A stretch of 64,000 nt of DNA from positions 13,329 through 77,328 of the forward strand of contig CAYWFP010000006.1 of NCBI GenBank assembly GCA_964457365.1. The letters are read 5' to 3'. A program made the position numbers and the translations under genes. The stretch is from an uncultured Planctomycetaceae bacterium (GTDB lineage Bacteria > Planctomycetota > SZUA-567). Shown one piece after another: positions 1 through 64,000 of the stretch. Numbering within the stretch: position 1 is the stretch's first letter; each line of letters opens with the position of its first letter. A model generated the notes under the pieces. The model searched no databases and was not told where the DNA came from. It worked only from the letters and a program-made list of their open reading frames with translations.

Positions 1-232
1 CGGCATGTCACTCCCCCGTTTTATTAAAGGCGGAAAGAATCCATCCCCGCCGGCCGCTTATTCCGCCCCACGGCCGGCGCGGGTGTGCGGCGACAAGAAA
101 CGCTCAATGCATCGCGGCGATCACGCAGTGCAGAACGAGGCACGCTCTTCGCCTTACCGGTCGTTTGACTGAATCGCTATTTCGCCCGCGGGCTGCCGTG
201 AAGTCAAAGAACGGGCCGCCGGCTCGCCGCCC

Positions 233-1309
233 CTACTCCGTGACGATCTCCACCTCGATGCCCTGTTCGGCGAGCCGGCGCTTGAGTTCCTCCAGCGAGC
301 GCGGCGAGGCCATGATCGTCTCTTCCGCGGGAGGCTCGGGCAACTTGTCCTTCAAGCTCTCGACCAGTTCCTCGATGTGTTCGTGCCACATCGGCTCGAG
401 TTTCTCGATCTCGTCGTCTTCGAGCGCGGTCCGGCGGTAGAAGATCCGCTCCATCATCTCTTTAAACTGCTTGCGCCAGCGCCGTTCGGTGAGGAGGAAG
501 TCGACGAAGGTCTCGGCCAGCCCGTAGCGCAGGCCGATCTCACTGCCGCTGCCGGCACCCCACGTCGCGTGATCCCACGCCATGCATTCGGCGAGGCTGG
601 GCTTGAAGTCGGGCTCCTTCTCGTACTTGCGCACCACCTCGAGCATGTGGAAGCCGCGCAGAAAACGCTCCTGACGCTCCTTCTTCGTCGGCCGTTTGAC
701 GCGCAGATCCCAGGTCTCGAAGTAGGTGGCGCAGCCCTCGTTGACGAAGACCGGCACCTCGATGCGCCCCGCGCGCATGCTGATGATCGCGTGCATTCCT
801 TCGTGCTGCAGCGTGCTCCGGTTGAAGTCGGCGCAGAAATCGATCTCGCCTTTTTTGTCCTCGTTCCACGGAAAGGTGTGGACCTCCAGCGTCGGCCAGC
901 CGCTGCCGTACATCCGCGGGATATGCACCCCGCCACTCCACGAAGGCGCGCCGCTGGCGGCCATGTACTGCATGCGCGTGCGGTGGACGTAGACATGGAG
1001 CTTGGTGTTGATCTTGCTGCCCTTGGGCATGGGGAAGGCGTCGTCGAAGACGTCCATGAAGTAATCCATGTAGAAGCAAAGTTCGGCCGTGAAGCGCTGG
1101 GAGATGTTGGAACGGACGATATAGCCCTCCTCCTCCCAGACCCAGTAAGAGCCCTTCTTCTCGAGCTTCTTCTCGATGCGGTCGATCTTCCTGATCTCGC
1201 GCTTGGTCCATTCCCATTCAACGCCGTGCTCCTCGGCGAACGTCGCGCTTGTCCAGCACAAGAGCAGCGCCGCGACCAGCCACCGTTTCGCTCCGAATCG
1301 TCTTCTCAT
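233..1309 (-). CDS. Secreted HExxH-motif protein, putative zinc metallopeptidase (DUF1570-like)
   Basis: ORF 233..1438 trimmed to internal Met at 1309 (MRRRFGAKRWLVAALLLCWTSATFA signal peptide). Contains HEGMH (HExxH) motif. Lys/Glu-rich C-terminus. Confidence 0.5.
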   Translation of the reverse strand: MRRRFGAKRWLVAALLLCWTSATFAEEHGVEWEWTKREIRKIDRIEKKLEKKGSYWVWEEEGYIVRSNISQRFTAELCFYMDYFMDVFDDAFPMPKGSKINTKLHVYVHRTRMQYMAASGAPSWSGGVHIPRMYGSGWPTLEVHTFPWNEDKKGEIDFCADFNRSTLQHEGMHAIISMRAGRIEVPVFVNEGCATYFETWDLRVKRPTKKERQERFLRGFHMLEVVRKYEKEPDFKPSLAECMAWDHATWGAGSGSEIGLRYGLAETFVDFLLTERRWRKQFKEMMERIFYRRTALEDDEIEKLEPMWHEHIEELVESLKDKLPEPPAEETIMASPRSLEELKRRLAEQGIEVEIVTE

Positions 1310-1524
1310 CGTCTTCTCCCAGCCTTGCCGTCGTTGTGTGGTGAACTGGCCATTTTCAGTATAAACCGCTTTTCGTAGCAAGCAAATCCCATTGCCCGCA
1401 ACTTTGCTCAACCCTTTCCTGTAACCGAATGTCAACACAAAAGAGCAATAGGCGCGCCAGCAGCCACATACGCCGGCATATTACGTTCAACGTTTTATCG
1501 CCGAATAAGTTGCATACTATTTGT

Positions 1525-2307
1525 TCATTTTGTTCCGCTCCGCCGGCAACGCCGGATTGGTCTCTCGAACCAACACGCGGCCTGTTTCGCCAACCGATTG
1601 GGATTCTTCCCCGATTCGCGCCTGAAGAAGTGCCGCCGACTTTGGCCGGAATGCTTTCTTGCCCCAGTACATAGCTTTTCCTGCCTCGCCTGCATCATGG
1701 CAGAGTCGGGCAGACGGCGTGGCTGTAAACTTTTACCGGAAATGACGCTGGCGGCAGTCGCTCGAGCGGAGTCGATAAACGGCAATGCGTATACGACAGA
1801 CGTCATTGCCGGGATGCGTCCCCGTCCGTACTCCGTCTCACCCAACGGCCACCAGCGCGACAAGCCGCTCGCGTGGGCTACCGGTTCGCGGCCGCGCCCC
1901 TCCCACGGCACGACCAGCGCGGCCTTGAGCGAGGGAAAATACGCGGCGGCCTGTTTGGCGTTGAGGATATCGAAGATCCGCTTCAGTTCGCGGCTCATAC
2001 GACAGAACCGGACCTGCACGTCCTGCTTCCCCGCGTCGACGGCGAACTGCAGCAGCGTCGCCAGGAACGTCGACGGCGCCGCCTGTACCTCCTTCAGGTT
2101 GACCACCACACGCGGATAGATCAGTGTGTCGAGGACGTTCCTGAACTCCCGCCCGACCTGCCGGATCGCGTCGAGCGAGCGCATGTCGTCGTGTTCGAAG
2201 TGAATCACCTCGCACTCCCGGTGCGGATCGGACTTGATGGTGAACAGCGTATAACGAAGCTCCCGCGGCGCTTGCGGCTTCTCCGGCGCCTTCTTGATTA
2301 CGCGCAT
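1525..2307 (-). CDS. STAS-domain-like protein (hypothetical)
   Basis: ORF 1525..2436; likely start MRVIKKAPEKP at 2307. N-terminal about 140 aa resembles a STAS/anti-sigma-factor-antagonist fold. The C-terminal part is low complexity, so the true end is uncertain. Confidence 0.4.
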   Translation of the reverse strand: MRVIKKAPEKPQAPRELRYTLFTIKSDPHRECEVIHFEHDDMRSLDAIRQVGREFRNVLDTLIYPRVVVNLKEVQAAPSTFLATLLQFAVDAGKQDVQVRFCRMSRELKRIFDILNAKQAAAYFPSLKAALVVPWEGRGREPVAHASGLSRWWPLGETEYGRGRIPAMTSVVYALPFIDSARATAASVISGKSLQPRRLPDSAMMQARQEKLCTGARKHSGQSRRHFFRRESGKNPNRLAKQAACWFERPIRRCRRSGTK

Positions 2308-2440
2308 GATGTCCTCCCGTGCTGAAATAAGTCTACACGTCGCGTCGCGGACTCGGCGTTGATGCCCGCGCACTCTCCTTCGCCAAGGCGCACCGCTCCC
2401 TCGCGAGCGGCCGCGTATCGCCAGCTCTCGGGGCAACGCC

Positions 2441-2546
2441 TTTAGAACCCGTTAAGCAATAAGATCGGGATTTCACTCGCTTCTTGACTGACGGCAAACC
2501 AGCTGCGCCGAAATTCTGAAATTATTGCTTAACGGGTCCTTAGACC
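2441..2546. repeat. MITE-like palindromic element copy 1 (22-bp terminal inverted repeats ctaaggacccgttaagcaataa / ttattgcttaacgggtccttag with 60-nt internal loop)
   Basis: The 16-bp perfect stem acccgttaagcaataa (2447-2462) pairs with ttattgcttaacgggt (2522-2537) in this intergenic region. The same unit recurs at 6366-6426. Confidence 0.8.
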
Positions 2547-2885
2547 ATGCGCTTGGTGCGCGCACGGCGTCTTTCATGTCGGGATTTACGCGTTGGATGA
2601 CGTATGGCTATGAATACACCCATAAACGTGCAAGCGATATGCCAGGGATGGTGGCCGTGCGCGGCAGGATTCGCAAGCATCGGATTACGAGCGGGTTATG
2701 CGGGCTGTCCCATTGCGGTTGAGGCGCGGAAACGCGTTTTGCTGCCACCGCCGTGCTGCGATCTAAAGCAGCGTGCGGAAATCTGCAGCGCATCGCAACG
2801 ATGGGCAGGGTCATAAAATACGGACGGAGCCATCGCTCCGCCCGCCTCCCTGGAATCCTTCATCACCGCGGACGCGCCGCGCCTA

Positions 2886-3041
2886 TTTCTTCGCTTTCAG
2901 CAGCAGGTGCCGCACCTCACGCGGCGGTAGCGTCACGGTAACCGCGCCGTTTTGCAGCGCGATCTCCTCGCCGCTCAGCGGATCGCTGACGCGGTAGGCG
3001 CCGGGGGCGAAGCCGAGCGCGGCGGCATCGAAGCCGACCTC
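2886..3041 (-). pseudogene. C-terminal remnant (about 52 codons) of a glycoside-hydrolase-like gene (...GAYRVSDPLSGEEIALQNGAVTVTLPPREVRHLLLKAKK*)
   Basis: The minus-strand frame translates to a typical GH C-terminal beta-sandwich ending, but it has no upstream start and the frame collapses above 3041. Confidence 0.35.
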
Positions 3042-3092
3042 CGATTATGCCCGGAGCGGCGAGTTCGCGCAAGCGTCGAAACGGCGGCGGGC

Positions 3093-4136
3093 TTACGGCG
3101 GGGTGATCGTGCCGTGTTCGTCCCAGAGGTCGCGCCAGTCCTGGCCGTCCTTCCAGAGGAAGACCTGCCCCTTGATCAACCGGCAGTTCTTGTCGATGCC
3201 GGCCAGCGCCCGCATGTCCTCTGCCGTTAGCGACGGCACGGCGGCGGCGCGCAGGTTGCCCAGGTAGTTGCGCCGCTTGGTCGACATCGGGATCGGCACC
3301 TGCCCGCGCAGCACCGCCCACTCGATGCAGACGAGCGCCGGGTGGATGCCGTGCGCCTCGGCGATCTCGCGCAGCACCGGGTCCTCCAGGTCGACCGTAT
3401 CCTCGGGCGTGCGGTCGCGCTCGGGGCGGTTGGGCGAGCCGAGCGGGCAGTAGCCGACCGGGATGATGCCGTGTTCGACGACGAAGTCGAAGAGCGCCGG
3501 CTGCTGGAAATGCGGATGCAACTCCATCTCGTTCACCGCCGGCTTGATCCGCGCATCCCGCAGCAGCAATTCGAGCTTCGGGACGGTCATGTTGCTCGTG
3601 CCGATATGGCGCACCAGACCCTCGTCCACGAGCCTCTCCATCTGCCGCCAGGTTTGCATGAAATTCTCGTGGATATAGGGCTTGGCGTCGGGGCTGCGCG
3701 AAGTGACGTCGCAGCCGGGCGGATGGAAGTTCGGGAACGGCCAGTGGACGAGGTACAGGTCCAGGTACTCAAGGCCCAGATCCTGCAGGCTCTGCCGGCA
3801 CGCCGGGATCACGTCGGCCTCGGCGTGCTTGTCGTTCCAGAGTTTGGAGGTGATCCAGAACTCTTCGCGCGGCACGCCGCCGGCGATGATCGAACGCAGC
3901 CCCTCGCCGATCAGCGTCTCGTTGGCGTAGACGGCGGCGCAGTCGAAGTGGCGGTAACCCACCCCGGCCGCGCCTACCATCGCATCGGCGATGGCCTCGC
4001 CGGCGGTATGATCGGAACCGAAGGTGCCCAGGCCGACGGCGGGCATGGTCGCGCCGGCGTGAAGCGTGCGCCGCGGCACGGCGGCCGGATCGACGCCGTC
4101 GTCGGCGAGCTGCAGCGGGGGGGCGGTGTAGGTCAT
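3093..4136 (-). CDS. Aldo/keto reductase family oxidoreductase
   Basis: ORF 3093..4202 trimmed to ATG at 4136 (MTYTAPPLQ). AKR motifs present: GLGTFG, DCAAVYANE, LDLYLVHWP and IPIPMSTKRRNYLGNL. Confidence 0.85.
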   Translation of the reverse strand: MTYTAPPLQLADDGVDPAAVPRRTLHAGATMPAVGLGTFGSDHTAGEAIADAMVGAAGVGYRHFDCAAVYANETLIGEGLRSIIAGGVPREEFWITSKLWNDKHAEADVIPACRQSLQDLGLEYLDLYLVHWPFPNFHPPGCDVTSRSPDAKPYIHENFMQTWRQMERLVDEGLVRHIGTSNMTVPKLELLLRDARIKPAVNEMELHPHFQQPALFDFVVEHGIIPVGYCPLGSPNRPERDRTPEDTVDLEDPVLREIAEAHGIHPALVCIEWAVLRGQVPIPMSTKRRNYLGNLRAAAVPSLTAEDMRALAGIDKNCRLIKGQVFLWKDGQDWRDLWDEHGTITPP

Positions 4137-4226
4137 GATCCTCGTCCTCTTCGTCTGAACTGCCGGCAGCTCAGGCGTTCCGGATGCCCCACGCTCGAGC
4201 AATCGGCTACCGGCATATATTCGGAG

Positions 4227-5303
4227 CTACCGGAGTTCCTCGTCGAAACAGACGGCGACCTTGCCGCAGTCGCCCCCGGCCATGAGCGCGTAGGCCTCGC
4301 CCGCCCGCTCCAGCGGGAAGCGGTGGGTGATCAGCTTCTCGGGGTGGATCCTCCAGCGGACGAGCAATTCCACCAGTTCCTCCATCCGCCAGATCGAAGT
4401 GACCCACGAACCGTGGAGCGTCTTCTGGTCGTGGATCATGTCCTCCGAGGGCTGGAACGCGACACCGCCGCCCTCGCCGAGGAAACAGATCTTCCCCCAC
4501 TTGCGGGTGGCGCGGATGCAGGTGTTGCGCGCGGTGTCGTTGGCCGAGCAGTCGACGGCGCGCTCGACGCCGTGGCCGCCGGTGAGATCGCGCACCGCCT
4601 CGACGTTCCCCGCTCCCGCGGTCAGCACCTGGTCGAAGAGCGCCAGCGACCGCGCCAGCTCCAGCCGCTGCGGACGGATATCGATACCGATGATCTGCTG
4701 CGCGCCCAGGCAGCGGCAGAGCATCGCCACGGCCAGTCCGACCGGCCCCAAGCCGGTGACCAGCACCGCGTCGCGGCCGGAGACGCCGATCTTGACCAGC
4801 CCCTCGAAGGCGGTGCCGAAGCCGCAGGCGACCTGCGCGCCGTCGGCGAAGCTGAGTGCATCGGGCAGGGCCACGAGGTCCTTCTCCTCGGCCAGCAGGT
4901 ACTCGCCCATCCCGCCGTGGCGCTGCCAGCCGTAAGCGCGGCGCCAGTCGCTGGTGCAGGAAATCATGTAGCCGCGGCGGCAGTCGTTGCAGAGGCCGCA
5001 GCCGCTGATGTGATAGACCATCACCCGGTCGCCCTCGGCGAAGCGTCGGCAGCCGGGCCCGACGGCGACGATCTGCCCAGCCGGCTCGTGCCCGGCGATC
5101 AGTCCGGGCTGATAGCCTTCGGGCCCCTCGCCGACGTGCTCGTGGTAGATGCAGCGGATGTCGGAGCCGCAGATGGTGGAGCATTTCGTCCTCAGCAACA
5201 CCTCGCCGTGGCCGGGCACCGGGATGTCGAACTGCTCGAGCTCGACGGTGCTGTTGCCGGGCAGGATGGCGCCGGTCATCGTCTTGGCGTCTGGCTGGGG
5301 CAT
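4227..5303 (-). CDS. Zinc-dependent alcohol dehydrogenase (MDR family; sorbitol/threonine dehydrogenase-like)
   Basis: GHEPAGQIVAVG and CGLCNDCRRG zinc-binding motifs plus the Rossmann motif VLVTGLGPVGL. Start chosen at 5303 (MPQPDAKTMTGA) with AAGGAG 7 nt upstream; an alternative ATG lies at 5279. Confidence 0.85.
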   Translation of the reverse strand: MPQPDAKTMTGAILPGNSTVELEQFDIPVPGHGEVLLRTKCSTICGSDIRCIYHEHVGEGPEGYQPGLIAGHEPAGQIVAVGPGCRRFAEGDRVMVYHISGCGLCNDCRRGYMISCTSDWRRAYGWQRHGGMGEYLLAEEKDLVALPDALSFADGAQVACGFGTAFEGLVKIGVSGRDAVLVTGLGPVGLAVAMLCRCLGAQQIIGIDIRPQRLELARSLALFDQVLTAGAGNVEAVRDLTGGHGVERAVDCSANDTARNTCIRATRKWGKICFLGEGGGVAFQPSEDMIHDQKTLHGSWVTSIWRMEELVELLVRWRIHPEKLITHRFPLERAGEAYALMAGGDCGKVAVCFDEELR

Positions 5304-5403
5304 GAAGCGCTCCTTTCGCGGCAGGGTCATGTCGCTCAATCTACCCGAACCGACGGGGAAAAGAAATGGCGCGATCCCGCGTGATGATGTATATTCTTGA
5401 TCT

Positions 5404-6369
5404 ATGGCGAAAAAACCTTCTTCCGCGGCGCAGGACCCGGACGCGGTGGCCTTCATCTCCAGGCGGGTTCGCGAGGGGGAGTATTTCTTTCTCGATCTGC
5501 AGCCGCGTTCGCAAGCCGCGCTCGCGGTCGCCTGTGGCGGGCGGGAGATATGCGGTCCCGATTACGTGATGGAACGCGCGGGCTTCGACTTCCTGGCGCT
5601 GGAATACGTCGCCGAAGGGACGGGCGAACTCGAGCTCGCCGGGAGGAATTTCCCCCTCCGCGCGGGAACGATCTTCACCTACGGGCCCGGCGTGGCCCAC
5701 CGCATCGGCGTCGGTCCCGGCGCGCACCTGGTGAAATATTTCGTCGACTTCACCGGTCGCGAAGCCGCGCGCCTGCTGAAGAAGGGCTCCCAGCACACCC
5801 CGCAGGCGTTGACCGTCGGCGATCCGCTGCGGGTGCAGCAGATCTTCGAGGACCTGATCCGAACCGGCCGCGAGGGCGAACGCCACGCGCGGCGCATCTG
5901 TGCGCTTCTTCTGGAAATGTTGATTCTTCGCATGGACGAGCGCGCCCTGCCGCGGCGCGAAGTCGATGGCATGTCGTGGTCGACCTACCAGGCGTGCCGC
6001 AACCATATCGCGCAGCACTGCCTGCAACTCAAGACCATCGGCGAGGTGGCCAGCGCCTGCGCGATCAGCGAAGCCCACCTCTGCCGCATCTTCAAGCGTT
6101 ACCACGCCACCACCCCCTACCGCTACCTCGTGCAATTGAAGATGTCGCACGCGGCGCGCGGGCTGCTCGATCCGCGGGTGCTGATCAAGGAAGTGGCCGC
6201 CCGCACGGGATACGACGATGCGTACCTTTTCTCCAAAGTCTTCAAACGCACCCTCGGCGTCTCGCCCGAAACGTTCCGGCGCCACCGCCTCTGGCACCGG
6301 CGCCCCGAAGACGAGACGCTGACGCACTTGGTGGCGTACACTGACGATAATCGCTCACCCGACAATTAA
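5404..6369 (+). CDS. AraC-family transcriptional regulator (cupin N-domain plus AraC HTH)
   Basis: The C-terminal double HTH (ISEAHLCRIFKRYHATTPYRYLVQLKMSHAARGLL ... DDAYLFSKVFKRTLGVSPETFRR) is typical of AraC/XylS. Divergent from the ADH gene. Confidence 0.85.
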   Translation: MAKKPSSAAQDPDAVAFISRRVREGEYFFLDLQPRSQAALAVACGGREICGPDYVMERAGFDFLALEYVAEGTGELELAGRNFPLRAGTIFTYGPGVAHRIGVGPGAHLVKYFVDFTGREAARLLKKGSQHTPQALTVGDPLRVQQIFEDLIRTGREGERHARRICALLLEMLILRMDERALPRREVDGMSWSTYQACRNHIAQHCLQLKTIGEVASACAISEAHLCRIFKRYHATTPYRYLVQLKMSHAARGLLDPRVLIKEVAARTGYDDAYLFSKVFKRTLGVSPETFRRHRLWHRRPEDETLTHLVAYTDDNRSPDN

Positions 6370-6426
6370 GGACCCGTTAAGCAATAATTTCAGAAATCCC
6401 GATCTTATTGCTTAACGGGTCCTAAG
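6366..6426. repeat. MITE-like palindromic element copy 2 (inverted orientation, 17-nt loop)
   Basis: ggacccgttaagcaataa - tttcagaaatcccgatc - ttattgcttaacgggtcc. The loop is the reverse complement of the copy-1 loop with a 41-nt internal deletion. Confidence 0.8.
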
Positions 6427-6892
6427 CTGCCTGCGCGCGGATTCGCGCCAACCGAGAGGAAACGGGAGAGCTTACCGGGTATTTGGTAACCGATAACCGA
6501 AGCCGCGCAAGGAGAATTCGGATGGCCAGGAAGAGAACGGTTCGCCGTAGCGATAACGCTGTGCGCACCAAGAGCGACCGCCCCGCGCCAAAGCGAAGGC
6601 CGCGCGCGCCCCGCGGATCCAGCGCGGGCGAGAGCTTGCTGACGATCGTCACCGCCCCGCCGTGCCGGGCCAGGTTCGCGCCCAGCCGCGCCTCGCTCTC
6701 GCCGTAGGCCTGCGCCGTGTCGAAGCAGCGCACACCCTGGCGCAGCGCCTCGGCGACGACCGCGTCGACCGTCTCCGCCGAGAGTTTTCCGCCCCGGTTG
6801 GCCACGCCGTAGTCCAGCCCAAGCTGCGCCGTGCCCAGCGCCAACACGGGGATCTGCTCCACCCGCCAGGCAATGGTCTCCATGCGCCGCAC
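6422..6892 (-). pseudogene. Truncated aldo/keto reductase (only N-terminal about 95 aa recognisable)
   Basis: METIAWRVEQIPVLALGTAQLG...DTAQAYGESEARLG is an AKR N-terminus. After about residue 95 the frame becomes Arg/Leu low-complexity and terminates abutting the palindromic element. Confidence 0.5.
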
Positions 6893-7084
6893 TCCCCTGG
6901 GCCGCTGCGAATCGACTTTCCTTCGGCGTGACGACTCGCGGGCGAATACGCTCCATCATATGCGGCACACGCCAAAACTCAACCGTTCTCTGGTTTCCGC
7001 GACCGCGCTTGTCCTTCGGCGAAGGGAACGAAAAACGCGCGGATCGCTCCGCGCGCCTCGTGGCGTCTTGTTTCCGATGCGGCG

Positions 7085-9331
<2,247 letters not shown>

Positions 9332-9397
9332 GGAATCTCCAATCTGAAAACCCGCGAGCGCGGGGGAAACGAACCGGCGCCGAACGCTATCCGCACG

Positions 9398-9673
9398 CTA
9401 GTCCTTGGCGCGCAACTGCAGGCGCGAGACCAGGCTGCGGTAGCGTTCGACGTCCTTGCGCCGCAGGTACTTCAGCAGCTTGTTGCGCTTGTTCACCATC
9501 GCCAGCAGCCCGCGGCGCGAATGGAAATCCTTCTTGTGCAAACGCATGTGTCCGGTCAGGTCGTTGATGCGCTCGGTGAGGATGGCGATCTGGATCTCTG
9601 GGCTGCCGGTGTCGTTCTCCTTGCCCCCGAACTCCTTGATGAGCTGGTTCTTCTTGTCCTTGGTCATGACCAT
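9398..9673 (-). CDS. rpsO: 30S ribosomal protein S15
   Basis: 91 aa matching S15 ([32 protein letters not shown]); classic rpsO-pnp arrangement. Confidence 0.95.
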
Positions 9674-9751
9674 TGTCGCGCTACCTTTCTCATCATTCGT
9701 TTCTCTTTCGTTCTATGGGAAAATGCTCGGCGCCGGCTTGGCGGCCGGCGT

Positions 9752-10642
9752 CTACTGAATCAGGTTCTCTCCGCCTTCGTACCGCGCGCGCAACATCAGC
9801 CGCACCGCCTTCAGCAGCTGCTTCCCCGAGTACGGCTTGCGCAGGTACGCGTCGGCGCAGTCGAGATCGACATCCTCGTCCTGCAGCGCGCTGGTGAGGA
9901 TGACGGGGATGTCCTGCACCGCCGGCGTCGCGCGGATGGCCTTGACCACGTCGAAGCCATCGCCGTCGGGGAGCAGCAGGTCCACCAGCGCCAGCACGCT
10001 CCGCCCGCCGCTGCGCTTGTCCTGCAGCGCCTCGTTCGCCTCGGCCACCGTCTGCACCCAGTGGCACTCGTAGCCGCCGCTGCGGAGGATCGTCTCGAGG
10101 ATCGCGCCCGCGTCGGGGTCGTTGTCGACCATCAGCACCAGGTGGCCGCGCACCGCGCGGATGAGGTCAGACTCCGAGAGCTTCTGCTCCTTGATGGTGC
10201 GCATCGTCGGCAGTTCGGCCTCGAACCAGGCCTTCTGAATCTCCTTCTTCAAGCGGTAGTTCTGCTCCTTCAGCCGCAGCCACTCCTCGTAGCCCGGCTC
10301 GTTCCGCGGAAACGCGAAGCCGTCGTGGCGGTCGACGACGAAGGCGTACTCGTCGGGGAAGAACGCCTCGCGCAGAACCAGCTTCATGTGCGGATACTCC
10401 TGCGACCCCAGTCGCAGGGCATAGGCCTTCAGCTTGCCGTCTTCGCGGTCGAATGTGGAGAGAACGTCTTCGATCGGCGTCTCCGGATCGAAGCGCTTGG
10501 CGTGTTCTTCCCGGGCAACCGCGTCGCCGTAGGCCAGCCGCAGATAAATGTCGATCGCGGCGTTCACGGTCGAGGCAGTGATGTCGTCGAGTCTCAAATT
10601 CCGCTTTCCGCTTCCGCTTTTTCTTCTTGTCAGTCTGGCCAT
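9752..10642 (-). CDS. Response regulator: C-terminal receiver domain with uncharacterised N-terminal domain
   Basis: Receiver motifs (LVLMVDNDPD ... LVDLLLPDGDGFDV ... ILTSA ... YLRKP) at the C-terminus; the N-terminal about 170 aa has no recognisable output domain. Start MARLTRRK at 10642. Confidence 0.7.
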   Translation of the reverse strand: MARLTRRKSGSGKRNLRLDDITASTVNAAIDIYLRLAYGDAVAREEHAKRFDPETPIEDVLSTFDREDGKLKAYALRLGSQEYPHMKLVLREAFFPDEYAFVVDRHDGFAFPRNEPGYEEWLRLKEQNYRLKKEIQKAWFEAELPTMRTIKEQKLSESDLIRAVRGHLVLMVDNDPDAGAILETILRSGGYECHWVQTVAEANEALQDKRSGGRSVLALVDLLLPDGDGFDVVKAIRATPAVQDIPVILTSALQDEDVDLDCADAYLRKPYSGKQLLKAVRLMLRARYEGGENLIQ

Positions 10643-10841
10643 TCTAATCCGCGCCCGCGGATTGTCAAGCCATATATCATTGCCCGAAAAGACGGCAATT
10701 CGGGATGAACCGTACGCGGGTTGCGCGCGCTTGCAGCAAAGCCGACGAATCCGGGGAGTTTTTTTTTGCGCGCCATGCACCTTTCGCATATCCTCGCGCC
10801 TCGGTAGAGAAAAACCGGTTAACCGAAGAGAAGGAGATGGT

Positions 10842-11906
10842 ATGCAGAAGCAGCACATCGGCATCCTGGTCGCGATCGTGGCGGTGGCGGTCGTCGCCTT
10901 CGTGGTGTCGCGGATGAAGCCGCCGGCGTCGACCGACGTCGTCACCGTCTACGCCGCGCTCGACGAGGAATTCTCCGCGCCGATCCTCGACCGTTTCGAA
11001 CGCGAAACCGGTATCCGCGTCGACGTCAAGTTCGACACCGAGAGCACCAAGACCGTCGGCCTGACCGCGGCCATCGTCGAGGAGGCGAGCCGTCCGCGCT
11101 GCGACGTCTTCTGGAACAACGAGCCGGTCAACACCATCCGCCTCAAGGAGAAGGGCTTGCTGCAAGCCTACCGCCCCGAGGCGGCCGCGCGGTTTCCCGA
11201 GGCGTTCAAGGATCCCGACGGCATGTGGACCGGCTTCGCCGCCCGCGCGCGCGTGCTGCTGGTGAACACCGACCTGGTCGAGCCCGGGGAGGAACCGCGA
11301 GTCTTCGCCGACCTGCTCGAGGAGAAGTGGAAGGGCAAGCTGATCATGGCCAAACCCACCGCCGGCTCGACCGCGACCTGGGTCACCGTCTTCTACGTCA
11401 AGGACAAGGAGGCCCCCGAGGACGAAACGACGCACCTGGATCTTCTCGCCCGGCTGCTGAAGGACGGGCATATGATCGCCCGCGGCGGCAACAAGCAGTC
11501 CGCGCAGGCGGTCAGCCGCGGCGATATGGCCATGGGCTGGACCGACACCGACGACGCCATCGTCGAGGTCGAGGCCGGCAAGCCCGTCAAGATCCTTTAT
11601 CTCGGCGCCACCCCCGAGGACGGCGGCGCGCTGTTCTTTCCCAACACGCTCAGCATCGTCAAGAACTGCCCGCACCCGGAAAACGCCCGGAAGCTGATCG
11701 AATACCTGCTCTCGGCGAAGGTGGAGAAACGTCTCGCCGACAGCGCCTCGGCGCAGATTCCGGTCAACCCCGCGATCCAGCCCGGCGAAGACTTCAAGCC
11801 GCGCGTGACCTTGCCGAGCCAGTCGCTGCCGATGGTCGTCGACTGGGACAAGGTCGCCGCCCACTGGGACGAGGCGATGGCGTGGATCGACCGGAACGTG
11901 CCGTAA
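10842..11906 (+). CDS. ABC transporter periplasmic substrate-binding protein, Fe3+ (FbpA/AfuA)-like
   Basis: N-terminal TM/signal (ILVAIVAVAVVAFVV) followed by a PBP2 fold. AAGGAG RBS sits before the ATG at 10842. No cognate permease or ATPase gene is adjacent. Confidence 0.7.
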   Translation: MQKQHIGILVAIVAVAVVAFVVSRMKPPASTDVVTVYAALDEEFSAPILDRFERETGIRVDVKFDTESTKTVGLTAAIVEEASRPRCDVFWNNEPVNTIRLKEKGLLQAYRPEAAARFPEAFKDPDGMWTGFAARARVLLVNTDLVEPGEEPRVFADLLEEKWKGKLIMAKPTAGSTATWVTVFYVKDKEAPEDETTHLDLLARLLKDGHMIARGGNKQSAQAVSRGDMAMGWTDTDDAIVEVEAGKPVKILYLGATPEDGGALFFPNTLSIVKNCPHPENARKLIEYLLSAKVEKRLADSASAQIPVNPAIQPGEDFKPRVTLPSQSLPMVVDWDKVAAHWDEAMAWIDRNVP

Positions 11907-12004
11907 GCATCCTTTCACGCACGTCGTGCGCCGCTCTCTTTGGCGCGCGGCGCTCTTTTTGTCCATGGGCGCAGTTGAAATCGCCGGCACGACGCGGTTC
12001 AATC

Positions 12005-12361
12005 ATGTGCCCGGGTGAAGCGCAAAGGAACGCGCTGGGCCTCTGCCGGAAATGCCTCCGCGCCCACGCGCTGGGCCTGCTGCTCCTTCTCTTCGTGCCG
12101 TACTGGGGCGCGTACCTCGGGCTGTCGCGGTATGCGATGGCACGGTCGAGCCAGCGAGAGAAATTCGATTGGCAATCGTCTGGGCATATGTTCTTTCTTC
12201 CGGGTGCGCCCGAGGTGGATCTCGACCGCATTGAGAAGTGCAGATGCCGGCGAAATCACCGCCTTCTCCTTGTCGCCTTCTTTCCGCTGCGGGTGTTCGA
12301 GTGGAAATTCCTGGGCGGTTATCGTCCGGTAACGCGCATGCCGCACGGCATCGGCGGGTAA
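12005..12361 (+). CDS. Hypothetical small Cys-containing membrane protein
   Basis: 119-codon ORF with CxxxxxxxxxC-x2-C and CRC motifs plus a hydrophobic segment. There is no homology signal, so the call is weak. Confidence 0.25.
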
Positions 12362-12367
12362 CGCCTC

Positions 12368-12396
12368 TTGGCAATTCCCGCCCCACCGCATACAAT
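12368..12396 (+). promoter_or_regulatory. Sigma70-like promoter TTGGCA-17-TACAAT immediately upstream of mnmG
   Basis: -35 TTGGCA at 12368-12373 and -10 TACAAT at 12391-12396; the ATG is at 12405, giving a very short leader. Confidence 0.35.
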
Positions 12397-12404
12397 CCCC
12401 TCCC

Positions 12405-14228
<1,824 letters not shown>

Positions 14229-14289
14229 CCGGACGGCGCGAGACGTCGGCAAGACGCGCGCCTGTTGGAGAACCGATGCGACAGCATGA

Positions 14290-16521
14290 GTGTCAACCCG
14301 AGCCAGCGGAGGCCTCGTGAACGCCCTCTCCCCCGCCCAGCACGCCCGCGGCCAGCAGGCGGCGCTCCGCGCCAACCTGATGATGATGGTCTCCAACGCC
14401 ATCCTCATCGGCCCGGTGATGATGCTCTTCGCCAACGACGTGCTGGGCTTCTCGCCCAAGCGCATCGCCGCGATCCTGGCGATCATCCCCCTCGTCGGCC
14501 TGGCCCGGATCGTTCTCCTGGAGACGCTGCGGCGGCAGGGCAAGCGCCGGATCATCTACTACGGCGAGGGCGTGCGCCTGGCCATCGTTCTGGTGCTGCT
14601 GCTGCTCCCGTCGGCGTGGCTCTCCTTCGAGCTCTACGTGGCGCTTCTGTGCGTCTACGTCGCCGGCCAGCAACTCGGCGTCGGCGTCGCCTGGCAGCCG
14701 CTGCTGCGGGATATCACCACCACCGAAGACCGCGGCCGCTTCTTCGCCCGCATGCGTTTCTGGTTCCAGGTCGTCACCGCGGCGATGATGATCGCGATCC
14801 CGTTCCTCATCGGCCAGAGCATCCTGCCGTGGCAGTACAAGGGGCTGCTGCTGCTGGCGGTCGCGGGGGCGGCGAACCGGATCTACTGGGTTCGGCGGAT
14901 CCCGGAGCTTCCGCCCGCGCGGAAGGACGGCCCGCGGACAATCCTCTCCCCGCGCCTGTGGCAGGTGCTCAAACGATCTCCGCTGCTGCGGCTGCCGCTG
15001 CTGATCGCGGTGTTGGTGCTGCTGATCCAGGTGCCCATCTATGTCGTCTACCTCAAGACGATGATGCACGCGCCCTCGAACATCGCCAGCGCCTTCATCG
15101 CCGCGAGCATGCTCGGCGTCGCCGCGAGCCTCCTGCTCTGGGGGCGGATCGCCGACGCGCTGGGCTTCCGCCCGCTCCTGACGGGGTTGCTGCTGCTCTT
15201 CGTGCTGCTGACACCGCTGCACCTTCTCATCGCACCCTTCCCGCAGGCATACTCGGGGCTGACCGGGCTGGGCCTGCCCGAGTACGTCACCCTCGCGGTC
15301 CTGCTGCTGCAGGGCTTTCTGCAGGGCGCGCTCGCCGCGGGCATCGGCATCGCCAACACCTCGATCCAGCACTACCACGTCCGCAGCGAGGACTCCTTCG
15401 AGGCGATGAACCTCTACCAGATGGCGCTGGTGCCGGCCACCGGCCTGGTGCATCTCTTCTACGGCTACCTCCTCGACGACTTCGTCCTCCCGCGCGGGAA
15501 CGTACCCTTCGCCAACGGCGTTCTCCACTTCGACTGGCTCAAGGGCTACTTCTTCTGCGTCGCCGTGCCGATGGCGGCGGTGGTGCTCGTGCTGATCCGG
15601 CGGCTGCCGAACACCCGCCCCTGGTTCGGCGTGGGCCACTTCTTCACCTCGCTCTCGATGTCGCCGCTGCGCGTCATGATGGCCGAGCGCTTCGTCTATC
15701 ACGAGGACGAGGACACCCGCTGCCGCACCGCGCGCTGGTTCGCCGCCCACCCCTCGCCGCTGACGGTGGATCCGCTGAGCGAGCTCTTGAGCGATCCGTC
15801 GTACGACGTCCGCGTCGCCGCCATCCGCGCGCTCGCCGAGACCGGGAGCGACCTGGCGGGCAAGCGTCTGCTGGCGATGCTCGAGGACGAGAACCAGCGT
15901 TTCGTCGCCGCGCACGTGGCCTGGGCGCTGGGCGAACTCAGGTACCGGCCGGCCGTCGAGGCGCTGCTTGTCGCCTTGCGGGATAAGGAACGCGCCAGCC
16001 TGCAGGCCATGGCCGCGCGCGCACTCGGCAAGCTCGGCGACGAACGGGCGGTCGAGCCGCTGGCCGAACTGCTGCGTCGCCGGCCCCGTCGACGGCTGGT
16101 GGTCAGCTCCGCCGCGCGCGCGCTCCTGCGCTTCGACGGCCCGGCGCGGGCGTACGCGGAGCCGCTCTTCGGCGCGCTGGCGAGCCTGGAGGAACGCGAG
16201 GACCGGTTCGAGCTGATGGACGGGCTCTGCGGCATGCTCGGCATCTCCAATACCTGGCTGCTGCGCTACCTCGAGGAGGCCCAGTCGGCCCGAGGCGCCC
16301 TCGGCGCCTACGCGGCCTACCAGAACGCCGGCTGGCGCAGCGAACGCGCGGACGTGCTCGAAGCGCTGGAACAGCGCCGCACGGAGGCTATACTGGAGAT
16401 GGTCGCCGCGGCCGCGGCGGACGATCCGGTCATTCGCGGGCTGCGGGCGGTGCTGGCGCGCTGCAGGCAGTTGACGCCGGTCCATGTCATGGCCGTGGCG
16501 TGGCTGATGTTGAAGGAGTAG
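14290..16521 (+). CDS. MFS transporter fused to C-terminal HEAT (PBS-lyase-type) repeat domain
   Basis: About 12 TM helices over the first 460 aa, then tandem HEAT-like repeats (DVRVAAIRALAETG ... FVAAHVAWALGELR ... ASLQAMAARALGKLGD). GTG start. Confidence 0.75.
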   Translation: MSTRASGGLVNALSPAQHARGQQAALRANLMMMVSNAILIGPVMMLFANDVLGFSPKRIAAILAIIPLVGLARIVLLETLRRQGKRRIIYYGEGVRLAIVLVLLLLPSAWLSFELYVALLCVYVAGQQLGVGVAWQPLLRDITTTEDRGRFFARMRFWFQVVTAAMMIAIPFLIGQSILPWQYKGLLLLAVAGAANRIYWVRRIPELPPARKDGPRTILSPRLWQVLKRSPLLRLPLLIAVLVLLIQVPIYVVYLKTMMHAPSNIASAFIAASMLGVAASLLLWGRIADALGFRPLLTGLLLLFVLLTPLHLLIAPFPQAYSGLTGLGLPEYVTLAVLLLQGFLQGALAAGIGIANTSIQHYHVRSEDSFEAMNLYQMALVPATGLVHLFYGYLLDDFVLPRGNVPFANGVLHFDWLKGYFFCVAVPMAAVVLVLIRRLPNTRPWFGVGHFFTSLSMSPLRVMMAERFVYHEDEDTRCRTARWFAAHPSPLTVDPLSELLSDPSYDVRVAAIRALAETGSDLAGKRLLAMLEDENQRFVAAHVAWALGELRYRPAVEALLVALRDKERASLQAMAARALGKLGDERAVEPLAELLRRRPRRRLVVSSAARALLRFDGPARAYAEPLFGALASLEEREDRFELMDGLCGMLGISNTWLLRYLEEAQSARGALGAYAAYQNAGWRSERADVLEALEQRRTEAILEMVAAAAADDPVIRGLRAVLARCRQLTPVHVMAVAWLMLKE

Positions 16522-16524
16522 CCC

Positions 16525-17319
16525 ATGCCCAATCGTTTCGACGGCAAGGTCGTCTGGATCACCGGCGCCTCCAGCGGCATCGGCGAGGCCCTGGCCCACT
16601 CCTTCGCGCGCGCGCGCGCGCGCCTGATCCTCTCCGCGCGCAGTGTCGAAAAGCTGCACGAGGTGGCCGCGGCGATGCCGACCGGCGATGTCCGCGTGCT
16701 GCCGTTGGATCTCTCCATCAACGACGCGCTGCCGGCGAAGGCCGACGAGGCCCGCTCGCTCTTCGGCCGCGTCGACATTCTGGTCAACAACGGCGGCGTG
16801 AGCCAGCGTTCCTTCGCCATGGACACGCCGCTGGAGACCACCCGCTACCTGATGGAGGTCAACTTCTTCGGCGCGGTCACCCTGACGCACCGGCTGCTGC
16901 CGGCGATGCAGGAGCAGGGCGGCGGACACGTCGTGGTGATCAGCAGCGTCATGGGCAAGTTCGGCGCGCGGCGGCGCTCCTCGTACGCGGCGAGCAAGCA
17001 CGCGCTGCACGGCTACTTCGACGCCCTGCGCGCGGAGGTCTGGCAGGGCGGCATCCGCGTCACTCTCGTCTGCCCCGGCTACGTCCGCACCAACATCTCC
17101 TGCAACGCCTTCGAGGCCGGCGGCAAACCCCACGGCAGGATGGACCCGGGCCAGGACAAGGGCATGACGCCGGCGGCCTGCGCCGCGAAGATCCTGACCG
17201 CCGTGGCCCGCGGCCGCGACGAGATCACCATCGGCGGGCGCGAGACCTGGGGCGTGGTGGCCAAGCGCTTCCTCCCGGGCCTGCTGAACCGCATGCTGCG
17301 CACCATCGATCCCGATTAG
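16525..17319 (+). CDS. SDR-family short-chain dehydrogenase/reductase
   Basis: TGASSGIG cofactor motif, NNGG and the YAASK catalytic motif; starts 4 nt after the preceding stop. Confidence 0.9.
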   Translation: MPNRFDGKVVWITGASSGIGEALAHSFARARARLILSARSVEKLHEVAAAMPTGDVRVLPLDLSINDALPAKADEARSLFGRVDILVNNGGVSQRSFAMDTPLETTRYLMEVNFFGAVTLTHRLLPAMQEQGGGHVVVISSVMGKFGARRRSSYAASKHALHGYFDALRAEVWQGGIRVTLVCPGYVRTNISCNAFEAGGKPHGRMDPGQDKGMTPAACAAKILTAVARGRDEITIGGRETWGVVAKRFLPGLLNRMLRTIDPD

Positions 17320-17491
17320 ATCCCGTTCATCCCGCTTGACCATGCGTTTGATGCAACGGACTCGCTTTTTTGCCGGCGAAAACCTTTTCGCCCGGCAATG
17401 CGTTTTGACTTCGCCCGAATTCCCGGTATAGTATAGCCGCGCGGCGTGGGGGCGGGCGTCGATCCCAGACAAGGCGGCCTGCGTGATCCGG

Positions 17492-18541
17492 ATGAACGAG
17501 GAGACGACCGCGATGAGCGCGCGGTGGACCGAGAAGGACGCCGGCGGCACCTCCCTGCGCGACCGGACGCTGGCGGAGTTACGCCGGCAGCGCGGCGCGG
17601 CTTCCGGCGCGGATCTGGCCGGCATCGACCTCGCCGGCGAGGATTTGAGCGACATGCACCTCTCGGGGGTGGATCTGCGCCACGCCAACCTCTCCCACGC
17701 GGTGCTGAGCGGGGTCGACCTCTCCTTCGCCGACCTCTCCGGCGCCAATCTCTTCCAGGCCCGGCTCGACCGCGCGGAGCTCCTGGGCGCGAACCTCGGC
17801 GGCAGCGACTGCCGCGAATGCACGGGCACCGGCGTCGGCCTCGGCGGGGCGGACCTCTCGCGCGCGGGCTTCTTCGGCGCGCGCCTGGAACGCTCCACCC
17901 TGACCAAGGCCAACCTGCACGCGGCCGATTTCCGCGGCGCCAGCCTGCAGCACTGCCGCGTCCGCGAGGCCGACCTGACCGAGGTCGACTTCACCGGCGC
18001 GGACCTGCAGTTCGCCGACCTCACCGCCAGCGACGTGTACAAGGCGGTGCTGAACAACGCCGACCTGCGCGAAACGAGACTGCATGATCTGAAACGCTAT
18101 TACAGCGCCCGGTGGCTCAACACCGATATCCGCCACACCAATTTCTGCGGCACGTACCTGCTGCGCCGGTATATCGTCGACGAGAACTACCTCCACGAGT
18201 TCCGCAACAGCGACGGCCTGCGCTACGCCCTCTACTGGGCCTGGTGGATCACCTCCGACTGCGGGCGGAGCCTGTCGCGCTGGGCGGCCTGGACGGCCGG
18301 CATCGCGCTGCTCTTCGCCGTCGTCTACTCCTTCATGGAGATCGACTACGGCGGCCACCCGACGTGGTTCTCCACGGTGTACTTCAGCATCGTCACGATG
18401 ACGACCCTCGGTTACGGCGACGTGGTGCCCTCCTCGACCGCGGCGCAGGTGGTGGCCACCGTCGAGGTGATCCTCGGCTATCTGGCACTGGGTGGGGTGC
18501 TCTCCATCTTCGCCAACAAGATGGGCCGGCGCGCGGACTGA
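17492..18541 (+). CDS. Pentapeptide-repeat domain fused to two-TM potassium-channel pore domain
   Basis: Tandem A(D/N)LxxA(D/N)L pentapeptide repeats over about 200 aa, then two TM helices flanking the selectivity filter TTLGYGD. An alternative GTG start lies at 17483. Confidence 0.8.
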   Translation: MNEETTAMSARWTEKDAGGTSLRDRTLAELRRQRGAASGADLAGIDLAGEDLSDMHLSGVDLRHANLSHAVLSGVDLSFADLSGANLFQARLDRAELLGANLGGSDCRECTGTGVGLGGADLSRAGFFGARLERSTLTKANLHAADFRGASLQHCRVREADLTEVDFTGADLQFADLTASDVYKAVLNNADLRETRLHDLKRYYSARWLNTDIRHTNFCGTYLLRRYIVDENYLHEFRNSDGLRYALYWAWWITSDCGRSLSRWAAWTAGIALLFAVVYSFMEIDYGGHPTWFSTVYFSIVTMTTLGYGDVVPSSTAAQVVATVEVILGYLALGGVLSIFANKMGRRAD

Positions 18542-18572
18542 AAGCCCGCTGCCAAGCGAAAGGAAAAGGGAA

Positions 18573-19427
18573 ATGTTCGAGTTCTTCAAACGGCTCCGCG
18601 TCGACCCGAAAGCGCGCATGCGCGAGGTGCTCGGCGAGTTCAAGCTGCCGACGTTCCCGCAGGTGGTGATGAAGGCGCTCGGCAAGATCCGCGAGCCCGG
18701 CGTCTCCGCGCGCGAGGTCGGCGAGATCATCGGCACCGACCCGGGGCTTTCGCTGCAGATCTTCAAGATCGTCAACTCCGCGGCCTTCCAGACGCGGCAC
18801 AAGATCACCGACATCAACCAGGCCGTGGCGCTGATGGGCATGTCCAGCCTCGAGGCGCTGCTGCTCTCGGTCGCCGTCGGCAACCAGCTCCCGCGCACGA
18901 GCGGCCAGTATTACGACTACAAGGTCTTCTGGCGCGCGGCGATGCAGCGCGCGGCGCTGGCGAGCTCCTTCTCCTCGGTCGTCTGCCCCAGCCGCAAGAT
19001 GGAGAGCTTCACCGCGGCGCTGCTGCAGGACATGGCCATCCCCTTCCTGGTCAAACAGCAGGCCGGCAAGTACATCCCGGTGCTCGACTCCTGGCGCCGC
19101 GAGGCCGGCACCGACCTGGCCAGGCTCGAACGCGAGCGTTTCGAGTGGGACCACGCCGAGGTGGCCACCTGGCTCTGCGACGAGTGGTCGCTCCCGGAGA
19201 CCATCAGCATGGCCATCGGCGAGCATCACGGCAGCCTCGACCTCGGGGGCCGGTGCCCCATGCCCGTGCGCGTCGTGAACTGCGTCCGCGACTTCGAGAG
19301 CAACAGCGGTATCGACGAGGTGACTGACCGCGCGCCGGAAGAGCTGAAGATCGAGAAGGAGAAGGTCAAGGTCCTCGTCGACGAGAGTCTCGAAATCGCC
19401 GAGGACCTGTTCAAGCTGTTTCGCTGA
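18573..19427 (+). CDS. HDOD (HD-related output domain) protein
   Basis: Start MFEFFKRL with AGGAAAAGGG RBS. The HDOD pattern fits (FPQVVMKALGKIREPGVSAREVGEIIGTDPGLSLQIFKIVNSAAFQ). Confidence 0.75.
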   Translation: MFEFFKRLRVDPKARMREVLGEFKLPTFPQVVMKALGKIREPGVSAREVGEIIGTDPGLSLQIFKIVNSAAFQTRHKITDINQAVALMGMSSLEALLLSVAVGNQLPRTSGQYYDYKVFWRAAMQRAALASSFSSVVCPSRKMESFTAALLQDMAIPFLVKQQAGKYIPVLDSWRREAGTDLARLERERFEWDHAEVATWLCDEWSLPETISMAIGEHHGSLDLGGRCPMPVRVVNCVRDFESNSGIDEVTDRAPEELKIEKEKVKVLVDESLEIAEDLFKLFR

Positions 19428-19492
19428 AGCGGCCGGCATCGATGCCGTCGAACGGTTTCTCCAAACGCGCGGCCCTCGGCGAAGACGGATAG

Positions 19493-20350
19493 TCAGCGGC
19501 CACCCGCCGCCCACGCCAGCAGGCTCAGCACGCCCAGCCCGTAATACGTGTACTCCGCGTCCGGCCCCGGATCGCGGGCGCTGCCGGCGAAGCCGCCGCC
19601 GGCACATGCCAGTCCGCGCGCAAACCGCCCCAGCGGCGCTAGCCTGAGCGCCCGCATGGCCCCCGCCTCATGCAGGGCCGTCAGCGCCGTGAAGCTGCTG
19701 AGCAGGTCGCCCGCCGGTACCGCCGGCGTAGCCCGGAAGCCCCCGTCCCCGGTCTGCTGCGCAGCCAGAAACGCCGTGCCCGCCTCGACCCACTCCGGCG
19801 GCGTCTCGTCCAGCCGTACCAGCACGCTCAGCGCCGCGGCGGTGGCATTGGTCTGCGGCAGGCTCGTCTCCTCACTGCGGCGGAAACCGCCCGCGGACGC
19901 GCGCAACGCGCCCAGCGCCGCCAGAAGCGTTTCCTCCGCCGGCCTCTCTTCGTGCAGCAGTTCCAGGCAGAGACTGCCGAGGAAGACGGCGTACGCGTTG
20001 GGCTTCGCCAATGCTTCTTGCAGCAGATACCGCGCCGGCGTCTCCGGCAGCGGCAGGCCCAGCATCGCCGCGCCGTCGAGCAGGCAGTAGCGGTCGACCA
20101 GCGTCGCCGCCGTCTGCTTCCGGAGGTACTCGCCCGCCCGGGCGAGGCGTGCCGGATCGGGTGTCGCCGGCGCCGCGCAGAGGTGCAACGCCCGCAGGGC
20201 GAAACGGGTGTAATACAGGTCGCTCCCGCCTTGCGGTCCCCGGAAGCCGCCGTCGTCCTGTTGCTGCGCGTGAAGAAACGCCGCGTGACCCTGGCGGAAT
20301 GCCGCGGGCAGGGCGCCCGCACCGGCGATGATCGCCTCCGGCCACCTCAC
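19493..20350 (-). CDS. Prenyltransferase/squalene-oxidase-repeat (alpha/alpha toroid, terpene-cyclase beta-domain-like) protein, stand-alone about 285 aa
   Basis: Repeated xxDGGF(R) motifs (QQQDDGGFRG, GGFRRSEETS, QQTGDGGFRA, AGGGFAGS). GTG start at 20350 overlaps the upstream TGA stop (GTGA). The 877-aa ORF 19493..22126 is not one gene. Confidence 0.65.
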   Translation of the reverse strand: MRWPEAIIAGAGALPAAFRQGHAAFLHAQQQDDGGFRGPQGGSDLYYTRFALRALHLCAAPATPDPARLARAGEYLRKQTAATLVDRYCLLDGAAMLGLPLPETPARYLLQEALAKPNAYAVFLGSLCLELLHEERPAEETLLAALGALRASAGGFRRSEETSLPQTNATAAALSVLVRLDETPPEWVEAGTAFLAAQQTGDGGFRATPAVPAGDLLSSFTALTALHEAGAMRALRLAPLGRFARGLACAGGGFAGSARDPGPDAEYTYYGLGVLSLLAWAAGGR

Positions 20351-22050
20351 CGCGCGTCGCCTAGAATCAGCCGCGCCAGCCGCCGCAGCAGTTCGGCCAG
20401 ATCGGCCTCGCCCAGTTCGCCCGCCAGTCCCAGCGCCCGCCGCCGGTACCGGTCCATCAACTCGCGCGCCTGCTCGAAGGCCCCCGTGGATTCGTACAGG
20501 TAGGCCCGTTCCTCCAGAAACTCCGCGGCGCTCATGCAGTCGCAGTACGGTTCGTGCAGCCGCGCCGCCTGTTCGCCATTCGCGTTCTCCAGCGCCAGCA
20601 GGTGCGGCAGCGTCGGCCGCCCGGCGATGGCGTCGCGGCCGTCGCGGATGTGGCCGTCGGCGCCGCGGTCCCAGTCCTCCAGGTCGTCCTGGATCTGGTA
20701 CGCCACCCCCACCGCGCGCGCGTACGCCTTCAGCACCTGCTCGTCGAAATCCGCCTCTGCCGCGCGCAGCCCGGTATACAGCGCCGCGTGAAACGCCGGC
20801 GCGGTCTTGCCGGCATAGATCGCCAGCACGTCCAGCGGCCGCATCTGCCGCACCCCGCCGCGCTGCCAGGCCAGTTCCGCCCCTTGCCACCGGCAGAGCC
20901 GCAGGTGCGCGTCCGCGAGCAGCGCCACGATATCCCCCGCCGCGGCCGCGCCCAGAGCGCCGCGCGCCTCCGCGACCAACCGGTACCCCAGCCCCACCAG
21001 CGCATCGCCGACGTTGATCGCCTGCGCCACGCCGTGCGCGCGATGGAGCGTCGGCCTGCCGTAGCGCGTGGCGTCGTCGTCCTCGATATCGTCGTGCACC
21101 AGGCTGGCCTTGTGCAGCGCCTCGATGGCCACGGCCAGGCGGCAGATTTCGTCGGGCAGCGTCGGCGGCGTCCCCGTCGCCAGCGCCGTGCCGCCGTCTC
21201 GGCCGACGAGGTGGCACGCCAGGACGGCAAACGGCCGCAGCCGCTTGCCGCCGCGCCGCAGCCAGGCGAACGCGGTCGTCTCGGCGAATCGCGCCGGCCC
21301 CGGCGGGTCGCCGTCCTCGACTTCCAGCGCGCCCGCGAGCAGCGGGATGAGCCGCTTCGGCGCGAACAAAGCCCGCGTGTGCCGCAGGAGCGGCAGCAGG
21401 CTCGCGTGTGCGGTCGGGATCGCGTCGGTGCTGAGCCGCAGCAGTTCGCGCAGCCGCGCGAGATCCGTCTCCGTATCCCTGCAGCCGTCTTTCAGCAACG
21501 GCACCGCCAGATGCGGCAGCCCCAGCGCGCTGACTCTGGGGTACGCCTTCTCGAGCGAGTCCATGCACGCCACGCCGAGCACCCCCTCGGCCTCTTCGGC
21601 CAGCACCGCCTTCAGGATCGACGGCGCGCCCTCCTCGATGCGCACGCGGTAGCCCAGCGCTACGGCTTCCTTGCGGATTCCGCTCAGGTCGCACGCGCCG
21701 CAGCCCGCGCAGGCGAAGGATTCGCCCGCGTAGCCGCCCTTGCACGCGGCGCTGTCGCGCAGGCAGTGCGGCAGCAACAGCAGGCGCTTGCCGCACGGCA
21801 GCGCGGCGAACGCCTCGCGCCAGTAGGCGTTGTTCAACTCGATCAGCAGAAACCCGAGCGCGCTCTCGGGCAGATTCAGCGCCGCGAGCATATCGCGCCC
21901 CGCCGTTTCCAACGTCTCGCGATCGAGCGTCTGTGGCAGGGACGCCTGCGCGGCAACCTCGGCGATGCGGCGGCGGATGTGCGGATCGGCGGGGATCTCG
22001 TGCGCGGCCGGGGCGCCGGGGCGCGCCGTGTCGTTGGAGATATCGCCCAT
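20347..22050 (-). CDS. DUF116-like Cys-rich domain fused to trans-polyprenyl diphosphate synthase
   Basis: The N-terminal about 260 aa carries PHCLR...C..CAGCGAC (DUF116-like). The C-terminal half has the prenyl synthase aspartate motifs DDIEDDDATRYGRPTLH (FARM) and QIQDDLEDW (SARM). ATG at 22050 has a GGAG RBS. Confidence 0.75.
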   Translation of the reverse strand: MGDISNDTARPGAPAAHEIPADPHIRRRIAEVAAQASLPQTLDRETLETAGRDMLAALNLPESALGFLLIELNNAYWREAFAALPCGKRLLLLPHCLRDSAACKGGYAGESFACAGCGACDLSGIRKEAVALGYRVRIEEGAPSILKAVLAEEAEGVLGVACMDSLEKAYPRVSALGLPHLAVPLLKDGCRDTETDLARLRELLRLSTDAIPTAHASLLPLLRHTRALFAPKRLIPLLAGALEVEDGDPPGPARFAETTAFAWLRRGGKRLRPFAVLACHLVGRDGGTALATGTPPTLPDEICRLAVAIEALHKASLVHDDIEDDDATRYGRPTLHRAHGVAQAINVGDALVGLGYRLVAEARGALGAAAAGDIVALLADAHLRLCRWQGAELAWQRGGVRQMRPLDVLAIYAGKTAPAFHAALYTGLRAAEADFDEQVLKAYARAVGVAYQIQDDLEDWDRGADGHIRDGRDAIAGRPTLPHLLALENANGEQAARLHEPYCDCMSAAEFLEERAYLYESTGAFEQARELMDRYRRRALGLAGELGEADLAELLRRLARLILGDAR

Positions 22051-22247
22051 ACCGGCTCCTCGCCCCTCTTCGGGAGTATAGCCGACGCCGGAGCAGGGCG
22101 CAAGGGCGGGGACCGGAAGGCTGCAAGGCCAGCCGCAGCAGGAGGATGACGGTGTGCCGGGTATCATGAACTCCGGAGTTTACATCGGCAATGCGCCAAC
22201 AGCGTTTGACTCACGCATTCCGGGATCGACTCCGTCGGTATCCCGGT

Positions 22248-22493
22248 TTACGCCTCTTCCTCACCCCGCTCGTAGGTCATGGCGATGCGCAGGGCGATCA
22301 ATCCGGCCATCAGCACGGCGAAGACGATCGCGGCCGTGGTCGACACCATGACCTGCCAGCCGTAGGCGGTCGGAATCACGATTGGCAGCAGCGGCAGCAG
22401 GTTGGTCAGCGACGCGTCCGCTTTCGCCCGTTTCAAACCGTAATGCATCGCCACCGCGATGATAAGAGCGCTCGCTCCGAGGGTCGGCAGCAT
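22248..22493 (-). CDS. Hypothetical small membrane protein (81 aa, two TM)
   Basis: C-terminal portion of ORF 22248..23441 starting at MLPTLGAS. The remainder of that ORF overlaps trpD in another frame and is rejected. Confidence 0.35.
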   Translation of the reverse strand: MLPTLGASALIIAVAMHYGLKRAKADASLTNLLPLLPIVIPTAYGWQVMVSTTAAIVFAVLMAGLIALRIAMTYERGEEEA

Positions 22494-22522
22494 GCGTCGA
22501 TTCCTCGCATCGTTTTGCGAAT

Positions 22523-23533
22523 CTACCCCCCGCTCACATCCACCAGCTTCGCCAGCGTTTCCTGCGCCCTGCCGGTGTCGATGGTTTCGGACGCGAGGTC
22601 GATCCCCGCCTGCAGGTCCTCGGCCTTGTCCGCCACGTACAGCGCCGCGCCGGCGTTCAGGAGCACGATGTCGCGCGCCGGGCCGGTCCTGCCCTGCAGC
22701 ACCTCGCGGATCACCCGCGCGCTCTCCTGCGGGCTCTGCACACGCAGCTTCTCGATGGGTGTGCGCGACAGGCCGAAGTCGTCGGGCGCCAGGACGTACT
22801 CGTTGATCTCGCCGCCCTTGAGCTCCGCGACGGTGGTCTCCTCGCCGATGGTGATCTCGTCGGCGCCGTCGTGGCCGTGGACGACCAGCGCGTGCTGCGA
22901 GCCCAGTTCCTTCAGGACGCTCGCCATCACCGGCGTGAGGGTCGAGGCGTAGACGCCCAGCAGTTGATGCTTCGCGCCGGCGGGGTTGGTCAGGGGCCCG
23001 AGGATGTTGAAGACCGTGCGGATGCCGATCTCGCGGCGCGGGCCGATGGCGTGCTTCATCGCCCCGTGCAGCAGCGGCGCGAAGAGAAAGCCGATTCCCG
23101 CCTCGGCGATGCAGCGCTCCACCGTGGCCGTGTCGGCCTCGATGTTGACGCCGAGTTCCTTCAGCACGTCGGCCGCGCCCGAGGTCGAGCTGACCGAGCG
23201 GTTGCCGTGCTTGGCCACGCGCGCGCCGCCCGCGGCCGCGACGAGGGCCGCGGCGGTGGAGACGTTGAAAGTGCCGCGCTCGTCGCCGCCGGTGCCGACG
23301 ACGTCGATGAAGAGATCCTCGCCGGCGTCGATGCGGGTGGCCTTCTCGCGCATCACCGCGGCGAAACCGGCGATCTCGGCCACGGTCTCGCCCTTGGACC
23401 GCAGCGCCGTCAAGAGGCAGGCGATCTGCGCGTCGGTGCACGCGCCGGACATGACCTCGTCCATCACCGCCTGCGCCTGCGCCTGCGACAGGTCCTCGCC
23501 CTCGACCACCTGCTTGATCGCTTCGCGGATCAT
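22523..23533 (-). CDS. trpD: Anthranilate phosphoribosyltransferase
   Basis: 336 aa with TrpD motifs VVGTGGDERGTFNVSTAAALVAAAGGARVAKHGNR and ILGPLTNPAGA. Confidence 0.95.
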   Translation of the reverse strand: MIREAIKQVVEGEDLSQAQAQAVMDEVMSGACTDAQIACLLTALRSKGETVAEIAGFAAVMREKATRIDAGEDLFIDVVGTGGDERGTFNVSTAAALVAAAGGARVAKHGNRSVSSTSGAADVLKELGVNIEADTATVERCIAEAGIGFLFAPLLHGAMKHAIGPRREIGIRTVFNILGPLTNPAGAKHQLLGVYASTLTPVMASVLKELGSQHALVVHGHDGADEITIGEETTVAELKGGEINEYVLAPDDFGLSRTPIEKLRVQSPQESARVIREVLQGRTGPARDIVLLNAGAALYVADKAEDLQAGIDLASETIDTGRAQETLAKLVDVSGG

Positions 23534-23548
23534 CGCGCCTCCCGTTGC

Positions 23549-24889
23549 TCAGTCCTGCGGCCGGTCTTCGTCCTGTCCATCCTCGCCCTGCGCCTCGCGC
23601 TCGTGCGGATCGTGCTCCACCGGGTCCGGCGGCTCCCCGGCGCTATCCCGCCCTTCGCGCGCGTGCGGGTCCGGCTCGCTCGCCTCCGAGGTCTGCGGCT
23701 CGGGAGCGGCCGTCGCAGTCTTGTCGCCCATGTCCGCGCGCAGCTCCGGCGAGAGTTCGGGCGCCGCTTCGGGCTTGGGCGGGGTCAGCTCGCCGTTCCA
23801 CCACGCCACGAGGTAGAACCAGCACGCCATCAGCAGCGAGAGCACGATGAAGAGCACCGGGATGGCCAGGACGATCAGCACGACGATCAAGAACGTCCAG
23901 CCGAGGTAGTAGAGCACGCCGTGACGCTTTACCGCCTCGCGCGCCAGCACCACCCGCGTCTCGGCGCGCAGCCCGTGCGGCGCTTGCGGGCGCAGCGTCC
24001 AGACCAGCCGCGCCTCCTCGCGCATGTGCCGCGTCAGGTCCAGCCCCAGACGCAGGTTCTCGCGCAGGAAATACCCCAGCGGCTGCCCCGAGAGCGGATC
24101 CGCGCGCGGATCGATCATGACGCGCACCGCGCCGCGCTCGGTGTGGCGGGGCATGACCGCGGTGTCGCCCAGCCCCGGCTCGTTCTCGTTCAGCGCCTGC
24201 AGGGCGAACGTCAGCCGCTCCTTCTGCGCGCTCAGCAGCAGGTGATGCTCGAGGACCAGCACGTGGAACATCTTGCCGTTCTCGAGCTTGAAACGGAGGA
24301 ACTCGTACGAGGTCTCGGGCACAGCCACGGGCTCGAGCTCCTCGGCCGCCGCCTGCTTGATCTGCGCCAGCATCGCCGAGGGGTTCTCCGGCGCGAGCAC
24401 CAGCAGCAGATCGTACCCGGCCTTATCCCGGCGCGGCACCAGCCCCGCGCCGACGCCGCGGGCGCCGCTGGCGAGGCGTTCGAGGTCCAGCGCGTCGACG
24501 CCGAGGTGGCGCTCGCCCTTGTCGAGCCACCACTTCCACAAGCCGTGCACGCCGGCTTCCCCCTCGCCTTCCTTCCACAGCGGCAGGCGCGCAAGCGCCT
24601 TGCCCAGCGGCTGCGGGTCGTTGCACTGGAGGAAGAACTTCGTCCGCGGCGGGAAGAAACGCTGCGGATCGAAGTCCCCGCCGCGCGGCCAGACCAGCCA
24701 GATGATCAGCAGCACCGCCAGCGCCAGCAGCGCCCAGGTCAGCCGGCGCAAGTCCGACGGCGCCGACGAAGTCGCGGCCGGTGCCGGAGAAGACGGGGAC
24801 GGCCCGCCGGCCTCGCCGGCCGTGTCCGCGGACGCCGGGAACTCCGGCTGCGGAGGCTGCGGTTGCGTGGGATCCGACTCGTCGCTCAT
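23549..24889 (-). CDS. Hypothetical membrane protein with Pro/acidic-rich termini
   Basis: Start MSDESDPTQPQP with AGGAGAACGT RBS. One N-terminal and about three C-terminal TM segments. No recognisable domain. Confidence 0.55.
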   Translation of the reverse strand: MSDESDPTQPQPPQPEFPASADTAGEAGGPSPSSPAPAATSSAPSDLRRLTWALLALAVLLIIWLVWPRGGDFDPQRFFPPRTKFFLQCNDPQPLGKALARLPLWKEGEGEAGVHGLWKWWLDKGERHLGVDALDLERLASGARGVGAGLVPRRDKAGYDLLLVLAPENPSAMLAQIKQAAAEELEPVAVPETSYEFLRFKLENGKMFHVLVLEHHLLLSAQKERLTFALQALNENEPGLGDTAVMPRHTERGAVRVMIDPRADPLSGQPLGYFLRENLRLGLDLTRHMREEARLVWTLRPQAPHGLRAETRVVLAREAVKRHGVLYYLGWTFLIVVLIVLAIPVLFIVLSLLMACWFYLVAWWNGELTPPKPEAAPELSPELRADMGDKTATAAPEPQTSEASEPDPHAREGRDSAGEPPDPVEHDPHEREAQGEDGQDEDRPQD

Positions 24890-25042
24890 GACGTTCTCCT
24901 TTGAAACAACCGGCGCAATGCACCGGCGTGATGCGAACCCGGGGGCAAAAGCGGCGGCGTCGCCAAACCGGCCGCGCCCGCGGCGACCGCCCGAGTTATA
25001 CTCACGACGCGCCGTTTCTGTCAAGCGCGGGCGCGCGCGGAG

Positions 25043-25330
25043 CTACCATTCCGCCTCCGGCAAGTCGCAGACGAGCAGCCTGAACGACGCCCCGCAGGCA
25101 CGGCATTTGTAGTTCACCGTATCGCGCGTGTTCTTGCGCGCATAGGTCGCGCGCACCCCACCGGGCAGGTACAGCGCCCGGCAGACATGGCACGGCATGG
25201 GCGGGCGGCGCCAGTGGCATTCCGGCAACGGCTTCTCCGCGGGCCAGTAGCTGACCGTTTCGGCGGATTGGTTCGTCGCCGGCGCGACCAGCAACGCCTC
25301 GCCGCCCCGGGCACAATAGATGGTGTTCAC
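25043..25330 (-). CDS. Small Cys-rich zinc-ribbon-like protein (95 aa, GTG start)
   Basis: AGGAGG RBS 7 nt upstream of a GTG that overlaps the upstream stop (GTGA). C-terminal CHVC...CRAC zinc-ribbon-like motif. Confidence 0.5.
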   Translation of the reverse strand: MNTIYCARGGEALLVAPATNQSAETVSYWPAEKPLPECHWRRPPMPCHVCRALYLPGGVRATYARKNTRDTVNYKCRACGASFRLLVCDLPEAEW

Positions 25331-25701
25331 GCTACATCCTCCTGTCTGGCACAATCCTGCACCTCGTGATCATTCTCCCGCCGCGACGACGTGCCCGGAC
25401 GTCGCGCCCGGCGATGACGGTAGCGCCGCCGCGCGGCCGTCCGCGTTCCGAAACGCACCACGTCCGCCGGCCCCAGATCGTCCACCGCCGCGCCGATGGC
25501 CGGCTCGAGATACCGCCGCAGCACCGGCAGGTCCGCAACCGCCACCGCCCGGGCGTCGACCCGCATCTGCTGCACGCCGTACTCGATCACTTCGAACCCG
25601 CCCGGATCGTCGCGACCGCTTGGCCCGTAGTCGATCCACACCTCCAGGTCGGCCTCGACCCCGTCGAGTATCTCGACCGTCGCCTCCGCGCGCCACCGCA
25701 T
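25327..25701 (-). CDS. Hypothetical protein (124 aa) translationally coupled to the downstream zinc-ribbon protein
   Basis: ORF with an acidic N-half and an Arg-rich C-half; its stop TGA overlaps the next gene's GTG start. Confidence 0.45.
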   Translation of the reverse strand: MRWRAEATVEILDGVEADLEVWIDYGPSGRDDPGGFEVIEYGVQQMRVDARAVAVADLPVLRRYLEPAIGAAVDDLGPADVVRFGTRTAARRRYRHRRARRPGTSSRRENDHEVQDCARQEDVA

Positions 25702-25879
25702 GATACGCCTCCTATAACAAACGCCACGTCAATGCCTTGCTTCGCGGTCCCGGCCGCGACGACACGCCACCCGTTTCCCGCTTGCGCTGCGCCGGCAATG
25801 TGATACCGTTACTGCCGGTTTCTGCGCGTCCCGGCGAACCGTTTCGGCCGGACGCCGTTCGCCTCGGCCAGTGAAGCAA

Positions 25880-26125
25880 CCTGCGTAGAGCAGACTACAC
25901 TTATGGTTGTATTTAGTCAAGAATAAAAACACGTAAAAATCATCGATAATATTATAAAAGGATTCACTCGGTATCTTTTGATTAACTAATCGCATAAATA
26001 ACATAAGGATACGAACTCTCAATATTAAAAGTCGATGAATGTTTTTTTCTCGGCTATAAGTACTTATTGTATCTTCTATTAATGAATTTTTATCGATACC
26101 GCTTTTTCCGCCAATAACGAGGAGC
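25880..26125. other. AT-rich island (about 245 bp, roughly 25-30% GC) immediately upstream of der
   Basis: Sharp compositional break (ttatggttgtatttagtcaagaataaaaacacgtaaaaatcatcgataatattataaaagg...). No ORF of its own; several TTATCGATA-like words. Confidence 0.7.
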
Positions 26126-26129
26126 CTGC

Positions 26130-27485
26130 ATGCCTCCGTTATCCGTCGCCATTGTCGGCCGTCCGAACGTGGGCAAGTCCACGCTCTTCAACCGCCTTGT
26201 CGGCAGCCGCATCGCCATCGAGGCCGAGGTCCCCGGCGTCACGCGCGACCGGGTCACCTATCTGCTGAGCTTGGGCGAGCGCACCTTCGAGCTCTTGGAC
26301 ACCGGCGGCATCGGCATGGTCGACAGCCAGAAGCTCGAGGACCGCATCGAGAAGCAGATCGCCGTGGCCATCGAGGAGGCCGACGTCCTGATCTTCCTGG
26401 TCGACGCGCGCGACGAGGTCACCCCGCTGGACACGGAGGTGGCCGCGCGCCTGCGCAAGACCGAGAAGCCGGTCATCCTGGCGGCGAACAAGGTGGACAA
26501 CGCCCGCCTCGAGGACAAGCTGCCGAGCTTCCACGCTCTGGGCTTCGGCGACGCCATCGCCCTCAGCGCCAAGGAGAACCGCAATATCGACGACCTGGAG
26601 GGCGCCATCGTCGCCGCGCTGCCGCCGGCGGAGGAGGAGCCCGAGGACGCGCGGGGGCTGCCGCGCATCGCCTTCGTCGGACGCCGCAACGCCGGCAAGT
26701 CGACGGTGATCAACCAGCTCATCGGCAGCGAGCGGGTCATCGTCTCGGACATCCCCGGCACCACCCGCGACGCGGTGGACATCGTCATCGAGCGCGACGG
26801 CCGCCGCTTCGTCGCCATCGACACCGCCGGGCTGCGCCGCCGCAAGCAGTACGTCGACGTCATGGAGTTTTACGGCACGGTGCGCACCGAGCGCGCCATC
26901 CGCCGCGCCGACGCGGTGGTACTGCTGCTGGACGCGCTAGGGGAGATCAGCCAGATCGACCGGCGTATCGGCGGCATGGTCGTCGACGCGCACAAGCCCT
27001 GCATCGTCGCGCTGAACAAGTGGGACGCGGTCAAGGAGGAGAAGCCGACCGTCGCCGTGGCCGACTACCAGGACTACGTCGCCGACCGGCTGCCGGGGAT
27101 GTACTACTGCCGCCTGGCCGGCATCAGCGCGCAGACGGGCGAGAACATCTGGCCGCTGGTGGAGGCCGCGCACGAGCTGATCGCGCAGGCCGCGCGCGAG
27201 GTCAATACCGGGCGGGTGAACAAGGCGATCGAGCTGGCCTACGCCAAGCGCCGGCCCAAACCCCACAAGGGCCGCCTCGGCAAGATCTACTACGGCACGC
27301 AGGCGGGCGTCTCGCCGCCGACGTTCCTGCTCTTCTGCAACGACCCGGCCGCTTTCGACGGCAACTACCGGCGGTACCTGGCCAACCAGTTCCGCCAGCA
27401 CCTCGGCTACGAGGAGGTGCCGGTGAAGTTGATCTTCAAGGTCTCGCCGGACAAGGAGGTCGGGCGCTACGGGAGGCGCACGTGA
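26130..27485 (+). CDS. der: Ribosome-biogenesis GTPase Der (EngA), tandem GTPase domains plus KH-like domain
   Basis: Two G-domains (GRPNVGKST ... DTGG ... NKVD and GRRNAGKST ... DTAG ... NKWD); 451 aa. Confidence 0.95.
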   Translation: MPPLSVAIVGRPNVGKSTLFNRLVGSRIAIEAEVPGVTRDRVTYLLSLGERTFELLDTGGIGMVDSQKLEDRIEKQIAVAIEEADVLIFLVDARDEVTPLDTEVAARLRKTEKPVILAANKVDNARLEDKLPSFHALGFGDAIALSAKENRNIDDLEGAIVAALPPAEEEPEDARGLPRIAFVGRRNAGKSTVINQLIGSERVIVSDIPGTTRDAVDIVIERDGRRFVAIDTAGLRRRKQYVDVMEFYGTVRTERAIRRADAVVLLLDALGEISQIDRRIGGMVVDAHKPCIVALNKWDAVKEEKPTVAVADYQDYVADRLPGMYYCRLAGISAQTGENIWPLVEAAHELIAQAAREVNTGRVNKAIELAYAKRRPKPHKGRLGKIYYGTQAGVSPPTFLLFCNDPAAFDGNYRRYLANQFRQHLGYEEVPVKLIFKVSPDKEVGRYGRRT

Positions 27486-27943
27486 AGACGCTGCTCTTTC
27501 TCTGCACCGGCAACTACTTCCGCAGCCGCTTCGCCGAGGCGCTGTTCAATCGCCGTGCCGAAGAGGCCGGGCTGGACTGGCGCGCCGAGTCGCGCGGGCT
27601 GGCGCCGGGTCTGGCCGCCGGCAACATCGGGCCGGTCTCGCGTTTCACCGAGGACGGTCTGCGCGCGCGCGGCATCGCGCCCGAAACGCCCCCGCGGCAG
27701 CCGCGGCCGCTGACCGAGGAGGAGCTGCAAGCGGCGGACTTGGTGATCGGGCTCAAGGAAGCAGAGCACCGGCCGGCGCTGGAAACGCGCTTCCGGGCGC
27801 GCCCGGGCGTGGAGTTCTGGCAGATTCACGACATCGACGTCGCCGAACCGGAGGAATCGCTGGCGCTGATCGAACAGGAGGTGCACAAGCTGATCGCGCG
27901 GCTCTCCCCGGGCCGGAAGGGGGAGGTAGCGCCAGGCGATTAA
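27482..27943 (+). CDS. Low-molecular-weight protein-tyrosine phosphatase / ArsC-like (CX5R P-loop variant CTGNYFRS)
   Basis: GTG start overlapping the der stop (GTGA). N-terminal LFLCTGNYFRSRFAE fits the CX5R(S) P-loop. Length 153 aa is typical of LMW-PTP. Confidence 0.65.
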   Translation: MKTLLFLCTGNYFRSRFAEALFNRRAEEAGLDWRAESRGLAPGLAAGNIGPVSRFTEDGLRARGIAPETPPRQPRPLTEEELQAADLVIGLKEAEHRPALETRFRARPGVEFWQIHDIDVAEPEESLALIEQEVHKLIARLSPGRKGEVAPGD

Positions 27944-28254
27944 GGACCCGGTAAGAGAGTGTTCGGGTCGCGCAGCGCAAGCCGAAAGGTCGTGCCGATT
28001 GGTGAAGAGCAGACAGGAGATCGATGAGACGTGGGCGAGGATTGGCAACCTATCTCCGCACGCGCCAGAGGAATTCCTGCGATGGCAGATGATGGCCGGA
28101 CTGTCAACAAGACGATTATGTCGGCGGGATATGCTGGAGTTTTCTTCGTGCATGGGATAACATACGTGCTGAGGGTTTGGCTACGCCAAGGAAATGCGCT
28201 CGGGGCGCTTAGGGGGGCTCGGAGTTCCACACCAGATGAAGGAAGCATCGCAGG

Positions 28255-28947
28255 ATGGGCAATACCTCGCAGGGCAACAGACGAACCGACCTGTTTCTGA
28301 CCCACCGGTTGGAAGCGTTGACCGACGGCATCTTCGCCATCGCCATGACCATTCTCGTCCTCAGCATCGACGTGCCGTCGTTTCCCGACGACAAGCACCC
28401 GACGGCACAGGCGCTGATGGATCAACTTTTCGCGTTGAGACGTCCCCTGCAGGGATACGTCATCTCCTTCCTGCTGCTGGGAGCGTTCTGGATTCTGCAT
28501 CAGGAACAGGTCCGTCGCGTGGAGGTATGCACGGCCGGTTACCTGTGGCGCAACATGATCGGCCTGCTCTTCGTCTGTATCGTGCCGTTCTCGACCGAAC
28601 TGGTCAGCGAGTACGGCCATCTCCAGCCGGCTGCCGTCCTCTTCGAGATCAACATCCTGCTCATCGGCTTGACCTTCTGGCTGCAATGGCGTCACGCCGA
28701 CGCCCATCACCTTTTCGAACCCGCCTTCGAGCGGAAGGCGATTGTCGCCGCGACGCGCGCGAACCTCGCGCTGCCGGTCGTCTCGCTGCTGGCCATCGGA
28801 ATGGCTTTCTTCCTGCCGGACTGGAGTACGCTCGTCTACATGCTGACGCCGTGGGTAGCGTCCCTTCTCGGCAACCGGGGCAAGTCCGCGGCGGATTCGA
28901 TTCTCGACGATGGGGAAGAAGCGTCTCGCGACGCTCAACCCGATTGA
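28255..28947 (+). CDS. TMEM175/DUF1211-family putative potassium channel
   Basis: Signature RLEALTDGIFAIAMTILVL in TM1 and about six TM segments; 230 aa. Confidence 0.7.
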   Translation: MGNTSQGNRRTDLFLTHRLEALTDGIFAIAMTILVLSIDVPSFPDDKHPTAQALMDQLFALRRPLQGYVISFLLLGAFWILHQEQVRRVEVCTAGYLWRNMIGLLFVCIVPFSTELVSEYGHLQPAAVLFEINILLIGLTFWLQWRHADAHHLFEPAFERKAIVAATRANLALPVVSLLAIGMAFFLPDWSTLVYMLTPWVASLLGNRGKSAADSILDDGEEASRDAQPD

Positions 28948-29217
28948 CGATACGCCAGTATCATGACCGAATCCGCTTACAACTCAAACCGGAGAGCCGC
29001 CCGCTGCGCCATCCTGGCGAAGGGACCTCTCGACGAGGAGGAGTGGCACGGAGGTGGCCGCGGCCGGGTTCACCGCCGCGTTCACCACCATTCCCGGCGC
29101 CAACGGTCCGCGTACCGATCGCTATCGACTGCACCGGTACGAGGCGCACGAATTTCTCGCCGCGCGGCTGCGCCTCTCGTCGCCCTCGGAGACGCCGGGA
29201 TAAATGCTCGGCCGGAT

Positions 29218-29520
29218 TCAGGCCGAGGCCGGCGAGTCGATCTCTTCGACCGTGGCGGTGGTGTCGACGGTCTTCGCCGATTCGGGGTACATCGCCTCGT
29301 TCACCGCCCTGCCGGCCTTTTTGCCGATGTACCGGCCCAGTAGCGCGGAGCCGACGATGCTGATCATCCAGCCGCCGGGACCGAGGGTGTGCAGGGAGAG
29401 AACCCTCGCGTTCCAGAGCATGTGGCCCAGCGTCGCGCCACTGATGCCGCCGATCCACTTGCCGCCGATCTCGATGCGCGAAGCCTTGCTCGATCCGGTA
29501 ACCATTTTCAACAAGCCCAT
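29218..29520 (-). CDS. Hypothetical small glycine-zipper membrane protein
   Basis: 100 aa with GxxxG-rich hydrophobic segments (GGKWIGGISGATLG ... IVGSALLG). Confidence 0.4.
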   Translation of the reverse strand: MGLLKMVTGSSKASRIEIGGKWIGGISGATLGHMLWNARVLSLHTLGPGGWMISIVGSALLGRYIGKKAGRAVNEAMYPESAKTVDTTATVEEIDSPASA

Positions 29521-29684
29521 TATCCATCCTCCTTACGTGTTATTGCACTCGATCGAGGCGCCGCCGTCAACAACGAATACCGTTTGCGCGCTCCGATAAA
29601 TCGATCCCCTGTTATCGTATCGATCTGCGAGCCGGGTGAAAAGCTCCGATTCCGGATGTATCCAAAATGATGCCCGAAAGCGGG

Positions 29685-30488
29685 TTACGCCAACTGCCCG
29701 CCGTCGATCACGAACTCGCTGCCGGTGACGTAGCGGCTGGCGTCGCAAGCGAGGAAGCAGACCAGTTCGGCCACCTCGTCGCACTCCGCGAAGCGTTTCA
29801 GCGGAACCTTCTTCGCCATGTAGGCCCAGGCCGCCTCCTCGTCGCCGCCGCACTTCTCCAGCAGCTTCGGCCAGTAGGGCGCACGCGTGTAGAGATCGCT
29901 CCGCACGCCGCCCGGACAGATCGCGTTGACGCGCACGCCGTTCTCCAACTCCGCGCACTCCAGCGCCAGCGCGCGCGTCAAGAGACACGCGCCGCCTTTG
30001 CTGGCGCAGTACGCGCTCATCTCGGCCTTTGCTTTTTTGCCGAAGACCGAGGCGATATTGACAATGCTGCCGCCCTTGCGCATGGCGCGGATGCCGTGGC
30101 GCGAGCCGAGGAAGACGCCGTCGAGGTTGACCGAGAGCACGTCCCGCCAGCGCTTGTAGGTCAGCGACTTCAACGGCGTCTTCGGGGCGATGCCGGCGTT
30201 ATTCACCAGGATGCGGAGCACGCCCAGCTCGCGCTTGAGCGACTTCATCAGCTCTTTCCAGTTCGCTTCGTCCGCGACGTTGAGGACGTGAGTACGGAAC
30301 GGCCGGCCAATCATCTCCAGAGCGGCGGCGGTCTCGGCGAGGCGGTTGACGTCGATATCGGTGGCCATCACATGCGCGCCGCGACGGGCGAGCATCTCGC
30401 AGCAGGCGCGGCCGATACCGCTGGCCGCGCCGGTGACCAGGGCGACACGTTCGGCCAGGGGAGACGCGAGTTCGTCTTCTGCGCTCAT
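29685..30488 (-). CDS. SDR-family oxidoreductase (FabG-like ketoreductase)
   Basis: TGAASGIG cofactor motif, NNAG and the YCASK catalytic motif. Lies 10 nt downstream of the giant PKS gene on the same strand. Confidence 0.9.
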   Translation of the reverse strand: MSAEDELASPLAERVALVTGAASGIGRACCEMLARRGAHVMATDIDVNRLAETAAALEMIGRPFRTHVLNVADEANWKELMKSLKRELGVLRILVNNAGIAPKTPLKSLTYKRWRDVLSVNLDGVFLGSRHGIRAMRKGGSIVNIASVFGKKAKAEMSAYCASKGGACLLTRALALECAELENGVRVNAICPGGVRSDLYTRAPYWPKLLEKCGGDEEAAWAYMAKKVPLKRFAECDEVAELVCFLACDASRYVTGSEFVIDGGQLA

Positions 30489-30498
30489 CGTCGACCTT

Positions 30499-37755
<7,257 letters not shown>

Positions 37756-37850
37756 CCCCGCGCGGGCATAGGCCAGGACATGAAAGGAGGCGTCAAGCTG
37801 GATGCGGATGAGATCCCCCTTTCGTCATACCGGCGCGCAAAACGGCCGGC

Positions 37851-38603
37851 TCAATCGACAGCCTTCGCCGTTTTCCCGTTTAGCGTGAAGATCGGCGTGA
37901 CCACGTACCCGATGTTCTGGAACAGCCGGCAGCGGGTGTCGAGTCGGATTCGCGGATACAGATCCATGAAAAGCTGCTTGAGCATTCCCTGTTCGCTCTC
38001 GGGAGCCTCCGGAACCACCGGCAATTCGCACGCGCGCACGAAGACCTCCCGGGCGAAAGCCGTCTCGGCGATCCAGATGCCGCCGTTCAAGTAACGGAAC
38101 TCGCTGCCCTCATCGGCGACGCGTTCCTCGAATTCCTTGAAGCGTTTGACATTCGGCCAGTTGAGCCGGTCGGCGCCGAAGAGCATGGCGCAGTCGAAGT
38201 CCAGCTCGAAACCGTCGACGATGCGGTGCGGATCGTCGATAACGATGGCGTCGCGCGAGTCGATATAGAGCGTGTACTTCGTGGGGATCTCCTGCAAAGC
38301 CGCGTGCAGCACGCGCGGTTTGTCGCGACTGTTGACCCACGGATCGACCCCCTGGCCGTGTACCCGCACCGGTACGCCCAGATGCGCGAGGCTCTCCTCG
38401 AGAGCGCCCATGGCTTCGTGGCCGTTGTTACAGGTAATGACGGTGGTATCGCGGAGAGGGCCGACCTCTCGTTTCGGCGAGGCGTAGAACCATTGCTTGA
38501 TCGGCTGCCAGTGGACCTTGTGCGTATGCGGTCCCTGGGCGTGGATCACCACCGGGTGCGTATCGAAGAGCGTATTGGTCAGCACGCGCGGCCTCTTCGT
38601 CAC
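37851..38603 (-). CDS. Hypothetical protein (250 aa) in PKS operon; possible GT-A-like/nucleotide-sugar transferase fold (weak)
   Basis: GTG start overlapping the ACP stop (ATGTGA). Contains YIDSRDAIVIDD (DxD-like). No confident homology. Confidence 0.5.
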   Translation of the reverse strand: MTKRPRVLTNTLFDTHPVVIHAQGPHTHKVHWQPIKQWFYASPKREVGPLRDTTVITCNNGHEAMGALEESLAHLGVPVRVHGQGVDPWVNSRDKPRVLHAALQEIPTKYTLYIDSRDAIVIDDPHRIVDGFELDFDCAMLFGADRLNWPNVKRFKEFEERVADEGSEFRYLNGGIWIAETAFAREVFVRACELPVVPEAPESEQGMLKQLFMDLYPRIRLDTRCRLFQNIGYVVTPIFTLNGKTAKAVD

Positions 38604-38911
38604 ATCTTCTGCGGACCGCTCGGCTGGGCGGAATGATCGGTCGTCTCGTGGATGAAGGAGGCCAATGTATCCAAGCTCAGATCGCCGACGTACTTGCCGT
38701 CTTTCATCAGGAGCTGCTCGTACGGCAGGCGGCAGTCGAAATGCATATCCAGCGACGCCAGAAGATGCAACACATCGACGGAGGTGAAGCCCAAATCCTC
38801 GCCCAATCGAGTCTCAGGATCGAGACGTATATCGTCGAGATCCCAGTCCGACACCATCTGGCCGACGACCTCGGTCGTGCCGGCCATAACCTCGTCCTTG
38901 CTCAAGGACAT
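38600..38911 (-). CDS. Stand-alone acyl carrier protein
   Basis: 103 aa with the phosphopantetheine-site motif DLGFTSVDVLHLLASL. Confidence 0.75.
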   Translation of the reverse strand: MSLSKDEVMAGTTEVVGQMVSDWDLDDIRLDPETRLGEDLGFTSVDVLHLLASLDMHFDCRLPYEQLLMKDGKYVGDLSLDTLASFIHETTDHSAQPSGPQKM

Positions 38912-38989
38912 AACGTGATCCTTTCCGATGACAATATGCGTGGCATCAACCTTGGCGGCGATTATAGTCCGCCATCTGCGATTGACCAG

Positions 38990-41900
38990 TTAAAAGCGAA
39001 TCAGACTTCGCCCGCAGGTCCAGGCCAGAACCCGATTCGACATAACTCTAAAATCGACAACATATTCCAAGTCCGACCCGGCGGGTTTCACCCGGCAACG
39101 CGAATCGGAATCCACGGCAACGACCTCCCATGCGTCGGGCTTTCCCTGCAGGCCCAGTCCGCTCGCCTTGGCCGCGGCCTCCTTGGCGCACCAGTACTTC
39201 AACAGCGTTTCGGGCTCCCGAGCAGGAAGGCGGTCCAGTTCCGCTTGCGTAAATGACCGTTGCAGCCACGGCCCTACAGCCCGTGCGCCGGGAAGCTCGA
39301 GATCCACACCTGCCGGCCTGCCGTTTTCGCTGCACGCCGCCGCGGCCACGTCCTCCGCGTGGGTGATGGAGACCGTCGGCGGACGGGGCAGATGCGCGCA
39401 CCGGACCACCGGCATGCCGTTCTCGTCGTTGTCGATCCCCAGGTCCGCCGGCCCCAGCAGCATCCCGTGGTGCGCCCACGCCCACGCCGTCACCGCCTCC
39501 TTGGCGGCGATGCGCCCGAGGAGGTAGCTTATCCGGCGCGGGCTTCCGGCCGGGAAGGCGTAGTAGCGCTCCCGCTCGGCTTCGTCGAGGTAGACGTGCG
39601 CGAGTACGCGCTGCCAGATGCCCCAGCTCGATTCCAGGAACGTTTTGCTCAAGACATTCACCATACGGATGAGCAAGCCGGGCGCCTGCGTCTCGACCGG
39701 AACGCTTATGCGGGCCTCGAGTTGCGGGAAATTGATCCGTTCGATAAACCCCGGCGGACAGTCGAAGAGCCGTTTACGTCCCCCTTCGACCAGCATGATC
39801 GTTTGTTCGTCCGGGGTGATGAACTCGTAGCGCGTGTGGACGATGCCGTTCTCGATCCGCAGCGCGCCGCGGCAGAGTACCTGCGTCTCCGGCGCAACCC
39901 GGGCGAAGATAGTGATGCGCTCCATGGCGAAGGGGAAGACGCCGAAGCTGTGCCGCTCGCTCCGCTCGACCAGCCAGTAGGCGACCAACTGCCCCGCGCA
40001 GTCCAGGAGCAGCGGCTCAAGCGCCAGCGTCGGTGCCGGATGGTCCGGGAAATACCGGCGCGGATCGCTCTCGCGGATTACCGCCTCGTAGCCGTGGGCG
40101 TCCATCCAGTTCACCTTCCGGATACCCTGCAGCGACGGGCCGTGAAACAGGAAATAGCGGTAGAACTCGTCGACCGTGACGCGGGGAGGCCGGGCCTCGG
40201 CATCGGGCCGGATCTCCGAAGAAGGCGCGGCGGGGTATTCGTCGGCGCAGACCACCACGGCCTCCAACACCAGTGCGCGCGCTTCCTCGTCGGCGAGTTC
40301 ATACACGCGCACGCGCGCGGCGCGCTCCGCCGGCTCGGATCCGATCCGCTCGGCCTGCAGTTCGATGCCGACGGCACCACGATCAAGTGCGAGCCAGCGC
40401 ATGCCGCGCACCTCGTCCAGCCGGATCGCCATGCCGCCAAGAAGCGCTACCGCCGCCTCGGCGACCGCTTCGATGCTGAACGCCATCGGCTGCACCGGCA
40501 GGCCCGACTCTGGCGCCGTCTGCGCGACCTTCCCCGCGCGGCCGAAACAGTGATCCAGCAGGTACCGGTCCTCTCCGGCGGCCAGCCGCCGGCGCGCGAC
40601 CAGGCGCGTCGGGCTCCGCTCGACCACCTCGCCCAGGAGCGGAGCAGAAGGTTTTGTCCCCGTCGGGCTCGGCGCCGTCTCCGGCGGCCGAACGCGTGGT
40701 GACGCGGCGGGCTGTTGCAAGCGTGCGACAAGCAGGGCGTGCAGGCGCGCCTGGCTTTCGAGAAACCGGTTCATCAACTCGAAATGGGCCTTGACGATCT
40801 CCGCGCGGTCGACCGGCACCCGCTGCGGCAACGCGGGTGGCGGGGGCGCGGATGGGATCGCGGTCGTCGGAGAAGGCGCGTGTTCGTCCGCGGATGCCGG
40901 CCTCACCGGCGGCAACAACTCGTCCAGGCTTGCAGGCTCCGGCGAGCCTTCGGCCAAGAGCGCTTCGGCGTTCCACGGCACGCCGGCGACGTACAACTGC
41001 CCGAGTCCGTCCAGAAAGCTCTGCAGGCTCGGCTCCGCGCCCATGGCCAGCGCCGTGTGCGGCCGTCCGCGCAGGATGTCGCCGACGAACGGAGTGAGCA
41101 GGTTTCCCGGTCCGACTTCGAGAAAGGTGCGCACGCCGTCCTCGTGGAGCCGTTCGACGGTCTCGCGGAAGCGCACCGTGTGGACGAGCTGGTTGCGGAT
41201 CGTCTCGAGCATGGCTTCGGATTCTTCCGGCATGGGTCCCACGGCATAACAACTGAAGAGCGGAATCGTCCCGCCCCGCAGACGCAACCGCGCGAAGAAC
41301 CCGTCGTAACGCTGGAGCCGCTTCGCGAAGAGCGGCGTATGGAACGGCAGATCGAAAGGGATCGGCAGGCAGATCGCGCCCGCCTCCTGCAGACGGTCGA
41401 TGGCCCGCTCCATCGCCTCGTCATCGCCGAAGAGGACGAGTTGGTGCGGCGCGTTGTCCATGGTCAGAAAGACGCGCTCGCCATCGACCACGTCGGCGAG
41501 GCAGTCGCGGTCGCGTACACTCACGGCCACACTGCGCCCGCGCGGGACCGTCTCGCTCCGCTCCACCTCGCGGGCGAAATCCGCCAGTTCCCGCAAGAGC
41601 TGCAGGTATTCGCCGCGTTCGATACGGCTGCTTCCGCTGGCGACGAGGGCGATGTTCTCCCCGTTACTGTGACCGAGCATCGCGTCGACGGGAACGCCAA
41701 GCCGCCCGAGCAGATCGCAGAGCCCCAGCGTGCCGACGACCACCGCCGCGCCGCCGGCGTTGATGTCCAGAAGAAAACGCTTCACCGCTTCGCCTTGTTC
41801 TCCCGTCAATACGGCCGGCGGATGGAGCAGCGTACTGACCGCGTTCTCCTGCGGATGCGCGAAGGTCGCGTCGAGCTGGTCGAACGCGGACCTTATCGAC

Positions 41901-43339
41901 GGGAACGCCAGCGCCAGGTCGTGCATCATGCCGGTCTGCTGGGCGCCCTGTCCGGGCATCAGCCAGGCGACCGTTCCCCGCTCGGTTTCGACCGCGACGC
42001 CGTACCATATGCCGTACCGCGTCCGCAGTCTTCCCTTCTCCGGCAGCAGCGGTCGAATCCGCCGAAGCTTCTGCAGCAATTCCAGGCTGTCGCTCGCGCG
42101 GACCGCCAGCCGCGCCGGGCCGTCCGCCTCTGGCAGCAACGCCTGCGCCAACGACTCCGCCGAGACGTCCGGTCGGGTTTCGAGCCGGCGGATCAAATCG
42201 TCGATCCGTGCGAGCATGGCTTGCGGCGACGGCGCGCCGAGGAGAAACAACGTTTCCGTCCGGATCGGCGTGCGCGGAGCGCGCCCGCTCGCGGCTTCGC
42301 ACAACCGCCAATGACAGGCCATTCCGCCGGGTTCGACGGAGGTGATGCCCACGCGTCGGAGATCGGCCTCTGCGCGGAACCACGCGCGGGCGCTCGTGTC
42401 GACCCGCATGTTCGCGTCTGTCGTCGTCGCGCCGGAGAGCGGCGGCAGCAGTTTCTCCCGGAGCGCCAGGCAGCCGCAGAACAGCGCGCCCAATCCCGCC
42501 GCCGCGCCGGCGTGGTCGAAGACGTTCTTCTCGCATCCCAACGTCACCACCGGCAGCGCGAGTCCCGGCGGCAGGCGCGATTCGAGGGACTCCAGTTCCC
42601 GTCGGTCCTGAGACGGGCCGCCGCCGCTCAGGAGTTGCCATGACGGCGGCAGCGGTTCATTCGGATAGGCCGTCTCCAGCAACGCGTCCAACGTGTCTCG
42701 CGAAGCATGCGGCCAGGCGAGCTCCGGCTCGTGTACGCGAATGATCGCTTCGAGTACGGCGTAGGCCTTCGTATTCTCCGTCTCGCGGCTCAGCACCAGG
42801 CAGACCCCGCCGGCCATGGGAAGGATGCCCTCTGCGCCATCGGCGAGTGCGCGCATGGGCGTATTGAGCAGCAAGCCGCTTCCGCGCAGGTGCAGCAGCA
42901 GCGCTTCGGGGATCATGCGCTGCACCGCCAGGAGGGCCACGGTCGGGGACGCCTCCAGCATCCTTCCCGCCACGTTCAGCAATGCGCCCGAATCCGAGAG
43001 CGGCGCGTGAAAGCGGAGGTACGGGTAGTCCTTCGCCAGCGAAGCGGCCCAATCCGGCGGGGCGACGACATCGACAGCCGGCGCGACACCGCCGGGCCGC
43101 GCCAGAATTCGGGCGTACTCCGTCTCTGTCGCGTACAGCAGCGGGATCTTCGTCTCGGGCTCGACTCCCGCGTCGCGCAACGCTCCACGTACGAGCGCGG
43201 CCGGGTCGGGAATCGGCGCGCGCGTCGCTTCGGGAGGACGCCCCGGACTGCGCAGCAGCGCCCAGATATCCTCGAGCGTATTGTACTGCGCCAGGTGGGC
43301 GCTCACGCCGATGATCGCGAGTGGTCCGCTCGGATTCAT
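38990..43339 (-). CDS. Polyketide synthase subunit: degenerate KS-like (KS0), AT, PKS-type DH, C-terminal Sfp-type phosphopantetheinyl transferase (1449 aa)
   Basis: KS0: LAIIGVSAHL... with no active-site Cys. AT: GHSNGE. DH: YFLFHGPSLQGI and LLDCAGQL (DxxxQ). PPTase: GVDLE and WCAKEAAAKASGLG, plus the first-half LGRIAAKEAV. Confidence 0.85.
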   Translation of the reverse strand: MNPSGPLAIIGVSAHLAQYNTLEDIWALLRSPGRPPEATRAPIPDPAALVRGALRDAGVEPETKIPLLYATETEYARILARPGGVAPAVDVVAPPDWAASLAKDYPYLRFHAPLSDSGALLNVAGRMLEASPTVALLAVQRMIPEALLLHLRGSGLLLNTPMRALADGAEGILPMAGGVCLVLSRETENTKAYAVLEAIIRVHEPELAWPHASRDTLDALLETAYPNEPLPPSWQLLSGGGPSQDRRELESLESRLPPGLALPVVTLGCEKNVFDHAGAAAGLGALFCGCLALREKLLPPLSGATTTDANMRVDTSARAWFRAEADLRRVGITSVEPGGMACHWRLCEAASGRAPRTPIRTETLFLLGAPSPQAMLARIDDLIRRLETRPDVSAESLAQALLPEADGPARLAVRASDSLELLQKLRRIRPLLPEKGRLRTRYGIWYGVAVETERGTVAWLMPGQGAQQTGMMHDLALAFPSIRSAFDQLDATFAHPQENAVSTLLHPPAVLTGEQGEAVKRFLLDINAGGAAVVVGTLGLCDLLGRLGVPVDAMLGHSNGENIALVASGSSRIERGEYLQLLRELADFAREVERSETVPRGRSVAVSVRDRDCLADVVDGERVFLTMDNAPHQLVLFGDDEAMERAIDRLQEAGAICLPIPFDLPFHTPLFAKRLQRYDGFFARLRLRGGTIPLFSCYAVGPMPEESEAMLETIRNQLVHTVRFRETVERLHEDGVRTFLEVGPGNLLTPFVGDILRGRPHTALAMGAEPSLQSFLDGLGQLYVAGVPWNAEALLAEGSPEPASLDELLPPVRPASADEHAPSPTTAIPSAPPPPALPQRVPVDRAEIVKAHFELMNRFLESQARLHALLVARLQQPAASPRVRPPETAPSPTGTKPSAPLLGEVVERSPTRLVARRRLAAGEDRYLLDHCFGRAGKVAQTAPESGLPVQPMAFSIEAVAEAAVALLGGMAIRLDEVRGMRWLALDRGAVGIELQAERIGSEPAERAARVRVYELADEEARALVLEAVVVCADEYPAAPSSEIRPDAEARPPRVTVDEFYRYFLFHGPSLQGIRKVNWMDAHGYEAVIRESDPRRYFPDHPAPTLALEPLLLDCAGQLVAYWLVERSERHSFGVFPFAMERITIFARVAPETQVLCRGALRIENGIVHTRYEFITPDEQTIMLVEGGRKRLFDCPPGFIERINFPQLEARISVPVETQAPGLLIRMVNVLSKTFLESSWGIWQRVLAHVYLDEAERERYYAFPAGSPRRISYLLGRIAAKEAVTAWAWAHHGMLLGPADLGIDNDENGMPVVRCAHLPRPPTVSITHAEDVAAAACSENGRPAGVDLELPGARAVGPWLQRSFTQAELDRLPAREPETLLKYWCAKEAAAKASGLGLQGKPDAWEVVAVDSDSRCRVKPAGSDLEYVVDFRVMSNRVLAWTCGRSLIRF

Positions 43340-43348
43340 TCTCGGCCT

Positions 43349-44020
43349 CTACGCCTTCTCGATCCGCAGTTCGAATCCGAGTGAAGCCAGACCTTCTTCG
43401 GGCGAATAGATTTTGGCGTGGTCGGCGATGCCGGCCTCCTCGACAAACGCCTGCACTTCACCGGGCGTGAACTTGCCGTCGAGGACGCTGTTCTCGACGC
43501 CGGCTTTCGCGCGCATTCTGTTGAATGATGCCAGCGCCTCGGGATGCGGATCGCGCCGTACGTCGTGAATGACGGCGACCCCGCCCGGGGCGAGGACGCG
43601 GTCGATCTCCCGGAACGCCCGCACCGGATCGGGCCAGTGGTGAATCGTGCTGCGGCTGACGACCAGGTGCGCCGAACCGTCGCGGCACGGCAGTGCGTGC
43701 ACGTCGCCGGCCAGGAGGTGCACGCGGTCGGCGCAGTCGTCCTCGACCACCGCGCGTTTCGCCTCGCCGAGCATGTCCTGGTAATAATCCAGGCCGATCA
43801 ATCGCATTCGCGACAGATCCGGCATCGCCGCCAGCTTGAGCAGGACCTGCGCCGTGCCGGCGCCCACGTCCAGGAGCGCTGCGTCCGCGGGCTGCCGCCG
43901 GTATTCCCGCCCGATGCGCTCGATGAAGATCCTGTCGAACGGCTCGATATAATCCTGGGTGAATTTGTCGTACAGCTCCGCCGAGTAGCGCACGCGGATG
44001 CCTTGCTCTTCCCCGTTCAT
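43349..44020 (-). CDS. Class I SAM-dependent methyltransferase
   Basis: Start MNGEEQG overlaps the upstream stop (ATGA). LLDVGAGTAQV glycine-rich SAM motif, and acidic loop VAVIHDVRRD. Confidence 0.8.
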   Translation of the reverse strand: MNGEEQGIRVRYSAELYDKFTQDYIEPFDRIFIERIGREYRRQPADAALLDVGAGTAQVLLKLAAMPDLSRMRLIGLDYYQDMLGEAKRAVVEDDCADRVHLLAGDVHALPCRDGSAHLVVSRSTIHHWPDPVRAFREIDRVLAPGGVAVIHDVRRDPHPEALASFNRMRAKAGVENSVLDGKFTPGEVQAFVEEAGIADHAKIYSPEEGLASLGFELRIEKA

Positions 44021-45435
44021 GACGTTCCTTTCCCGCTTCGGTGCAGCGCGGAGAGAGAACGCGCGGCCGCCTCGACGCTCTCGGTCGCCGGAACTCCCCG
44101 CCCGCGCAGATAGGCCAGGCCCGCGCGAACCGTCGACTCCGCGCCCCAGACGAGGTGAACCTGCGGCTGCGGATAGGTCGCGTGCAGCGCGACGAGTCCG
44201 GCGAGTTGTTTTTCCAGGTAGCCGTCCCAATACCAGTTGCACGTGACCAGGGCGTCGACGCCGGGATTCTCCAGCACCGCGCGCATGCACGCGTCGACGC
44301 GCGCCGGATCGGCCATCACCGCGGGGGTGATGTCGAGCGGGTTGGCGTGGCTGGCGAAGGGCGGGATCAGCGCGCGGATGTTCTCGCGCGCCGCGTCTTC
44401 AAGCGGCGGAAGTGTCAGACCGTGCACGACGAGCCGGTCGACCAGGTTCACTCCGACGCCGCCGAGAGTGGTGACGACGCCGACACCACTGCCGCGCAGC
44501 GGTCGCCCCGTGGCCATGACGGCGAGGGCCTCGACCAACTCGGATACGGTCTCGACGAGGATGACGCCGCGTTCAAGCAGCAGTTCCCGCAGCGCCGCCG
44601 CCTCGGCCGCATCGGCGCCGGTATGACGTCTGCACGCCTTCACGCCCGTGTCGCTGCGCCCGCCTTTGAGGAGGACGATCGGCTTGCCGACTTTCCACAG
44701 CGCGCTCAGTCCCGCGTCAAGCGCATTCGGGTCGGATGTGTTCTCCAGGTATGCACCCACGCGTGGCGTCTGCGGATCCTCCGCGTAATACGCCAGAAGT
44801 TCGCCGAAAGTCAGGTCGGCCTCGTTGCCGCTGCTGACCATGCGGCTATAGCCGACGCCGCGCGCGCCCAGTCCCTCGAAGACGCGGGCGCAGATGCCGC
44901 CGCTCTGGCCGACGAAGCTGAAGCTCTGCGGATAACTGAGGTGCGATTCGTCCAGCGGCTGCAGCAGGAGGAAGTTCGCCATCAATTTCGACGGCGTCGA
45001 GAGCACGCCCATGCAGTTGGGACCACAGAGAAGCAGACCGAACTCGCGTGCCGTTTGGCGCAGATTCTCTTCCAGCGCTTCGCCCGCCTCGCCCGCCTCG
45101 CCGTACCCGCTGGTCAGGACGATTACGGCTTTGACACCGGCCTGTGCGCAGTCCGCGAGGGTATTCGGCACCAGCGGCGGCGGCAGGGCGATGATCGCGA
45201 GTTCCGGCGATTCGGGAAGATCCGCGAGCGACTTGTAGCAGCGGCGGTTCAGGATCTCGTCGTACTTGGGATTGACCGGGTAGATCCCGCCCGGAAAGCC
45301 CGCGCGTTTCAACGCCAGCACCGGCTGGCCGCTGGGCTTGAAGGGATCCGCGGAGGCGCCGACGACCGCCACGGCATTGGGCGCGAAGAGCGCCCGGAGA
45401 GCCGTCCGGCGATGAGCGGAGAGGACGGCGCTCAT
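44017..45435 (-). CDS. Acyl-CoA synthetase (NDP-forming) alpha-subunit-like protein (CoA-binding plus succinyl-CoA-synthetase-like domains), no beta/ATP-grasp partner
   Basis: AVVGASADPFKPSG CoA-binding Rossmann start and the ACD-alpha architecture (about 473 aa). ATGA overlaps on both sides. Confidence 0.7.
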   Translation of the reverse strand: MSAVLSAHRRTALRALFAPNAVAVVGASADPFKPSGQPVLALKRAGFPGGIYPVNPKYDEILNRRCYKSLADLPESPELAIIALPPPLVPNTLADCAQAGVKAVIVLTSGYGEAGEAGEALEENLRQTAREFGLLLCGPNCMGVLSTPSKLMANFLLLQPLDESHLSYPQSFSFVGQSGGICARVFEGLGARGVGYSRMVSSGNEADLTFGELLAYYAEDPQTPRVGAYLENTSDPNALDAGLSALWKVGKPIVLLKGGRSDTGVKACRRHTGADAAEAAALRELLLERGVILVETVSELVEALAVMATGRPLRGSGVGVVTTLGGVGVNLVDRLVVHGLTLPPLEDAARENIRALIPPFASHANPLDITPAVMADPARVDACMRAVLENPGVDALVTCNWYWDGYLEKQLAGLVALHATYPQPQVHLVWGAESTVRAGLAYLRGRGVPATESVEAAARSLSALHRSGKGTS

Positions 45436-46046
45436 GAGGTGGCGAGCAGTCGTCGGCCGGCTTCGAAGGCGCCCCGGTTCAACTCGCGCAGCTTGGGCTT
45501 GAGGACCAGGGGCAATGCTTCCAGATAACGCCCGGCCGGCAGATCCAGCGCGCCGCACGCGGCCAACGCGCCGAGCATGACCACGTTGGTCGCCTTGGCG
45601 TTGCCGGTCTCCTGCGCGGCCTTGACCGCCGGCAGCAGCTTCGTCGCGGGAGCGAGTGTCGAGAGCGCTTCGGCGATAGCGTCCACCGCAGGATAGGTCG
45701 CCTTGCCGCTGAGGACGGCGATGGGGTAGATCGGCCGGTCGCTGGCGAGAACCGTGGTCTCCGGATTGCCGTAGTCGGCCAGCACGCGCAACGTCTCCAG
45801 GGGTTCGAGCCCGACGATGACGTTGGCCTTGCCGCGCGGGATGAGCGGCCCCGTGCGCAGCGTCGGATGCAGGCGGACGTGGCTCATCACCGCGCCGCCG
45901 CGTTGACTGGCGCCGAAGGTCTCGCCGACGCTGACCTGGTAACCCGCCGCCACGGCCGCGGTCGCCAGCAGGCGCGAGGCGAGGACGTTGCCCTGGCCGC
46001 CGACGCCGGTGATGATGACGTTGAGGGGATCCGTAAGCGCGATCAT
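45432..46046 (-). CDS. iorB: Indolepyruvate:ferredoxin oxidoreductase beta subunit
   Basis: IITGVGGQGNVLASRLL motif, 204 aa; its ATG overlaps the iorA stop (ATGA). Confidence 0.8.
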   Translation of the reverse strand: MIALTDPLNVIITGVGGQGNVLASRLLATAAVAAGYQVSVGETFGASQRGGAVMSHVRLHPTLRTGPLIPRGKANVIVGLEPLETLRVLADYGNPETTVLASDRPIYPIAVLSGKATYPAVDAIAEALSTLAPATKLLPAVKAAQETGNAKATNVVMLGALAACGALDLPAGRYLEALPLVLKPKLRELNRGAFEAGRRLLATS

Positions 46047-47965
46047 GCGCCGCCCTCCGGCACGAGCTCGGCTGCGGCGATGGCGCCGGCCGGGCAGAGT
46101 TGCGCGCAGACGCCGCAGCCGTTGCATAGCGTCTCGTCGATCCGCGCCTTGTTCGTCGCGTCGTCCCAGACGGTACCGGGGCAGGCGAATTTTCGCGAGC
46201 AGAGCCCGCAGCCGGCGCAGCGTTCGGGATCGACGCGCAGAACGGTCTTGGTTTTCTCGCGCGCGGCTTGCAACGCGCACGGTTGCCGCAGGATCAGGAC
46301 GCGCGGTCCGGTCTGCTGCAACAGGTCGTAGACGGCCGTCTCGGTCGCCTGCAGGTCGAACGGATCGCGCACGGTGACCGGCAGTCCGATGCCTTCAAGG
46401 AGCGACTCCATCCCCACCCGCGCGGCGTCGACACCGCTGGCGCTGGTCGGCAATCCCGGGTGCGGCTGGTGTCCGGTCATGGCGGTGGTGTGGTTATCCA
46501 GAACGACCAGCAGGACGTCGGCGTTGAGGTGTTTGGCCTCGACGAAGGCCGGGAGGCCCGCGTGGTAGAACGTGCTGTCGCCCAGCACCGCCACCACCGG
46601 ACGCTTGAAATCGAACCGCCCGAGCCGTCCGAGTCCCGTGGCCATGCCGACGCCCGCGCCCATGCAATGTACCGAGCGCAGCACGCCGTAGCCTGTCTTA
46701 CCGAGCGCGAGGGTATAACAGCCGATGTCGCCCAAAACGATAGCGCCGCGCCCGTCTCGATCGACCGCACGGTACATGGCCCAGAAGCCGGCCCGGTGAC
46801 CGCAGCCGGCGCAGAAGGTATGTTCGCGCTTGGGCATCTCCTGATCGAGCAGCTTCTCCGCCGCGGCGGTATCGGTGAATCGTCTCGTCGCGCGCTCGCC
46901 GCCGAAGACGCTCTGGATCGCGTTTATCACCAGATCCGGATCCATCTCGCCCACGCCCGGGCCGTGCGGGCCCGCGACCGTGCCGTCCATTTTGCCGCGG
47001 AAGCGGGTCATGCCGATTTCGCTCATATGCAGCGCCGTCCATGCCATGACGCTCTCTTCGACGAATCCGGCGGTCTCTTCGACAAAGACCACCTCCGCCG
47101 CCGGCGCGAGCGCCTTCGCGAGCAATTCGTCCGGCAGGGGGAAGCTTGTCCCGAGCCGCAGCAGGCCGACCTCGCCGCTGAGGCCCAGCAGGCGGATCGC
47201 CTCGGCCGCGTGCAGGGCACAGACGCCGGTGGCGATGACCAGCTTCTTCACCCCTTCGGGGCCGGCGTAAACGTTGAACGGCGACTGCTCGTGCAGTCCC
47301 TTGACCGCCGCGAGCCGTTTCTTTACAGCGGCGTGAAACATGCCCAGCGTCAGAAAGCGCTCCTCCGGGCCGATATCGGCCTTCCGCTCGCGCGGCGGCA
47401 ACTCGCCCAGGGTGACGTTCCCGGAGCCATGGCAGATGCGCGTGGTGAGGCGCACCGCCACCGGCAGGCCGATTTTTTCGGAAACGTCGAAAGCCGCGCG
47501 CGTCATCTCCTTGGCGTCGTGCACGGTGGCGGCTTCCCAGACGGGGATTTCGGCGGCCTTGAGAAACGCGCGGCAGTCCTCCTCCTTGACGCCCGAATGC
47601 GCGCCGCAGTCGTCGCCGACGACGATGACCATGCCGGCCTTGACGCCGGTGTAGGCCAGGGCGGTCAGAAAGTCGAGCGTGACGTTGAGGCCGTCGGGCT
47701 TCATCGAGACGAGCGCGCGCAAACCCGCCAGACTCGCGCCGGCAGCCGCCTCCATCGCCACGATCTCGTTGATCGACCATTCCGCGACGATGCCCGCCTC
47801 TTCCGCAACCGCGGCGAGCGAGCCCATGATTTCCACCGTCGGCGAGCCCGGATACGACGCGGCCATCTGCGCGGCGCCTTCGAGCACGCCGCGCGCCGCC
47901 GCCTCGTTGCCGTTGAGGAGAAGCGCGCCCCCGGGGTCGTCGCGCAGGATCAAGTGGTCGCTCAT
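46043..47965 (-). CDS. iorA: Indolepyruvate:ferredoxin oxidoreductase alpha subunit (TPP-binding, two 4Fe-4S ferredoxin motifs)
   Basis: Start MSDHLILRDD at 47965 (ATGA overlap with upstream gene). TPP motif GDIGCYTLA...GDSTFYHAG. Ferredoxin motifs CAGCGLCSRKFACP and CNGCGVCAQLCP. Confidence 0.85.
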   Translation of the reverse strand: MSDHLILRDDPGGALLLNGNEAAARGVLEGAAQMAASYPGSPTVEIMGSLAAVAEEAGIVAEWSINEIVAMEAAAGASLAGLRALVSMKPDGLNVTLDFLTALAYTGVKAGMVIVVGDDCGAHSGVKEEDCRAFLKAAEIPVWEAATVHDAKEMTRAAFDVSEKIGLPVAVRLTTRICHGSGNVTLGELPPRERKADIGPEERFLTLGMFHAAVKKRLAAVKGLHEQSPFNVYAGPEGVKKLVIATGVCALHAAEAIRLLGLSGEVGLLRLGTSFPLPDELLAKALAPAAEVVFVEETAGFVEESVMAWTALHMSEIGMTRFRGKMDGTVAGPHGPGVGEMDPDLVINAIQSVFGGERATRRFTDTAAAEKLLDQEMPKREHTFCAGCGHRAGFWAMYRAVDRDGRGAIVLGDIGCYTLALGKTGYGVLRSVHCMGAGVGMATGLGRLGRFDFKRPVVAVLGDSTFYHAGLPAFVEAKHLNADVLLVVLDNHTTAMTGHQPHPGLPTSASGVDAARVGMESLLEGIGLPVTVRDPFDLQATETAVYDLLQQTGPRVLILRQPCALQAAREKTKTVLRVDPERCAGCGLCSRKFACPGTVWDDATNKARIDETLCNGCGVCAQLCPAGAIAAAELVPEGGA

Positions 47966-49152
47966 GCGTTCACCTCGTCGATGTTTTTCAGGAGCGCGCG
48001 CAGGTTCTCTTCCGTGTCCTGCCATCCGCGGCTCTCGCTCATCCTCTTGACCTTGGCCATCAGGGCCTCGGCCTGTTCGTTCGTGAGTTCCGCACCCAGC
48101 TCCTTCGCGCGCGCGAAAAACGCGGCCCGACCGCTGTGCTTGCCCAGGACCAGGCGCACGCTTCCCGCGCCGACGAGCTCGGGCGCGTACGGCAGGTACG
48201 TGGTCGGATTTTTCAGCAAGCCGTCCTGGTGGATGCCGGCCTCGGTGGCGAAGATGTTGGCGCCGGCGACGGGCTTGGTCGGCGAGAGCGGCACGCCGGC
48301 CTCTTCGCTGACCAGGCGCACGAGCGGGACGAGCTCGTTCAGTTTTATCGGCACGCTCCGGCCGAGGCGTTCGCGCTGCAGATGCGCCGCCAGCGCCACT
48401 TCTTCCAAGGCGGCGTTGCCGGCGCGCTCGCCGAGACCGCCGACGGTGCATTGCACGATCGCCGCGCCCGCGCGCACGCCCGCGAGGCTGTTGGCCACCG
48501 CCATCCCCAGGTCGTTATGGAAATGCACGGCCAGGTACGCCTTGGCCAGTTCCGGAAGTTCCGTCCACAAGGTCTTGAGATTCTCGATCACCTGGTCCGG
48601 CGCGAGAACGCCGACGGTGTCGGTATAGCCGATGGTGGTCGCGCCGGCCTGCAAGGCCGCGCGACAGACCTCGACCAGATACGGCATCTCGGTCCGGCTG
48701 GCATCCTCCGCGCCGAAGGCGACCACGCCGAAGCGCTCCCGGGCGTAGCCGACGCTGGCGCGGACGCGGTCGATCAGTTCGCTCTCGCTCAAGCGTAGCT
48801 TCTGCTCGCGGTGCACGGTGCTCGTGGCGATGAAGAGGCTGACGCCGCAGCGGCGACGGTCGATGCCCTCGAAGGCGGTGCAGGCCGCGTCGATGTCGCG
48901 CTCCACGGCGCGGCAGAGCGCGGTGACCATCGTCTTCGGCAGCGCCTGTGCGACCGCCCGCACGGATTCCACCTCGCCCGGACCGCTGGCGGGAAAGCCC
49001 GCCTCGATGGAGAAGATGCCGGCCTCGGCCAGTGCCACGGCGATGCGCACCTTCTGCTCGGCGGTCAACGCCACGCCCGGCATCTGCTCGCCGTCGCGGA
49101 GCGTCGTGTCGCTGAAGACGATAGGCGGTGCATCGGTCTGCTGCTGTGTCAT
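47962..49152 (-). CDS. LeuA/NifV/CimA-family 2-oxoacid:acetyl-CoA condensing enzyme (DRE-TIM metallolyase, short form without regulatory domain)
   Basis: FSDTTLRDGEQ N-terminal motif and the HFHNDLG metal-binding motif; 396 aa. First gene of the minus-strand operon. Confidence 0.8.
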   Translation of the reverse strand: MTQQQTDAPPIVFSDTTLRDGEQMPGVALTAEQKVRIAVALAEAGIFSIEAGFPASGPGEVESVRAVAQALPKTMVTALCRAVERDIDAACTAFEGIDRRRCGVSLFIATSTVHREQKLRLSESELIDRVRASVGYARERFGVVAFGAEDASRTEMPYLVEVCRAALQAGATTIGYTDTVGVLAPDQVIENLKTLWTELPELAKAYLAVHFHNDLGMAVANSLAGVRAGAAIVQCTVGGLGERAGNAALEEVALAAHLQRERLGRSVPIKLNELVPLVRLVSEEAGVPLSPTKPVAGANIFATEAGIHQDGLLKNPTTYLPYAPELVGAGSVRLVLGKHSGRAAFFARAKELGAELTNEQAEALMAKVKRMSESRGWQDTEENLRALLKNIDEVNA

Positions 49153-49267
49153 CGAAGCCCTTTCCGTGCAGACCATATCCGATTTTCACCACGCCCTCAA
49201 CCGTCTTTTCGGTCAAATCCGATGAAAGGGGACGGCTGCGGCGTTTTCGCTCTCTTGACAGAACTTC

Positions 49268-50995
49268 ATGCTCTTTCTAGACTTCCCACGGATTGCGGGC
49301 TCGATTGGCGGGCAGGTCACTTACTGGGTAATCCCGGAGATTTTTTTCATGCCTCCTCTGGCCCGCTCGGCTTATCTGGAATTGCTGCGCGAGGAGATCG
49401 GCGACCGGCTCTGGCCGTTGATGCTGCTCTCGGCCTTCTCGGGAATCGCCAGCGGCGTGATCGTGACATTGATTACCTCGATCACCGAGACCGATATCCA
49501 CGGTTGGGCCATGCTCCGCTTCCTGCTGCTCTTCGTCATGGTCGCGCTGGCGTCGCTGGAGTTGTCGCGCCAGGCGTTGCTGCGGGTGAACCGGGAGATC
49601 GAGCGCCTCGTCCACCGCATCCGCACGCGCGTGGCCGACCGTATCCGCCACGCGGAACTCCGAGACCTGGAGCGGCTGGACCTGGCGCGCATCTACGTCA
49701 CCACCGCCGAGAGCACCGAGAACCTGACCAAGGCGTCAATGCCGGTCTTCAAGAGCATCGGCGCGCTGGTGCTCATCGCCTACTGCCTGGTGCAGATCGG
49801 CTTGACAAGCACGGTGGCGCTGGCGCTGGTCCTGGGCAGCTTTCTCGGCGCGAGCCTCCTGTACCTGTATATCGAGAAATACGCCTACGAATACATCCGC
49901 GAAGCGTACGTGGCGGAGTACCGGTTCTTCAAACTCATGCGTGAACTCGCTCGCGGCTTCAAGGAACTCCGGCTCAACCGCGCCCGCGACGCGGACATTC
50001 ATGCGGACCTCGAATCGCAGGCCGACCGGGTCGAGGCGCGGAAAATGCGCGCGCACCGTCTCGTCGCCTGGCTCTACAGCTACACCGATCTCTTCTTCTT
50101 CCTCACACTGGGGCTGCTGATCTTTCTGTTGCCGTTGCTGCACGCCTGGACCTCGCGGCAGTTGGCCGACCTGATCGCCATCCTGCTTTTTCTCGGCGGC
50201 GGCGTGGCGCAGGTGGTGCTCAGCGTCCACCAGATCGCCCAGGCCAACGTGGCGGTGCAGCAACTGCGGGAGATGGAGACCGGGCTGCGTCAATGCGTCG
50301 TGCCGGACACCCCTCAGGGAGCGCGCCCGCTACGGGAGCTGACGTTGAAGAAGGCGGTCTTCTCCCATCGCGACGAAGAAGGCGGAGAACTATACACCGT
50401 CGGTCCGGTCTCCTTGACCATCCGCCCGGGAGAAGTGTATTTTCTCGTCGGCGGTAACGGCAGCGGCAAATCCACGTTGCTGAAGATCATCGCCGGCCTG
50501 TACGCGCCGGAGGACGGCGAGATTCTCCTCAACGGCGAGGCGGTCGTCCGCGAAAACCGGCAGGACTATCGTGAACTCGTCAGCGCCGTCTTTACCGACT
50601 TCCATCTCTTCGACCGTCTGCTGGGATGGGAGGAAACGTCGCCGGAACGGGTGAACGCGCTGCTGGAGGAGTTGGGGCTGGCGAGCAAGGTCTCGTTCGA
50701 GAACGGCGGCTTCAGCACGCTGCAGCTCAGTACCGGACAGCGCAAGCGGCTGGCGCTGGCGGTGGCGCTCCTGGAGGACCGGCCGCTCCTGCTGCTCGAC
50801 GAGGTCGCCGCGGACCAGGATCCGTACTGGCGCGAGGAGTTCTATACGCGGATCGTGCCCAAACTGAAAGCACGGGGCAAGGCCGTGGTCGTGATCGGGC
50901 ATCACGATCGGTATTTCGAGACCGGCGACATGTTGTGGCGCATGGATTACGGGGAACTGGTCGAACAGCGCCCCGCGCGCTCCACGGAGGCATGA
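49268..50995 (+). CDS. ABC half-transporter, cyclic-peptide/siderophore exporter (SyrD/YojI) family, TMD-NBD fusion
   Basis: N-terminal 6-TM domain. NBD with Walker A GGNGSGKST, the signature variant LSTGQRKRLA, and Walker B LLLLDE. An alternative start lies at 49349. Confidence 0.85.
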   Translation: MLFLDFPRIAGSIGGQVTYWVIPEIFFMPPLARSAYLELLREEIGDRLWPLMLLSAFSGIASGVIVTLITSITETDIHGWAMLRFLLLFVMVALASLELSRQALLRVNREIERLVHRIRTRVADRIRHAELRDLERLDLARIYVTTAESTENLTKASMPVFKSIGALVLIAYCLVQIGLTSTVALALVLGSFLGASLLYLYIEKYAYEYIREAYVAEYRFFKLMRELARGFKELRLNRARDADIHADLESQADRVEARKMRAHRLVAWLYSYTDLFFFLTLGLLIFLLPLLHAWTSRQLADLIAILLFLGGGVAQVVLSVHQIAQANVAVQQLREMETGLRQCVVPDTPQGARPLRELTLKKAVFSHRDEEGGELYTVGPVSLTIRPGEVYFLVGGNGSGKSTLLKIIAGLYAPEDGEILLNGEAVVRENRQDYRELVSAVFTDFHLFDRLLGWEETSPERVNALLEELGLASKVSFENGGFSTLQLSTGQRKRLALAVALLEDRPLLLLDEVAADQDPYWREEFYTRIVPKLKARGKAVVVIGHHDRYFETGDMLWRMDYGELVEQRPARSTEA

Positions 50996-52119
50996 TGAAC
51001 CGTCCGCGCGTCCTGCTCTATTGCCACAACGCCGTCGGCCTCGGCCACGTGATGCGGACGCTGCGGATCGCGCGCGCGCTGATCGGGCACGACTGCGCGG
51101 TGAAGCTGCTGACCGGGTGCCGCTGGCTCGACGGAGTCGAGACTCCTGCCGGCGTCGAGATCGACCAACTCCCAGCGGTACGCTTTGACGGCGTCCGCTT
51201 CGTCGCCGCCGAAGGCGATGGGGACGTCTTCGCGCGGCGCGGCGAGCGCATCCTGCAGGTGCTGCACGCGTGGCGGCCGCAGGTCGTTCTGGCGGATCAT
51301 CTGGCGCTCGGACTCGGCGGCGAATTGATCCCCGCGCTCCGGGACGAATCGATCCCCGCCACGTTCGTCTGGGGCGTGCGGGACATCTTCTACCATCCCG
51401 ATCGCCCGTCGCTGGCGCCGCGGCCGCCGCGCAACCCGACGATGCGCGCCGCGCTGGCCCGTTACGGCGCGAGCGTGGCCTACACCACCGCCGACTGGAT
51501 CGATCCCTTCGCCGCGATGAGCCATTATCCGCTTTCCACACGCCGGCATCACGTCGGCGTGATCGTCGGCGACGAGCCGGCGGTGAAGCCGGAGACGCCG
51601 CCGCGCATCGTCTGCCTCGCCGGCAGCGGCGGCAGCAGCGAGACGCATACGCGCCTCTGGTTCGAGGCGCTGGCAGGCATGAGCCGCGGCGTTTTTCGCA
51701 CGCGCATGGTCGTCGGCCCGTTCGGCGATCTGGAGAATACCCGCGCACGCGGCGAGGAGCTCGACGTGGAAGTGGTTCCGCAGATGCCGGCCGAAGCGGC
51801 GGTGGCCGACGCGCATGTCGTGCTCTCGCAGGCGGGGTACAACACCGCCTACGCCCTGACGCGCACGCCCTGTCCGCTGGTGTTCCTGCCGGCGGCCAAC
51901 GACGGGGCCGAACAGACGTACCGCGCCGAACGGATGCGCACGCTCGACCGGGTCTGGACGGTGGACCCGGAGAGCCCGGATGCGGTCGCGGACTTGCGTC
52001 AAGCGTTGACCGAGGCGCTGAACGCCGCTGTGGCGCCGCGGACGTTGCCGTTCGTTACCGACGGCGCGACAAATGCGGCAGCGCTGTTGACGGCGTGGGC
52101 GCGGGAGGCGACGGCATGA
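50992..52119 (+). CDS. GT-B fold glycosyltransferase (GT1/GT28-like)
   Basis: Start MMNRPRV overlaps the upstream stop (ATGA). The N-terminal RVLLYCHNAVGLGHVMRTLRIARAL is typical of the MGT/MurG-like GT-B N-domain; 375 aa. Confidence 0.7.
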   Translation: MMNRPRVLLYCHNAVGLGHVMRTLRIARALIGHDCAVKLLTGCRWLDGVETPAGVEIDQLPAVRFDGVRFVAAEGDGDVFARRGERILQVLHAWRPQVVLADHLALGLGGELIPALRDESIPATFVWGVRDIFYHPDRPSLAPRPPRNPTMRAALARYGASVAYTTADWIDPFAAMSHYPLSTRRHHVGVIVGDEPAVKPETPPRIVCLAGSGGSSETHTRLWFEALAGMSRGVFRTRMVVGPFGDLENTRARGEELDVEVVPQMPAEAAVADAHVVLSQAGYNTAYALTRTPCPLVFLPAANDGAEQTYRAERMRTLDRVWTVDPESPDAVADLRQALTEALNAAVAPRTLPFVTDGATNAAALLTAWAREATA

Positions 52120-52895
52120 AACAACTGCTGATCAACGCCGACGATCTGGGATTGAGCGCCGGAGCCTCACGCGGCATCGCGCATGCAATGACCGAGGGCG
52201 TGGTCGTCTCCTGCTCGGCCATGGTTGCCGTCCCCGGCGCGGTCGAGACCATCGCCCGTTACGCATCGTGTCTTCGCGGCCGGATCGGACTGCATCTGCA
52301 ACTGACCGCCGGCACGCCGTGCCTGCCGCCGGAAGAGGTGCCGACACTTGTCAAGGAAAACAGCGTTTTTCCACCGCACTGGCGCGAGTTGGGTCGCCCG
52401 GATCCGGACGAGATCCGCCGCGAGTGGCGCGCGCAACTGACGCGGCTGCGGGCGGCGGGCGTGGAACCGACGCACCTGGACTGTCATCACAACCTGCACC
52501 TCGATCCGCGCATCCTTCCGCTGGCGATCGAGTTGGGGCAGGAGTTGGGCGTGCGTGTGCGCAGCGGCGGGCGGGCGTTGGCGGCTTCTCTGCGCAAGGC
52601 CGGCATCGTCTGCACCGATCACTGCATCGTCGGTTGGGGGAAACGGGCGATCAGCCGCACCGATCTGGTCGAGACGGTCGATGCGGTATTCTCCACACGG
52701 CAAGCGCCGCGAACGGTCGAACTGGTCTGCCATCCAGGCGAGCTCGACGACGACCTGCGCGCACGCGCCGGCCAGGTCGAGACGCGGCCGGCGGAACTGG
52801 CGGTGTTGACCGATCCGGCAACGTCTTCGGCACTCGAGGCCGCGGGCATCGAGCTCTTGACCGCGCCGCCGACGCTCTCGGGGGAGCGATCCTGA
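52116..52895 (+). CDS. YdjC/ChbG/HpnK-family carbohydrate deacetylase
   Basis: MKQLLINADDLGLSAGASRGI start plus the THLDCHHNLH motif. ATGA overlap with the glycosyltransferase gene. Confidence 0.8.
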   Translation: MKQLLINADDLGLSAGASRGIAHAMTEGVVVSCSAMVAVPGAVETIARYASCLRGRIGLHLQLTAGTPCLPPEEVPTLVKENSVFPPHWRELGRPDPDEIRREWRAQLTRLRAAGVEPTHLDCHHNLHLDPRILPLAIELGQELGVRVRSGGRALAASLRKAGIVCTDHCIVGWGKRAISRTDLVETVDAVFSTRQAPRTVELVCHPGELDDDLRARAGQVETRPAELAVLTDPATSSALEAAGIELLTAPPTLSGERS

Positions 52896-54562
52896 TGCAT
52901 ACGCCCGAGCGCCATCCATTTCTCAAGATGCTGTACACCGAGGTCGGCCCCCATACGCTCTGGGTGATGGTCGCCTCGCTGTTCTGCGGCCTCGCCAACA
53001 GCGCGGTGGTGATCTGCATCAACAACGCCGCCAAGTCGCTGGGCCAACCACTGCGGCTGGTGATCCTCTTCGGCTCGTTTCTGCTGGCCATGCTCGTCTT
53101 CGTCATCGGACGCAATTTCGTCCTGCGCCGCAGCACCGCGTACGTGGAGCTGATGATCCGGCGCATGCGCATGCGCATGGCCGAGGAACTGCGTGTGGCC
53201 GATCCGCTGACACTCGAACAGTTGTCCGCGGGCGAGGTTTTCTCCGTGCTGACCAAGTGCACGCAACTGGTCTCGCGCTCGACGATCCCGCTCTTCCTGG
53301 CCATGACCTCGGCGGTGATGCTCGTCGGTTGTCTCGTCTACATGTGCTTTCTCTCGCTCGCGGCGGCGATCGCGACGGTGGCGGTCTTCCTCGTCTGCGC
53401 GCGTTACAACCAACTCACCCAGGTCGAGGTGGACGCGCTGCTGGAGAAGAGCATCCGCAGCGAGAACGCTTTCTTCGGCAAGCTGCAGGATCTCTTGGAC
53501 GGCATCAAGGAAGTCAAGCTCAGTCGCGCGCGGAGCAACGCCCTCTACCGCGAGGTACTGCTGCCGCTGGCCGAGGAGGCCCGGACGCATCAATACGAAG
53601 CGCGCATCCCGGTCATCGAGAACCACGTCTTCGGTCATGCATTCTTCTATATCATCGTCGCGGCGGTGCTCTTTCTGCTGCCGGCGCTGCCCGGGGGAAC
53701 GCCGCGGCTGATGGCGGAGCTGATCGCGTTGCTGCTCTTCATGCGCTCCTCGCTGGAGGAGGTTGTCGGCGCCATTCCGATTCTGGGCGAGGCGGACGTG
53801 GCCATGCGCAATCTCTTCGCGTTGCGGGACCGGCTGGCGAAGCCCGAGCCCGAGCCGAACCCGGTGCAGATCCGTCGCCTGGAGCGCATCGAGCACGTCG
53901 AGTCGGTCGCGGTGCGCGGCCTCTCCTTCCGCTACCCCAGCCCAGACGGCCGGTCGACCTTCGGCATCGGGCCGCTGGACCTGGAGGTGCGCGCCGGCGA
54001 GATCACCCTCGTTCACGGCGCCAACGGGGCGGGCAAGTCCACGCTCCTGAAGGTGCTGACCGGGCTGTACGAACCCGACGACGGCGAGATCTATCTCAAC
54101 GGCCAGCCGGTCAATCCCGGCAACCGCCGCCGGTATCGCGAGTTCTTCAGCGCCGTCTTCAGCGACTTCCACGTCTTCCGCCGGCTCTACGGTCTGGCCG
54201 ACGCCGCCGACGCCCGGGTGCTGGATCTGCTGGAGGATCTGGAACTGGCCGCACGCACCGACGTGGTCGACCGGGCCTTCACCAACGTGGACCTGAGCAC
54301 GGGGCAGCGCAAGCGACTGGCGTTCCTGGTGGCGCTGCTGGAGGAGCGGCCTGTCTGCGTCTTCGACGAGGTGGCGGCGGACCAGGATCCGGAGTTCCGC
54401 GCGCGCTTCTACCGTGAGATCCTGCCGCGGCTCAAGGCGGAAGGGAAAGCGATCCTGCTGGTCAGCCACGACAAGGACTTCTTCGACGTCGCCGACCGCA
54501 TGTACGCGATGGACTACGGCACGCTGCAATGCGAGCGTGATCGGGAGCGAAGGGGTTTTTGA
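52895..54562 (+). CDS. ABC half-transporter, SyrD/YojI-type (second copy), TMD-NBD fusion
   Basis: Start MHTPERHPF overlaps the upstream stop (TGATG). Walker A GANGAGKST, LSTGQRKRLA, Walker B VCVFDE. Paralog of 49268..50995. Confidence 0.85.
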   Translation: MHTPERHPFLKMLYTEVGPHTLWVMVASLFCGLANSAVVICINNAAKSLGQPLRLVILFGSFLLAMLVFVIGRNFVLRRSTAYVELMIRRMRMRMAEELRVADPLTLEQLSAGEVFSVLTKCTQLVSRSTIPLFLAMTSAVMLVGCLVYMCFLSLAAAIATVAVFLVCARYNQLTQVEVDALLEKSIRSENAFFGKLQDLLDGIKEVKLSRARSNALYREVLLPLAEEARTHQYEARIPVIENHVFGHAFFYIIVAAVLFLLPALPGGTPRLMAELIALLLFMRSSLEEVVGAIPILGEADVAMRNLFALRDRLAKPEPEPNPVQIRRLERIEHVESVAVRGLSFRYPSPDGRSTFGIGPLDLEVRAGEITLVHGANGAGKSTLLKVLTGLYEPDDGEIYLNGQPVNPGNRRRYREFFSAVFSDFHVFRRLYGLADAADARVLDLLEDLELAARTDVVDRAFTNVDLSTGQRKRLAFLVALLEERPVCVFDEVAADQDPEFRARFYREILPRLKAEGKAILLVSHDKDFFDVADRMYAMDYGTLQCERDRERRGF

Positions 54563-54629
54563 CCTTGACAGGAACCGACCGGCCCCGTTTCATACGTGAG
54601 GTCCGTCGGCCATTTCGGGAAGACGAGGA

Positions 54630-56018
54630 ATGAGCGAAAACGAGAAGACCTCCGATGCGCCAGACGGGGCGAAAAAGCCCCCGGAGAAGAAGAAGCCGTC
54701 CATAAGCATGAGACGGGTGACGCATTACTACTTTCTGATCGCGCTCTTTCTGGTCCTGCTTGTCTTGACGTATCTCGCCCCGCGCATCTTCATCACCGTC
54801 CCGCCCGGGCATCTGGGCGTCCACTTCCAGCGGTTCCGCGGCGGCACCCAGACCGCGCCGGACGAGTTGTTGCAGGAAGGGATCCATTACATCATCCCGG
54901 TGAACATGGTCTACCTGTACGATTGCCGCGTGCAGGAGGAATTCGCCGAGGTAAACGTGCTCTGCAAGGACGGGCTCAACGTCCGGGTGCGCGTCAGTTT
55001 CTGGTTTCGGCCGATGCGCCAAGACGTGGGGCGTCTGCACAAGCACGTCGGCCCGAAATATATCGAGAAGCTCGTACGTCCCGCGATTTACGCCACCGTA
55101 CGCCGCATTCTGAGCCAGTACTCGCCCGTGCAGTTGTACTCGGTGCCCGAGAGCCAGGAGATGACGATCGAGATTCAAGCCGCCGGCCAGTCCGAACTCG
55201 GACCGCGGCATGTCGAGCTGGTCAGCGTGCTGATCCACAGCGTCCACCTGCCGCCGATTCTCAACACCGCTATCGAGCGCAAGCTGCGCCAGGAACAGGA
55301 GATCCTGGAATACGCCTTCCGCGTGGAGAAGGAGAAGGAGGAGAAGGAGCGCAAACTCATCGAGGCCCAGGGCATCGCGCAGTTCCACGAAACCGTCCAG
55401 CGCGGCCTGACCAAGGACGTACTCCGTCTGCGCGGCATTCTGGCTACGCTCAATCTCTCCCGCAGCGAGAATGCCAAGATCGTCATCTTCGGCAAACCCG
55501 ACGGCTTCGGACTGCCGCTGATCATGGGGGACCTGGATGGCGGCGGAGAACACGGCAAGCCCGCGGACGTCCCGGCGACACGCCTAGACGCGCTTGATCC
55601 CTCCCTGGATCTCAGTCTGCGCACCGACCCCGATCCGGCCGCCGGTACGCACGGCGTCGACATGAGCCTTCGCCCGGCGCCGCTGGATCCGAAGCTCGAG
55701 TTCGGCCATGAGAAGGAGATGAAGGCGAATAAGCGGGAAGCCCCGGGTGGCGGTTTCGAAAAACAACCGAGCCTCTACGAAGAGGAATCGCCCAACGCGC
55801 CGTCGCTCGCGCCCAAATCGCCGACCGACGATAGAAAGCCGACCGCGAATCAGTCGACCTCGGAGAGCGCGCGACCCCCGGCCGAGACGCCCGCACGTCG
55901 CTACCCCGCCGCGGGGATCAGCCCGCAGGAGCACTACCGTCGCAAAGCCCGGTCCGAGAAGGCGGATACGGATATCGCCCCGCCGCCGAAGACCGCCGGA
56001 CATAAGGAGGCCCAATGA
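54630..56018 (+). CDS. SPFH/band-7 (prohibitin/HflKC-like) membrane protein with long disordered C-terminal tail
   Basis: N-terminal TM, then the SPFH core (HYIIPVNMVYLYDCRVQEEFAEVNVLCKDGLNVRV...) and a coiled-coil. The C-terminal about 150 aa are Pro/Asp/Lys-rich. Confidence 0.75.
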   Translation: MSENEKTSDAPDGAKKPPEKKKPSISMRRVTHYYFLIALFLVLLVLTYLAPRIFITVPPGHLGVHFQRFRGGTQTAPDELLQEGIHYIIPVNMVYLYDCRVQEEFAEVNVLCKDGLNVRVRVSFWFRPMRQDVGRLHKHVGPKYIEKLVRPAIYATVRRILSQYSPVQLYSVPESQEMTIEIQAAGQSELGPRHVELVSVLIHSVHLPPILNTAIERKLRQEQEILEYAFRVEKEKEEKERKLIEAQGIAQFHETVQRGLTKDVLRLRGILATLNLSRSENAKIVIFGKPDGFGLPLIMGDLDGGGEHGKPADVPATRLDALDPSLDLSLRTDPDPAAGTHGVDMSLRPAPLDPKLEFGHEKEMKANKREAPGGGFEKQPSLYEEESPNAPSLAPKSPTDDRKPTANQSTSESARPPAETPARRYPAAGISPQEHYRRKARSEKADTDIAPPPKTAGHKEAQ

Positions 56019-56224
56019 TTCCTGTCGTCGCTATCGTCGGGTACCTGGTGCTCTGCCTCTTGACCGGATTGATCGCCGAGCACAAGATGATCCTGAACTG
56101 GCGCCCGCAGATCGGACAATACCGGTTCCGAATCGGTTTCTGGCTGGCGACGTTCTGCGCGGTGTTCTTCACGCCGATCGTCGTCTTCGTGGTGCTTCTG
56201 GTGATTCCGACGCGAACGCGATGA
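56015..56224 (+). CDS. Small two-TM membrane protein coupled to the SPFH gene
   Basis: AAGGAGG RBS; the ATG overlaps the SPFH stop (ATGA). 69 aa, hydrophobic. Confidence 0.55.
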   Translation: MIPVVAIVGYLVLCLLTGLIAEHKMILNWRPQIGQYRFRIGFWLATFCAVFFTPIVVFVVLLVIPTRTR

Positions 56225-56246
56225 ATTTCACGTGGACATTCGGTTG

Positions 56247-56274
56247 TTGACAGCGCAAGGCGTCTACCTACAAT
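56247..56274 (+). promoter_or_regulatory. Sigma70-like promoter TTGACA-16-TACAAT
   Basis: Consensus -35 and near-consensus -10 sit 58 nt upstream of the ATG at 56332. Confidence 0.4.
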
Positions 56275-56331
56275 AATTCCGGGCTGAATCTTTGTTTTCC
56301 GAACGAACGACCTGAAGAAAAGGGGAAGGCG

Positions 56332-56970
56332 ATGGCCAAGAAAAAGAAGACGAGCGAAGAGACGACCTGTGCGGAAGCGGATTCGGCATGCTCACCCGAG
56401 CCGACCGCGGAAGACCAGGCCCTGCTCATCGTGCATAACCACATGCTCGGCGCCATGGCTGCCGCGGCCGTGCCCGTGCCGCTCTTCGACCTGGCGGCCG
56501 TGACGGCAATTCAGTTCAGAATGCTCGCCTGCCTGGCCGAGCATTACGACGTACCCTTCGAAAGCCAAATCACCAAGAGCACCATCGGCGCGGTGATCGG
56601 AGGCGTCGCCGTACCGGAACTCGGTCGCGTCGCGGGCCAGTACGCCGTGCGGAACGTTCCCGCGTCGTTCGTGCGTTCGCTGCCAGCGAGCATCAGCAAG
56701 TTCGTCCCCGGCCTGGGTCTCGTCGCTGGCGTGCTGGCCATGCCGGTGGTCACCGGCGCGAGCACCTATGCGCTGGGCAGAGTTTTCATCCGGCACTTCG
56801 CCTCGGGCGGCACCTTCCTGGACTTCAACCCGCAGTCGACACGCGACTATTTCTCCCGGATGTATAACCAGGGCCACACCTACGCCAAGGGGAAAGGCAA
56901 GCAGTTCATGAACGCGGTGCGCGGGAAGAAGGAACCGGCCGAGGAGGAAGCAGCCGCGTCCCCGGCATAA
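56332..56970 (+). CDS. Hypothetical protein (DUF697/YcjF-like?)
   Basis: 212 aa with an acidic N-terminus, a hydrophobic core and a Lys-rich C-terminus. The family assignment is uncertain. Confidence 0.55.
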   Translation: MAKKKKTSEETTCAEADSACSPEPTAEDQALLIVHNHMLGAMAAAAVPVPLFDLAAVTAIQFRMLACLAEHYDVPFESQITKSTIGAVIGGVAVPELGRVAGQYAVRNVPASFVRSLPASISKFVPGLGLVAGVLAMPVVTGASTYALGRVFIRHFASGGTFLDFNPQSTRDYFSRMYNQGHTYAKGKGKQFMNAVRGKKEPAEEEAAASPA

Positions 56971-57001
56971 CGGTCTTTCCGCGGAGTCGACAACAATTCC
57001 A

Positions 57002-57034
57002 GCGCGCACGGCCAAGGCCGTGCGCGTGTTTTTT
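57002..57034 (+). terminator. Rho-independent terminator
   Basis: GC hairpin gcgcacggcc-aa-ggccgtgcgc followed by gtgtttttt, located 32 nt after the stop at 56970. Confidence 0.6.
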
Positions 57035-57157
57035 GATCTACGGACTTGTTCAAAAATAAAATCTTGAGAGTACCGTATTCACGCTATGAAGCCAAGCGTA
57101 ATCCTTCGGCTCTTGTAATATCGATTTTTGGGCGGATGAATTTTGGGGGGGCAGTTC

Positions 57158-57270
57158 CGGGGACTCCGGTTCCGGGGACAGTTTACTTAATTCGGAGGAA
57201 TCTACTAGAAAAGGACTCCGGTTCCGGGGACAGTTTACTTAATTCGGAGGAATCTACTAGAAAAGGGTGG
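57158..57270. repeat. Tandem direct repeat, about 52-bp unit x2 (ctccggttccggggacagtttacttaattcggaggaatctactagaaaagg) plus partial third copy
   Basis: Two perfect adjacent copies in an AT-rich non-coding region. Confidence 0.85.
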
Positions 57271-57271
57271 C

Positions 57272-57439
57272 AAACGCTGCGGGGGCAGGTTGCGTGGGCA
57301 CTTCCAGTATTATGGAGTGAGCGAGAACACCGTCGGCATAACCCGTTTCTATCGGTTCGACCTGCGGGCGACCCGGAAGTGGCTCAACCGGCGCAGTCAG
57401 AAGGGGCGGATGAGTTGGGCGCGATTTATGGCCTACTAA
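57272..57439 (+). pseudogene. Remnant resembling C-terminus of group II intron/retron-type reverse transcriptase-maturase
   Basis: The frame reads GHFQYYGVSENTVGITRFYRFDLRATRKWLNRRSQKGRMSWARFMAY*. This resembles the maturase C-terminal pattern GWxNYY...F..D.....RRL..W..RR..K....W. No N-terminal RT domain is present. Confidence 0.3.
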
Positions 57440-57592
57440 TCGCGCCATCAAATACATTGCGCACGCGGTGGCCGAAGAAGCAGTAAATCAGGCATTATCG
57501 ACGGGTTGCCTGCAAGGTATTTTTAGGCGCGGTTAGTAATTTCCTCCTATCGGACAACGAAGGCAGGAATGGATCACAAGCGATGAGGAGTG

Positions 57593-58042
57593 TTATGCTT
57601 TTTCACCCGTCTCATCGTCGCGGTTGTGCCATGTCTGGTCGAAAGGATTGTAGATCGAGACGCCAGCGGGAAGCATGTCCTTGACGGTACGCGTGGCGAC
57701 GGTCAGACCGTGCGCGATCGCGGTGGCGGCAATCAGCGAATCGATGGCGGGAAGCGGATGCCCCCTGGATTCCGTCTCGGCGCATAATGCCGACCATGCG
57801 TCGGTCTCCAGTTTGCCGATCGGAAGGATGCGGCCGGCGAAGCGACGCTTCATCTCGTCGATCCACGCCATTACTTCGTCGCGGCGCGCAGGATCGTCGA
57901 GTTTGCGCGCGCCCTTCTCCAACTCGCCGACAGTCAGGATGCTGAAATAGGGATCGATCCCATTCAGCCAGTCGATAACGGTTTGGTCGGGGCGCTGGCG
58001 GCGCTGTTCCGAGATGACGCAGGTGTCGACGAAAAACTTCAC
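57593..58042 (-). CDS. vapC: PIN-domain toxin VapC
   Basis: MKFFVDTCVISE start with a conserved acidic D and the ...IDSLIAATAIAHGLTVATRTV C-terminal region; 149 aa. Overlaps the antitoxin gene by 4 nt. Confidence 0.8.
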   Translation of the reverse strand: MKFFVDTCVISEQRRQRPDQTVIDWLNGIDPYFSILTVGELEKGARKLDDPARRDEVMAWIDEMKRRFAGRILPIGKLETDAWSALCAETESRGHPLPAIDSLIAATAIAHGLTVATRTVKDMLPAGVSIYNPFDQTWHNRDDETGEKA

Positions 58043-58269
58043 AAATCGACCTCGCGCGGCAGAGACTTGTCACGCTTCACGATGAAATCGTCGTCGAAGG
58101 GAGCGGTTGCCAGAAAATCGCCGAAGCGGATTTCATCCGGGGATTGCGGATCGGGGAGGATGACCGACAGCGTCACCTCGCCCTCGGGATAATCCCCGGG
58201 GACGTCGATATCGATGTGCGCCTTGTGGTCGCGACCGATAATCGCCTTGGCCTGCAGGGTCCGCGTCAT
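58039..58269 (-). CDS. VapB-family antitoxin (putative)
   Basis: 76-aa ORF immediately upstream of vapC with a 4-nt overlap. Confidence 0.6.
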   Translation of the reverse strand: MTRTLQAKAIIGRDHKAHIDIDVPGDYPEGEVTLSVILPDPQSPDEIRFGDFLATAPFDDDFIVKRDKSLPREVDL

Positions 58270-58544
58270 GGTTCTTTTCTCCGAAAGTTACGTAGAAAAT
58301 TATACTTCAAGACGGCTCATTCGTCAATCCATGAACATGCGTTCGGTCTTTTAAGATGCGTGGAAAGCGATGGGTAATGTTTTCATTAGAGATGTCCGTT
58401 CAGGCGCAAGGGCACAATGACGGCAAGCCATGCTCCGGCTCTACAGGCCCCTCCGGCCCCGGCAAGCTTTGCAGTAAGCCGAGTTGACTCCATGTCATCA
58501 ATGCCCGTCCCGCAAGATTCTACGCCACGGTCCATCAACTTCGT

Positions 58545-58584
58545 AAAGCACAGGTCGTCGGTTCGAGTCCGACAGTTGGCTCCA
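58545..58584 (+). tRNA. tRNA 3'-half fragment (T-arm GTCGG-TTCGAGT-CCGAC, acceptor 3' strand AGTTGGC, discriminator T, CCA); no 5' half, probable att remnant
   Basis: Canonical T-loop TTCGAGT with a 5-bp stem (58557-58573) followed by a 7-nt acceptor strand and CCA. No complementary 5' acceptor strand lies within 120 nt upstream. Confidence 0.55.
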
Positions 58585-58955
58585 CGACACGCCATGCCCC
58601 GGGACGCTTGACTAGCGCCTCGGGGCTTTTCTTACGCCTGTTCAGCGACGGGTTCCGCACGATATCCCCCGGGGAGGGGTGGCGGCAGGATCGGCTATTC
58701 TCGGCTCATCAGGCAACTATAGAAGGACTGCTGTGACAGTAAGCGCGGCGGTAAGCGGGTACGTGTTGGAAGAAAATTTATAGGAAATCCAGGAAGAGAC
58801 CTGCTTCAGATGCCATAACTGCATGTATTTTTGACGTTGGCTTGAATTCGGCTAAAGGAACCCTGCGGGATTTCCTAAAGCGGCCTGCGTCGGATGCGTC
58901 ATATGCAAGACAGCTTGCGCATTGGCTCTTGTGGCATTAAATGAAAGCCGTTGGA

Positions 58956-60707
58956 TCACGGCCCGCCATAATCCAGCAGCTTCAAGACAATCGTATCGTT
59001 CATCCGTGTCTCCAAGATGCCTTGGCACGGAATTTCATTGGTCGTATAGCTGCGGAATTTGGCTCCGCTGTCGAAGGTCGTATCCAGAATATGGCAGGCG
59101 ATCTTCTTGTTCTTGAATGGATAATTTCCCTGGCGCACCATGGGATTATTTCCAGTCGGGTCGGTCGAAGGCGTCACGTGGATAGTCATGCTGCCGATAG
59201 ACTCTCCATTGCGGCTGCGATCGATGCGGACCGAGACTTTCTCCGGCGTTACCTTGACCACCGTGTGCCTCGCCTGTACCCCACCAGCCATCTGGTAAAG
59301 CGCCCATTCGCCCACCTTCGCGTCGGCCAGGCAATCGGGCAGCTGCGGTTTATTCGTATCGCTCTTTTGGGCAATCGGCTGTTTGATCACACCGTTGGGG
59401 AGAAGCGCTTCGATATCGCTGCCGAGTCGATCGGGCGTGCGTTCTTCTTCCTCGTAGACCTTGCGTACCTTACCCTGCGTGTCGATAAGAATTACCGTCG
59501 GCACCGACATGCACGCCCCGTAATCGAGCCACATCTCCGTATTGGCATAGACAGTCGGATAAGGATACGTCTGCTTTTCCGCCTCGCCGACCTGCCGCTC
59601 CGACGACCTGTTCCATTCCGGCATCTTGTCCACCGAGACCAGGAGCACGGTGAAGCCGGCGGAGCCATACTTCTCCTGTAATGACTTCAGCATATCCAGG
59701 CTTTTCCTGCACTCCGGGCAGAATGCAGCCCAGAACTCGATCAAAACGACCTTGCCTTTGAGCTCCGCAATCGTCAACCGGCCGCCCTCAAAGCGCGATA
59801 GATCGAACGGCGCGGCTGCTTCGTTTCGTTCCGAGCGCGCAAGCATCTGCGCCTTGCCCCAGCCACGCTTGGCGTAATCGACATTCTGTTGCCATTTCTT
59901 TTCGCCGCTCAATTCGATCAATCGCTCGTTTTTTTCGACTGATTGCCGATAGGCTTTCGCTGCCTCGATGAACTTGCCTTCCTTGCTCAGTCGGTCGCCC
60001 AGAAGCAGAAGCTGATATCCCGGTTGCTGTAGCGTGAAGATATAGTTCTGGCGGTTGGTTGCATTGTCGGCGACCTCGAGCACTTCCGTATACGCCTTCT
60101 CCGCTTCGGCGTATTTCACAATCGCGGCCTCAATTTGACCTTTCTCAACCAAGGCCTTGGCTTCGTCAATGATCGCGAAGGCCTGTGCGGCCATCTCCTC
60201 GGGCGTCCGCGTCTTCAACGAAGCGGATTCTTCCTTCGCCTCGGGCTCAACTTGCTTCTCTTCACTCTTGACGGCAATCGCTTCGTCCACGACCTTGCGT
60301 CCGTTCACGCGGTCGGCATCGATATAGCCTTTGGCCACGACCATTCCGTCTTTCAACACCTCTACCTGCTTCCATCGGCCATGCGCGGCAAGAACGCGCA
60401 CCTTGCCGCCTTGGGGAATGATGTGTTCGGTATACTCCGGCAACTCCGATTCGGAAGCGAACTTCATTTCGCGCAGAACATAGGTCGTGCGTCCGCGCAT
60501 CTCCCAGATTCCATCCTTCGAGTCATAGAAAGCAGTCTGCGGTGGCAGATCATCCTCGGCAATCTCTTCGTTCGAACGCGAGGGCAGGATAGAGAAGAGC
60601 CACTGCGAACCGTTATGAATCAAGATAGGCGAGGCGAGAAAGAGCAGCATTAACAGGACGCCGAGCACCCAGGGCCAACGCTTCGATTTCTTCTTGCTCG
60701 TTTTCAT
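58956..60707 (-). CDS. Secreted multidomain protein: SH3-like, TPR-like helical region and TlpA-like thioredoxin-fold (redoxin) domain
   Basis: N-terminal signal/TM, a Lys/Glu-rich helical repeat region, and the redoxin motif IEFWAAFCPECRK (CxxC). Confidence 0.65.
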   Translation of the reverse strand: MKTSKKKSKRWPWVLGVLLMLLFLASPILIHNGSQWLFSILPSRSNEEIAEDDLPPQTAFYDSKDGIWEMRGRTTYVLREMKFASESELPEYTEHIIPQGGKVRVLAAHGRWKQVEVLKDGMVVAKGYIDADRVNGRKVVDEAIAVKSEEKQVEPEAKEESASLKTRTPEEMAAQAFAIIDEAKALVEKGQIEAAIVKYAEAEKAYTEVLEVADNATNRQNYIFTLQQPGYQLLLLGDRLSKEGKFIEAAKAYRQSVEKNERLIELSGEKKWQQNVDYAKRGWGKAQMLARSERNEAAAPFDLSRFEGGRLTIAELKGKVVLIEFWAAFCPECRKSLDMLKSLQEKYGSAGFTVLLVSVDKMPEWNRSSERQVGEAEKQTYPYPTVYANTEMWLDYGACMSVPTVILIDTQGKVRKVYEEEERTPDRLGSDIEALLPNGVIKQPIAQKSDTNKPQLPDCLADAKVGEWALYQMAGGVQARHTVVKVTPEKVSVRIDRSRNGESIGSMTIHVTPSTDPTGNNPMVRQGNYPFKNKKIACHILDTTFDSGAKFRSYTTNEIPCQGILETRMNDTIVLKLLDYGGP

Positions 60708-60750
60708 CTCGTTTCCCCTCTCTCGCTATCGCAATGCTTTCCGTTCCGAC

Positions 60751-61119
60751 CTACGGCTTACTCCACTCATGCCAGTCGCCGCCGGTAGCATTTCTCCAAA
60801 GAATATAGAACGGATCATTCTCCGAGGCGATATCGACCGCACGCTGGAAATCGTCGTAGGATTCGGGAAAGTGATCCATCTCCTCGAGCCATTGCCAGAA
60901 GTCATCGGGCGTGCCGACACCCGTCTTCTCTGAAAGCCATTCGTGATAATTCTCGTCGCGCGGTTGTTCGTGATCCATGTACTCGTTGTGCGCCTGCATC
61001 ACGCGCGCGGTGTCCGAAATTGCCGATAAAAGCAGGTCGATCACTACATCGGAACTGTTCACGCTCGCGGGAGCATTGGCCAGGTGTCCGGCAAGCGAAG
61101 CCATTTCGGTCAGTATCAT
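60751..61119 (-). CDS. Hypothetical acidic protein (122 aa)
   Basis: Start MILTEMASLAG. Trp/Asp/Glu-rich (DDFWQWLEEMDHFPESYDDF), with no recognisable domain. Confidence 0.45.
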   Translation of the reverse strand: MILTEMASLAGHLANAPASVNSSDVVIDLLLSAISDTARVMQAHNEYMDHEQPRDENYHEWLSEKTGVGTPDDFWQWLEEMDHFPESYDDFQRAVDIASENDPFYILWRNATGGDWHEWSKP

Positions 61120-62240
61120 TATCTTTCCCCTTTCTTCTTTGATGCTTTCGTATGCACCGGAGCGTTTTGCCCGAGGCATCCAGCGACTTGATGCGTCAAA
61201 TACATTTGGTTGCGTATGGCGAACGGCCAAGTTAACAAGTTCCAGATGCCGATCTCTTTTCCCCTTCGTTTCATGATCAGCGGAAAAGACAAAACATAGC
61301 GCCAAGTTCTGCGAAGCTCGCGGCTGGCAATAAGCGCGCGGACTCCCTGCACCAGGTCGACCAGGATCACGATCGCCAGCAGCACGACGAAAATCCAGGG
61401 CGTCCACTGCCCGCGGCCGATATAGTCCAGGTAATCACGCGCTTGCTGACGCAGATTATACAAGCCGTGTTCCAAGACGACCCAGGAGAAGCATAGCAGC
61501 GGCAATACCCACCACCAATAGTTGCCACGCGCAAATTTCAGCCTCTTGATATGCTCTCCGAGCGCGATGCCAAGCGCGGTAAAGCCAGCGGCGGCGGCAT
61601 GCCCGATAAATCCCATCGAACCGTGACGCCCCATGCTCACGCCGAGCGCGTCTTGAAAGAAATGGAAGCCGCCGAAAGCCGGTCCGTAGACGAAGTCGTA
61701 CGCCTTGACGCCGACAGGATAGAACATCTTCTCGACAATGTCGAAGCCCGCCCCGCACAGAAGCGCCATGACGACTATATCGCTACCGGTAAACCTCGTG
61801 CGTGTCCGCCGCCAACCCCACCAGATCGCCAGTACGACCGGCAGCACCTTGACCGCTTCTTCCAGGATCGGAATGTAGATGCCGCTCATCCACCACAGCT
61901 TCGGATCGATCCCGAAGACGTGCCAATATAGCCCCTGCCCCAATAGCAGCGTGATACCCATGCACAACCAGATGCCGCGCGAGAAGAATTGAAGCGCCCG
62001 CATCGTCGGGATCGACCGCGTCAGCCAGGTAATCAGCAACGCTTCGAGAATCAGGATACCTTCGAGCCGGAACCAGTCTGTGCCATGCTTGTAGTCGTGA
62101 TAAAGGTAGCGCGAGGCAAGCGCCAACAGTGACAAGATAGAGATTCCGAGGCAGACATGGCGGAGGATCATGCGTTTCTGTGACTTGCGCGGCTTTTCCC
62201 GGTGCATGATTCTGGCGTTATCGGTGTCGATATCACTCAT
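61119..62240 (-). CDS. Polytopic membrane protein, possibly PrsW-like intramembrane protease family
   Basis: About 8 TM helices; EEAVK, GFDIVEKMFY and HAAAAGF motifs are reminiscent of PrsW. Start MSDIDTDN at 62240. Confidence 0.5.
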   Translation of the reverse strand: MSDIDTDNARIMHREKPRKSQKRMILRHVCLGISILSLLALASRYLYHDYKHGTDWFRLEGILILEALLITWLTRSIPTMRALQFFSRGIWLCMGITLLLGQGLYWHVFGIDPKLWWMSGIYIPILEEAVKVLPVVLAIWWGWRRTRTRFTGSDIVVMALLCGAGFDIVEKMFYPVGVKAYDFVYGPAFGGFHFFQDALGVSMGRHGSMGFIGHAAAAGFTALGIALGEHIKRLKFARGNYWWWVLPLLCFSWVVLEHGLYNLRQQARDYLDYIGRGQWTPWIFVVLLAIVILVDLVQGVRALIASRELRRTWRYVLSFPLIMKRRGKEIGIWNLLTWPFAIRNQMYLTHQVAGCLGQNAPVHTKASKKKGER

Positions 62241-62413
62241 CGGTTCCCCTCTGCCCAATTGACTTACATCAATCGTAGTCGAGTCGGCGCAATCGGGCAA
62301 GTCACTTTCGGCCTCGTCGGCTGCAGTATGGCTATCATCGGCCCAGCAATATGCGCGCCAGGCCGACAAGCAGAACAAACACATGACATTATTGCAGTTA
62401 CGATAGGCAATAG

Positions 62414-62686
62414 ATGAGCAATGTCAAGACGTTGTTGTTTGTCTTGTCGGATTACACCACACTGAAACGCAGAACTGCGTTCGTTGAAGCACTACACTGT
62501 CACGATCTGGACATGAGCTTGATCGAACCGAAGCAAGAGATCGATTACGAGGGACATCTGAAACGCTTCATAGATGAATTGCGTCGATCACGCGTTGAGG
62601 GGCACGGTGACAAGGACATCTTTGCAGAGATGATCGAATTGCTGGCGCCAGATGGCGGCGGGCGAGCCTTGCTGACATTAGTTTGA
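62414..62686 (+). CDS. Hypothetical protein (90 aa)
   Basis: ORF only; it overlaps the decayed parA frame on the opposite strand. Confidence 0.3.
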   Translation: MSNVKTLLFVLSDYTTLKRRTAFVEALHCHDLDMSLIEPKQEIDYEGHLKRFIDELRRSRVEGHGDKDIFAEMIELLAPDGGGRALLTLV

Positions 62687-63024
62687 AAATCATCAATGCG
62701 AAGCGAGCATGGCAGAACCGAAAGTGACGGTAAGCCACCACCAATGTTGCTACCGTTTGCGAACAGATACTGTTGGATGGTTTCTGTTTCGAACTCATCA
62801 CTAAGCATTGAGGCGAGAAGGTCATGTAGTGTCTTCCTATGCTTCCTGCTATCGGCGCGCTCAACTGCATCTGCACCAATGAGCAGTTCGCTCGCCGCGC
62901 ATTGATGGTCGGCATCGATAAGCAATGTCTTGTTGCCGTTGGCTGCGAAACACTCGGCAATGGCAACTGCTGTAGCAGTCTTGGCAACACCGCCCTTGAG
63001 ATTGATAAACAGGATAATCGGCAT
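62545..63024 (-). pseudogene. ParA/MinD-like P-loop ATPase, truncated (only N-terminal about 110 aa homologous)
   Basis: MPIILFINLKGGVAKTATAVAIAECFA...LLIDADHQ deviant Walker A. The frame degenerates after about 62690. Confidence 0.5.
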
Positions 63025-63163
63025 AGCTATTCCTCATCAATTTGCAAAATATCCGATAATCCCAAATCCCGCAGAGCCGATTTCAACTGCTCAAGCTTTT
63101 GCTGGGATATTGGGCCGTCGATAGTTATCTGTACATCTAGGGTGTTTTCGGGAAGCTGAGCTT

Positions 63164-63601
63164 ATGTGGATCGACCGTCTCCTGTCATCGCGCACACGCA
63201 ACGCCGTGGAGCTGGCGGCGCAGTTTGCCGAGCAGCGGCAGAAGGTGCTGGCGGAGAACCTCGCGAACGTGGATACGCCGGACTACCCGACGCGGCGGCT
63301 GGATGCGGCGTCGTTCCAGGCGTCGCTGGGCGCGGCGCTGGACCGGGCGAAGGCCGGCAAAGAGAAGGCGCTGGAGTTGCGCGGCAACGCGCAATTTGCG
63401 ACGGGTCGGCAGGGTGGCATCGTGGTCGAGCCGGCGGTGGAACCGGCGCAGAACGTGCTTTTTCATGACGGCACGAATGCCCGGCTGGAGACGCTGATGG
63501 GGGATGTGGCGGAGAACGCGATGTCCTACGATCTGGCGATGAGTTTGTTGCGCGGTCAGTATGAAGGGCTGCTGCGGGCGATTCGAGGGCGTACGCAATG
63601 A
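63164..63601 (+). CDS. flgB: Flagellar basal-body rod protein FlgB
   Basis: 145 aa; ENLANVDTPDY motif and the C-terminal rod-protein region. Confidence 0.85.
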   Translation: MWIDRLLSSRTRNAVELAAQFAEQRQKVLAENLANVDTPDYPTRRLDAASFQASLGAALDRAKAGKEKALELRGNAQFATGRQGGIVVEPAVEPAQNVLFHDGTNARLETLMGDVAENAMSYDLAMSLLRGQYEGLLRAIRGRTQ

Positions 63602-64000
63602 TCGGGGCGCTTGACGTATCGCAATCCGCGATGGTGGCCCAGCGCATTCGGCTGGACGTGATTGCCAACAACATGGCCAACGCCGATGCCACGGCCCAGG
63701 AGGACGGGACGGTAGTACCTTTTCGGCGGCGCTACGTGACGTTTCAGCGGGGTGACGGGCGGGGTGGCCCGGGTGTGCACGTGGGCGAACTGCGAGAGGA
63801 CCCGAGCCCCTTTGAGCAGCGCTATATCCCGGGGCATCAACATGCCGGTCCGGACGGGTATGTTCAATTCCCGAACGTGGACCTCTCGGTGCGTTTCGGC
63901 CACGACGCCGGCATCAAGTTCAAGTACCCCTGGCTGATCCCGGGCATCGGGTCGACGAACATCGCCAAGAACAACTGGGAGGGGTTGGCCATTGGCTCTG
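63598..64000 (+). CDS. flgC: Flagellar basal-body rod protein FlgC (partial, runs off window end)
   Basis: ATGA overlap with flgB. MIGALDVSQSAMVAQRIRLDVIANNMANADA matches the FlgC N-terminus. The C-terminal part in the window diverges from consensus. Confidence 0.6.
   Translation, partial: MIGALDVSQSAMVAQRIRLDVIANNMANADATAQEDGTVVPFRRRYVTFQRGDGRGGPGVHVGELREDPSPFEQRYIPGHQHAGPDGYVQFPNVDLSVRFGHDAGIKFKYPWLIPGIGSTNIAKNNWEGLAIGS

Follow-up and report, generated by a model that had tools for sequence, protein, structure and literature searches.

Two inverted copies of a short MITE-like element flank an aldo/keto reductase, alcohol dehydrogenase and AraC module in a Planctomycetota genome

Bacterial MITEs are short, non-coding elements, usually of 70-300 bp, with terminal inverted repeats (TIRs) of 15-30 bp that form a hairpin; they are intergenic, are bordered by a short flank duplication and occur in length variants produced by internal deletion (PMC3733652). 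REP and REPIN sequences are palindromes of 20-40 bp that carry GTAG or CGTC at one end, occur in high copy and are accompanied by a RAYT gene (PMC3733652). Within the IS5 family, the IS1031 group is characterized by a direct repeat of exclusively 3 bp at a TNA target (PMC12016507, PMC1676026). Here we describe two copies of a MITE-like element in a window of 64 kb, by which we mean the whole stretch of DNA analyzed, whose pnp homologues place it in the Planctomycetota. The element would add a MITE family from this phylum, on whose MITEs a brief search of the literature returned little; otherwise the finding is an ordinary one.

Inverted-repeat and sequence comparison, together with folding, confirmed the two palindromic copies of a preliminary description and showed that the entire window has no other local inverted repeat of 18 nt or more. 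Copy 1 (2442..2542, plus strand) measures 101 nt with its flank repeats. Its full palindrome extends over 2441-2543, with arms at 2441-2462 and 2522-2543 and an interior of 59 nt, and its core of 95 nt (2445-2539) is bordered by direct TTA repeats at 2442-2444 and 2540-2542. The core arms, 2445-2462 (GAACCCGTTAAGCAATAA) and 2522-2539, are 18 nt long and differ by one mismatch. Copy 2 (6367..6425, minus strand, inverted relative to copy 1) measures 59 nt with its flank repeats and has a full palindrome extent of 6366-6426, in which 19-nt arms (6369-6387 and 6405-6423) are 100% complementary around a 17-nt loop. Its core of 53 nt (6370-6422; core arms 6370-6387 and 6405-6422) lies between direct TAA repeats at 6367-6369 and 6423-6425, the first of which is the stop codon of the AraC gene. 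A 22-bp TIR had been proposed for both copies, of which an 18-nt stretch, G(G/A)ACCCGTTAAGCAATAA, is common to all four arms; the quoted 22 nt are exact only in the right arm of copy 1, with three differences in the left arm of copy 1 (tttagaacccg...) and one difference in each arm of copy 2 (ttaagg... and ...cctaag). The 15-mer CCCGTTAAGCAATAA has four occurrences in the window where 0.04 would be expected, and 0/100 shuffles reached a count of four.

The opposite orientation of the copies, also proposed earlier, is evident from two pairings, one of 33 nt (I1; 2442-2474 with 6393-6425, 97% complementary) and one of 29 nt (I3; 2514-2542 with 6367-6395, 100% complementary). Together, these show that copy 2 corresponds to a reverse-complemented copy 1 from which an internal stretch has been deleted; this stretch amounts to 42 nt (59 minus 17) rather than the 41 nt first given. 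As single strands, copy 1 folds at -22.9 kcal/mol (z = -4.8) and copy 2 at -20.4 kcal/mol (z = -7.8). When copy 2 was translated by hand on both strands and copy 1 on the plus strand, the frames running past the left arm all reached a stop inside the element. The elements combine a lack of coding capacity with TIRs of 15-30 bp and a target-site duplication at each copy, although the 53-nt core of copy 2 falls under the usual lower size bound of MITEs.

The gene content of the segment between the copies was confirmed by Pfam. An AraC-family regulator (AraC_binding and HTH_18; 5404..6369, plus strand), with a C-terminal tail of ~22 aa that is absent in most homologues, is divergent from an operon on the minus strand, in which a zinc-type alcohol dehydrogenase (ADH; ADH_N and ADH_zinc_N; 4227..5304) is the first gene and an aldo/keto reductase (AKR; 3093..4136) follows. 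Farther along the same strand are the last 53 codons of a gene (2883..3044; high GC3, no Pfam match), ending in GAVTVTLPPREVRHLLLKAKK and the stop codon, and these are the tail of a deleted downstream gene. Approximately 40 nt after this stop codon, the terminator scan called an intrinsic-terminator-like hairpin of 11 pairs followed by ATTTTAT (2820..2845, minus strand), which is likely where the ADH-AKR operon natively ends. Copy 1 is situated ~280 nt past this terminator and 131 nt upstream of the start of the left neighbor, a STAS-domain protein gene (1525..2310, minus strand; Pfam). Copy 2 is located directly at the AraC 3' end, between convergent transcription units. Between copy 2 and the housekeeping right neighbor, polynucleotide phosphorylase (pnp; 7085..9331, minus strand; Pfam and homologues), with rpsO beside it (9398-9673, minus strand), is a truncated second AKR gene (6632..6892, minus strand), which is a pseudogene fragment retaining Pfam AKR profile positions 2-71 of 291, its coding signal fading below ~6570.

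The preliminary description had taken the bracketed genes for an accessory, mobilisable unit, in which case the inverted copies would bound a composite transposon of 3.9 kb or serve as recombination substrates by which the segment is moved, excised or inverted. The copies do enclose a self-contained unit of regulator plus operon, gene fragments on both sides indicate that the locus has been rearranged, and the exact common stretches of 29-33 nt might just permit homologous inversion. Nevertheless, no composite duplication is present, as the outer flanks differ (TTA at 2442-2444, TAA at 6423-6425) and each copy has a matching pair of its own. The order and orientation of the AKR-ADH/AraC module are the same in two distant PVC-type contigs (L079 and L082) and partly so in a third (L080); in all three it sits among glycoside-hydrolase genes, and no hairpins flanking it were found. 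Between the AKR of the window and its counterparts in the modules of these contigs, identity is 67-74%. The closest homologues of the module proteins are only 46-74% identical (pnp, 67%) and thus give no sign of recent transfer; the named AraC homologues belong to PVC phyla, in line with pnp. The GC and GC3 of the module match those of the adjacent pnp, with no compositional anomaly, and the truncated gene remnant does not abut an element, being set 340 nt into the flanked segment. Among the ~45 window ORFs scanned with Pfam, which left a few intergenic gaps outside the scan, there was no transposase, integrase or invertase. No alternative junction was seen; the sole independent contig (L001, from Logan) ends inside the repeat, a break for which the two window copies alone account. 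A mobilisable AKR / Zn-ADH / AraC cassette is not supported by these data, and we regard the composite explanation as very improbable.

We instead favor, as the more probable course of events, two independent insertions of a small non-autonomous MITE family that happen to bracket a native module, the elements being no vehicle for it. The designation of the element as MITE-like in the preliminary description holds, given its TIRs and the 3-bp TWA flanks in all three members known to date. The direct flank repeats are TTA...TTA in copy 1, TAA...TAA in copy 2 and TAA...TAA in the third member; they are direct rather than inverted, whereas TAA...TTA would be expected if the inverted repeat simply extended farther outward. 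This argument is weak, since n = 3 and the agreement would arise by chance in 1/8 of cases if the middle base were free to be A or T at each end. The flanks (TTA or TAA, 3/3) agree with the 3-bp duplication and 5'-TNA-3' target of the IS1031 group. When the arms were compared with the ISLrh IR and with IS5 ends (L083), they scored no better than shuffles, of which 1681/2000 and 1184/2000, respectively, reached the observed score. A relationship to the IS1031 group is possible, with only the length and target of the duplication pointing to it. The lengths of the members are nested (175, 101 and 59 nt, flank repeats included), which fits deletion derivatives.

The third member, of 175 nt with its TAA/TAA flank repeats, was found at 2552-2378 of an Acidobacteriota metagenome contig (L025), in another phylum and an unrelated gene context, upstream of an ICMT gene whose named homologues are all from Acidobacteriota. 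Its left arm is exact over 22 nt and its right arm has diverged; the repeat finder returned arms of 16 nt at 88%, longer if one indel is allowed, around an interior of roughly 130 nt that can be aligned in part with copy 1. The presence of nearly the same ends in a contig from Acidobacteriota suggests horizontal spread of the parent transposon between phyla. A second contig, L074, matches L025 at 99.4% identity over 2318 nt and is without the element. It has a type III PKS-7 nt-ICMT arrangement that recurs in two further relatives (L075 and L078), and the right-hand TAA of the L025 element occupies the position of the PKS stop codon in these relatives. To the left of the element, L025 continues into unrelated DNA, so L025 and L074 do not form a clean filled/empty pair; an insertion larger than the element, a rearrangement or a chimeric assembly at a repeat must therefore have played a part as well. 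In L025 the element marks a border between conserved and unrelated DNA, which is what the end of a larger insertion would look like and speaks for the composite explanation weighed above.

Scans for exact arms found no further copy in 185,579 species genomes, in the metagenome collection beyond L025, in viral contigs or in plasmids; in the genome, metagenome and viral collections they returned single chance matches plus L025 only, and such scans would miss diverged arms. Neither blastn of the plasmids with the whole 103-nt element nor Rfam gave a match. No autonomous IS with these arms was found by exact-arm scans of the genome, metagenome and viral collections or by the plasmid blastn. With two copies in the 64 kb of the source genome covered by the window and one elsewhere, the family is rare, with three known members.

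Stable hairpins of this kind could also be non-mobile functional palindromes kept by selection, whether REP-like sequences, stabilisers or terminators of mRNA 3' ends, or operators for a dimeric protein. The folds are very stable, both copies are intergenic, the copy number is very low, and the positions are suggestive, copy 2 being at the AraC 3' end between convergent units and copy 1 upstream of the STAS gene. An intrinsic terminator was rejected, however, as neither hairpin is followed by a T-run or called by the terminator scan, and the operon has its own terminator-like hairpin. REP and REPIN were likewise rejected, as the GTAG or CGTC tag of the REP super-families (PMC3733652) is lacking, the copy number is low and no RAYT gene was seen; the lack of an Rfam match and of such a hairpin at the homologous modules of relatives also weighs against a conserved function. 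The same arms beside unrelated genes in another phylum, and their absence from a 99.4%-identical contig, argue for mobility rather than a conserved position. A selected, immobile palindrome is accordingly judged unlikely.

Site-specific recombination could in principle explain a discrete segment between inverted repeats, with the elements acting as attC-like integron sites or as the inverton repeats of a recombinase. Integron attC sites are ordered 5'-RYYYAAC ... GTTRRRY-3'. The arms hold GTTAAGC and GCTTAAC, which fit these degenerate cores, but on either strand the order is GTTRRRY...RYYYAAC, the reverse of attC. Moreover, attC stems typically contain extrahelical bases, whereas those of the elements pair perfectly; the "cassette" would comprise three genes that include a regulator and a promoter region of their own, and the scanned ORFs of the window hold no integrase or invertase domain. 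We rejected an integron attC site for the order of the motifs, the perfect stem and the lack of an integrase in the scanned ORFs, and consider recombination sites of either kind extremely improbable.

Under the favored explanation of independent MITE insertions, each element would consist of TIRs of 18-22 bp enclosing a short non-coding interior that is prone to deletions. Both arms would be bound by a DDE transposase whose gene lies elsewhere, and this enzyme would excise or copy the element and insert it at T(A/T)A with a 3-nt staggered cut, leaving direct TTA or TAA repeats on both sides; judged by target and duplication length, it would most resemble the transposases of the IS5 family, and within that family those of the IS1031 group. 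The two window copies would have inserted independently, one into intergenic DNA ahead of the STAS gene and the other precisely at the TAA with which AraC ends, where a stop codon would have been regenerated. The AKR / Zn-ADH / AraC module itself would be native and vertically inherited, not brought by the elements, and would be what remains of a larger sugar-utilisation locus after deletions. For annotators, it is accordingly better read as such a native remnant than as a mobile cassette. Hairpins of this type also break short-read assemblies, as exemplified by the Logan contig.

A broader hypothesis is that the elements form a cross-phylum family, with 22-nt ends identical between Planctomycetota and Acidobacteriota, that prefers TAA stop codons in GC-rich genomes. 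As the stop is regenerated on insertion, an element with this preference could sit at gene ends at no cost. Stop-codon sites are found in 2/3 elements (copy 2 on the AraC stop, the L025 element at the type III PKS stop of relatives), and only ~7% of the non-coding TWA sites of the window are stop codons; we judge this broader hypothesis unlikely. The boundary at the L025 element hints that paired copies might serve as the ends of larger mobile segments.

The family is probably a small, previously undescribed one of a kind already known, namely bacterial MITEs, and is possibly IS5/IS1031-like. Like REP and REPIN, the elements are small extragenic palindromes that at times occur as inverted pairs; unlike them, their arms are terminal, start with GGACCC or GAACCC and are bordered by flank duplications. 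The arrangement recalls composite transposons in that a small group of genes lies between two inverted copies of the same element, yet the flanking elements here are non-autonomous and share no outer duplication, and the cargo is a conserved chromosomal module that is element-free in relatives. With ISLrh and IS1031 of the IS1031 group the elements share ends that begin with GA or GG, although the window elements carry no transposase gene. They differ from the bacterial MITEs Correia/NEMIS of Neisseria, RUP of Streptococcus pneumoniae and Nezha of cyanobacteria in their very low observed copy number (two in 64 kb and one in searchable metagenomes), in having members in two phyla, in the lack of a cognate autonomous IS among the collections searched, and in the 53-nt core of copy 2. 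It is nonetheless these MITEs that they resemble in their TIR hairpins, flank duplications, intergenic placement and length variants arising from internal deletion.

Copy 1 of the hairpin element, delimited by direct reading and repeat analysis, occupies 2441-2543, with arms at 2441-2462 and 2522-2543 and 59 nt between them. In copy 2 (6366-6426), a 17-nt loop separates two perfectly complementary 19-nt arms (6369-6387 and 6405-6423). Repeat analysis also found two long-range inverted matches, 2442-2474 with 6393-6425 (97% complementarity over 33 nt) and 2514-2542 with 6367-6395 (100% over 29 nt), which make copy 2 the reverse complement of copy 1 minus 42 internal nt. The hairpin arms and these matches bear out the placement and mutual inversion of the copies given in the preliminary description. 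The internal deletion it reported in copy 2 is present, although its size is 42 nt (59 - 17) and not 41, and the 22-nt terminal inverted repeat (TIR) that it assigned to both copies is exact in the right arm of copy 1 and in no other arm. Common to all four arms is the 18-nt stretch G(G/A)ACCCGTTAAGCAATAA. The 15-mer arm core occurs four times in the window against 0.04 expected, a window-wide search for local inverted repeats of at least 18 nt returned only copy 1 and copy 2, and as single strands both copies form much more stable folds than shuffled sequence does (z = -4.8 and -7.8 for the two). The palindrome pair far exceeds chance expectation. Each reading frame checked by hand meets a stop within the element.

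The six ends of the three known elements (the two copies and one in a metagenome contig, L025) were aligned. The conserved core starts with GGACCC or GAACCC and ends with GGGTCC. The three bases outside it form a direct, not inverted, repeat in all three elements: TTA at 2442-2444 and 2540-2542 in copy 1, TAA at 6367-6369 and 6423-6425 in copy 2, and TAA on both sides in L025. These bases lie outside the inverted repeat, since as an extension of the arms the two sides would pair TAA with TTA. The direct flanks are the signature of a putative 3-bp target-site duplication at T(A/T)A, of small statistical weight, as matching flanks in all three elements have a probability of 1/8 when the middle base alone is free. 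The AraC gene has the left TAA of copy 2 as its stop codon, and the reconstructed empty site (...GACAAT TAA GCTGCC...) leaves AraC intact. T(A/T)A trinucleotides are depleted seven-fold in the GC-rich window (290 versus approximately 2000 expected), and stop codons make up 11 of the 152 that are non-coding. Just outside the duplication, copy 2 and the L025 element share a few bases at both edges, CCGAC-N3-TAA at one and TAA-GCTG at the other, and the polarity of these common bases opposes that suggested by the element interiors. A wider target preference (YTWAG) could account for them, as could chance.

The flanks also bear on the earlier proposal that the inverted copies enclose a segment that could move or invert as a cassette. 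Composite transposition leaves one duplication shared by the two outer ends. Here TTA lies at one outer end and TAA at the other, and the flanks match within each copy. A Pfam scan of approximately 45 window ORFs detected no transposase, integrase or invertase domain. Inversion by homologous recombination across the 29-33 nt matches is possible in principle. The only independent assembly of the locus, a Logan contig from SRR7048224, stops inside the 29-nt stretch that matches copy 1 exactly, one base short of completing it; this is an expected graph break and is uninformative on orientation. Overall, a mobilisable or invertible cassette is unlikely, and we regard the MITE interpretation, including independent insertion of both copies, as moderately probable.

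The gene content described for the module between the copies was confirmed by Pfam: an AKR (3093-4136, minus strand), a Zn-ADH (4227-5304, minus strand) and a divergent AraC regulator (5404-6369, plus strand). AraC homologues reach 56% identity at most, and the named ones come from PVC phyla. The loci of the three best AraC homologues were inspected. One (L079) carries AKR(-), ADH(-) and AraC(+), a second (L082) carries GH116, GH172, AKR(-), ADH(-) and AraC(+), and the third (L080) carries AKR, an ADH-like gene, a fucosidase, AraC, a melibiase and a rhamnosidase. Their proteins are 67-74% (AKR), 46-50% (ADH) and 51-56% (AraC) identical to those of the window, and no hairpin elements were found at the module borders of the three loci. 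The module matches pnp in GC and GC3. Conserved loci that lack the hairpins, distant homologues and pnp-like composition argue that the module is old and not recent cargo, which tells against the accessory, mobilisable unit suggested previously. Judged from these comparisons, the module has long been a conserved part of sugar-utilisation loci.

In the window this module is a stump. The operon order is ADH, AKR and then the 53 terminal codons of a deleted gene (2883-3044, minus strand, high GC3), followed 3' by a strong terminator-like hairpin (2820-2845, minus strand), so that the 3' end of the operon outlasted deletion of the gene body. Neither Pfam nor the relatives' loci gave a match to the 53-aa remnant. 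A second AKR survives as a pseudogene (6632-6892, minus strand) directly downstream of pnp, between pnp and copy 2, truncated to its first ~70 residues (Pfam profile positions 2-71 of 291). Its ORF continues through non-coding sequence to a TAG at copy 2, composed of the final base of the core and the first two bases of the right TAA flank. Neither truncation adjoins an element, and capture between two MITEs therefore does not explain them. The C-terminal tail of AraC (~22 aa, HRRPEDETLTHLVAYTDDNRSPDN, 6295-6369, plus strand) is missing from most homologues, and by eye the GC3 bias is lost in the final ~9 codons. The tail may have arisen by loss of the original end, with read-through as far as the TAA that borders the element.

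Further family members were sought, and each scan match was checked by script for extended identity and a second, inverted arm. Exact-arm scans gave eight single-arm chance matches in 185,579 species genomes (one per species, the source genome not among them), eight chance matches in viral contigs and 55 matches in the metagenome collection, of which all but L025 (JAAUXY010003505.1) were again single-arm chance matches. L025 was the only scan match with a second arm. Its element (2552-2378, minus strand) reads CTAAGGACCCGTTAAGCAATAA, then ~130 nt of interior, then TTGTTGCCTGAACGGGTCCTAAG; it folds into a hairpin (z = -5.4), and its right subterminal region and CTCGCT motif align with copy 1. 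Plasmids searched by blastn with the whole element gave no match, and no Rfam family was matched at the gathering threshold across the whole window. The element family is new and apparently rare.

The element is the sole sequence common to L025 and the window. In L025 it adjoins an ICMT-type methyltransferase gene whose named homologues (68-80% identity) are exclusively Acidobacteriota or Thermoanaerobaculia. The closest relative of the window PNPase is 67% identical and has no synteny with the window around pnp; named homologues are all Planctomycetota. Identical 22-nt ends in two phyla require mobility, at least of a parent element. Mildly surprising aspects are limited to this cross-phylum occurrence and the two insertions at stop codons.

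A second contig, L074, is 99.4% identical to L025 across 2318 nt spanning ICMT and a photolyase gene, and represents a near-identical genome without the element. In L074 a type III polyketide synthase (PKS) gene lies 7 nt upstream of ICMT, an arrangement that recurs in L075 and L078, and the shorter L076 and L077 have the same PKS 3' end upstream. Identity between L025 and L074 ends at the ICMT start codon. Upstream of it, L025 has GCTG, TAA, the element and then 156 nt of unrelated DNA in which a divergent gene begins (MITEPCPSVPKSALYLLAPVLLLT...); at the position of this TAA the relatives have the PKS stop codon and, after it, a G. The conserved type III PKS-ICMT junction is replaced upstream of ICMT in one of two 99.4%-identical Acidobacteriota contigs (L025 2378-2708 versus L074 3300-3400). 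The two are not a clean filled/empty pair. The difference also requires a larger insertion, a rearrangement between two copies or a chimeric assembly at a repeat, and under each of these that genome would hold more element sequence than can be seen. The operon itself (trypsin-like protease, unknown, type III PKS, ICMT-like methyltransferase) is conserved in L074, L075 and L078, in marine or host-associated Acidobacteriota, sometimes followed by photolyase, and suggests a methylated alkyl-resorcinol/pyrone-type product.

Elsewhere in the window, very large polyketide/PUFA-synthase-like genes occupy 30499-43339 (minus strand). They encode an NMO-KS-AT-ACP-KR protein (2418 aa) and an AT-DH-PPTase protein (1449 aa), between which lie a stand-alone ACP (38600-38911) and a PLOD-type glycosyltransferase (37851-38603). 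GC falls to 0.52-0.57 at ~57000-63000, versus 0.65-0.72 in the rest of the window. This stretch, in which no transposase was seen, may be an island of foreign origin or of relaxed composition; minus-strand genes here encode a TPR + redoxin protein (58956-60707), a PrsW-type protease (61119-62384) and the N-terminal part only of a ParA/MinD-like ORF (62545-63024, 159 aa).

Several known kinds of palindromic element were compared. A REP/REPIN was ruled out by the lack of a GTAG or CGTC tag, an attC site by the reversed motif order, the perfect stem and the lack of an integrase in the scanned ORFs, and an intrinsic terminator by the absence of a T-run from both hairpins. Members of the IS1031 group, in the IS5 family, characteristically duplicate 3 bp at TNA (PMC12016507; PMC1676026), and the element shares this target. 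Its arms are no closer to the ends of IS5 (E. coli K-12 IS5A) or ISLrh than shuffled sequence, so this likeness was rejected as not above chance, and exact-arm scans found no cognate IS with matching ends. An IS5/IS1031-type mobilising transposase is a lead, not a result. Bacterial MITEs have TIRs of 15-30 bp, lack coding capacity and resemble degenerate IS (PMC3733652). The label MITE-like holds in this descriptive sense, as the element resembles them in TIR size and lack of coding capacity and has flank duplications in addition.

Follow-up and report, generated by a model that had tools for sequence, protein, structure and literature searches.

The alpha/alpha toroid with Prenyltrans repeats (PF00432) is found in the beta subunits of the eukaryotic protein prenyltransferases (GGTase-I, FTase, and RabGGTase/GGTase-III beta), and stand-alone beta-type toroids of ~300–370 aa occur in terpenoid clusters as monodomain class II cyclases, such as MstE (PDB 6sbb) and the myxobacterial proteins 8pak and 8paj. 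Class II cyclases, including SHC, OSC, CPS, DMS, and MstE, use a DxDD or DxD motif as general acid. In the Bacillus sesquarterpene pathway, which consists of a medium/long-chain trans-prenyl synthase (HepS/HepT), YtpB, and SqhC, an SHC homologue cyclizes a polyprenoid other than squalene (PMC7306690). Planctomycetes make squalene via HpnCDE, and the genomic context of the planctomycete SHC-like clade, which keeps the catalytic residues, suggests precursors other than squalene (PMC7306690); the function of this major cyclase clade, including its substrate and product, is listed as unknown in two phylogenetic studies (Santana-Molina et al. 2020; Mol Biol Evol 2025, msaf203). The DUF116 domain (COG1852, arCOG02078), whose CxxCxxC motif has been described (PMC5898192), was predicted to be metal-binding and electron-transferring by Makarova et al. 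2015, who also remarked on its fusion to polyprenyl synthetase. Archaeal members carry two N-terminal transmembrane helices and are encoded near sulfite/nitrite reductase or ArsA-like genes.

Here, we analyzed a pair of genes in which a DUF116-synthase fusion is followed by a stand-alone toroid. The window, i.e., the whole stretch of DNA under analysis, is 64 kb long, and the features of the pair within it are as follows.

20347..22050, (−) strand: gene 1 (FUS), fusion of DUF116 and a trans-isoprenyl diphosphate synthase, 567 aa plus stop (ORF, start codon, Pfam)
19493..20350, (−) strand: gene 2 (TOR), stand-alone alpha6/alpha6 toroid of the prenyltransferase-beta type, 285 aa plus stop
22056..22061, (−) strand: Shine-Dalgarno-like GAGGAG, 5 nt 5′ of the ATG at 22050 (sequence)
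20347..20350, (−) strand: GTGA overlap of the gene 2 start with the gene 1 stop (sequence)
21442..21885, (−) strand: DUF116 domain, residues 56–203 (Pfam; flavodoxin/Rossmann-like fold in the AF2 model)
21691..21771, (−) strand: Cys-rich insert P94-H-C96 ... C114-A-G-C117-G-A-C120 (CxxCxxC), candidate Fe-S or metal site (sequence, conservation, PMC5898192)
20542..21261, (−) strand: polyprenyl synthase domain, residues 264–503 (Pfam; PDB relatives)
21079..21093, (−) strand: FARM DDIED, residues 320–324, with an invariant HKASLVH before and an invariant R-Y-G after it
20674..20688, (−) strand: SARM DDLED, residues 455–459 (sequence)
19832..19855, (−) strand: TOR motif Q166-T-N168-A-T-A-A-A at the position of the SHC DxDDTA, without an acidic residue (register inferred from the repeat motif)
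19688..19708, (−) strand: TOR motif D215-L-L217-S-S-F-T, aligned with RabGGTase beta D238-V-C240-Y-S-W-W (HMMER alignment), Cys ligand replaced by Leu
19538..19561, (−) strand: TOR motif D264-A-E266-Y267-T-Y-Y270-G, aligned with RabGGTase beta D-P-F-H290-T-L-F-G, His ligand replaced by Tyr

A public gene call made independently on this DNA returned both proteins unchanged, at 567 and 285 aa, with the gene 1 product matching the publicly called 567-aa protein at 100%. The ATG at 22167 was considered as an alternative start of gene 1 and rejected in favor of that at 22050, which agrees with the N-termini of homologues, the Shine-Dalgarno sequence, and the public gene call. The GTG of gene 2 (20350–20348) overlaps the TGA of gene 1 (20349–20347), and through this GTGA overlap the two genes are translationally coupled. 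Scanning positions 19200–22700 for promoters and terminators gave no signal above the shuffled background. The gene positions, the two-gene layout, and the overlap proposed in a first-pass annotation of this DNA were all borne out by the sequence and the public gene call, and its assignment of DUF116, polyprenyl synthase, and toroid domains holds as well, with a Pfam HMM match in each case.

The DUF116 match in gene 1 (PF01976; E = 7.7e-30; 103.8 bits versus a cutoff of 25) covers HMM positions 8–154 of 155 and includes the motif PHCLR...CAGCGAC. Seven Cys residues (C96, C103, C114, C117, C120, C162, and C190) are invariant in sets of 26 and 45 aligned fusions and lie, in the AF2 model, partly in the insert and partly along the C-terminal sheet edge. 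Judging from its sequence, the domain most likely holds an Fe-S or other metal centre that supplies or senses electrons. DUF116 also occurs as a stand-alone gene in a Bipolaricaulota cluster, beside ispH, SHC, hpnH, and a polyprenyl synthetase gene.

The synthase domain matched polyprenyl_synt (PF00348) with an E-value of 2.7e-41, and among PDB entries it is closest to GGPP, FPP, and octaprenyl-PP synthases. It proved slightly more similar to short-chain (C15–C20) than to long-chain enzymes in NCBIfam and PDB comparisons and reached none of the named NCBIfam equivalogs (FPPS, GGPPS, HepT, IspB, etc.), the best scoring 123 bits versus a cutoff of 450. Both aspartate motifs, DDIED and DDLED, are intact as first annotated, the former being invariant across the fusion family, and GGKRLR and KT are present in the domain. 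Upstream of the FARM, Ala occupies position −5 and Ser position −4; since such small residues leave elongation at C15/C20 unblocked, the gene 1 product is probably an all-trans polyprenyl diphosphate of C20 or longer. HepT, too, has small residues of this kind (Ala-Ser) ahead of its FARM. Across the family, the FARM is followed by R-Y-G, where R-R-G is usual, and the SARM mostly reads NDLxD (103/118), whereas gene 1 keeps DDLED; the residue after the SARM is Lys in 98/118 relatives and His in gene 1. Because RYG is family-wide and NDLxD is present in most relatives, ordinary chain elongation is not certain for the family.

Gene 2 matched Prenyltrans (PF00432; E = 1.4e-11; 44.9 bits versus a cutoff of 26.5), and the cyclase HMMs run on it all remained below threshold (SQHop_cyclase_N, 21.9 bits, and SQHop_cyclase_C, 12.1 bits, with cutoffs of ~26; TIGR01787, 14 bits versus a cutoff of 322). 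Structure comparison placed the toroid fold clearly closer to the prenyltransferase beta subunits than to the cyclases. A LanC-like or TED-like toroid was rejected on account of far weaker matches; a PDB match to AprG was weak, and a literature search on AprG returned unrelated papers only. A canonical hopanoid/squalene cyclase was rejected for want of DxDD: the 285-aa protein contains no DxDD or DxD anywhere, and the family reads Q/G-T-N-A/P-T-A-A at the position of the SHC DxDDTA. In-register alignment of the family (n = 106) further revealed that the zinc ligands Asp-Cys-His of RabGGTase beta have become Asp-Leu-Tyr, with D215 kept in gene 2, L217 found in 103/106 sequences, and Y267 in 105/106. 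Nor does the gene 2 alignment show conservation of the RabGGTase beta residues that bind diphosphate (Arg, Lys, and His).

These observations divide the earlier proposal that the toroid cyclizes or transfers the prenyl chain: the two-gene module and its non-canonical terpenoid context stand, but the chemistry is not supported, with the zinc Cys/His lost and no DxDD present. The proposal had also depended on a conserved catalytic or metal site in the toroid; the known sites are absent, yet the family has an invariant polar set composed of Y46, Y47, Y120, N168, E266, Y267, and Y270. The invariant E266, N168, and the Tyr cluster could represent a new active site. Conserved toroid residues lie mostly within the generic repeat motif.

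Both families, the fusion with thousands of members and the toroid with ~1050 clusters at 50% identity, are present in Planctomycetota, Verrucomicrobiota, and Armatimonadota. Armatimonadota, Planctomycetota, Verrucomicrobiota, and Victivallales all have loci in the FUS-TOR order, frequently with the stop codon overlapping the start codon, and the junctions in the homologous loci L001, L003, L088, and L089 are similarly tight (−1, −4, −14, and +2 nt). Among GTDB species genomes, FUS lies immediately 5′ of TOR in 13 of 65 toroid loci and no more than 8 kb upstream of it in 21/47 loci; among metagenomic contigs, TOR lies immediately 3′ of FUS in 9 of 55 fusion loci and anywhere downstream in 13 of the 27 loci whose flank measures 6.5 kb or more. 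The arrangement is looser in many Pirellulaceae, where either 5 kb separates the toroid gene from the fusion or no fusion occurs within 8 kb of it. The closest relative (54% identity) has the order FUS-TOR-rSAM-ABC-FtsX, and all three fusion homologues picked solely for their long contigs (3/3) have the order Fer4-rSAM-SHC-like-(PQQ)-FUS-TOR. Comparative sequence evidence of this kind indicates that FUS and TOR form a genuine functional module, and their products probably associate in a physical complex.

In 43 of 48 loci, the gene directly upstream of FUS is SHC-like and encodes a two-domain protein of 580–675 aa that retains GGVPD-x-DDT (DxDDT). This protein is only remotely related to true SHC (138 bits versus a cutoff of 431; E = 2.6e-19 to the A. 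acidocaldarius SHC); its taxonomy and properties agree with those of the published SHC-like clade of PVC and FCB bacteria, and it probably belongs to this clade (Santana-Molina et al. 2020; msaf203). Fusion loci elsewhere often also encode a B12-type radical SAM protein and a ferredoxin-like protein. The canonical hopanoid enzymes HpnH, HpnJ, and HpnP were rejected as identities for the former, whose NCBIfam matches were to TIGR04013-like B12/rSAM models and far below the cutoff. On the other side of the pair, an ABC ATPase is among the two genes after TOR in 39/75 loci, and a LolD-like ATPase (252 bits to the LolD model) together with a duplicated FtsX permease follows the toroid in about half of the loci; both fall below the LolD and LolCE cutoffs and resemble DevA/DevC glycolipid exporters too. 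Several Armatimonadota loci have a GT4 gene next to the toroid, and TOR and GT4 are naturally fused in a single protein (P0182), which could be a gene-calling artefact. A literature search returned no description of the Fer4/rSAM/SHC-like/FUS/TOR cluster and no published characterization of the toroid family.

The window itself carries the two-gene core only, with an 81-aa ORF and trpD upstream of FUS and der nearby; tblastn found no SHC-like cyclase, radical SAM protein, ferredoxin-like protein, GT4, or adjacent exporter in its 64 kb. Because the partner genes are missing from the window, the pathway context is taken from other genomes, and the window serves as an example of the system rather than as the best locus in which to study it.

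In the reading that we favor, and that we hold with about even confidence, the pair is a coupled module at the core of a conserved terpenoid-lipid pathway shared by Planctomycetota, Verrucomicrobiota, and Armatimonadota, in which gene 1 makes a prenyl chain and the toroid carries it. Gene 1 would produce an all-trans polyprenyl diphosphate, with DUF116 supplying or sensing electrons via its Fe-S or metal centre, and gene 2 would encode a cytoplasmic barrel of the prenyltransferase-beta kind whose central funnel binds the hydrophobic prenyl product. The toroid would then hand this product to downstream enzymes, neither cyclizing it nor attaching it to a protein cysteine; a carrier role is proposed because the zinc site and DxDD are missing. 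The partners in most other genomes would be the DxDD SHC-like class II cyclase, the B12-type radical SAM protein, the ferredoxin-like protein, the GT4, and the LolD/FtsX-type exporter. What the analysis shows directly are the identities of the domains, the states of the motifs, and the conservation of both the pair and its wider neighborhood; the enzymatic activity, the chain length, the DUF116 metal, the carrier role of the toroid, and the final product are inferred. A more specific version, which we offer tentatively as a possibility with less than even prospects, is that FUS, TOR, and the SHC-like cyclase together make cyclic polyprenoid (glyco)lipids that do not originate from squalene, with the zinc-less toroid presenting the chain to the cyclase or glycosyltransferase and the DUF116 Fe-S centre linking electron supply with the synthesis of isoprenoids.

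Several other explanations were weighed against this carrier reading. The toroid may itself be the catalyst, either as a monodomain class II cyclase that uses an unconventional acid (e.g., the invariant E266 in the funnel) or as a zinc-independent prenyltransferase acting on the synthase product. We consider this unlikely: the protein contains neither DxDD nor DxD and has lost the zinc Cys and His, the Arg and Lys with which RabGGTase beta binds diphosphate are not retained in the alignment, the fold is clearly nearer to the prenyltransferase beta subunits, the conserved residues lie mostly in the generic repeat motif, and in most related loci a genuine DxDD cyclase is already encoded next to the synthase. 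Bacterial protein lipidation, in which the toroid would prenylate proteins and a Lol-like ABC/FtsX machine would extract them from the membrane, draws on the same structural kinship with protein prenyltransferase beta subunits and on the LolD-like ATPase and duplicated FtsX permease encoded after the toroid in roughly every second locus. It appears highly improbable, however, since the thiol-activating zinc site is gone, no alpha subunit with PPTA repeats was found in any of the annotated neighborhoods examined, and the ATPase and permease score below the LolD/LolCE cutoffs with a resemblance to DevA/DevC glycolipid exporters.

Two further alternatives concern the synthase. The family-wide change from RRG to RYG and the NDLxDW that replaces DDxxD in 103/118 relatives would suit an irregular or reductive coupling enzyme, with DUF116 as the reductase and a non-squalene hydrocarbon as the product offered to the SHC-like cyclase. 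Chrysanthemyl diphosphate synthase, an FPPS relative that performs irregular coupling, is typified by an Asn in first place in its second motif, and the fusion of a redox domain to the synthase and the lack of any squalene synthase gene seen in the conserved cluster point in the same direction. Gene 1 nevertheless has the canonical DDLED and keeps GGKRLR, the His before the FARM, KT, and other elongation motifs; a DUF116 reductase is without precedent, and HpnCDE supply squalene in Planctomycetes (PMC7306690), which leaves this alternative decidedly unlikely. It is very unlikely, too, that the fusion is a housekeeping FPP/GGPP synthase and the toroid an unrelated neighbor retained as a synteny relic. 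The housekeeping genes that surround the pair (trpD upstream, der nearby), the absence of further terpenoid genes from the window, and the very large, broadly spread fusion family are consistent with such a role, but in at least three or four phyla whose flanks otherwise differ, the two genes again stand in this order with stop and start codons overlapping, and the SHC-like gene adjoining the fusion in 43/48 loci is a pathway-specific pattern.

If the version with cyclic polyprenoid (glyco)lipids is true, a substrate and a pathway would be assigned to the SHC-like clade, and bacterial relatives of the eukaryotic protein-prenyltransferase beta subunit would act on lipids. The SHC-like gene adjoins the fusion almost always, and the toroid, B12-type radical SAM, and ferredoxin-like genes frequently, which defines a specific minimal set of genes for heterologous reconstitution. 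The function of the SHC-like clade may also bear on the interpretation of polycyclic terpane biomarkers, a possible consequence raised in the two phylogenetic studies. Of the bacterial proteins seen here, those of the toroid family stand structurally closest to protein-prenyltransferase beta subunits, yet they are without the zinc site.

Compared with the known systems, gene 2 shares the alpha/alpha toroid and Prenyltrans repeats of the protein prenyltransferase beta subunits but is shorter (285 aa versus 330–440 aa), has changed zinc ligands, and is bacterial; its genetic links are to a synthase, a cyclase, and lipid export, not to protein substrates. The monodomain class II cyclases are detectable homologues of gene 2 and resemble it in being stand-alone beta-type toroids; unlike them and the other class II cyclases, gene 2 is without the DxDD/DxD general acid. 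The DUF116 of gene 1 differs from its archaeal counterparts in being soluble and joined to a synthase. The Bacillus sesquarterpene pathway belongs to different phyla and is without DUF116, toroid, radical SAM, and ferredoxin genes, but it resembles the present system in combining a trans-prenyl synthase with an SHC homologue, as FUS is combined with the SHC-like cyclase in other genomes.

Both genes are on the (−) strand of the window (G+C, ~68%), flanked upstream by an 81-aa ORF and trpD and downstream by a convergent HDOD gene:

22050 (ATG) to 20349-20347 (TGA), minus strand: gene 1 (FUS), DUF116-polyprenyl diphosphate synthase fusion, 567 aa, GAGGAG preceding the ATG
20350-20348 (GTG) to 19493, minus strand: gene 2 (TOR), stand-alone alpha/alpha toroid, 285 aa
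22248-22493, minus strand: 81-aa ORF between trpD and FUS, a gene in the public record, no Pfam match

The first-pass annotation had described gene 1 as a DUF116-polyprenyl synthase fusion and gene 2 as a prenyltransferase-repeat protein coupled to it through GTGA, and this observation was confirmed in every detail. Specifically, gene 1 matches Pfam DUF116 at residues 56–203 (E = 7.7e-30), over the full length of the family model, and polyprenyl_synt at residues 264–503 (E = 2.7e-41), and contains all of the motifs quoted, i.e., PHCLR...CAGCGAC and the first (FARM, DDIED) and second (SARM, DDLED) Asp-rich motifs. The GTG start of gene 2 overlaps the TGA of gene 1 in the sequence (GTGA), and gene 2 matches Pfam Prenyltrans (PF00432) above threshold (E = 1.4e-11), with the squalene-hopene cyclase models of Pfam matching below threshold only. 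An ATG at 22167 is mechanically possible as the gene 1 start, but neither homologue N-termini nor the public gene call on this sequence supports it.

Judged by its sequence, the 81-aa ORF resembles a small membrane protein, and it may share a transcript with FUS and TOR. Since tblastn found no cyclase, radical SAM, ferredoxin-like, GT4 glycosyltransferase, thioesterase, FtsX or PIG-L gene in the 64-kb window, it holds the two-gene core only and is a minimal instance of the module, without the cyclase. Two other fusions were observed in the window, the first of which (by precomputed Pfam matches) we judged unusual:

17483-18541, plus strand: pentapeptide repeats with a C-terminal Ion_trans_2 domain (two-TM K+ channel-like), ~342-352 aa
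14290-16521, plus strand: HEAT/HEAT_2 repeats fused to an MFS_1 transporter, ~734-743 aa

Both families are widespread. A word-indexed search returned at least 2782 FUS relatives; all 120 matches listed had the two-domain DUF116-synthase architecture, and those named among them were from Planctomycetota, Verrucomicrobiota and Armatimonadota. An exhaustive profile search yielded 1050 representatives of toroid-family clusters (50% identity) at an E-value of 1e-30 or better, nearly all of them stand-alone proteins of ~300 aa. When one genome per GTDB species was scanned, there were at least 586 TOR matches, mostly in Pirellulaceae, Gemmataceae, Planctomycetaceae, Brocadiaceae, Armatimonadota and Victivallales, cultured strains included.

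Next to these relatives, the TOR of the window is a slightly reduced member and among the shortest (285 aa), lacking ~20 residues (columns ~116–152 of our toroid-family alignment A1), among them one L-P-x-G-G loop that is present in nearly all of the others. Its AlphaFold2 model (39 homologues; pLDDT, 95.5) is an alpha6/alpha6 barrel of 12 to 13 helices. The first-pass annotation had suggested that the toroid cyclizes or transfers a prenyl chain; we looked by alignment for an active-site DxDD or Zn site, and neither is present. In an in-register HMMER alignment, the zinc motif D238-V-C240 of RabGGTase beta corresponds to D215-L-L217 of TOR, and D-P-F-H290-T corresponds to D264-x-E266-Y267-T. 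L217 was found in 103 and Y267 in 105 of 106 distinct family members; the absence of two of the three zinc ligands thus characterizes the family as a whole rather than reflecting local decay. D-x-D is absent from the whole 285-aa sequence, and at the repeat where squalene-hopene cyclases carry DxDDTA (register taken from the repeat motif) the family has Q/G-T-N-A/P-T-A-A. Thus, TOR cannot be placed among the canonical zinc prenyltransferases or among the canonical class II cyclases. Even so, Y46, Y47, Y120, E266, Y267 and Y270 are invariant in the family, and N168 is present in 97/106 members; repeat-motif geometry suggests that several of these residues face the barrel mouth.

In FUS, seven Cys residues (C96, C103, C114, C117, C120, C162 and C190) are invariant among 45 aligned fusions, in agreement with the prediction by Makarova et al. 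2015 (PMC5898192) that DUF116 is flavodoxin-like, binds metal, contains a ferredoxin-type CxxCxxC and takes part in electron transfer. The synthase domain is closest to archaeal, plant and bacterial GGPP and FPP synthases, with octaprenyl synthases slightly less similar, and no NCBIfam equivalog fits it (best score, 123 bits versus a cutoff of 450). Across the fusion family, E-x-L-H-K-A-S-L-V-H-D-D-I-E-D is conserved without exception, and the RRG that usually trails FARM is RYG in all members. Small residues precede FARM (Ala at −5 and Ser at −4), and in trans-prenyltransferases such residues impose no stop at C15 or C20 there; elongation by FUS is therefore predicted not to be halted at either length by the −5/−4 position.

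Genes were called, clustered and annotated in homologous loci fetched from elsewhere, which revealed two recurrent layouts. Type A (Armatimonadota, Verrucomicrobiota and some Planctomycetota) runs from a 4Fe-4S protein (~255–290 aa) through a radical SAM protein (~505 aa; weak, sub-cutoff likeness to TIGR04013-like B12-binding-domain models), a squalene-hopene cyclase-like (SHC-like) gene and sometimes a PQQ-type beta-propeller to FUS and TOR, after which comes either GT4 or an ABC ATPase (LolD-like) and a duplicated FtsX permease of ~1200 aa. This order up to TOR was found in 3/3 FUS homologues chosen solely for long contigs. Type B (Pirellulaceae) comprises SHC-like, FUS, a 182-aa protein and variable transporter genes, then rpsR, a 4HBT thioesterase, TOR, ABC ATPase, FtsX permease and a PIG-L deacetylase. 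The 182-aa protein directly follows FUS, the place of TOR elsewhere, in 21/55 metagenomic loci and matches nothing in Pfam or NCBIfam. In the relative closest to the window's FUS (54% identity), the order is FUS-TOR-radical SAM-ABC-FtsX. Representative features are:

L035:2448-2993 and L021:2772-3314, plus strand: 182-aa protein, conserved
L026:9604-13266 and L035:8907-9572, plus strand: ABC ATPase/FtsX permease, present after TOR in about half of loci

Among the best 80 metagenomic FUS loci, SHC-like lay directly upstream of FUS on the same strand in 43/48 with more than 2 kb upstream, and TOR lay immediately downstream in 9/55 with more than 1.1 kb downstream and anywhere downstream in 13/27 with at least 6.5 kb. 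Among the best 80 TOR loci, FUS was immediately upstream in 13/65 and within 8 kb upstream in 21/47, and an ABC ATPase fell within the next two genes after TOR in 39/75. At one locus (L088:2875-6150), the gene calls split SHC-like into parts of 457 and 135 aa, with an N6_N4_Mtase gene between these and FUS, and the cyclase may be disrupted. GT4 adjoins TOR at a distance of 1 nt in locus L001, and a 759-aa database protein (P0182) joins a toroid (residues 5–311) to GT4, which could be a genuine fusion or the product of a lost stop codon.

FUS and TOR have the identities that their domains indicate, are inherited together and are translationally coupled; most genomes place the pair in a terpenoid-cyclase neighborhood that also connects to genes for glycosylation and export. 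We propose that FUS would use IPP to lengthen an allylic diphosphate into a polyprenyl diphosphate of at least C20 and that DUF116 would hold an Fe-S or other metal center in a redox role. Such a domain might serve in electron relay or as a sensor; a tie to the MEP pathway, through its Fe-S enzymes, or to the neighboring radical SAM enzyme would be speculative. TOR may take the prenyl chain into its funnel and hand it on to a cyclase, glycosyltransferase or exporter. We give this picture as a whole about an even chance, and the carrier role is its weakest step because the argument for it is that known catalytic residues are missing.

With its invariant residues and neither canonical site, TOR might instead be a new kind of catalyst, the idea of the first-pass annotation, which we consider unlikely. 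A non-elongating or irregular-coupling synthase appears quite unlikely. In its favor, the second motif is NDLxDW in 103/118 relatives (e.g., L035:530-2383 and L001:1513-3261), and chrysanthemyl diphosphate synthase likewise has Asn at the first position; against it, the FUS of the window, along with those of L033 and L065, belongs to the minority with canonical DDLED. That the adjacency of FUS and TOR is mere housekeeping is very doubtful; their junctions elsewhere are typically −14 to +2 nt, like that of the window. Finally, a protein-lipidation and Lol-like export system seems highly improbable: against the LolD model, the ATPase after TOR reaches 252 bits, which is below cutoff, and the duplicated permease is ADOP/MacB/DevC-like. 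PIG-L often follows the permease. The proposed elongating synthase with a redox domain and a carrier remains our preferred reading.

Our search of the literature turned up nothing on the toroid family, the zinc-less state of its members or their tight coupling to FUS, nor on the five-gene cluster as a unit or its GT4 and ABC/FtsX links. Already known are the DUF116-synthase fusion, reported in Pirellula staleyi (Psta_0175) (Makarova et al. 2015, PMC5898192), and the odd genomic context of SHC-like genes, which suggests non-squalene precursors for Planctomycete proteins that keep the catalytic residues (Santana-Molina et al. 2020, PMC7306690). A 2025 preprint lists a Bipolaricaulota cluster in which DUF116 is encoded by a gene of its own, with ispH, an SHC, hpnH and a polyprenyl synthetase as neighbors. 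The cyclases beside FUS (580–675 aa) all keep G-(G/A/S)-V-P-D-x-D-D-T, whose DxDDT aligns with D374–D377 of the A. acidocaldarius enzyme, but are related only distantly to true hopene cyclases (138 bits versus the TIGR01507 cutoff of 431; E = 2.6e-19 to 1gsz). We infer, by description rather than by shared accessions, that they are the published SHC-like group, whose function and structure are stressed as unknown in published work, and the module gives experiments a direct way into this acknowledged question. Each domain comes from a known superfamily, and no single one would astonish a specialist; together, FUS and TOR appear to form a terpenoid cluster in which both the synthase and its prenyltransferase-beta-like partner are unusual.

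Follow-up and report, generated by a model that had tools for sequence, protein, structure and literature searches.

A compact gene cluster most likely encoding an exported, sugar-decorated long-chain lipid, with a synthase related to omega-3 fatty acid synthases

PUFA synthases (pfaEABCD) include PfaA, which has the domain set KS-MAT-ACPn-KR, and PfaC, which has KS-CLF and two FabA-type dehydratases (DH), together with PfaD and PfaE. PfaB consists of a pseudo-KS plus an AT and acts as a terminal long-chain acyltransferase (PMC12895367). The heterocyst glycolipid (hgl) island of cyanobacteria, as described in part in PMC13291983, encodes an iterative synthase of the PUFA-synthase type, whose long, reduced chain is then glycosylated and carried to the envelope. 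Enediyne PKSEs carry KS-AT-ACP-KR-DH-PPTase in one chain. Two-subunit synthases (ER-KS-AT-ACP-KR(-DH) plus KS-AT-DH-PPTase) occur in Nevskiales and Streptomyces, and no report of their product was found. In the HpnI/HpnK and NodC/NodB systems, GlcNAc transfer is followed by de-N-acetylation.

The window, which is the whole analyzed stretch of 64,000 nucleotides, most likely contains at 29685-54562 a real, compact cluster for an exported, sugar-decorated long-chain lipid, whose synthase is related to omega-3 fatty acid synthases. A divergent operon pair was found at the coordinates given by the original prediction. GC3 frame analysis and inspection of start codons placed 14 genes between approximately 29.7 and 54.6 kb, with 10 on the minus strand (29685-49176) and 4 on the plus strand (49268-54562), separated by a 91-nt divergent intergenic (promoter) region without strand (49177-49267). 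A promoter-like TTGACA-17-TAGACT at 49255-49283 (plus strand) is a consensus match only, and another promoter-like site is predicted at 38988-38961, upstream of the free-standing ACP gene. Among the 12 same-strand junctions, 10 measure 10 nt or less: 8 overlap (by 4 nt in seven cases and by 1 nt in one), and two others are spaced by 9 and 10 nt; the remaining two gaps are longer (78 nt and 41-95 nt). These counts replace the 17 genes and 16 junctions, 15 of them at most 10 nt, that had been proposed. The domain-HMM check with Pfam and NCBIfam confirmed the PKS domains and nearly all of the earlier gene calls; a GT_PLOD-like gene (37851-38603) and a TMEM175-like neighbor had been missed. The neighbor, a TMEM175/DUF1211-like membrane protein of 230 aa (28255-28947, plus strand; Pfam PF06736, 85.8 bits), lies just outside the earlier span and may belong to the cluster; its orthologues (41-46% identity) are located between PKS-B and ACP in the related clusters L006 and L010. 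Translational coupling of the genes and recurrence of the gene set in unrelated genomes imply that the cluster is more than a product of chance.

The larger synthase subunit, PKS-A (30499-37755, minus strand), was delineated by Pfam and NCBIfam matches and by motifs. Its true start probably lies upstream, near 37809, because N-terminal homology reaches beyond the annotated TTG at 37755. The domain order is pseudo-ER (about 1-300), ER (311-645), KS (676-1065), malonyl-AT (1229-1523), two ACPs (Ser at about 1746 and 1853), and KR (2138-2354). The KS retains the Cys-His-His triad, with Cys at about 862 (DAACASS at 859, HGTGT at 997, GHTK at 1036). The AT has GHSYGE at 1326 and, read against the FabD sequence, keeps the arginine of the "EMRG" motif. 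Both ACPs carry DSIKRVE, and the KR has YAAAN at 2321. The ER contains ECGGH at 450, and the pseudo-ER has ECGGW at 120. By Pfam and NCBIfam, the ER is of the NMO/FabK type and FabK-like, and matches no PfaD-family model. The best NCBIfam match of PKS-A is the PfaA model TIGR02813, at 924 bits, below the cutoff of 1010. The missing PfaD-family match and the score below the PfaA cutoff both count against the main reading.

The second subunit, PKS-B (38990-43339, minus strand), was defined by Pfam matches, motifs and alignment with a Streptomyces protein, and consists of a decayed KS' (about 1-450), AT (459-755), PKS-type DH (900-1167) and Sfp-type PPTase (1266-1414). The KS remnant is below the Pfam threshold and, aligned with an intact Streptomyces KS-AT-DH-PPTase, no longer shows the Cys or the first His. 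Motifs are GHSNGE at 556 and FHTP at 666 in the AT, DHCFG at 929 and LLDCAGQ at 1111 in the DH, and GVDLE at 1344 and WCAKEAAAK at 1383 in the PPTase. A Leu occupies the FabD Arg117 position in all four PDB alignments, which suggests an AT of the non-malonyl type. A free-standing ACP of 103 aa (38600-38911, minus strand; PP-binding, 23.4 bits; serine motif LGFTSVD) is kept beside PKS-B in related loci. The split iterative synthase that had been proposed, ER-KS-AT-ACP2-KR plus KS0-AT-DH-PPTase, is thus supported by domain HMMs and motifs.

Several of these features are those of a PUFA synthase: the PfaA set and the PUFA-type ACP motif LGxDSIKRVE in PKS-A, a TIM-barrel FMN-type ER in place of PfaD, a pseudo-KS and AT in the PfaB layout, and an Sfp-type PPTase in place of PfaE. 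PfaC, however, is absent; the ER is fused to the PfaA part with an extra pseudo-ER ahead of it, the PfaB-like subunit carries a PKS-type DH and the PPTase as fused domains, and PKS-A has only two ACPs. The AT of PKS-B has GHS where PfaB has GYS, and the cluster is linked to glycosyltransferases rather than to phospholipid synthesis. In content, it would correspond to pfaD::pfaA plus pfaB::DH::pfaE without pfaC; since pfaC is missing, a saturated or hydroxylated chain would be expected instead of a PUFA or an enediyne. Among the scanned ORFs of the cluster and window, none encodes a FabA-like DH or a CLF. The predicted absence of a PfaC-like KS-CLF-DH2 module accordingly stands, and it favors a saturated or hydroxylated chain over a polyene.

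The resemblance to hgl and PKSE systems, previously described as a hybrid, is loose: no thioester reductase, enediyne cassette or single-chain PKSE is present. With PKSEs, PKS-B shares a PKS-type DH followed by an integrated Sfp-type PPTase, and its KS-AT and DH regions are weakly similar to KS-AT-ACP-KR-DH proteins of about 1,900 aa; by contrast, the synthase consists of two proteins and includes an ER, the subunit with DH and PPTase has a dead KS, and there is no SgcE10-type thioesterase. With hgl, the cluster shares the scheme of such a synthase followed by glycosylation and envelope export, but it has neither an HglB-type release enzyme nor a DevBCA/HgdD-type exporter; it contains a 2-oxoacid module, and none of its MAG relatives is labelled a cyanobacterium. 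The Nevskiales and Streptomyces synthases have orthologous subunits and a small ACP gene in a like position. PKS-A is 40-46% identical to theirs; PKS-B shows 31% identity over 1339 aa to the second subunit of Nevskia ramosa and aligns end to end with the Streptomyces KS-AT-DH-PPTase. In these synthases, however, the second KS is intact and a DH is often found on subunit A. Accessory genes differ as well: a phosphodiesterase and hexapeptide acyltransferases in Nevskia, and a hydrolase and GT1 in Streptomyces.

Sugar-modifying genes are found in both operons, and the glycosylation and deacetylation originally predicted were confirmed through a GT-B family profile and PF04794. The GT-A glycosyltransferase (37851-38603, minus strand; 244-250 aa) resembles the GT domain of lysyl hydroxylase LH3 (PF25342 GT_PLOD, 43 bits); LH3 GT domains are its best PDB matches, and it has a DSRD (DxxD) motif. 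A 375-aa protein of a small unannotated family (50992-52119, plus strand) is probably a GT-B fold glycosyltransferase. Its sequence alone has no Pfam match above threshold, only weak ones to Glyco_tran_28_C and MurG, and its AF2 single-sequence model, at a pLDDT of 37, was too poor to use; the family profile matches GtfA, YjiC and MurG at E values of 5e-4 to 1e-2, and 6 of 7 family members match Glyco_tran_28_C (best 1e-7). Only 59 representatives were found among 1.84 billion at E<=1e-30, and the gene was used as the marker for finding this cluster type. The following gene encodes a YdjC-family carbohydrate de-N-acetylase of 259 aa (52116-52895, plus strand; PF04794, 182.9 bits), whose three NCBIfam matches include ChbG (150.8 bits, cutoff 227) and HpnK (106.2 bits, cutoff 232.6). 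As in HpnI/HpnK and NodC/NodB, the deacetylase directly follows a glycosyltransferase in one operon, although this glycosyltransferase is GT-B and not GT2, and the lipid acceptor would be a polyketide or fatty chain and not a hopanoid. With two glycosyltransferases and a de-N-acetylase, an amino-sugar head group would be expected, unlike in hgl. Two ABC half-transporters complete the plus-strand operon: one of 575 aa (49268-50995; ABC_tran; 548 aa if the start is 49349) and one of 555 aa (52895-54562; ABC_membrane, ABC_tran). With 329 and 340 bits, both exceed the 286.2 cutoff of TIGR01194 (cyclic peptide export ABC transporter), in agreement with their earlier assignment to the SyrD type.

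A six-gene core (PKS-A, PKS-B, ACP, GT-B, YdjC and GT-A) was also found in at least eight other loci (L006, L008, L011, L022, L025, L026, L029 and L030), which belong to MAGs with the label Thermodesulfobacteriota, Thermoanaerobaculia or Acidobacteriota or to metagenome contigs without assignment. Further glycosyltransferases or deacetylases flank this core in every case. The GT-A shows 46-54% identity in the first six and is annotated GT_PLOD in L029 and L030; YdjC adjoins GT-B in all eight and in L021 and L023. Extra GT1, GT4 or GT28 enzymes and CE4 deacetylases are often present, and a Wzx-type flippase is located beside the core in L006. No characterized counterpart of the cluster and no report of its product were found. 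The association of the synthase with GT-B, YdjC and GT-A in these loci strengthens the glycolipid reading.

On balance, the cluster probably makes an exported or envelope glycolipid, whose lipid part would come from a two-subunit iterative synthase akin to PUFA synthases; what follows on product, starter and the linkage of lipid to sugar we infer from gene content. The PPTase of PKS-B would activate both ACPs of PKS-A and the free ACP, and one active KS, a malonyl-specific AT and two ACPs would elongate the chain. The domains form a complete reductive set, with KR and ER in PKS-A and DH in PKS-B; given this set and the absence of a FabA-type dehydratase and a chain-length factor, the chain may be long and saturated or partly hydroxylated, and not a cis-polyene. 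The KS'-AT of PKS-B, in the PfaB layout, would most likely load a non-malonyl starter or pass on the finished chain; the latter role fits the lack of an encoded thioesterase or reductase. GT-B and the LH3-like GT-A may attach sugars including an N-acetyl-hexosamine, which YdjC would de-N-acetylate to the free amino sugar, and a heterodimer of the two half-transporters would export the product. No release enzyme (thioesterase, reductase or condensation domain) is encoded in the cluster, which counts against this reading, and the claim that all functions of the pathway are present was overstated because thioesterase and reductase release enzymes are missing.

The same gap makes direct acyl transfer from the ACP attractive, and by the logic of Nod factors or lipid A the product might instead be an amino sugar or oligosaccharide that is N-acylated. 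In this case the glycosyltransferases would build a GlcNAc-containing head group, YdjC would expose the amine, the PfaB-like AT of PKS-B would move the ACP-bound chain onto it, and the methyltransferase would modify the head group. NodB/NodA/NodF/NodE/NodS/NodIJ provide a precedent. The deacetylase belongs to the conserved core, many relatives add a NodB-type CE4 deacetylase, the AT of PKS-B lacks the malonyl arginine, and the dedicated free ACP is conserved. However, no NodA-, LpxD- or LpxA-type N-acyltransferase is present, sugar acylation is not known for FabD-fold ATs, in the hopanoid pathway the amine stays free after the action of HpnK-type YdjC enzymes, and an LH3-like GT-A is in keeping with O-glycosylation at a secondary alcohol. 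N-acylation is considered unlikely.

The glycolipid reading also includes a role for the leading genes of the minus-strand operon. The first gene encodes a LeuA-type 2-alkylmalate synthase of 396-404 aa (47962-49176, minus strand; HMGL-like, 262 bits; HCS_D2) with the motifs RDGEQ and HFHND, without the C-terminal regulatory domain, and 52% identical to its L006 counterpart. Its best NCBIfam match is LeuA (405 bits, cutoff 697), and its best PDB matches are the IPMS 3rmj and, second, the Brassica IPMS-family enzyme 6e1j. With such specialized-metabolism IPMS it shares the HMGL-like barrel plus subdomain and the absence of the leucine-binding regulatory domain; it differs in that the cluster has no partner isomerase or dehydrogenase, and in its coupling to a PKS and a ferredoxin-dependent 2-oxoacid oxidoreductase. 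The oxidoreductase consists of an IorA-like subunit of 640 aa (46043-47965, minus strand; POR_N, TPP_enzyme_C, Fer4), with TPP and 4Fe-4S domains (TIGR03336, 540.7 bits, cutoff 650.9), and an IorB-like subunit of 204 aa (45432-46046, minus strand; POR domain; TIGR03334, 154.6 bits, cutoff 205.8), which are 58% and 57% identical to their L014 counterparts. The ADP-forming acyl-CoA synthetase alpha subunit, ACD-alpha (44017-45435, minus strand; 472 aa; CoA_binding_2, Succ_CoA_lig, Ligase_CoA_2; TIGR02717, 333 bits, cutoff 567), has an orthologue (42% identity) after IorAB in L014. It overlaps by 4 nt a class I SAM-dependent methyltransferase of 223 aa (43349-44020, minus strand; Methyltransf_11, 74.8 bits), which reaches no NCBIfam equivalog cutoff and whose orthologue (51% identity) adjoins PKS-B in L009. 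The last gene of the operon encodes a FabG-like SDR of 267 aa (29685-30488, minus strand; adh_short_C2, 194 bits), 10 nt from PKS-A; it reaches no NCBIfam equivalog cutoff and is not conserved among the related clusters compared.

The LeuA-like enzyme, IorAB, ACD-alpha and the methyltransferase would probably supply an unusual acyl-CoA as starter, made from a 2-oxoacid that has been chain-extended and perhaps methylated. Pfam and NCBIfam support the identities of these genes as originally proposed; their starter role is a guess, because the module is missing from most related clusters and is replaced in one by an NRPS C-A-T-TE module. The five-gene module occurs beside the core in only one of at least eight related loci, being absent from about 8 of 9 related core clusters, and is accordingly accessory. 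Two gaps in the cluster count against the main reading: ACD-alpha comes without its beta subunit (ATP-grasp), and LeuCD and LeuB, which true 2-oxoacid elongation would require, are missing. It is rather improbable that the module does not feed the synthase and either belongs to ordinary 2-oxoacid or amino-acid catabolism, lying in the operon by chance, or makes a small acid separately, for instance an alkylmalate acting as sugar acceptor or aglycone, like malate in bacillithiol. In favor of this, IOR and ACD are a known pair in catabolism, and the cluster has neither LeuCD nor LeuB for elongation. Flippase and RND genes lie between IorAB-ACD and the LeuA-like gene in L006/L014, and L016, a short 8-kb contig, has IorB-ACD-alpha without a visible PKS. 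On the other hand, the genes from LeuA-like through the methyltransferase each overlap by 4 nt and the methyltransferase is 9 nt from PKS-B, which indicates one transcript from LeuA-like through PKS-B; like copies from specialized metabolism, the LeuA-like enzyme has no leucine-feedback domain; and all five genes stand beside the same core in another phylum (42-59% identity), where one Thermodesulfobacteriota MAG has the full set including TMEM175 (41-59%).

An enediyne-type PKSE relative or true PUFA synthase making a conjugated polyene or PUFA, as the C-terminal DH-PPTase fusion, the matches of PKS-B to the approximately 1,900-aa proteins, the LGxDSIKRVE motif and the PfaA-like top NCBIfam match might suggest, is highly improbable in view of the intact ER fused to the KS subunit, the division of the synthase between two proteins, a score below the cutoff of the PfaA model, and the absence from the window of any FabA-like DH, CLF, hot-dog thioesterase or enediyne cassette gene.

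With an exported or envelope glycolipid as the preferred reading, the cluster is an orphan member of a recurring family of secondary-lipid clusters, and represents a decent lead, yet not a new kind of system.

The cluster region of the window has a G+C content of about 68%, and for this reason the raw ORF lists were crowded with spurious frames. One coding frame per segment was resolved by third-position GC analysis together with a frame plot, and gene starts were set by inspecting candidate start codons against upstream stops. By this procedure, 14 genes were placed within 29685-54562. The ten genes of the minus-strand operon, in order of transcription, encode a LeuA-like enzyme (47962-49152/49176), IorA (46043-47965), IorB (45432-46046), ACD-alpha (44017-45435), a methyltransferase (MT; 43349-44020), the synthase subunit PKS-B (38990-43339), a free ACP (38600-38911), a GT_PLOD-like glycosyltransferase (37851-38603), the synthase subunit PKS-A (30499 to at least 37755) and an SDR (29685-30488). 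The divergent plus-strand operon encodes the half-transporter ABC1 (49268-50995), a GT-B glycosyltransferase (50992-52119), a YdjC protein (52116-52895) and the half-transporter ABC2 (52895-54562). This map agrees with that of a Logan contig with identical proteins, whose genes had been called independently. Of 12 junctions between neighbours on one strand, eight overlap (by 4 nt in seven cases and by 1 nt in one), two others leave gaps of 9 and 10 nt, and the last two are wider, at 78 nt ahead of ACP and 41-95 nt ahead of PKS-A; the spacer between the operons is 91 nt. The cluster described in the original prediction is thus partly confirmed: its compactness holds, whereas its count of 15 tight junctions among 16 does not, and the GT_PLOD-like gene had been missed.

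Genes of an ordinary chromosomal kind flank the cluster (PNPase, MnmG, TrpD, Der and an LMW phosphatase), and no tRNA or Rfam match was found in the window. Promoter and terminator scans of the window gave site counts close to shuffled expectation, and such sites are therefore taken only as hints. Downstream of the SDR gene lies a 100-aa glycine-rich hypothetical ORF (29218-29520, minus strand), which has no Pfam match, figures among the genes called on the Logan contig and is overlapped by an alternative plus-strand ORF (29204-29599). Following ABC2 by 67 nt, with no terminator-like site between, is a gene for a 462-aa SPFH/Band-7 protein, overlapped by that of a membrane peptide of 69 aa (54630-56224, plus strand). 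A DUF697 gene (56332-56970, plus strand) comes with a promoter-like site at 56247-56274 and a strong terminator-like hairpin at 57002-57027. None of these three genes is conserved in related clusters. Two fusions are also encoded in the window: an unusual 606-aa ORF joining DUF116 to a polyprenyl synthetase domain (20347-22167, minus strand), and a pentapeptide-repeat protein joined to an Ion_trans_2 potassium-channel pore domain (17483-18541, plus strand).

The domains earlier assigned to PKS-A were recovered by Pfam and NCBIfam models as NMO (the ER), KS, AT, two PP-binding domains and KR. The KS motifs are intact (DAACASS, HGTGT, GHTK), the AT shows GHSYGE and AFHS and retains the malonyl-binding arginine, both ACPs carry the PUFA-type LGxDSIKRVE motif, and the KR shows YAAAN. 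The best family for the whole protein is TIGR02813 (PfaA), with 924 bits against a cutoff of 1010. A PDB search returned only generic modular PKS matches, which do not discriminate between PfaA, HglE and PKSE. In the ER, the NMO domain (E 6e-12) contains the motif ECGGH; of the NCBIfam models only FabK matched, scoring 68.6 bits (cutoff 453), and PfaD-family models gave no match. A second complete FabK/NMO-like barrel of about 300 aa (36826-37755, residues ~1-300) precedes this ER and still matches the FabK model. Its motif reads ECGGW, with Trp replacing His, and the His is lost in all five homologues inspected (GGP, GGF, GGV or GGW). Judged by these motifs, the N-terminal barrel is a predicted pseudo-ER and forms with the ER a conserved pseudoER-ER tandem. 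The ER domains of thraustochytrid PUFA synthase are reported to form a heterodimer (2026; PMC13311796).

Read from the NCBI-called protein (P0054), the pseudo-ER had looked truncated; this was rejected, because the part apparently missing is encoded in frame ahead of the starts that had been called. Beyond the database starts (TTG at 37533 in NCBI and TTG at 37755 in Logan), the PKS-A frame still aligns with the N-termini of homologues, and 37756-37827 (minus strand) encodes the homologous residues SFHVLAYARAG... This alignment suggests that the annotated starts are probably too short. No ATG, GTG or TTG occurs in the frame upstream of 37755; a Shine-Dalgarno-like AAAGGGGGA is followed after 5 nt by ATC at 37809, and the true start is probably non-canonical or mis-annotated.

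For PKS-B, Pfam detected the AT, PS-DH and ACPS domains, and alignment revealed an inactive KS, in line with the KS0, AT, DH and PPTase originally predicted. Over residues 1 to ~450, PKS-B can be aligned with the KS that is intact in its Streptomyces and Nevskia orthologues, but the active-site Cys and the first His are gone; one relative has a shorter remnant and another has none. The AT shows GHSNGE and FHTP and keeps the glutamine of GQG. Against FabD-type malonyl transacylases, all four PDB alignments put Leu at the position of Arg117, the residue by which the malonyl carboxylate is bound. The DH carries DHCFG and LLDCAGQ, and the PPTase (ACPS domain, 42.8-49.3 bits) carries GVDLE and WCAKEAAAK. 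A word-index search, in which the nearest match had 34% identity over 29% coverage, made PKS-B appear near-unique; this was rejected after direct comparison found a full-length orthologue in Nevskia ramosa as well as in related loci.

The original prediction regarded the cluster as a hybrid of PUFA synthase, hgl and enediyne PKSE systems; however, the locus lacks defining features of all three. PKS-A, with its score below the PfaA cutoff, shows the order KS-MAT-ACPn-KR and the PUFA-type ACP motifs, and a dedicated PPTase of the Sfp type (PfaE) is present, but here it is fused to PKS-B. PfaB is described as a pseudo-KS joined to an AT without the malonyl Gln-Arg pair, acting as a terminal long-chain acyltransferase in which a Tyr adjoins the catalytic Ser (2026; PMC12895367). 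PKS-B resembles it in the pseudo-KS and the missing malonyl Arg, but differs in having GHS (GHSNG) where PfaB has GYS and in keeping the GQG glutamine. What is lacking is PfaC: as was first predicted, no second KS or CLF and no FabA-like dehydratase (PF07977) occurs in any cluster ORF, and the sole dehydratase is of the PS-DH type. By its predicted domains, the synthase content would equal pfaD::pfaA plus pfaB::DH::pfaE without pfaC. The enediyne PKSE is a single polypeptide, KS-AT-ACP-KR-DH-PPTase, without ER. Here two proteins divide the domains between them, the subunit with the active KS also contains an ER, the KS that accompanies DH and PPTase in the other is inactive, and Pfam scans of window ORFs found no hot-dog thioesterase or enediyne cassette genes. 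As for hgl, the HglB-type ACP-thioester reductase that yields a fatty alcohol for glycosylation has no counterpart here (no NAD_binding_4 or thioester-reductase domain by Pfam in any cluster ORF), and the exporters are of the TIGR01194 type rather than the DevBCA/HgdD type of the cyanobacterial heterocyst context.

Among the types A-T of Shulse and Allen, none has a fused ER-PfaA with a PfaB-DH-PPTase; the nearest is type J, in which a separate ER is followed by KS-MAT-ACP3-KR. The locus is most suitably classed among the secondary lipid synthases, as a variant with a new architecture. No characterised counterpart was found in the full-text literature, whose coverage leaves out most subscription papers, so a product may already be known.

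ABC1 and ABC2 scored 329.0 and 340.1 bits on TIGR01194 (cyclic peptide/SyrD-type export; cutoff 286.2), as expected of the two SyrD-type half-transporters predicted, and the DevA and HepA models stayed far below their cutoffs. YdjC is a clear family member (PF04794, 182.9 bits against a cutoff of 29.7) and falls below the equivalog cutoffs of ChbG (150.8 against 227 bits) and HpnK (106.2 against 232.6). The 375-aa protein is a putative GT-B glycosyltransferase by family-profile evidence only: the profile matches GtfA, YjiC and MurG with E values between 5e-4 and 1e-2, and a Glyco_tran_28_C match appears in six of seven family members (best 1e-7). Its single-sequence AlphaFold2 model (pLDDT 37, pTM 0.34) was too poor for fold comparison. 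A DxxD motif occurs in the GT_PLOD-like protein, which is of the GT-A class and matches the glycosyltransferase domain of the lysyl hydroxylase LH3.

The 2-oxoacid module comprises LeuA-like, IorA, IorB, ACD-alpha and MT. The LeuA-like enzyme (396 aa) consists of HMGL-like and HCS_D2 domains only, with the C-terminal LeuA_dimer regulatory domain absent; it reaches none of the LeuA, NifV and CimA cutoffs, and its best LeuA model gives 404.7 bits against 697. IorA (540.7 against 650.9 bits) and IorB (154.6 against 205.8) are the best matches yet remain below the equivalog cutoffs, and no beta subunit lies near ACD-alpha. The closest ACD-alpha homologue (52% identity) was seen in another locus (L016, 2585-6520), where IorB precedes it and a 1311-aa fusion comes next, joining AP_endonuc_2 (a xylose-isomerase-like TIM barrel) to a PPDK_N/phosphohistidine domain; no PKS is visible on that 8-kb contig.

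GT-B served as a paralogue-free marker for finding related loci. Five loci came from a scan of one genome per species in 185,579 species (GTDB representatives), among whose matches the window's own genome does not appear, and ten came from a metagenome scan; exhaustive HMMER among 1.84 billion proteins gave 59 representatives at E<=1e-30. A conserved core of six genes emerged from tblastn comparisons of every window protein with the loci that were fetched, and from gene tables computed in advance: PKS-A, PKS-B, ACP, GT-B, YdjC and the GT_PLOD-like gene. This core is found in MAGs of Thermodesulfobacteriota (L006/L009), Thermoanaerobaculia (L008) and Acidobacteriota (L011), and in L022, L025, L026, L029 and L030; no cyanobacteria occur among the labelled MAG relatives. 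The core loci usually carry extra GT1, GT4 or GT28 glycosyltransferases and CE4 deacetylases, and L006 also has a Wzx-type flippase and an RND/OMF pump.

No part of the window's cluster is missing from the Thermodesulfobacteriota MAG, whose counterparts include those of LeuA-like (52% identical), IorA (58%), IorB (57%), ACD-alpha (42%) and MT (51%). The 2-oxoacid module is absent from the remaining core loci, as far as their contigs reach. In L030 (GCA_001263485.1) the core forms a single collinear operon, and the place of the 2-oxoacid module is taken by one NRPS module, C-A-PCP-TE (1433-5635), upstream of it; in this variant the lipid may become linked to an amino acid. Just outside the originally predicted span, and convergent to the cluster, a homologue of putative K+ channels of the TMEM175/DUF1211 type is encoded (28255-28947, plus strand). 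Its orthologues sit between PKS-B and ACP in related clusters of two Thermodesulfobacteriota MAGs, and the counterpart inside the cluster carrying every part is 41% identical. On its own, the two-subunit synthase has a much wider distribution, which takes in Nevskiales, Streptomyces and others and in which the accessory genes are different. In Nevskia ramosa (L017) and in L002-L004, the orthologous synthase is accompanied by a type I phosphodiesterase/alkaline-phosphatase-family gene, additionally with hexapeptide acyltransferases in Nevskia and with a hydrolase, a methyltransferase and SDRs in L002. These loci look like sources of different uncharacterised lipid products.

The locus is an orphan but recurring cluster, probably for a glycolipid. 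Because the synthase has one active KS and full KR, DH and ER activities, with no isomerising dehydratase of the FabA type, the established logic of FAS and PKS systems would lead us to expect a chain that is saturated or has residual hydroxyls. The conserved linkage to at least two glycosyltransferases and to carbohydrate de-N-acetylases points to a putative glycolipid with an amino sugar, and the exporters point to a probable secretion or envelope location. The sugar would be either O-linked to the chain or N-acylated by it. No TE or reductase for chain release is encoded in the cluster. Starter supply is the favoured role for the 2-oxoacid module, since the module is translationally coupled to PKS-B, is co-inherited with the core in two phyla, and stands beside a non-malonyl AT in PKS-B; this putative role is the weakest link in the argument. 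The pathway proposed originally, a glycosylated and exported lipid with a saturated or hydroxylated chain, is partly supported.

Taken jointly, these lines allow a reading that we offer tentatively and consider rather doubtful as a whole. The window would hold a member of an unrecognised bacterial class of envelope or secreted amino-sugar glycolipids, whose lipid comes from a dedicated two-subunit PUFA-synthase-like machine (pseudoER-ER-KS-MAT-ACP2-KR plus KS'-AT-DH-PPTase) and not from housekeeping FAS, and is released by a PfaB-like acyltransferase and not by a thioesterase. This sub-type would be primed by a module for 2-oxoacid homologation and ferredoxin-dependent decarboxylation, unprecedented as PKS starter supply, and the class would extend across uncultured Acidobacteriota, Thermodesulfobacteriota and Proteobacteria.

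Few products of secondary lipid (PUFA-synthase-like) clusters are known, namely PUFAs, heterocyst glycolipids, Azotobacter phenolic lipids and zeamine-type hybrids (PMC13291983). PKS-A and GT-B also illustrate how annotation pipelines can cut the 5' end of a synthase gene and leave a marker glycosyltransferase unnamed. The six-gene core is a small and concrete target for heterologous expression, of ~20 kb, or 25 kb with the accessory module. If a product is found, it would test the PfaB-like KS'-AT as a release or loading enzyme outside PUFA synthesis and the LeuA/IOR pair as a PKS starter supplier, and a new class of lipids would be established for uncultured bacteria living in soil and sediment.

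Follow-up and report, generated by a model that had tools for sequence, protein, structure and literature searches.

The window, a 64-kb stretch of DNA, contains two large synthase genes on the minus strand. ORF translation together with Pfam and NCBIfam defines gene A (38990..43339) as encoding a KS0-AT-DH-PPTase subunit of 1449 residues, and an identical copy of its product is found on the independent Logan assembly SRR7048224 and in an NCBI record. Its Pfam matches are Acyl_transf_1 (residues 459–755, E = 2e-17), PS-DH (1048–1167, E = 8e-11) and ACPS (1344–1414, E = 6e-11), with weak matches to PKS_DH_N (900–998) and 4PPT_N (1266–1336). The original prediction had named all four domains, a degenerate ketosynthase (KS0), an AT, a DH and a C-terminal Sfp-type phosphopantetheinyl transferase (PPTase), and had proposed the ACPS and PS-DH profiles as a check; both profiles match, and all four assignments are correct by Pfam, alignments and catalytic residues. 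Gene B (30499..37755, minus strand, 2418 residues) is ER0-ER-KS-AT-ACP×2-KR by Pfam, NCBIfam and catalytic residues, with NMO(ER)-KS-AT-ACP2-KR as the Pfam string; its AT is of the malonyl type and its tandem ACPs carry Ser1746 and Ser1853. The Cys-His-His triad of the gene B KS is intact, in agreement with the earlier view of a two-protein split with the condensing KS in the other protein, and the sequence clearly predicts that gene B contributes the ER, the active KS, a canonical malonyl AT, two ACPs and the KR.

The operon order is reversed, with gene A before gene B, and two small genes lie between them on the same strand. One encodes a discrete ACP-like protein (38600..38911, 103 residues; weak Pfam PP-binding match) whose DLGF-T-S-VD motif includes a conserved Ser and which has the conserved motifs “DL.F.S.D” and “G.YV.D”; the other encodes a glycosyltransferase-like protein of the GT_PLOD family (37851..38585, 244 residues; PF25342, E = 3e-11), found at the same position in Terracidiphilus, Acidobacteriaceae and Blastocatellia loci (L012, L070 and L027). 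Directly downstream of gene B is a FabG-like short-chain dehydrogenase (29685..30488, minus strand, 267 residues; adh_short_C2, E = 3e-57; NCBIfam SDR/FabG). Upstream, the stop codon of a SAM-dependent methyltransferase (43349..44020, minus strand, 223 residues; Methyltransf_11 and related Pfam families, NCBIfam and gene call) lies 9 bp ahead of the gene A start, and a similar methyltransferase adjoins the L012 cluster. Beyond it, the minus-strand genes of 44017..49152 are translationally coupled, successive genes overlapping by 4 bp: an ADP-forming acetate-CoA ligase alpha subunit (44017–45435), the beta (45432–46046) and alpha (46043–47965) subunits of an indolepyruvate:ferredoxin oxidoreductase, and a LeuA-like 2-isopropylmalate synthase catalytic domain (47962–49152), all called by Pfam and by NCBIfam (TIGR03336 at 541 bits, TIGR03334, TIGR02717 and leuA models). 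An ABC exporter comprising permease and ATPase (49268..50995, plus strand; Pfam ABC_tran; TIGR01194, 329 bits) is divergently transcribed and is possibly the product exporter; the Terracidiphilus and Beijerinckia clusters are likewise flanked by ABC exporters. No release domain, either thioesterase or reductase, was found.

The C-terminal part of gene A consists of a PKS-type double-hotdog dehydratase (residues 895–1200; 39740..40657, minus strand) with catalytic His930 (LLDHCFG) and Asp1113 (LLDCAGQ), followed by a two-lobed Sfp/EntD-type PPTase (residues 1210–1449; 38993..39712, minus strand), which differs from the Sfp/EntD/PptT group (type II) in being covalently fused behind the DH. The PPTase motifs are GRIAAKEA (K1280), GMP, VSITH, which is a hShxH (P1b′-type) motif, GVDLE at 1344–1348 (D1346, E1348) and WCAKEAAAK (K1386, E1387, K1391), the last within WCAKEAAAKASGLG at 1383–1396. 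Each lobe is nearer AcpS than Sfp by sequence (E = 5e-18 for AcpS versus 5e-10 for Sfp), and the first retains an AcpS-like “AAKEA” motif with its invariant Lys.

A catalytically inert PPTase-like domain, serving as a structural appendage of the DH while a PPTase from elsewhere in the genome activates the ACPs, would be in keeping with relatives such as P0002 (nine contigs, followed by the small ACP), in which the PPTase fold is reduced to its N-terminal half, the half with GxDxE and WxxKE being absent, so that the N-terminal lobe can persist without catalysis; moreover, the window covers just 64 kb of the genome. Gene A, however, has both lobes and every catalytic and CoA-binding motif residue, including the catalytic Asp and Glu residues on which the PPTase call depended (D1346, E1348 and E1387) and K1391, and the motif residues are conserved in about 90% of 151 family representatives (equivalents of D1346, E1387 and K1391 in ≈135; at the E1348 position, Glu in 104 and Gln in 27). 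The structure model also superposes on PcpS over 211 residues, and published work on the Ars system takes ArsD to be its PPTase (PMC4824345). As had been claimed, there is no separate PPTase gene: a family PPTase profile, which also picks up AcpS, Sfp, EntD and PptT in the PDB, detected no second PPTase among the six-frame ORFs of the window. An inert domain is thus very unlikely. Gene A holds the sole DH of the two-subunit system and the only PPTase detected within the window, and the DH and PPTase clearly make up a single didomain that is conserved, modelled with confidence and homologous to the ArsD-like protein.

Searches with this DH-PPT didomain returned 3036 representative clusters at E ≤ 1e-3, 507 of them below 1e-30; a collection of GTDB species genomes yielded at least 550 relatives. 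Among 80 GTDB loci examined, an ER-KS-AT-ACPn-KR gene lies upstream of the DH-PPT gene in 67, and an ORF homologous to the small ACP lies ≤5 kb downstream in 54.

The enediyne synthases (PKSE; SgcE, CalE8, DynE8) are single polypeptides of the form KS-AT-ACP-KR-DH-PPT with an active KS and no ER; they are iterative type I synthases related to PUFA synthases, and the C-terminal Sfp-type PPTase after the DH self-activates the enzyme. The original prediction took the cis-encoded PPTase to be a hallmark of PKSE and the two proteins to be a rearranged PKSE/PUFA hybrid. Gene A does share with PKSE a DH followed by a C-terminal Sfp-type PPTase, as is the layout of SgcE and CalE8, and gene B is PfaA-like by NCBIfam, but a module shared by 550 species or more, in phyla that are not known for enediynes, is no such hallmark. 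By domain layout and gene content, gene A lacks an ACP and a KR and its KS is dead, while its partner has an ER, a domain missing from PKSE that would reduce a polyene. The annotated neighbours include neither PKSE cassette genes nor a hotdog thioesterase, and the DynE8 and CalE8 chains are absent from the 43 PDB sequence hits of gene A residues 1–800. The DH-PPT family includes a Beijerinckia ArsA/ArsD-type cluster, the nearest characterised homologous cluster being the ars type I FAS, and so the hybrid assignment does not hold; that the pair acts like PKSE and makes a conjugated polyene is hardly credible.

We made the comparison with Ars through the Beijerinckia indica pBIND02 cluster, which belongs to the same Shulse & Allen type (“Type P”) as that of Azotobacter vinelandii. 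Gene B can be aligned along its whole length to the Beijerinckia ArsA-like protein (2706 columns, 34.6% identity, E = 0), the ArsD-like DH-PPT protein matches residues 885–1418 of gene A (27.6% identity, E = 5e-40), and the Pfam architectures of both pairs are concordant. In each system there are two proteins, a large ER-KS-AT-ACP-KR subunit and a second protein with the DH-PPTase didomain, so that the PPTase is built into the synthase, and glycosyltransferase and ABC export genes adjoin. Unlike gene A, the ArsD-like protein is DH-PPT alone (629 residues), gene A adding an N-terminal KS0-AT; the A-before-B order with the small ACP and glycosyltransferase in between, and the extra LeuA-like, oxidoreductase and CoA-ligase genes, also set the locus apart from the Ars cluster. 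A further difference is the absence of type III PKS genes from the 64-kb window, so that the acyl chain is not passed to resorcinol or pyrone synthesis and the product is not an alkylresorcinol. Gene A is probably the second protein of a two-subunit iterative type I fatty-acid/polyketide synthase of the ArsA/ArsD-like kind, a “secondary lipid synthase” of Shulse & Allen types M–P.

Clusters of “pfaDA + pfaBC-with-PPTase” are already on record (PMC13291983; PMC3098273, Shulse & Allen types M/P), and “Type M”-like synthases occur in Renibacterium salmoninarum, Frankia and Streptomyces, as well as in hybrid clusters of Aquimarina and Flavobacterium (PMC13291983, PMC3098273). As in type M, the ER is fused to a PfaA-like protein and the second protein ends in a PPTase domain (PMC13291983, PMC3098273); a Streptomyces plasmid locus (L089) has ER-KS-AT-ACP-KR and KS-AT-DH-PPT with an ACP, a hydrolase, a glycosyltransferase and a methyltransferase. 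In contrast to gene A, with its dead KS, the type M second subunits sampled carry an intact KS. Were the pair instead a variant of the canonical PUFA synthase (Pfa), with polyunsaturated fatty acids as its product and gene A as a PfaB/PfaC/PfaE fusion, this would fit the naming of such genes as “pfaBC homologues with a PPTase domain” (PMC13291983), the PfaB-like KS′-AT of gene A (PMC12895367), the tandem ACPs and the best NCBIfam family of gene B, PfaA (TIGR02813, 924 bits), although this score is under the family cut-off of 1010 bits. Neither gene, however, has a FabA-type DH/isomerase (PF07977) or a KS-CLF pair by Pfam, the only DH being PKS-type; the hShxH motif of the PPTase was tied by Shulse & Allen to the non-PUFA types M–T (PMC3098273); and the homologous Azotobacter Ars synthase is reported to yield C23–C25 fatty acids, not PUFAs (PMC4824345). 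We therefore regard a Pfa variant as highly improbable and favour the Ars-like lipid synthase.

What gene A adds to the ArsD-like didomain begins with KS0 (residues 1–350; 42290..43339, minus strand), defined by BLASTP, a family alignment and AF2/Foldseek. Residues 144–379 match the gene B KS (27% identity, E = 1e-10), and the AF2 model of residues 1–800 (pLDDT 83) matches KS-AT didomains over ≈870 columns (E = 2e-42), with moderate confidence in the KS0 portion (pLDDT 42–90 in blocks). In the family alignment and the model there is no Cys at the nucleophile position or nearby (local sequence ...PLSDSGALL...); the first His is gone, LLSGGGP replacing EAHGTGT in the alignment to the gene B KS; the second His (H276) and the Lys (K271) are retained; and the N-terminal half is ≈75 residues short of a normal KS ahead of the nucleophile position. 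With the Cys absent and the first His lost, the KS0 call is borne out. A KS domain is matched in the second subunit at 70 of the 80 DH-PPT loci, the sampled members having a Cys-His-His triad, and the KS-dead members fall into one clade in a rough tree.

The AT (residues 456–770; 41030..41974, minus strand) was delimited from Pfam, alignments to PDB FabD structures and a residue census. It keeps a Ser558-His667 dyad, with Gly at the position of FabD Gln63 and Leu at that of Arg117. Across the family, equivalents of Q63 and R117 are never present in second-subunit ATs, while in the partner-protein ATs each is present in 64/67; the AT of gene A is therefore non-malonyl and PfaB-like, and, with the malonyl-binding Gln and Arg lost and the dyad kept, it probably takes a non-carboxylated acyl group. 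In PfaB of the marine PUFA synthases, the KS′, a pseudo-KS without the catalytic triad, is reported to be a monomeric, non-catalytic scaffold fused to a long-chain AT without the Gln-Arg pair (PMC12895367), and the analogy drawn earlier is an apt one: gene A has a pseudo-KS and an AT with the Ser-His dyad but not the malonate-binding pair (PMC12895367). The residue before the catalytic Ser is Tyr in PfaB versus His (GHSNG) in gene A, PfaB has no DH or PPTase, and the gene A system has no FabA-type DH or KS-CLF pair; the PDB hits of residues 1–800 showed no sequence match to the solved PfaB structure.

KS0 might instead be a chain-length factor that pairs with the active KS of gene B, as the CLF does in PfaC and type II PKS. 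It has a thiolase-like fold and retains the second His and Lys; the second KS is intact in other members of the family, and therefore the ancestral system used two KS domains; and the KS-dead forms persist undeleted as a clade, which suggests a retained role. The KS0 sequences are, however, mutually very divergent and hard to align, a pattern that fits relaxed constraint better, ≈75 residues are missing, the Ars-type system runs on DH-PPT without a second KS or AT, and the KS′ of PfaB is reported to be monomeric and non-catalytic (PMC12895367). A chain-length factor is on balance unlikely, and we infer by analogy with PfaB that KS0 is a non-catalytic scaffold.

In the Ars-like synthase that we propose, the PPTase domain of gene A would load phosphopantetheine from CoA onto Ser1746 and Ser1853 of gene B, and also onto the small ACP encoded just downstream. 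Gene B and the DH of gene A would take malonyl units through the complete reductive cycle (KS, KR, DH, ER), and the resulting acyl chain would be long and largely saturated, like that reported for the Ars synthase of Azotobacter. KS0 would serve as the scaffold at the N-terminus, and the AT of gene A would either prime the synthase with a starter acyl-CoA or hand the finished long chain on to an acceptor such as the small ACP. Tailoring and export of the lipid would fall to the glycosyltransferase, methyltransferase, short-chain dehydrogenase and ABC exporter, and the LeuA-like, indolepyruvate oxidoreductase and CoA-ligase genes may supply an unusual starter acyl-CoA.

The DH-PPT didomain is the conserved module of a very large and widespread bacterial family that is related to the ArsA/ArsD synthase of Azotobacter and is for the most part uncharacterised. 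What is distinctive here is the dead KS, the reversed gene order and the additional LeuA-like, oxidoreductase, CoA-ligase and methyltransferase genes of the operon. Gene A is thus a real, KS-dead variant within a known but poorly studied kind of synthase.

Gene A (38990–43339, minus strand) encodes a protein of 1449 residues, and the identical protein is present in the 77-kb NCBI contig and in a Logan assembly made independently from run SRR7048224, which excludes an assembly artefact. Pfam places an acyltransferase (AT) at residues 459–755, a PKS dehydratase (DH) composed of PKS_DH_N (900–998) and PS-DH (1048–1167), and an ACPS-superfamily domain at 1344–1414, next to a weak 4PPT_N match (1266–1336); no PP-binding and no KR domain is matched by Pfam, both being found on the separate protein B. 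The motifs GVDLE (1344–1348) and WCAKEAAAKASGLG (1383–1396), quoted in the original prediction, are indeed there, and the ACPS and PS-DH models proposed as a check on it both match. Taken together, the Pfam matches, alignments and AlphaFold2 (AF2) models confirm the domain content it had described, namely an inactive ketosynthase (KS0), AT, DH and a C-terminal Sfp-type phosphopantetheinyl transferase (PPTase); its interpretation is partly supported, holding for these domain calls and not for the reading as an enediyne polyketide synthase (PKSE) hallmark or hybrid, to which we return below.

The N-terminal domain is matched by no Pfam KS model over residues 1–450, but alignment of residues 144–379 with the KS of B gives 27% identity (E 1e-10), and both the start (PLAIIGVS...) and the end of the domain resemble KS sequences in the PDB. 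It carries LLSGGGP in place of the first catalytic histidine motif, EAHGTGT, keeps the second histidine (H276) and the lysine (K271), has no cysteine in or close to the nucleophile elbow (PLSDSGALL), and is about 75 residues shorter than the KS of B ahead of that elbow. An AF2 model of residues 1–800 built from a 36-sequence alignment (mean pLDDT 83 and pTM 0.87, lower in the KS0 part) yields KS-AT didomain matches over about 870 alignment columns, with a best E of 2e-42. From sequence and predicted structure, the assignment of a degenerate KS stands: the intact Cys-His-His triad that would speak against it is not found, the cysteine being absent and the first histidine replaced. A mis-called start or a frameshifted KS was considered and rejected, as the ORF is continuous, is identical in two assemblies, and groups with further KS-dead members of the family in the tree described below.

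The acyltransferase that follows is equally distinctive. PfaB is a pseudo-KS/AT protein which moves long acyl chains, not malonyl, and its AT is without the Gln-Arg pair (PMC12895367); gene A likewise combines a pseudo-KS with an AT devoid of the malonyl Gln-Arg pair, having Gly and Leu at the positions of FabD Gln63 and Arg117, and differs from PfaB in having His instead of Tyr ahead of the catalytic Ser. The PfaB-like KS0-AT of the original prediction is thereby borne out. With residue equivalences taken from MAFFT and HMMER alignments, all 87 second-subunit ATs keep the catalytic Ser and His; their Gln63 position holds A, S, V or G but never Gln, and their Arg117 position L, V, I or F but never Arg, whereas the ATs of 67 partner subunits have Gln and Arg at the same positions in 64 cases each.

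Alignment of the C-terminal 555 residues of gene A with 29 relatives shows H930 and D1113 to be invariant in the DH, and K1280, the proline of G-x-P, S1324, H1327, G1344, D1346, K1386, E1387 and K1391 to be invariant in the PPTase. Those PPTase positions are kept in about 90% of 151 family representatives, with the exception of the equivalent of E1348, which is Glu in 104 and Gln in 27 of the 151. The hShxH motif (P1b') reads VSITH at residues 1323–1327 (Ser in 137 and His in 135 of the 151 representatives), and the metal- and CoA-binding residues D1346, E1348, E1387 and K1391 are all present; a missing catalytic Glu/Asp, which would argue against a PPTase, is not what we find. The domain shows the single-chain, two-lobed fold of about 230 residues expected of the Sfp type, and in the PDB a profile of the region matches AcpS with each half separately (E 5e-18) and also Sfp (5e-10), the fungal FAS PPT, EntD and PptT. 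By these sequence features, gene A ends in a complete Sfp/EntD-type PPTase that has both lobes and its catalytic residues. The AF2 model of the DH-PPTase didomain (pLDDT 91, pTM 0.90) suggests that DH and PPTase form one rigid unit. A family PPTase profile finds no second PPTase among the ORFs of the 64-kb window, in agreement with the earlier remark that no separate PPTase gene is visible.

Across the family, each lobe of the PPTase domain (38993–39712, minus strand, in gene A) is nearer to AcpS than to Sfp by sequence, and the first lobe contains an AcpS-like AAKEA/AAKDA motif with an invariant Lys, suggesting a tandem AcpS-like origin distinct from the classical Sfp enzymes. Some relatives, among them P0002, P0150, P0155, P0166, P0169, P0178 and P0199, stop after this first lobe and are without the half that contains GxDxE and WxxKE. 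P0002, the protein of loci L002–L006, is seen on nine contigs with a small ACP next downstream, so the truncation looks genuine, and the DH may retain the first lobe as its structural partner. That the PPTase of gene A could itself be inactive would be in keeping with such single-lobed relatives, but gene A has all of the catalytic residues, and we consider an inactive domain very improbable.

The partner, gene B (30499–37755, minus strand), encodes 2418 residues comprising an NMO-type ER (311–645), a KS, a malonyl AT, two ACPs and a KR. Its KS has the Cys-His-His triad intact, so the condensing KS does sit on the other protein, as had been predicted; its AT is a canonical malonyl AT, and the ACP serines are Ser1746 and Ser1853. 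The best NCBIfam family is TIGR02813, the PfaA model, with KS-AT-ACP2-KR present and a score of 924 bits against a cut-off of 1010 bits. Residues 1–300 of B (36856–37755, minus strand) resemble a second, degenerate ER, reading GNECGGW where the active ER has GRECGGH (a weak internal match, E 0.002); this extra N-terminal segment also occurs in the large subunits of the related loci L011, L012, L027, L029, L049 and L070, and could form an ER0-ER pseudo-dimer with the active ER.

Between A and B lie an ACP-like ORF of 103 residues and a GT_PLOD-type glycosyltransferase gene, and a FabG-like SDR follows B. Five genes precede A, in the order LeuA-like, IOR alpha, IOR beta, CoA-ligase alpha and SAM methyltransferase. 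The first four (44017–49152, minus strand) each overlap their successor by 4 bp and are translationally coupled to the synthase operon, and the stop of the methyltransferase is 9 bp ahead of the start of gene A. The LeuA-like gene encodes a 2-isopropylmalate synthase catalytic domain with the regulatory C-terminus absent; both subunits of the indolepyruvate:ferredoxin oxidoreductase (IOR) are encoded, while of the ADP-forming acetate-CoA ligase only the alpha subunit is in the operon. In a lipid cluster such genes are unusual; they may provide a starter unit. An ABC exporter gene is divergent from the operon.

The window also contains the housekeeping genes PNPase, MnmG and Der; among named sequences, MnmG has its best relatives in Planctomycetes MAGs, at 64–65% identity, so that an uncultured planctomycete is the probable source. 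The window has a GC content of about 0.67, falling to 0.55–0.58 over the last 8 kb (56001–64000), which may be foreign or otherwise different DNA. Just past the cluster is a TMEM175-family potassium channel gene (28255–28947, plus strand); another separates the A homologue from the small ACP in L087 (4265–4888), the locus of the closest relative, a Thermodesulfobacteriota MAG, and this proximity may be coincidence or a conserved association. Outside the cluster, three ORFs encode unusual domain fusions: DUF116 with a polyprenyl synthetase (20347–22167, minus strand), pentapeptide repeats with an ion-channel domain (17483–18541, plus strand), and an MFS transporter with HEAT repeats (14290–16521, plus strand).

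A word-indexed search with the whole gene A protein found nothing beyond that protein and one distant relative, a profile search of the word-indexed database returned metagenome fragments only and no Azotobacter ArsD, and a single-protein scan of genome contigs found no relatives, although an alignment-based scan did. The idea of a nearly unique, orphan architecture was overturned when 1.84 billion cluster representatives were searched exhaustively by HMMER with the DH-PPT half, giving 3036 matches at E ≤ 1e-3, 507 of them below 1e-30. Nearly all of the top 150 span DH and PPTase, and the commonest architecture among full-length proteins in this set is KS-AT-DH-PPT, of about 1600 residues; others are KS-AT-ACP-DH-PPT, AT-(ACP)-DH-PPT behind a separate KS, DH-PPT alone, and a class of 1350–1470 residues whose N-terminal domain, like that of gene A, is without a KS triad. 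A degenerate-pattern scan of one genome per GTDB species gives at least 550 DH-PPT relatives; hosts among those listed include Synechococcus, Cyanobium, Nevskiales, Acidobacteriota, Rhodobacteraceae, Rubrivivax, Bosea, anammox planctomycetes, Thermoleophilia, Chloroflexota and Nitrospirota. The gene neighborhood is conserved as well: in 67 of 80 loci examined, a KR-containing ER-KS-AT-ACPn-KR gene is directly upstream of the DH-PPT gene, and in 54 a homologue of the small ACP, with a conserved Ser in a DL.F.S.D motif, lies within 5 kb downstream. In the 80 GTDB loci (L007–L086), the large subunit has from one to six tandem ACPs, the highest numbers occurring in Nevskiales genomes, and often ends with an extra DH-like segment past the KR.

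A tblastn search of plasmids led to pBIND02 of Beijerinckia indica ATCC 9039, an organism that carries the same Type P cluster as the ars operon of Azotobacter (Shulse & Allen, PMC3098273). The pBIND02 locus encodes a 2674-residue type I PKS (ER-KS-AT-ACP-KR), a 629-residue “4'-phosphopantetheinyl transferase superfamily protein” consisting of PS-DH and ACPS, two type III PKSs, a glycosyltransferase, and ABC and RND export proteins. Its ArsA-like protein has a Pfam architecture identical to that of B and is 34.6% identical to it over 2706 columns (E 0); residues 44–587 of its ArsD-like protein, used as a stand-in for Azotobacter ArsD, are 27.6% identical to residues 885–1418 of A (E 5e-40), with PS-DH and ACPS in both. 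In Azotobacter, ArsA is described as a fatty acid synthase making C23–C25 acids and ArsD as its PPTase (PMC4824345). The PPTases of Shulse & Allen types M–T are reported to carry the hShxH motif (PMC3098273), seen in gene A as VSITH. Type III PKSs (ArsB/ArsC) take the acyl chain in the ars cluster, whereas a phmmer search with the Beijerinckia ArsB-like query matches nothing among the window ORFs, and this is therefore not an alkylresorcinol cluster. A Streptomyces plasmid locus has genes for ER-KS-AT-ACP-KR and KS-AT-DH-PPT subunits, an ACP, a hydrolase, a glycosyltransferase and a methyltransferase, and an arrangement of “pfaDA” with “pfaBC” carrying a PPTase has been called unusual and likened to the uncharacterised Renibacterium cluster of Shulse & Allen type M (PMC13291983). 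Systems of this kind are thus known already, with a product known for the ars example only, and by sequence comparison gene A is a KS-dead variant of the ArsD-like, or “pfaBC-PPTase”, subunit that characterises a class of secondary lipid synthases with a wide distribution.

These comparisons also bear on the enediyne reading. An enediyne PKSE is a single KS-AT-ACP-KR-DH-PPTase polypeptide with a competent KS (Cys-His-His), encoded beside a cassette of the hotdog thioesterase E10 and E3/E4/E5-type genes. Gene A does share the DH followed by a C-terminal Sfp-type PPTase, but since this is common to at least 550 GTDB species it is not specific to PKSE, and the cis-encoded PPTase does not serve as the enediyne hallmark it had been taken for. 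Judged by domain layout and gene neighborhood, a PKSE-like polyene synthase is very unlikely: A has a dead KS, with ACP and KR on B instead, B has an ER, and the annotated neighbors from 29.6 to 51 kb (SDR, glycosyltransferase, small ACP, methyltransferase, CoA ligase, IOR, LeuA-like protein and ABC exporter) include no cassette genes. A true PUFA synthase is unlikely too. Its PfaC has FabA-type DH/isomerase domains and a KS-CLF pair, but in A and B Pfam finds no PF07977 match, no second KS/CLF pair and PS-DH as the only DH, and the PfaA model score of B is under the cut-off. The closest characterised homologue is a fatty acid synthase, and the proposed rearranged PKSE/PUFA hybrid is not supported.

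In a rough, quick neighbor-joining tree of the DH-PPT regions, computed without support values, the KS-dead proteins lie in one clade with a few intact-KS members nested among them. The clade includes gene A, its best relative P0072 (from a Thermodesulfobacteriota MAG, 42% identity), and the acidobacterial loci L012 (Terracidiphilus), L070 and L027. The window and these three loci share a reversed order, in which the DH-PPT gene is followed by the small ACP and GT_PLOD and then by the large subunit with its extra N-terminal ER-like domain, in some cases with other genes interspersed. L012 also has an adjoining LeuA-like gene, a methyltransferase and an ABC exporter; among the loci compared, only the window has genes for IOR and CoA ligase.

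A and B combined provide one active KS, one malonyl AT, two ACPs, KR, DH and ER, a full reducing cycle, with the DH and the sole PPTase found in the window both on A. From its sequence, the PPTase of A would bring both the small ACP and the two ACPs of B into the holo form, and by analogy with the Ars system B and the DH of A would iteratively build a long, mostly saturated chain, such chains being expected to remain bound to the ACP in synthases of the ArsA/ArsD-like class. The KS0 would serve as a scaffold; a role as chain-length factor, which would not exclude this one, is less likely, given the poor conservation among KS0 sequences and an Ars-type system that works without a second KS. The arginine-less AT of A probably moves a non-carboxylated acyl group, either loading a starter acyl-CoA, possibly derived from the IOR and LeuA-like genes, or passing the completed chain on to the small ACP. 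The glycosyltransferase, methyltransferase, SDR and ABC exporter would tailor and export the product; a release domain was not identified.

There is, we believe, a small chance that the operon and ABC exporters encode a so far undescribed exported, starter-primed glycolipid in a probable planctomycete. The oxidoreductase genes would then make an acyl-CoA from an aryl or homologated 2-oxoacid, the arginine-less AT of A would load that acyl-CoA as starter, and the single active KS of B would do all of the extensions; the KS0 clade would be a distinct, starter-primed branch of ArsAD-like synthases, with the dedicated small ACP as the hand-over point. Such a pathway is the most interesting possibility. 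For gene A itself, a variant member of its family, the gain is modest.

A tempting misreading is corrected here, in that a PPTase built into a PKS is no sign of an enediyne synthase. At the level of the family, testable rules emerge: the AT of the second subunit is systematically without the malonyl-binding residues, the second KS has decayed in one clade, as far as can be judged from the rough tree, and a dedicated small ACP follows the DH-PPT gene. What the DH-PPTase didomain does mark is a class of two-subunit lipid synthases that is very widespread and has hardly been studied, with members in cyanobacteria, acidobacteria, anammox and other planctomycetes, Nevskiales, Rhodobacteraceae, actinobacteria and others. 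Should envelope glycolipids be what these clusters make, they could account for long-chain lipids that are still unassigned in several phyla of environmental importance.
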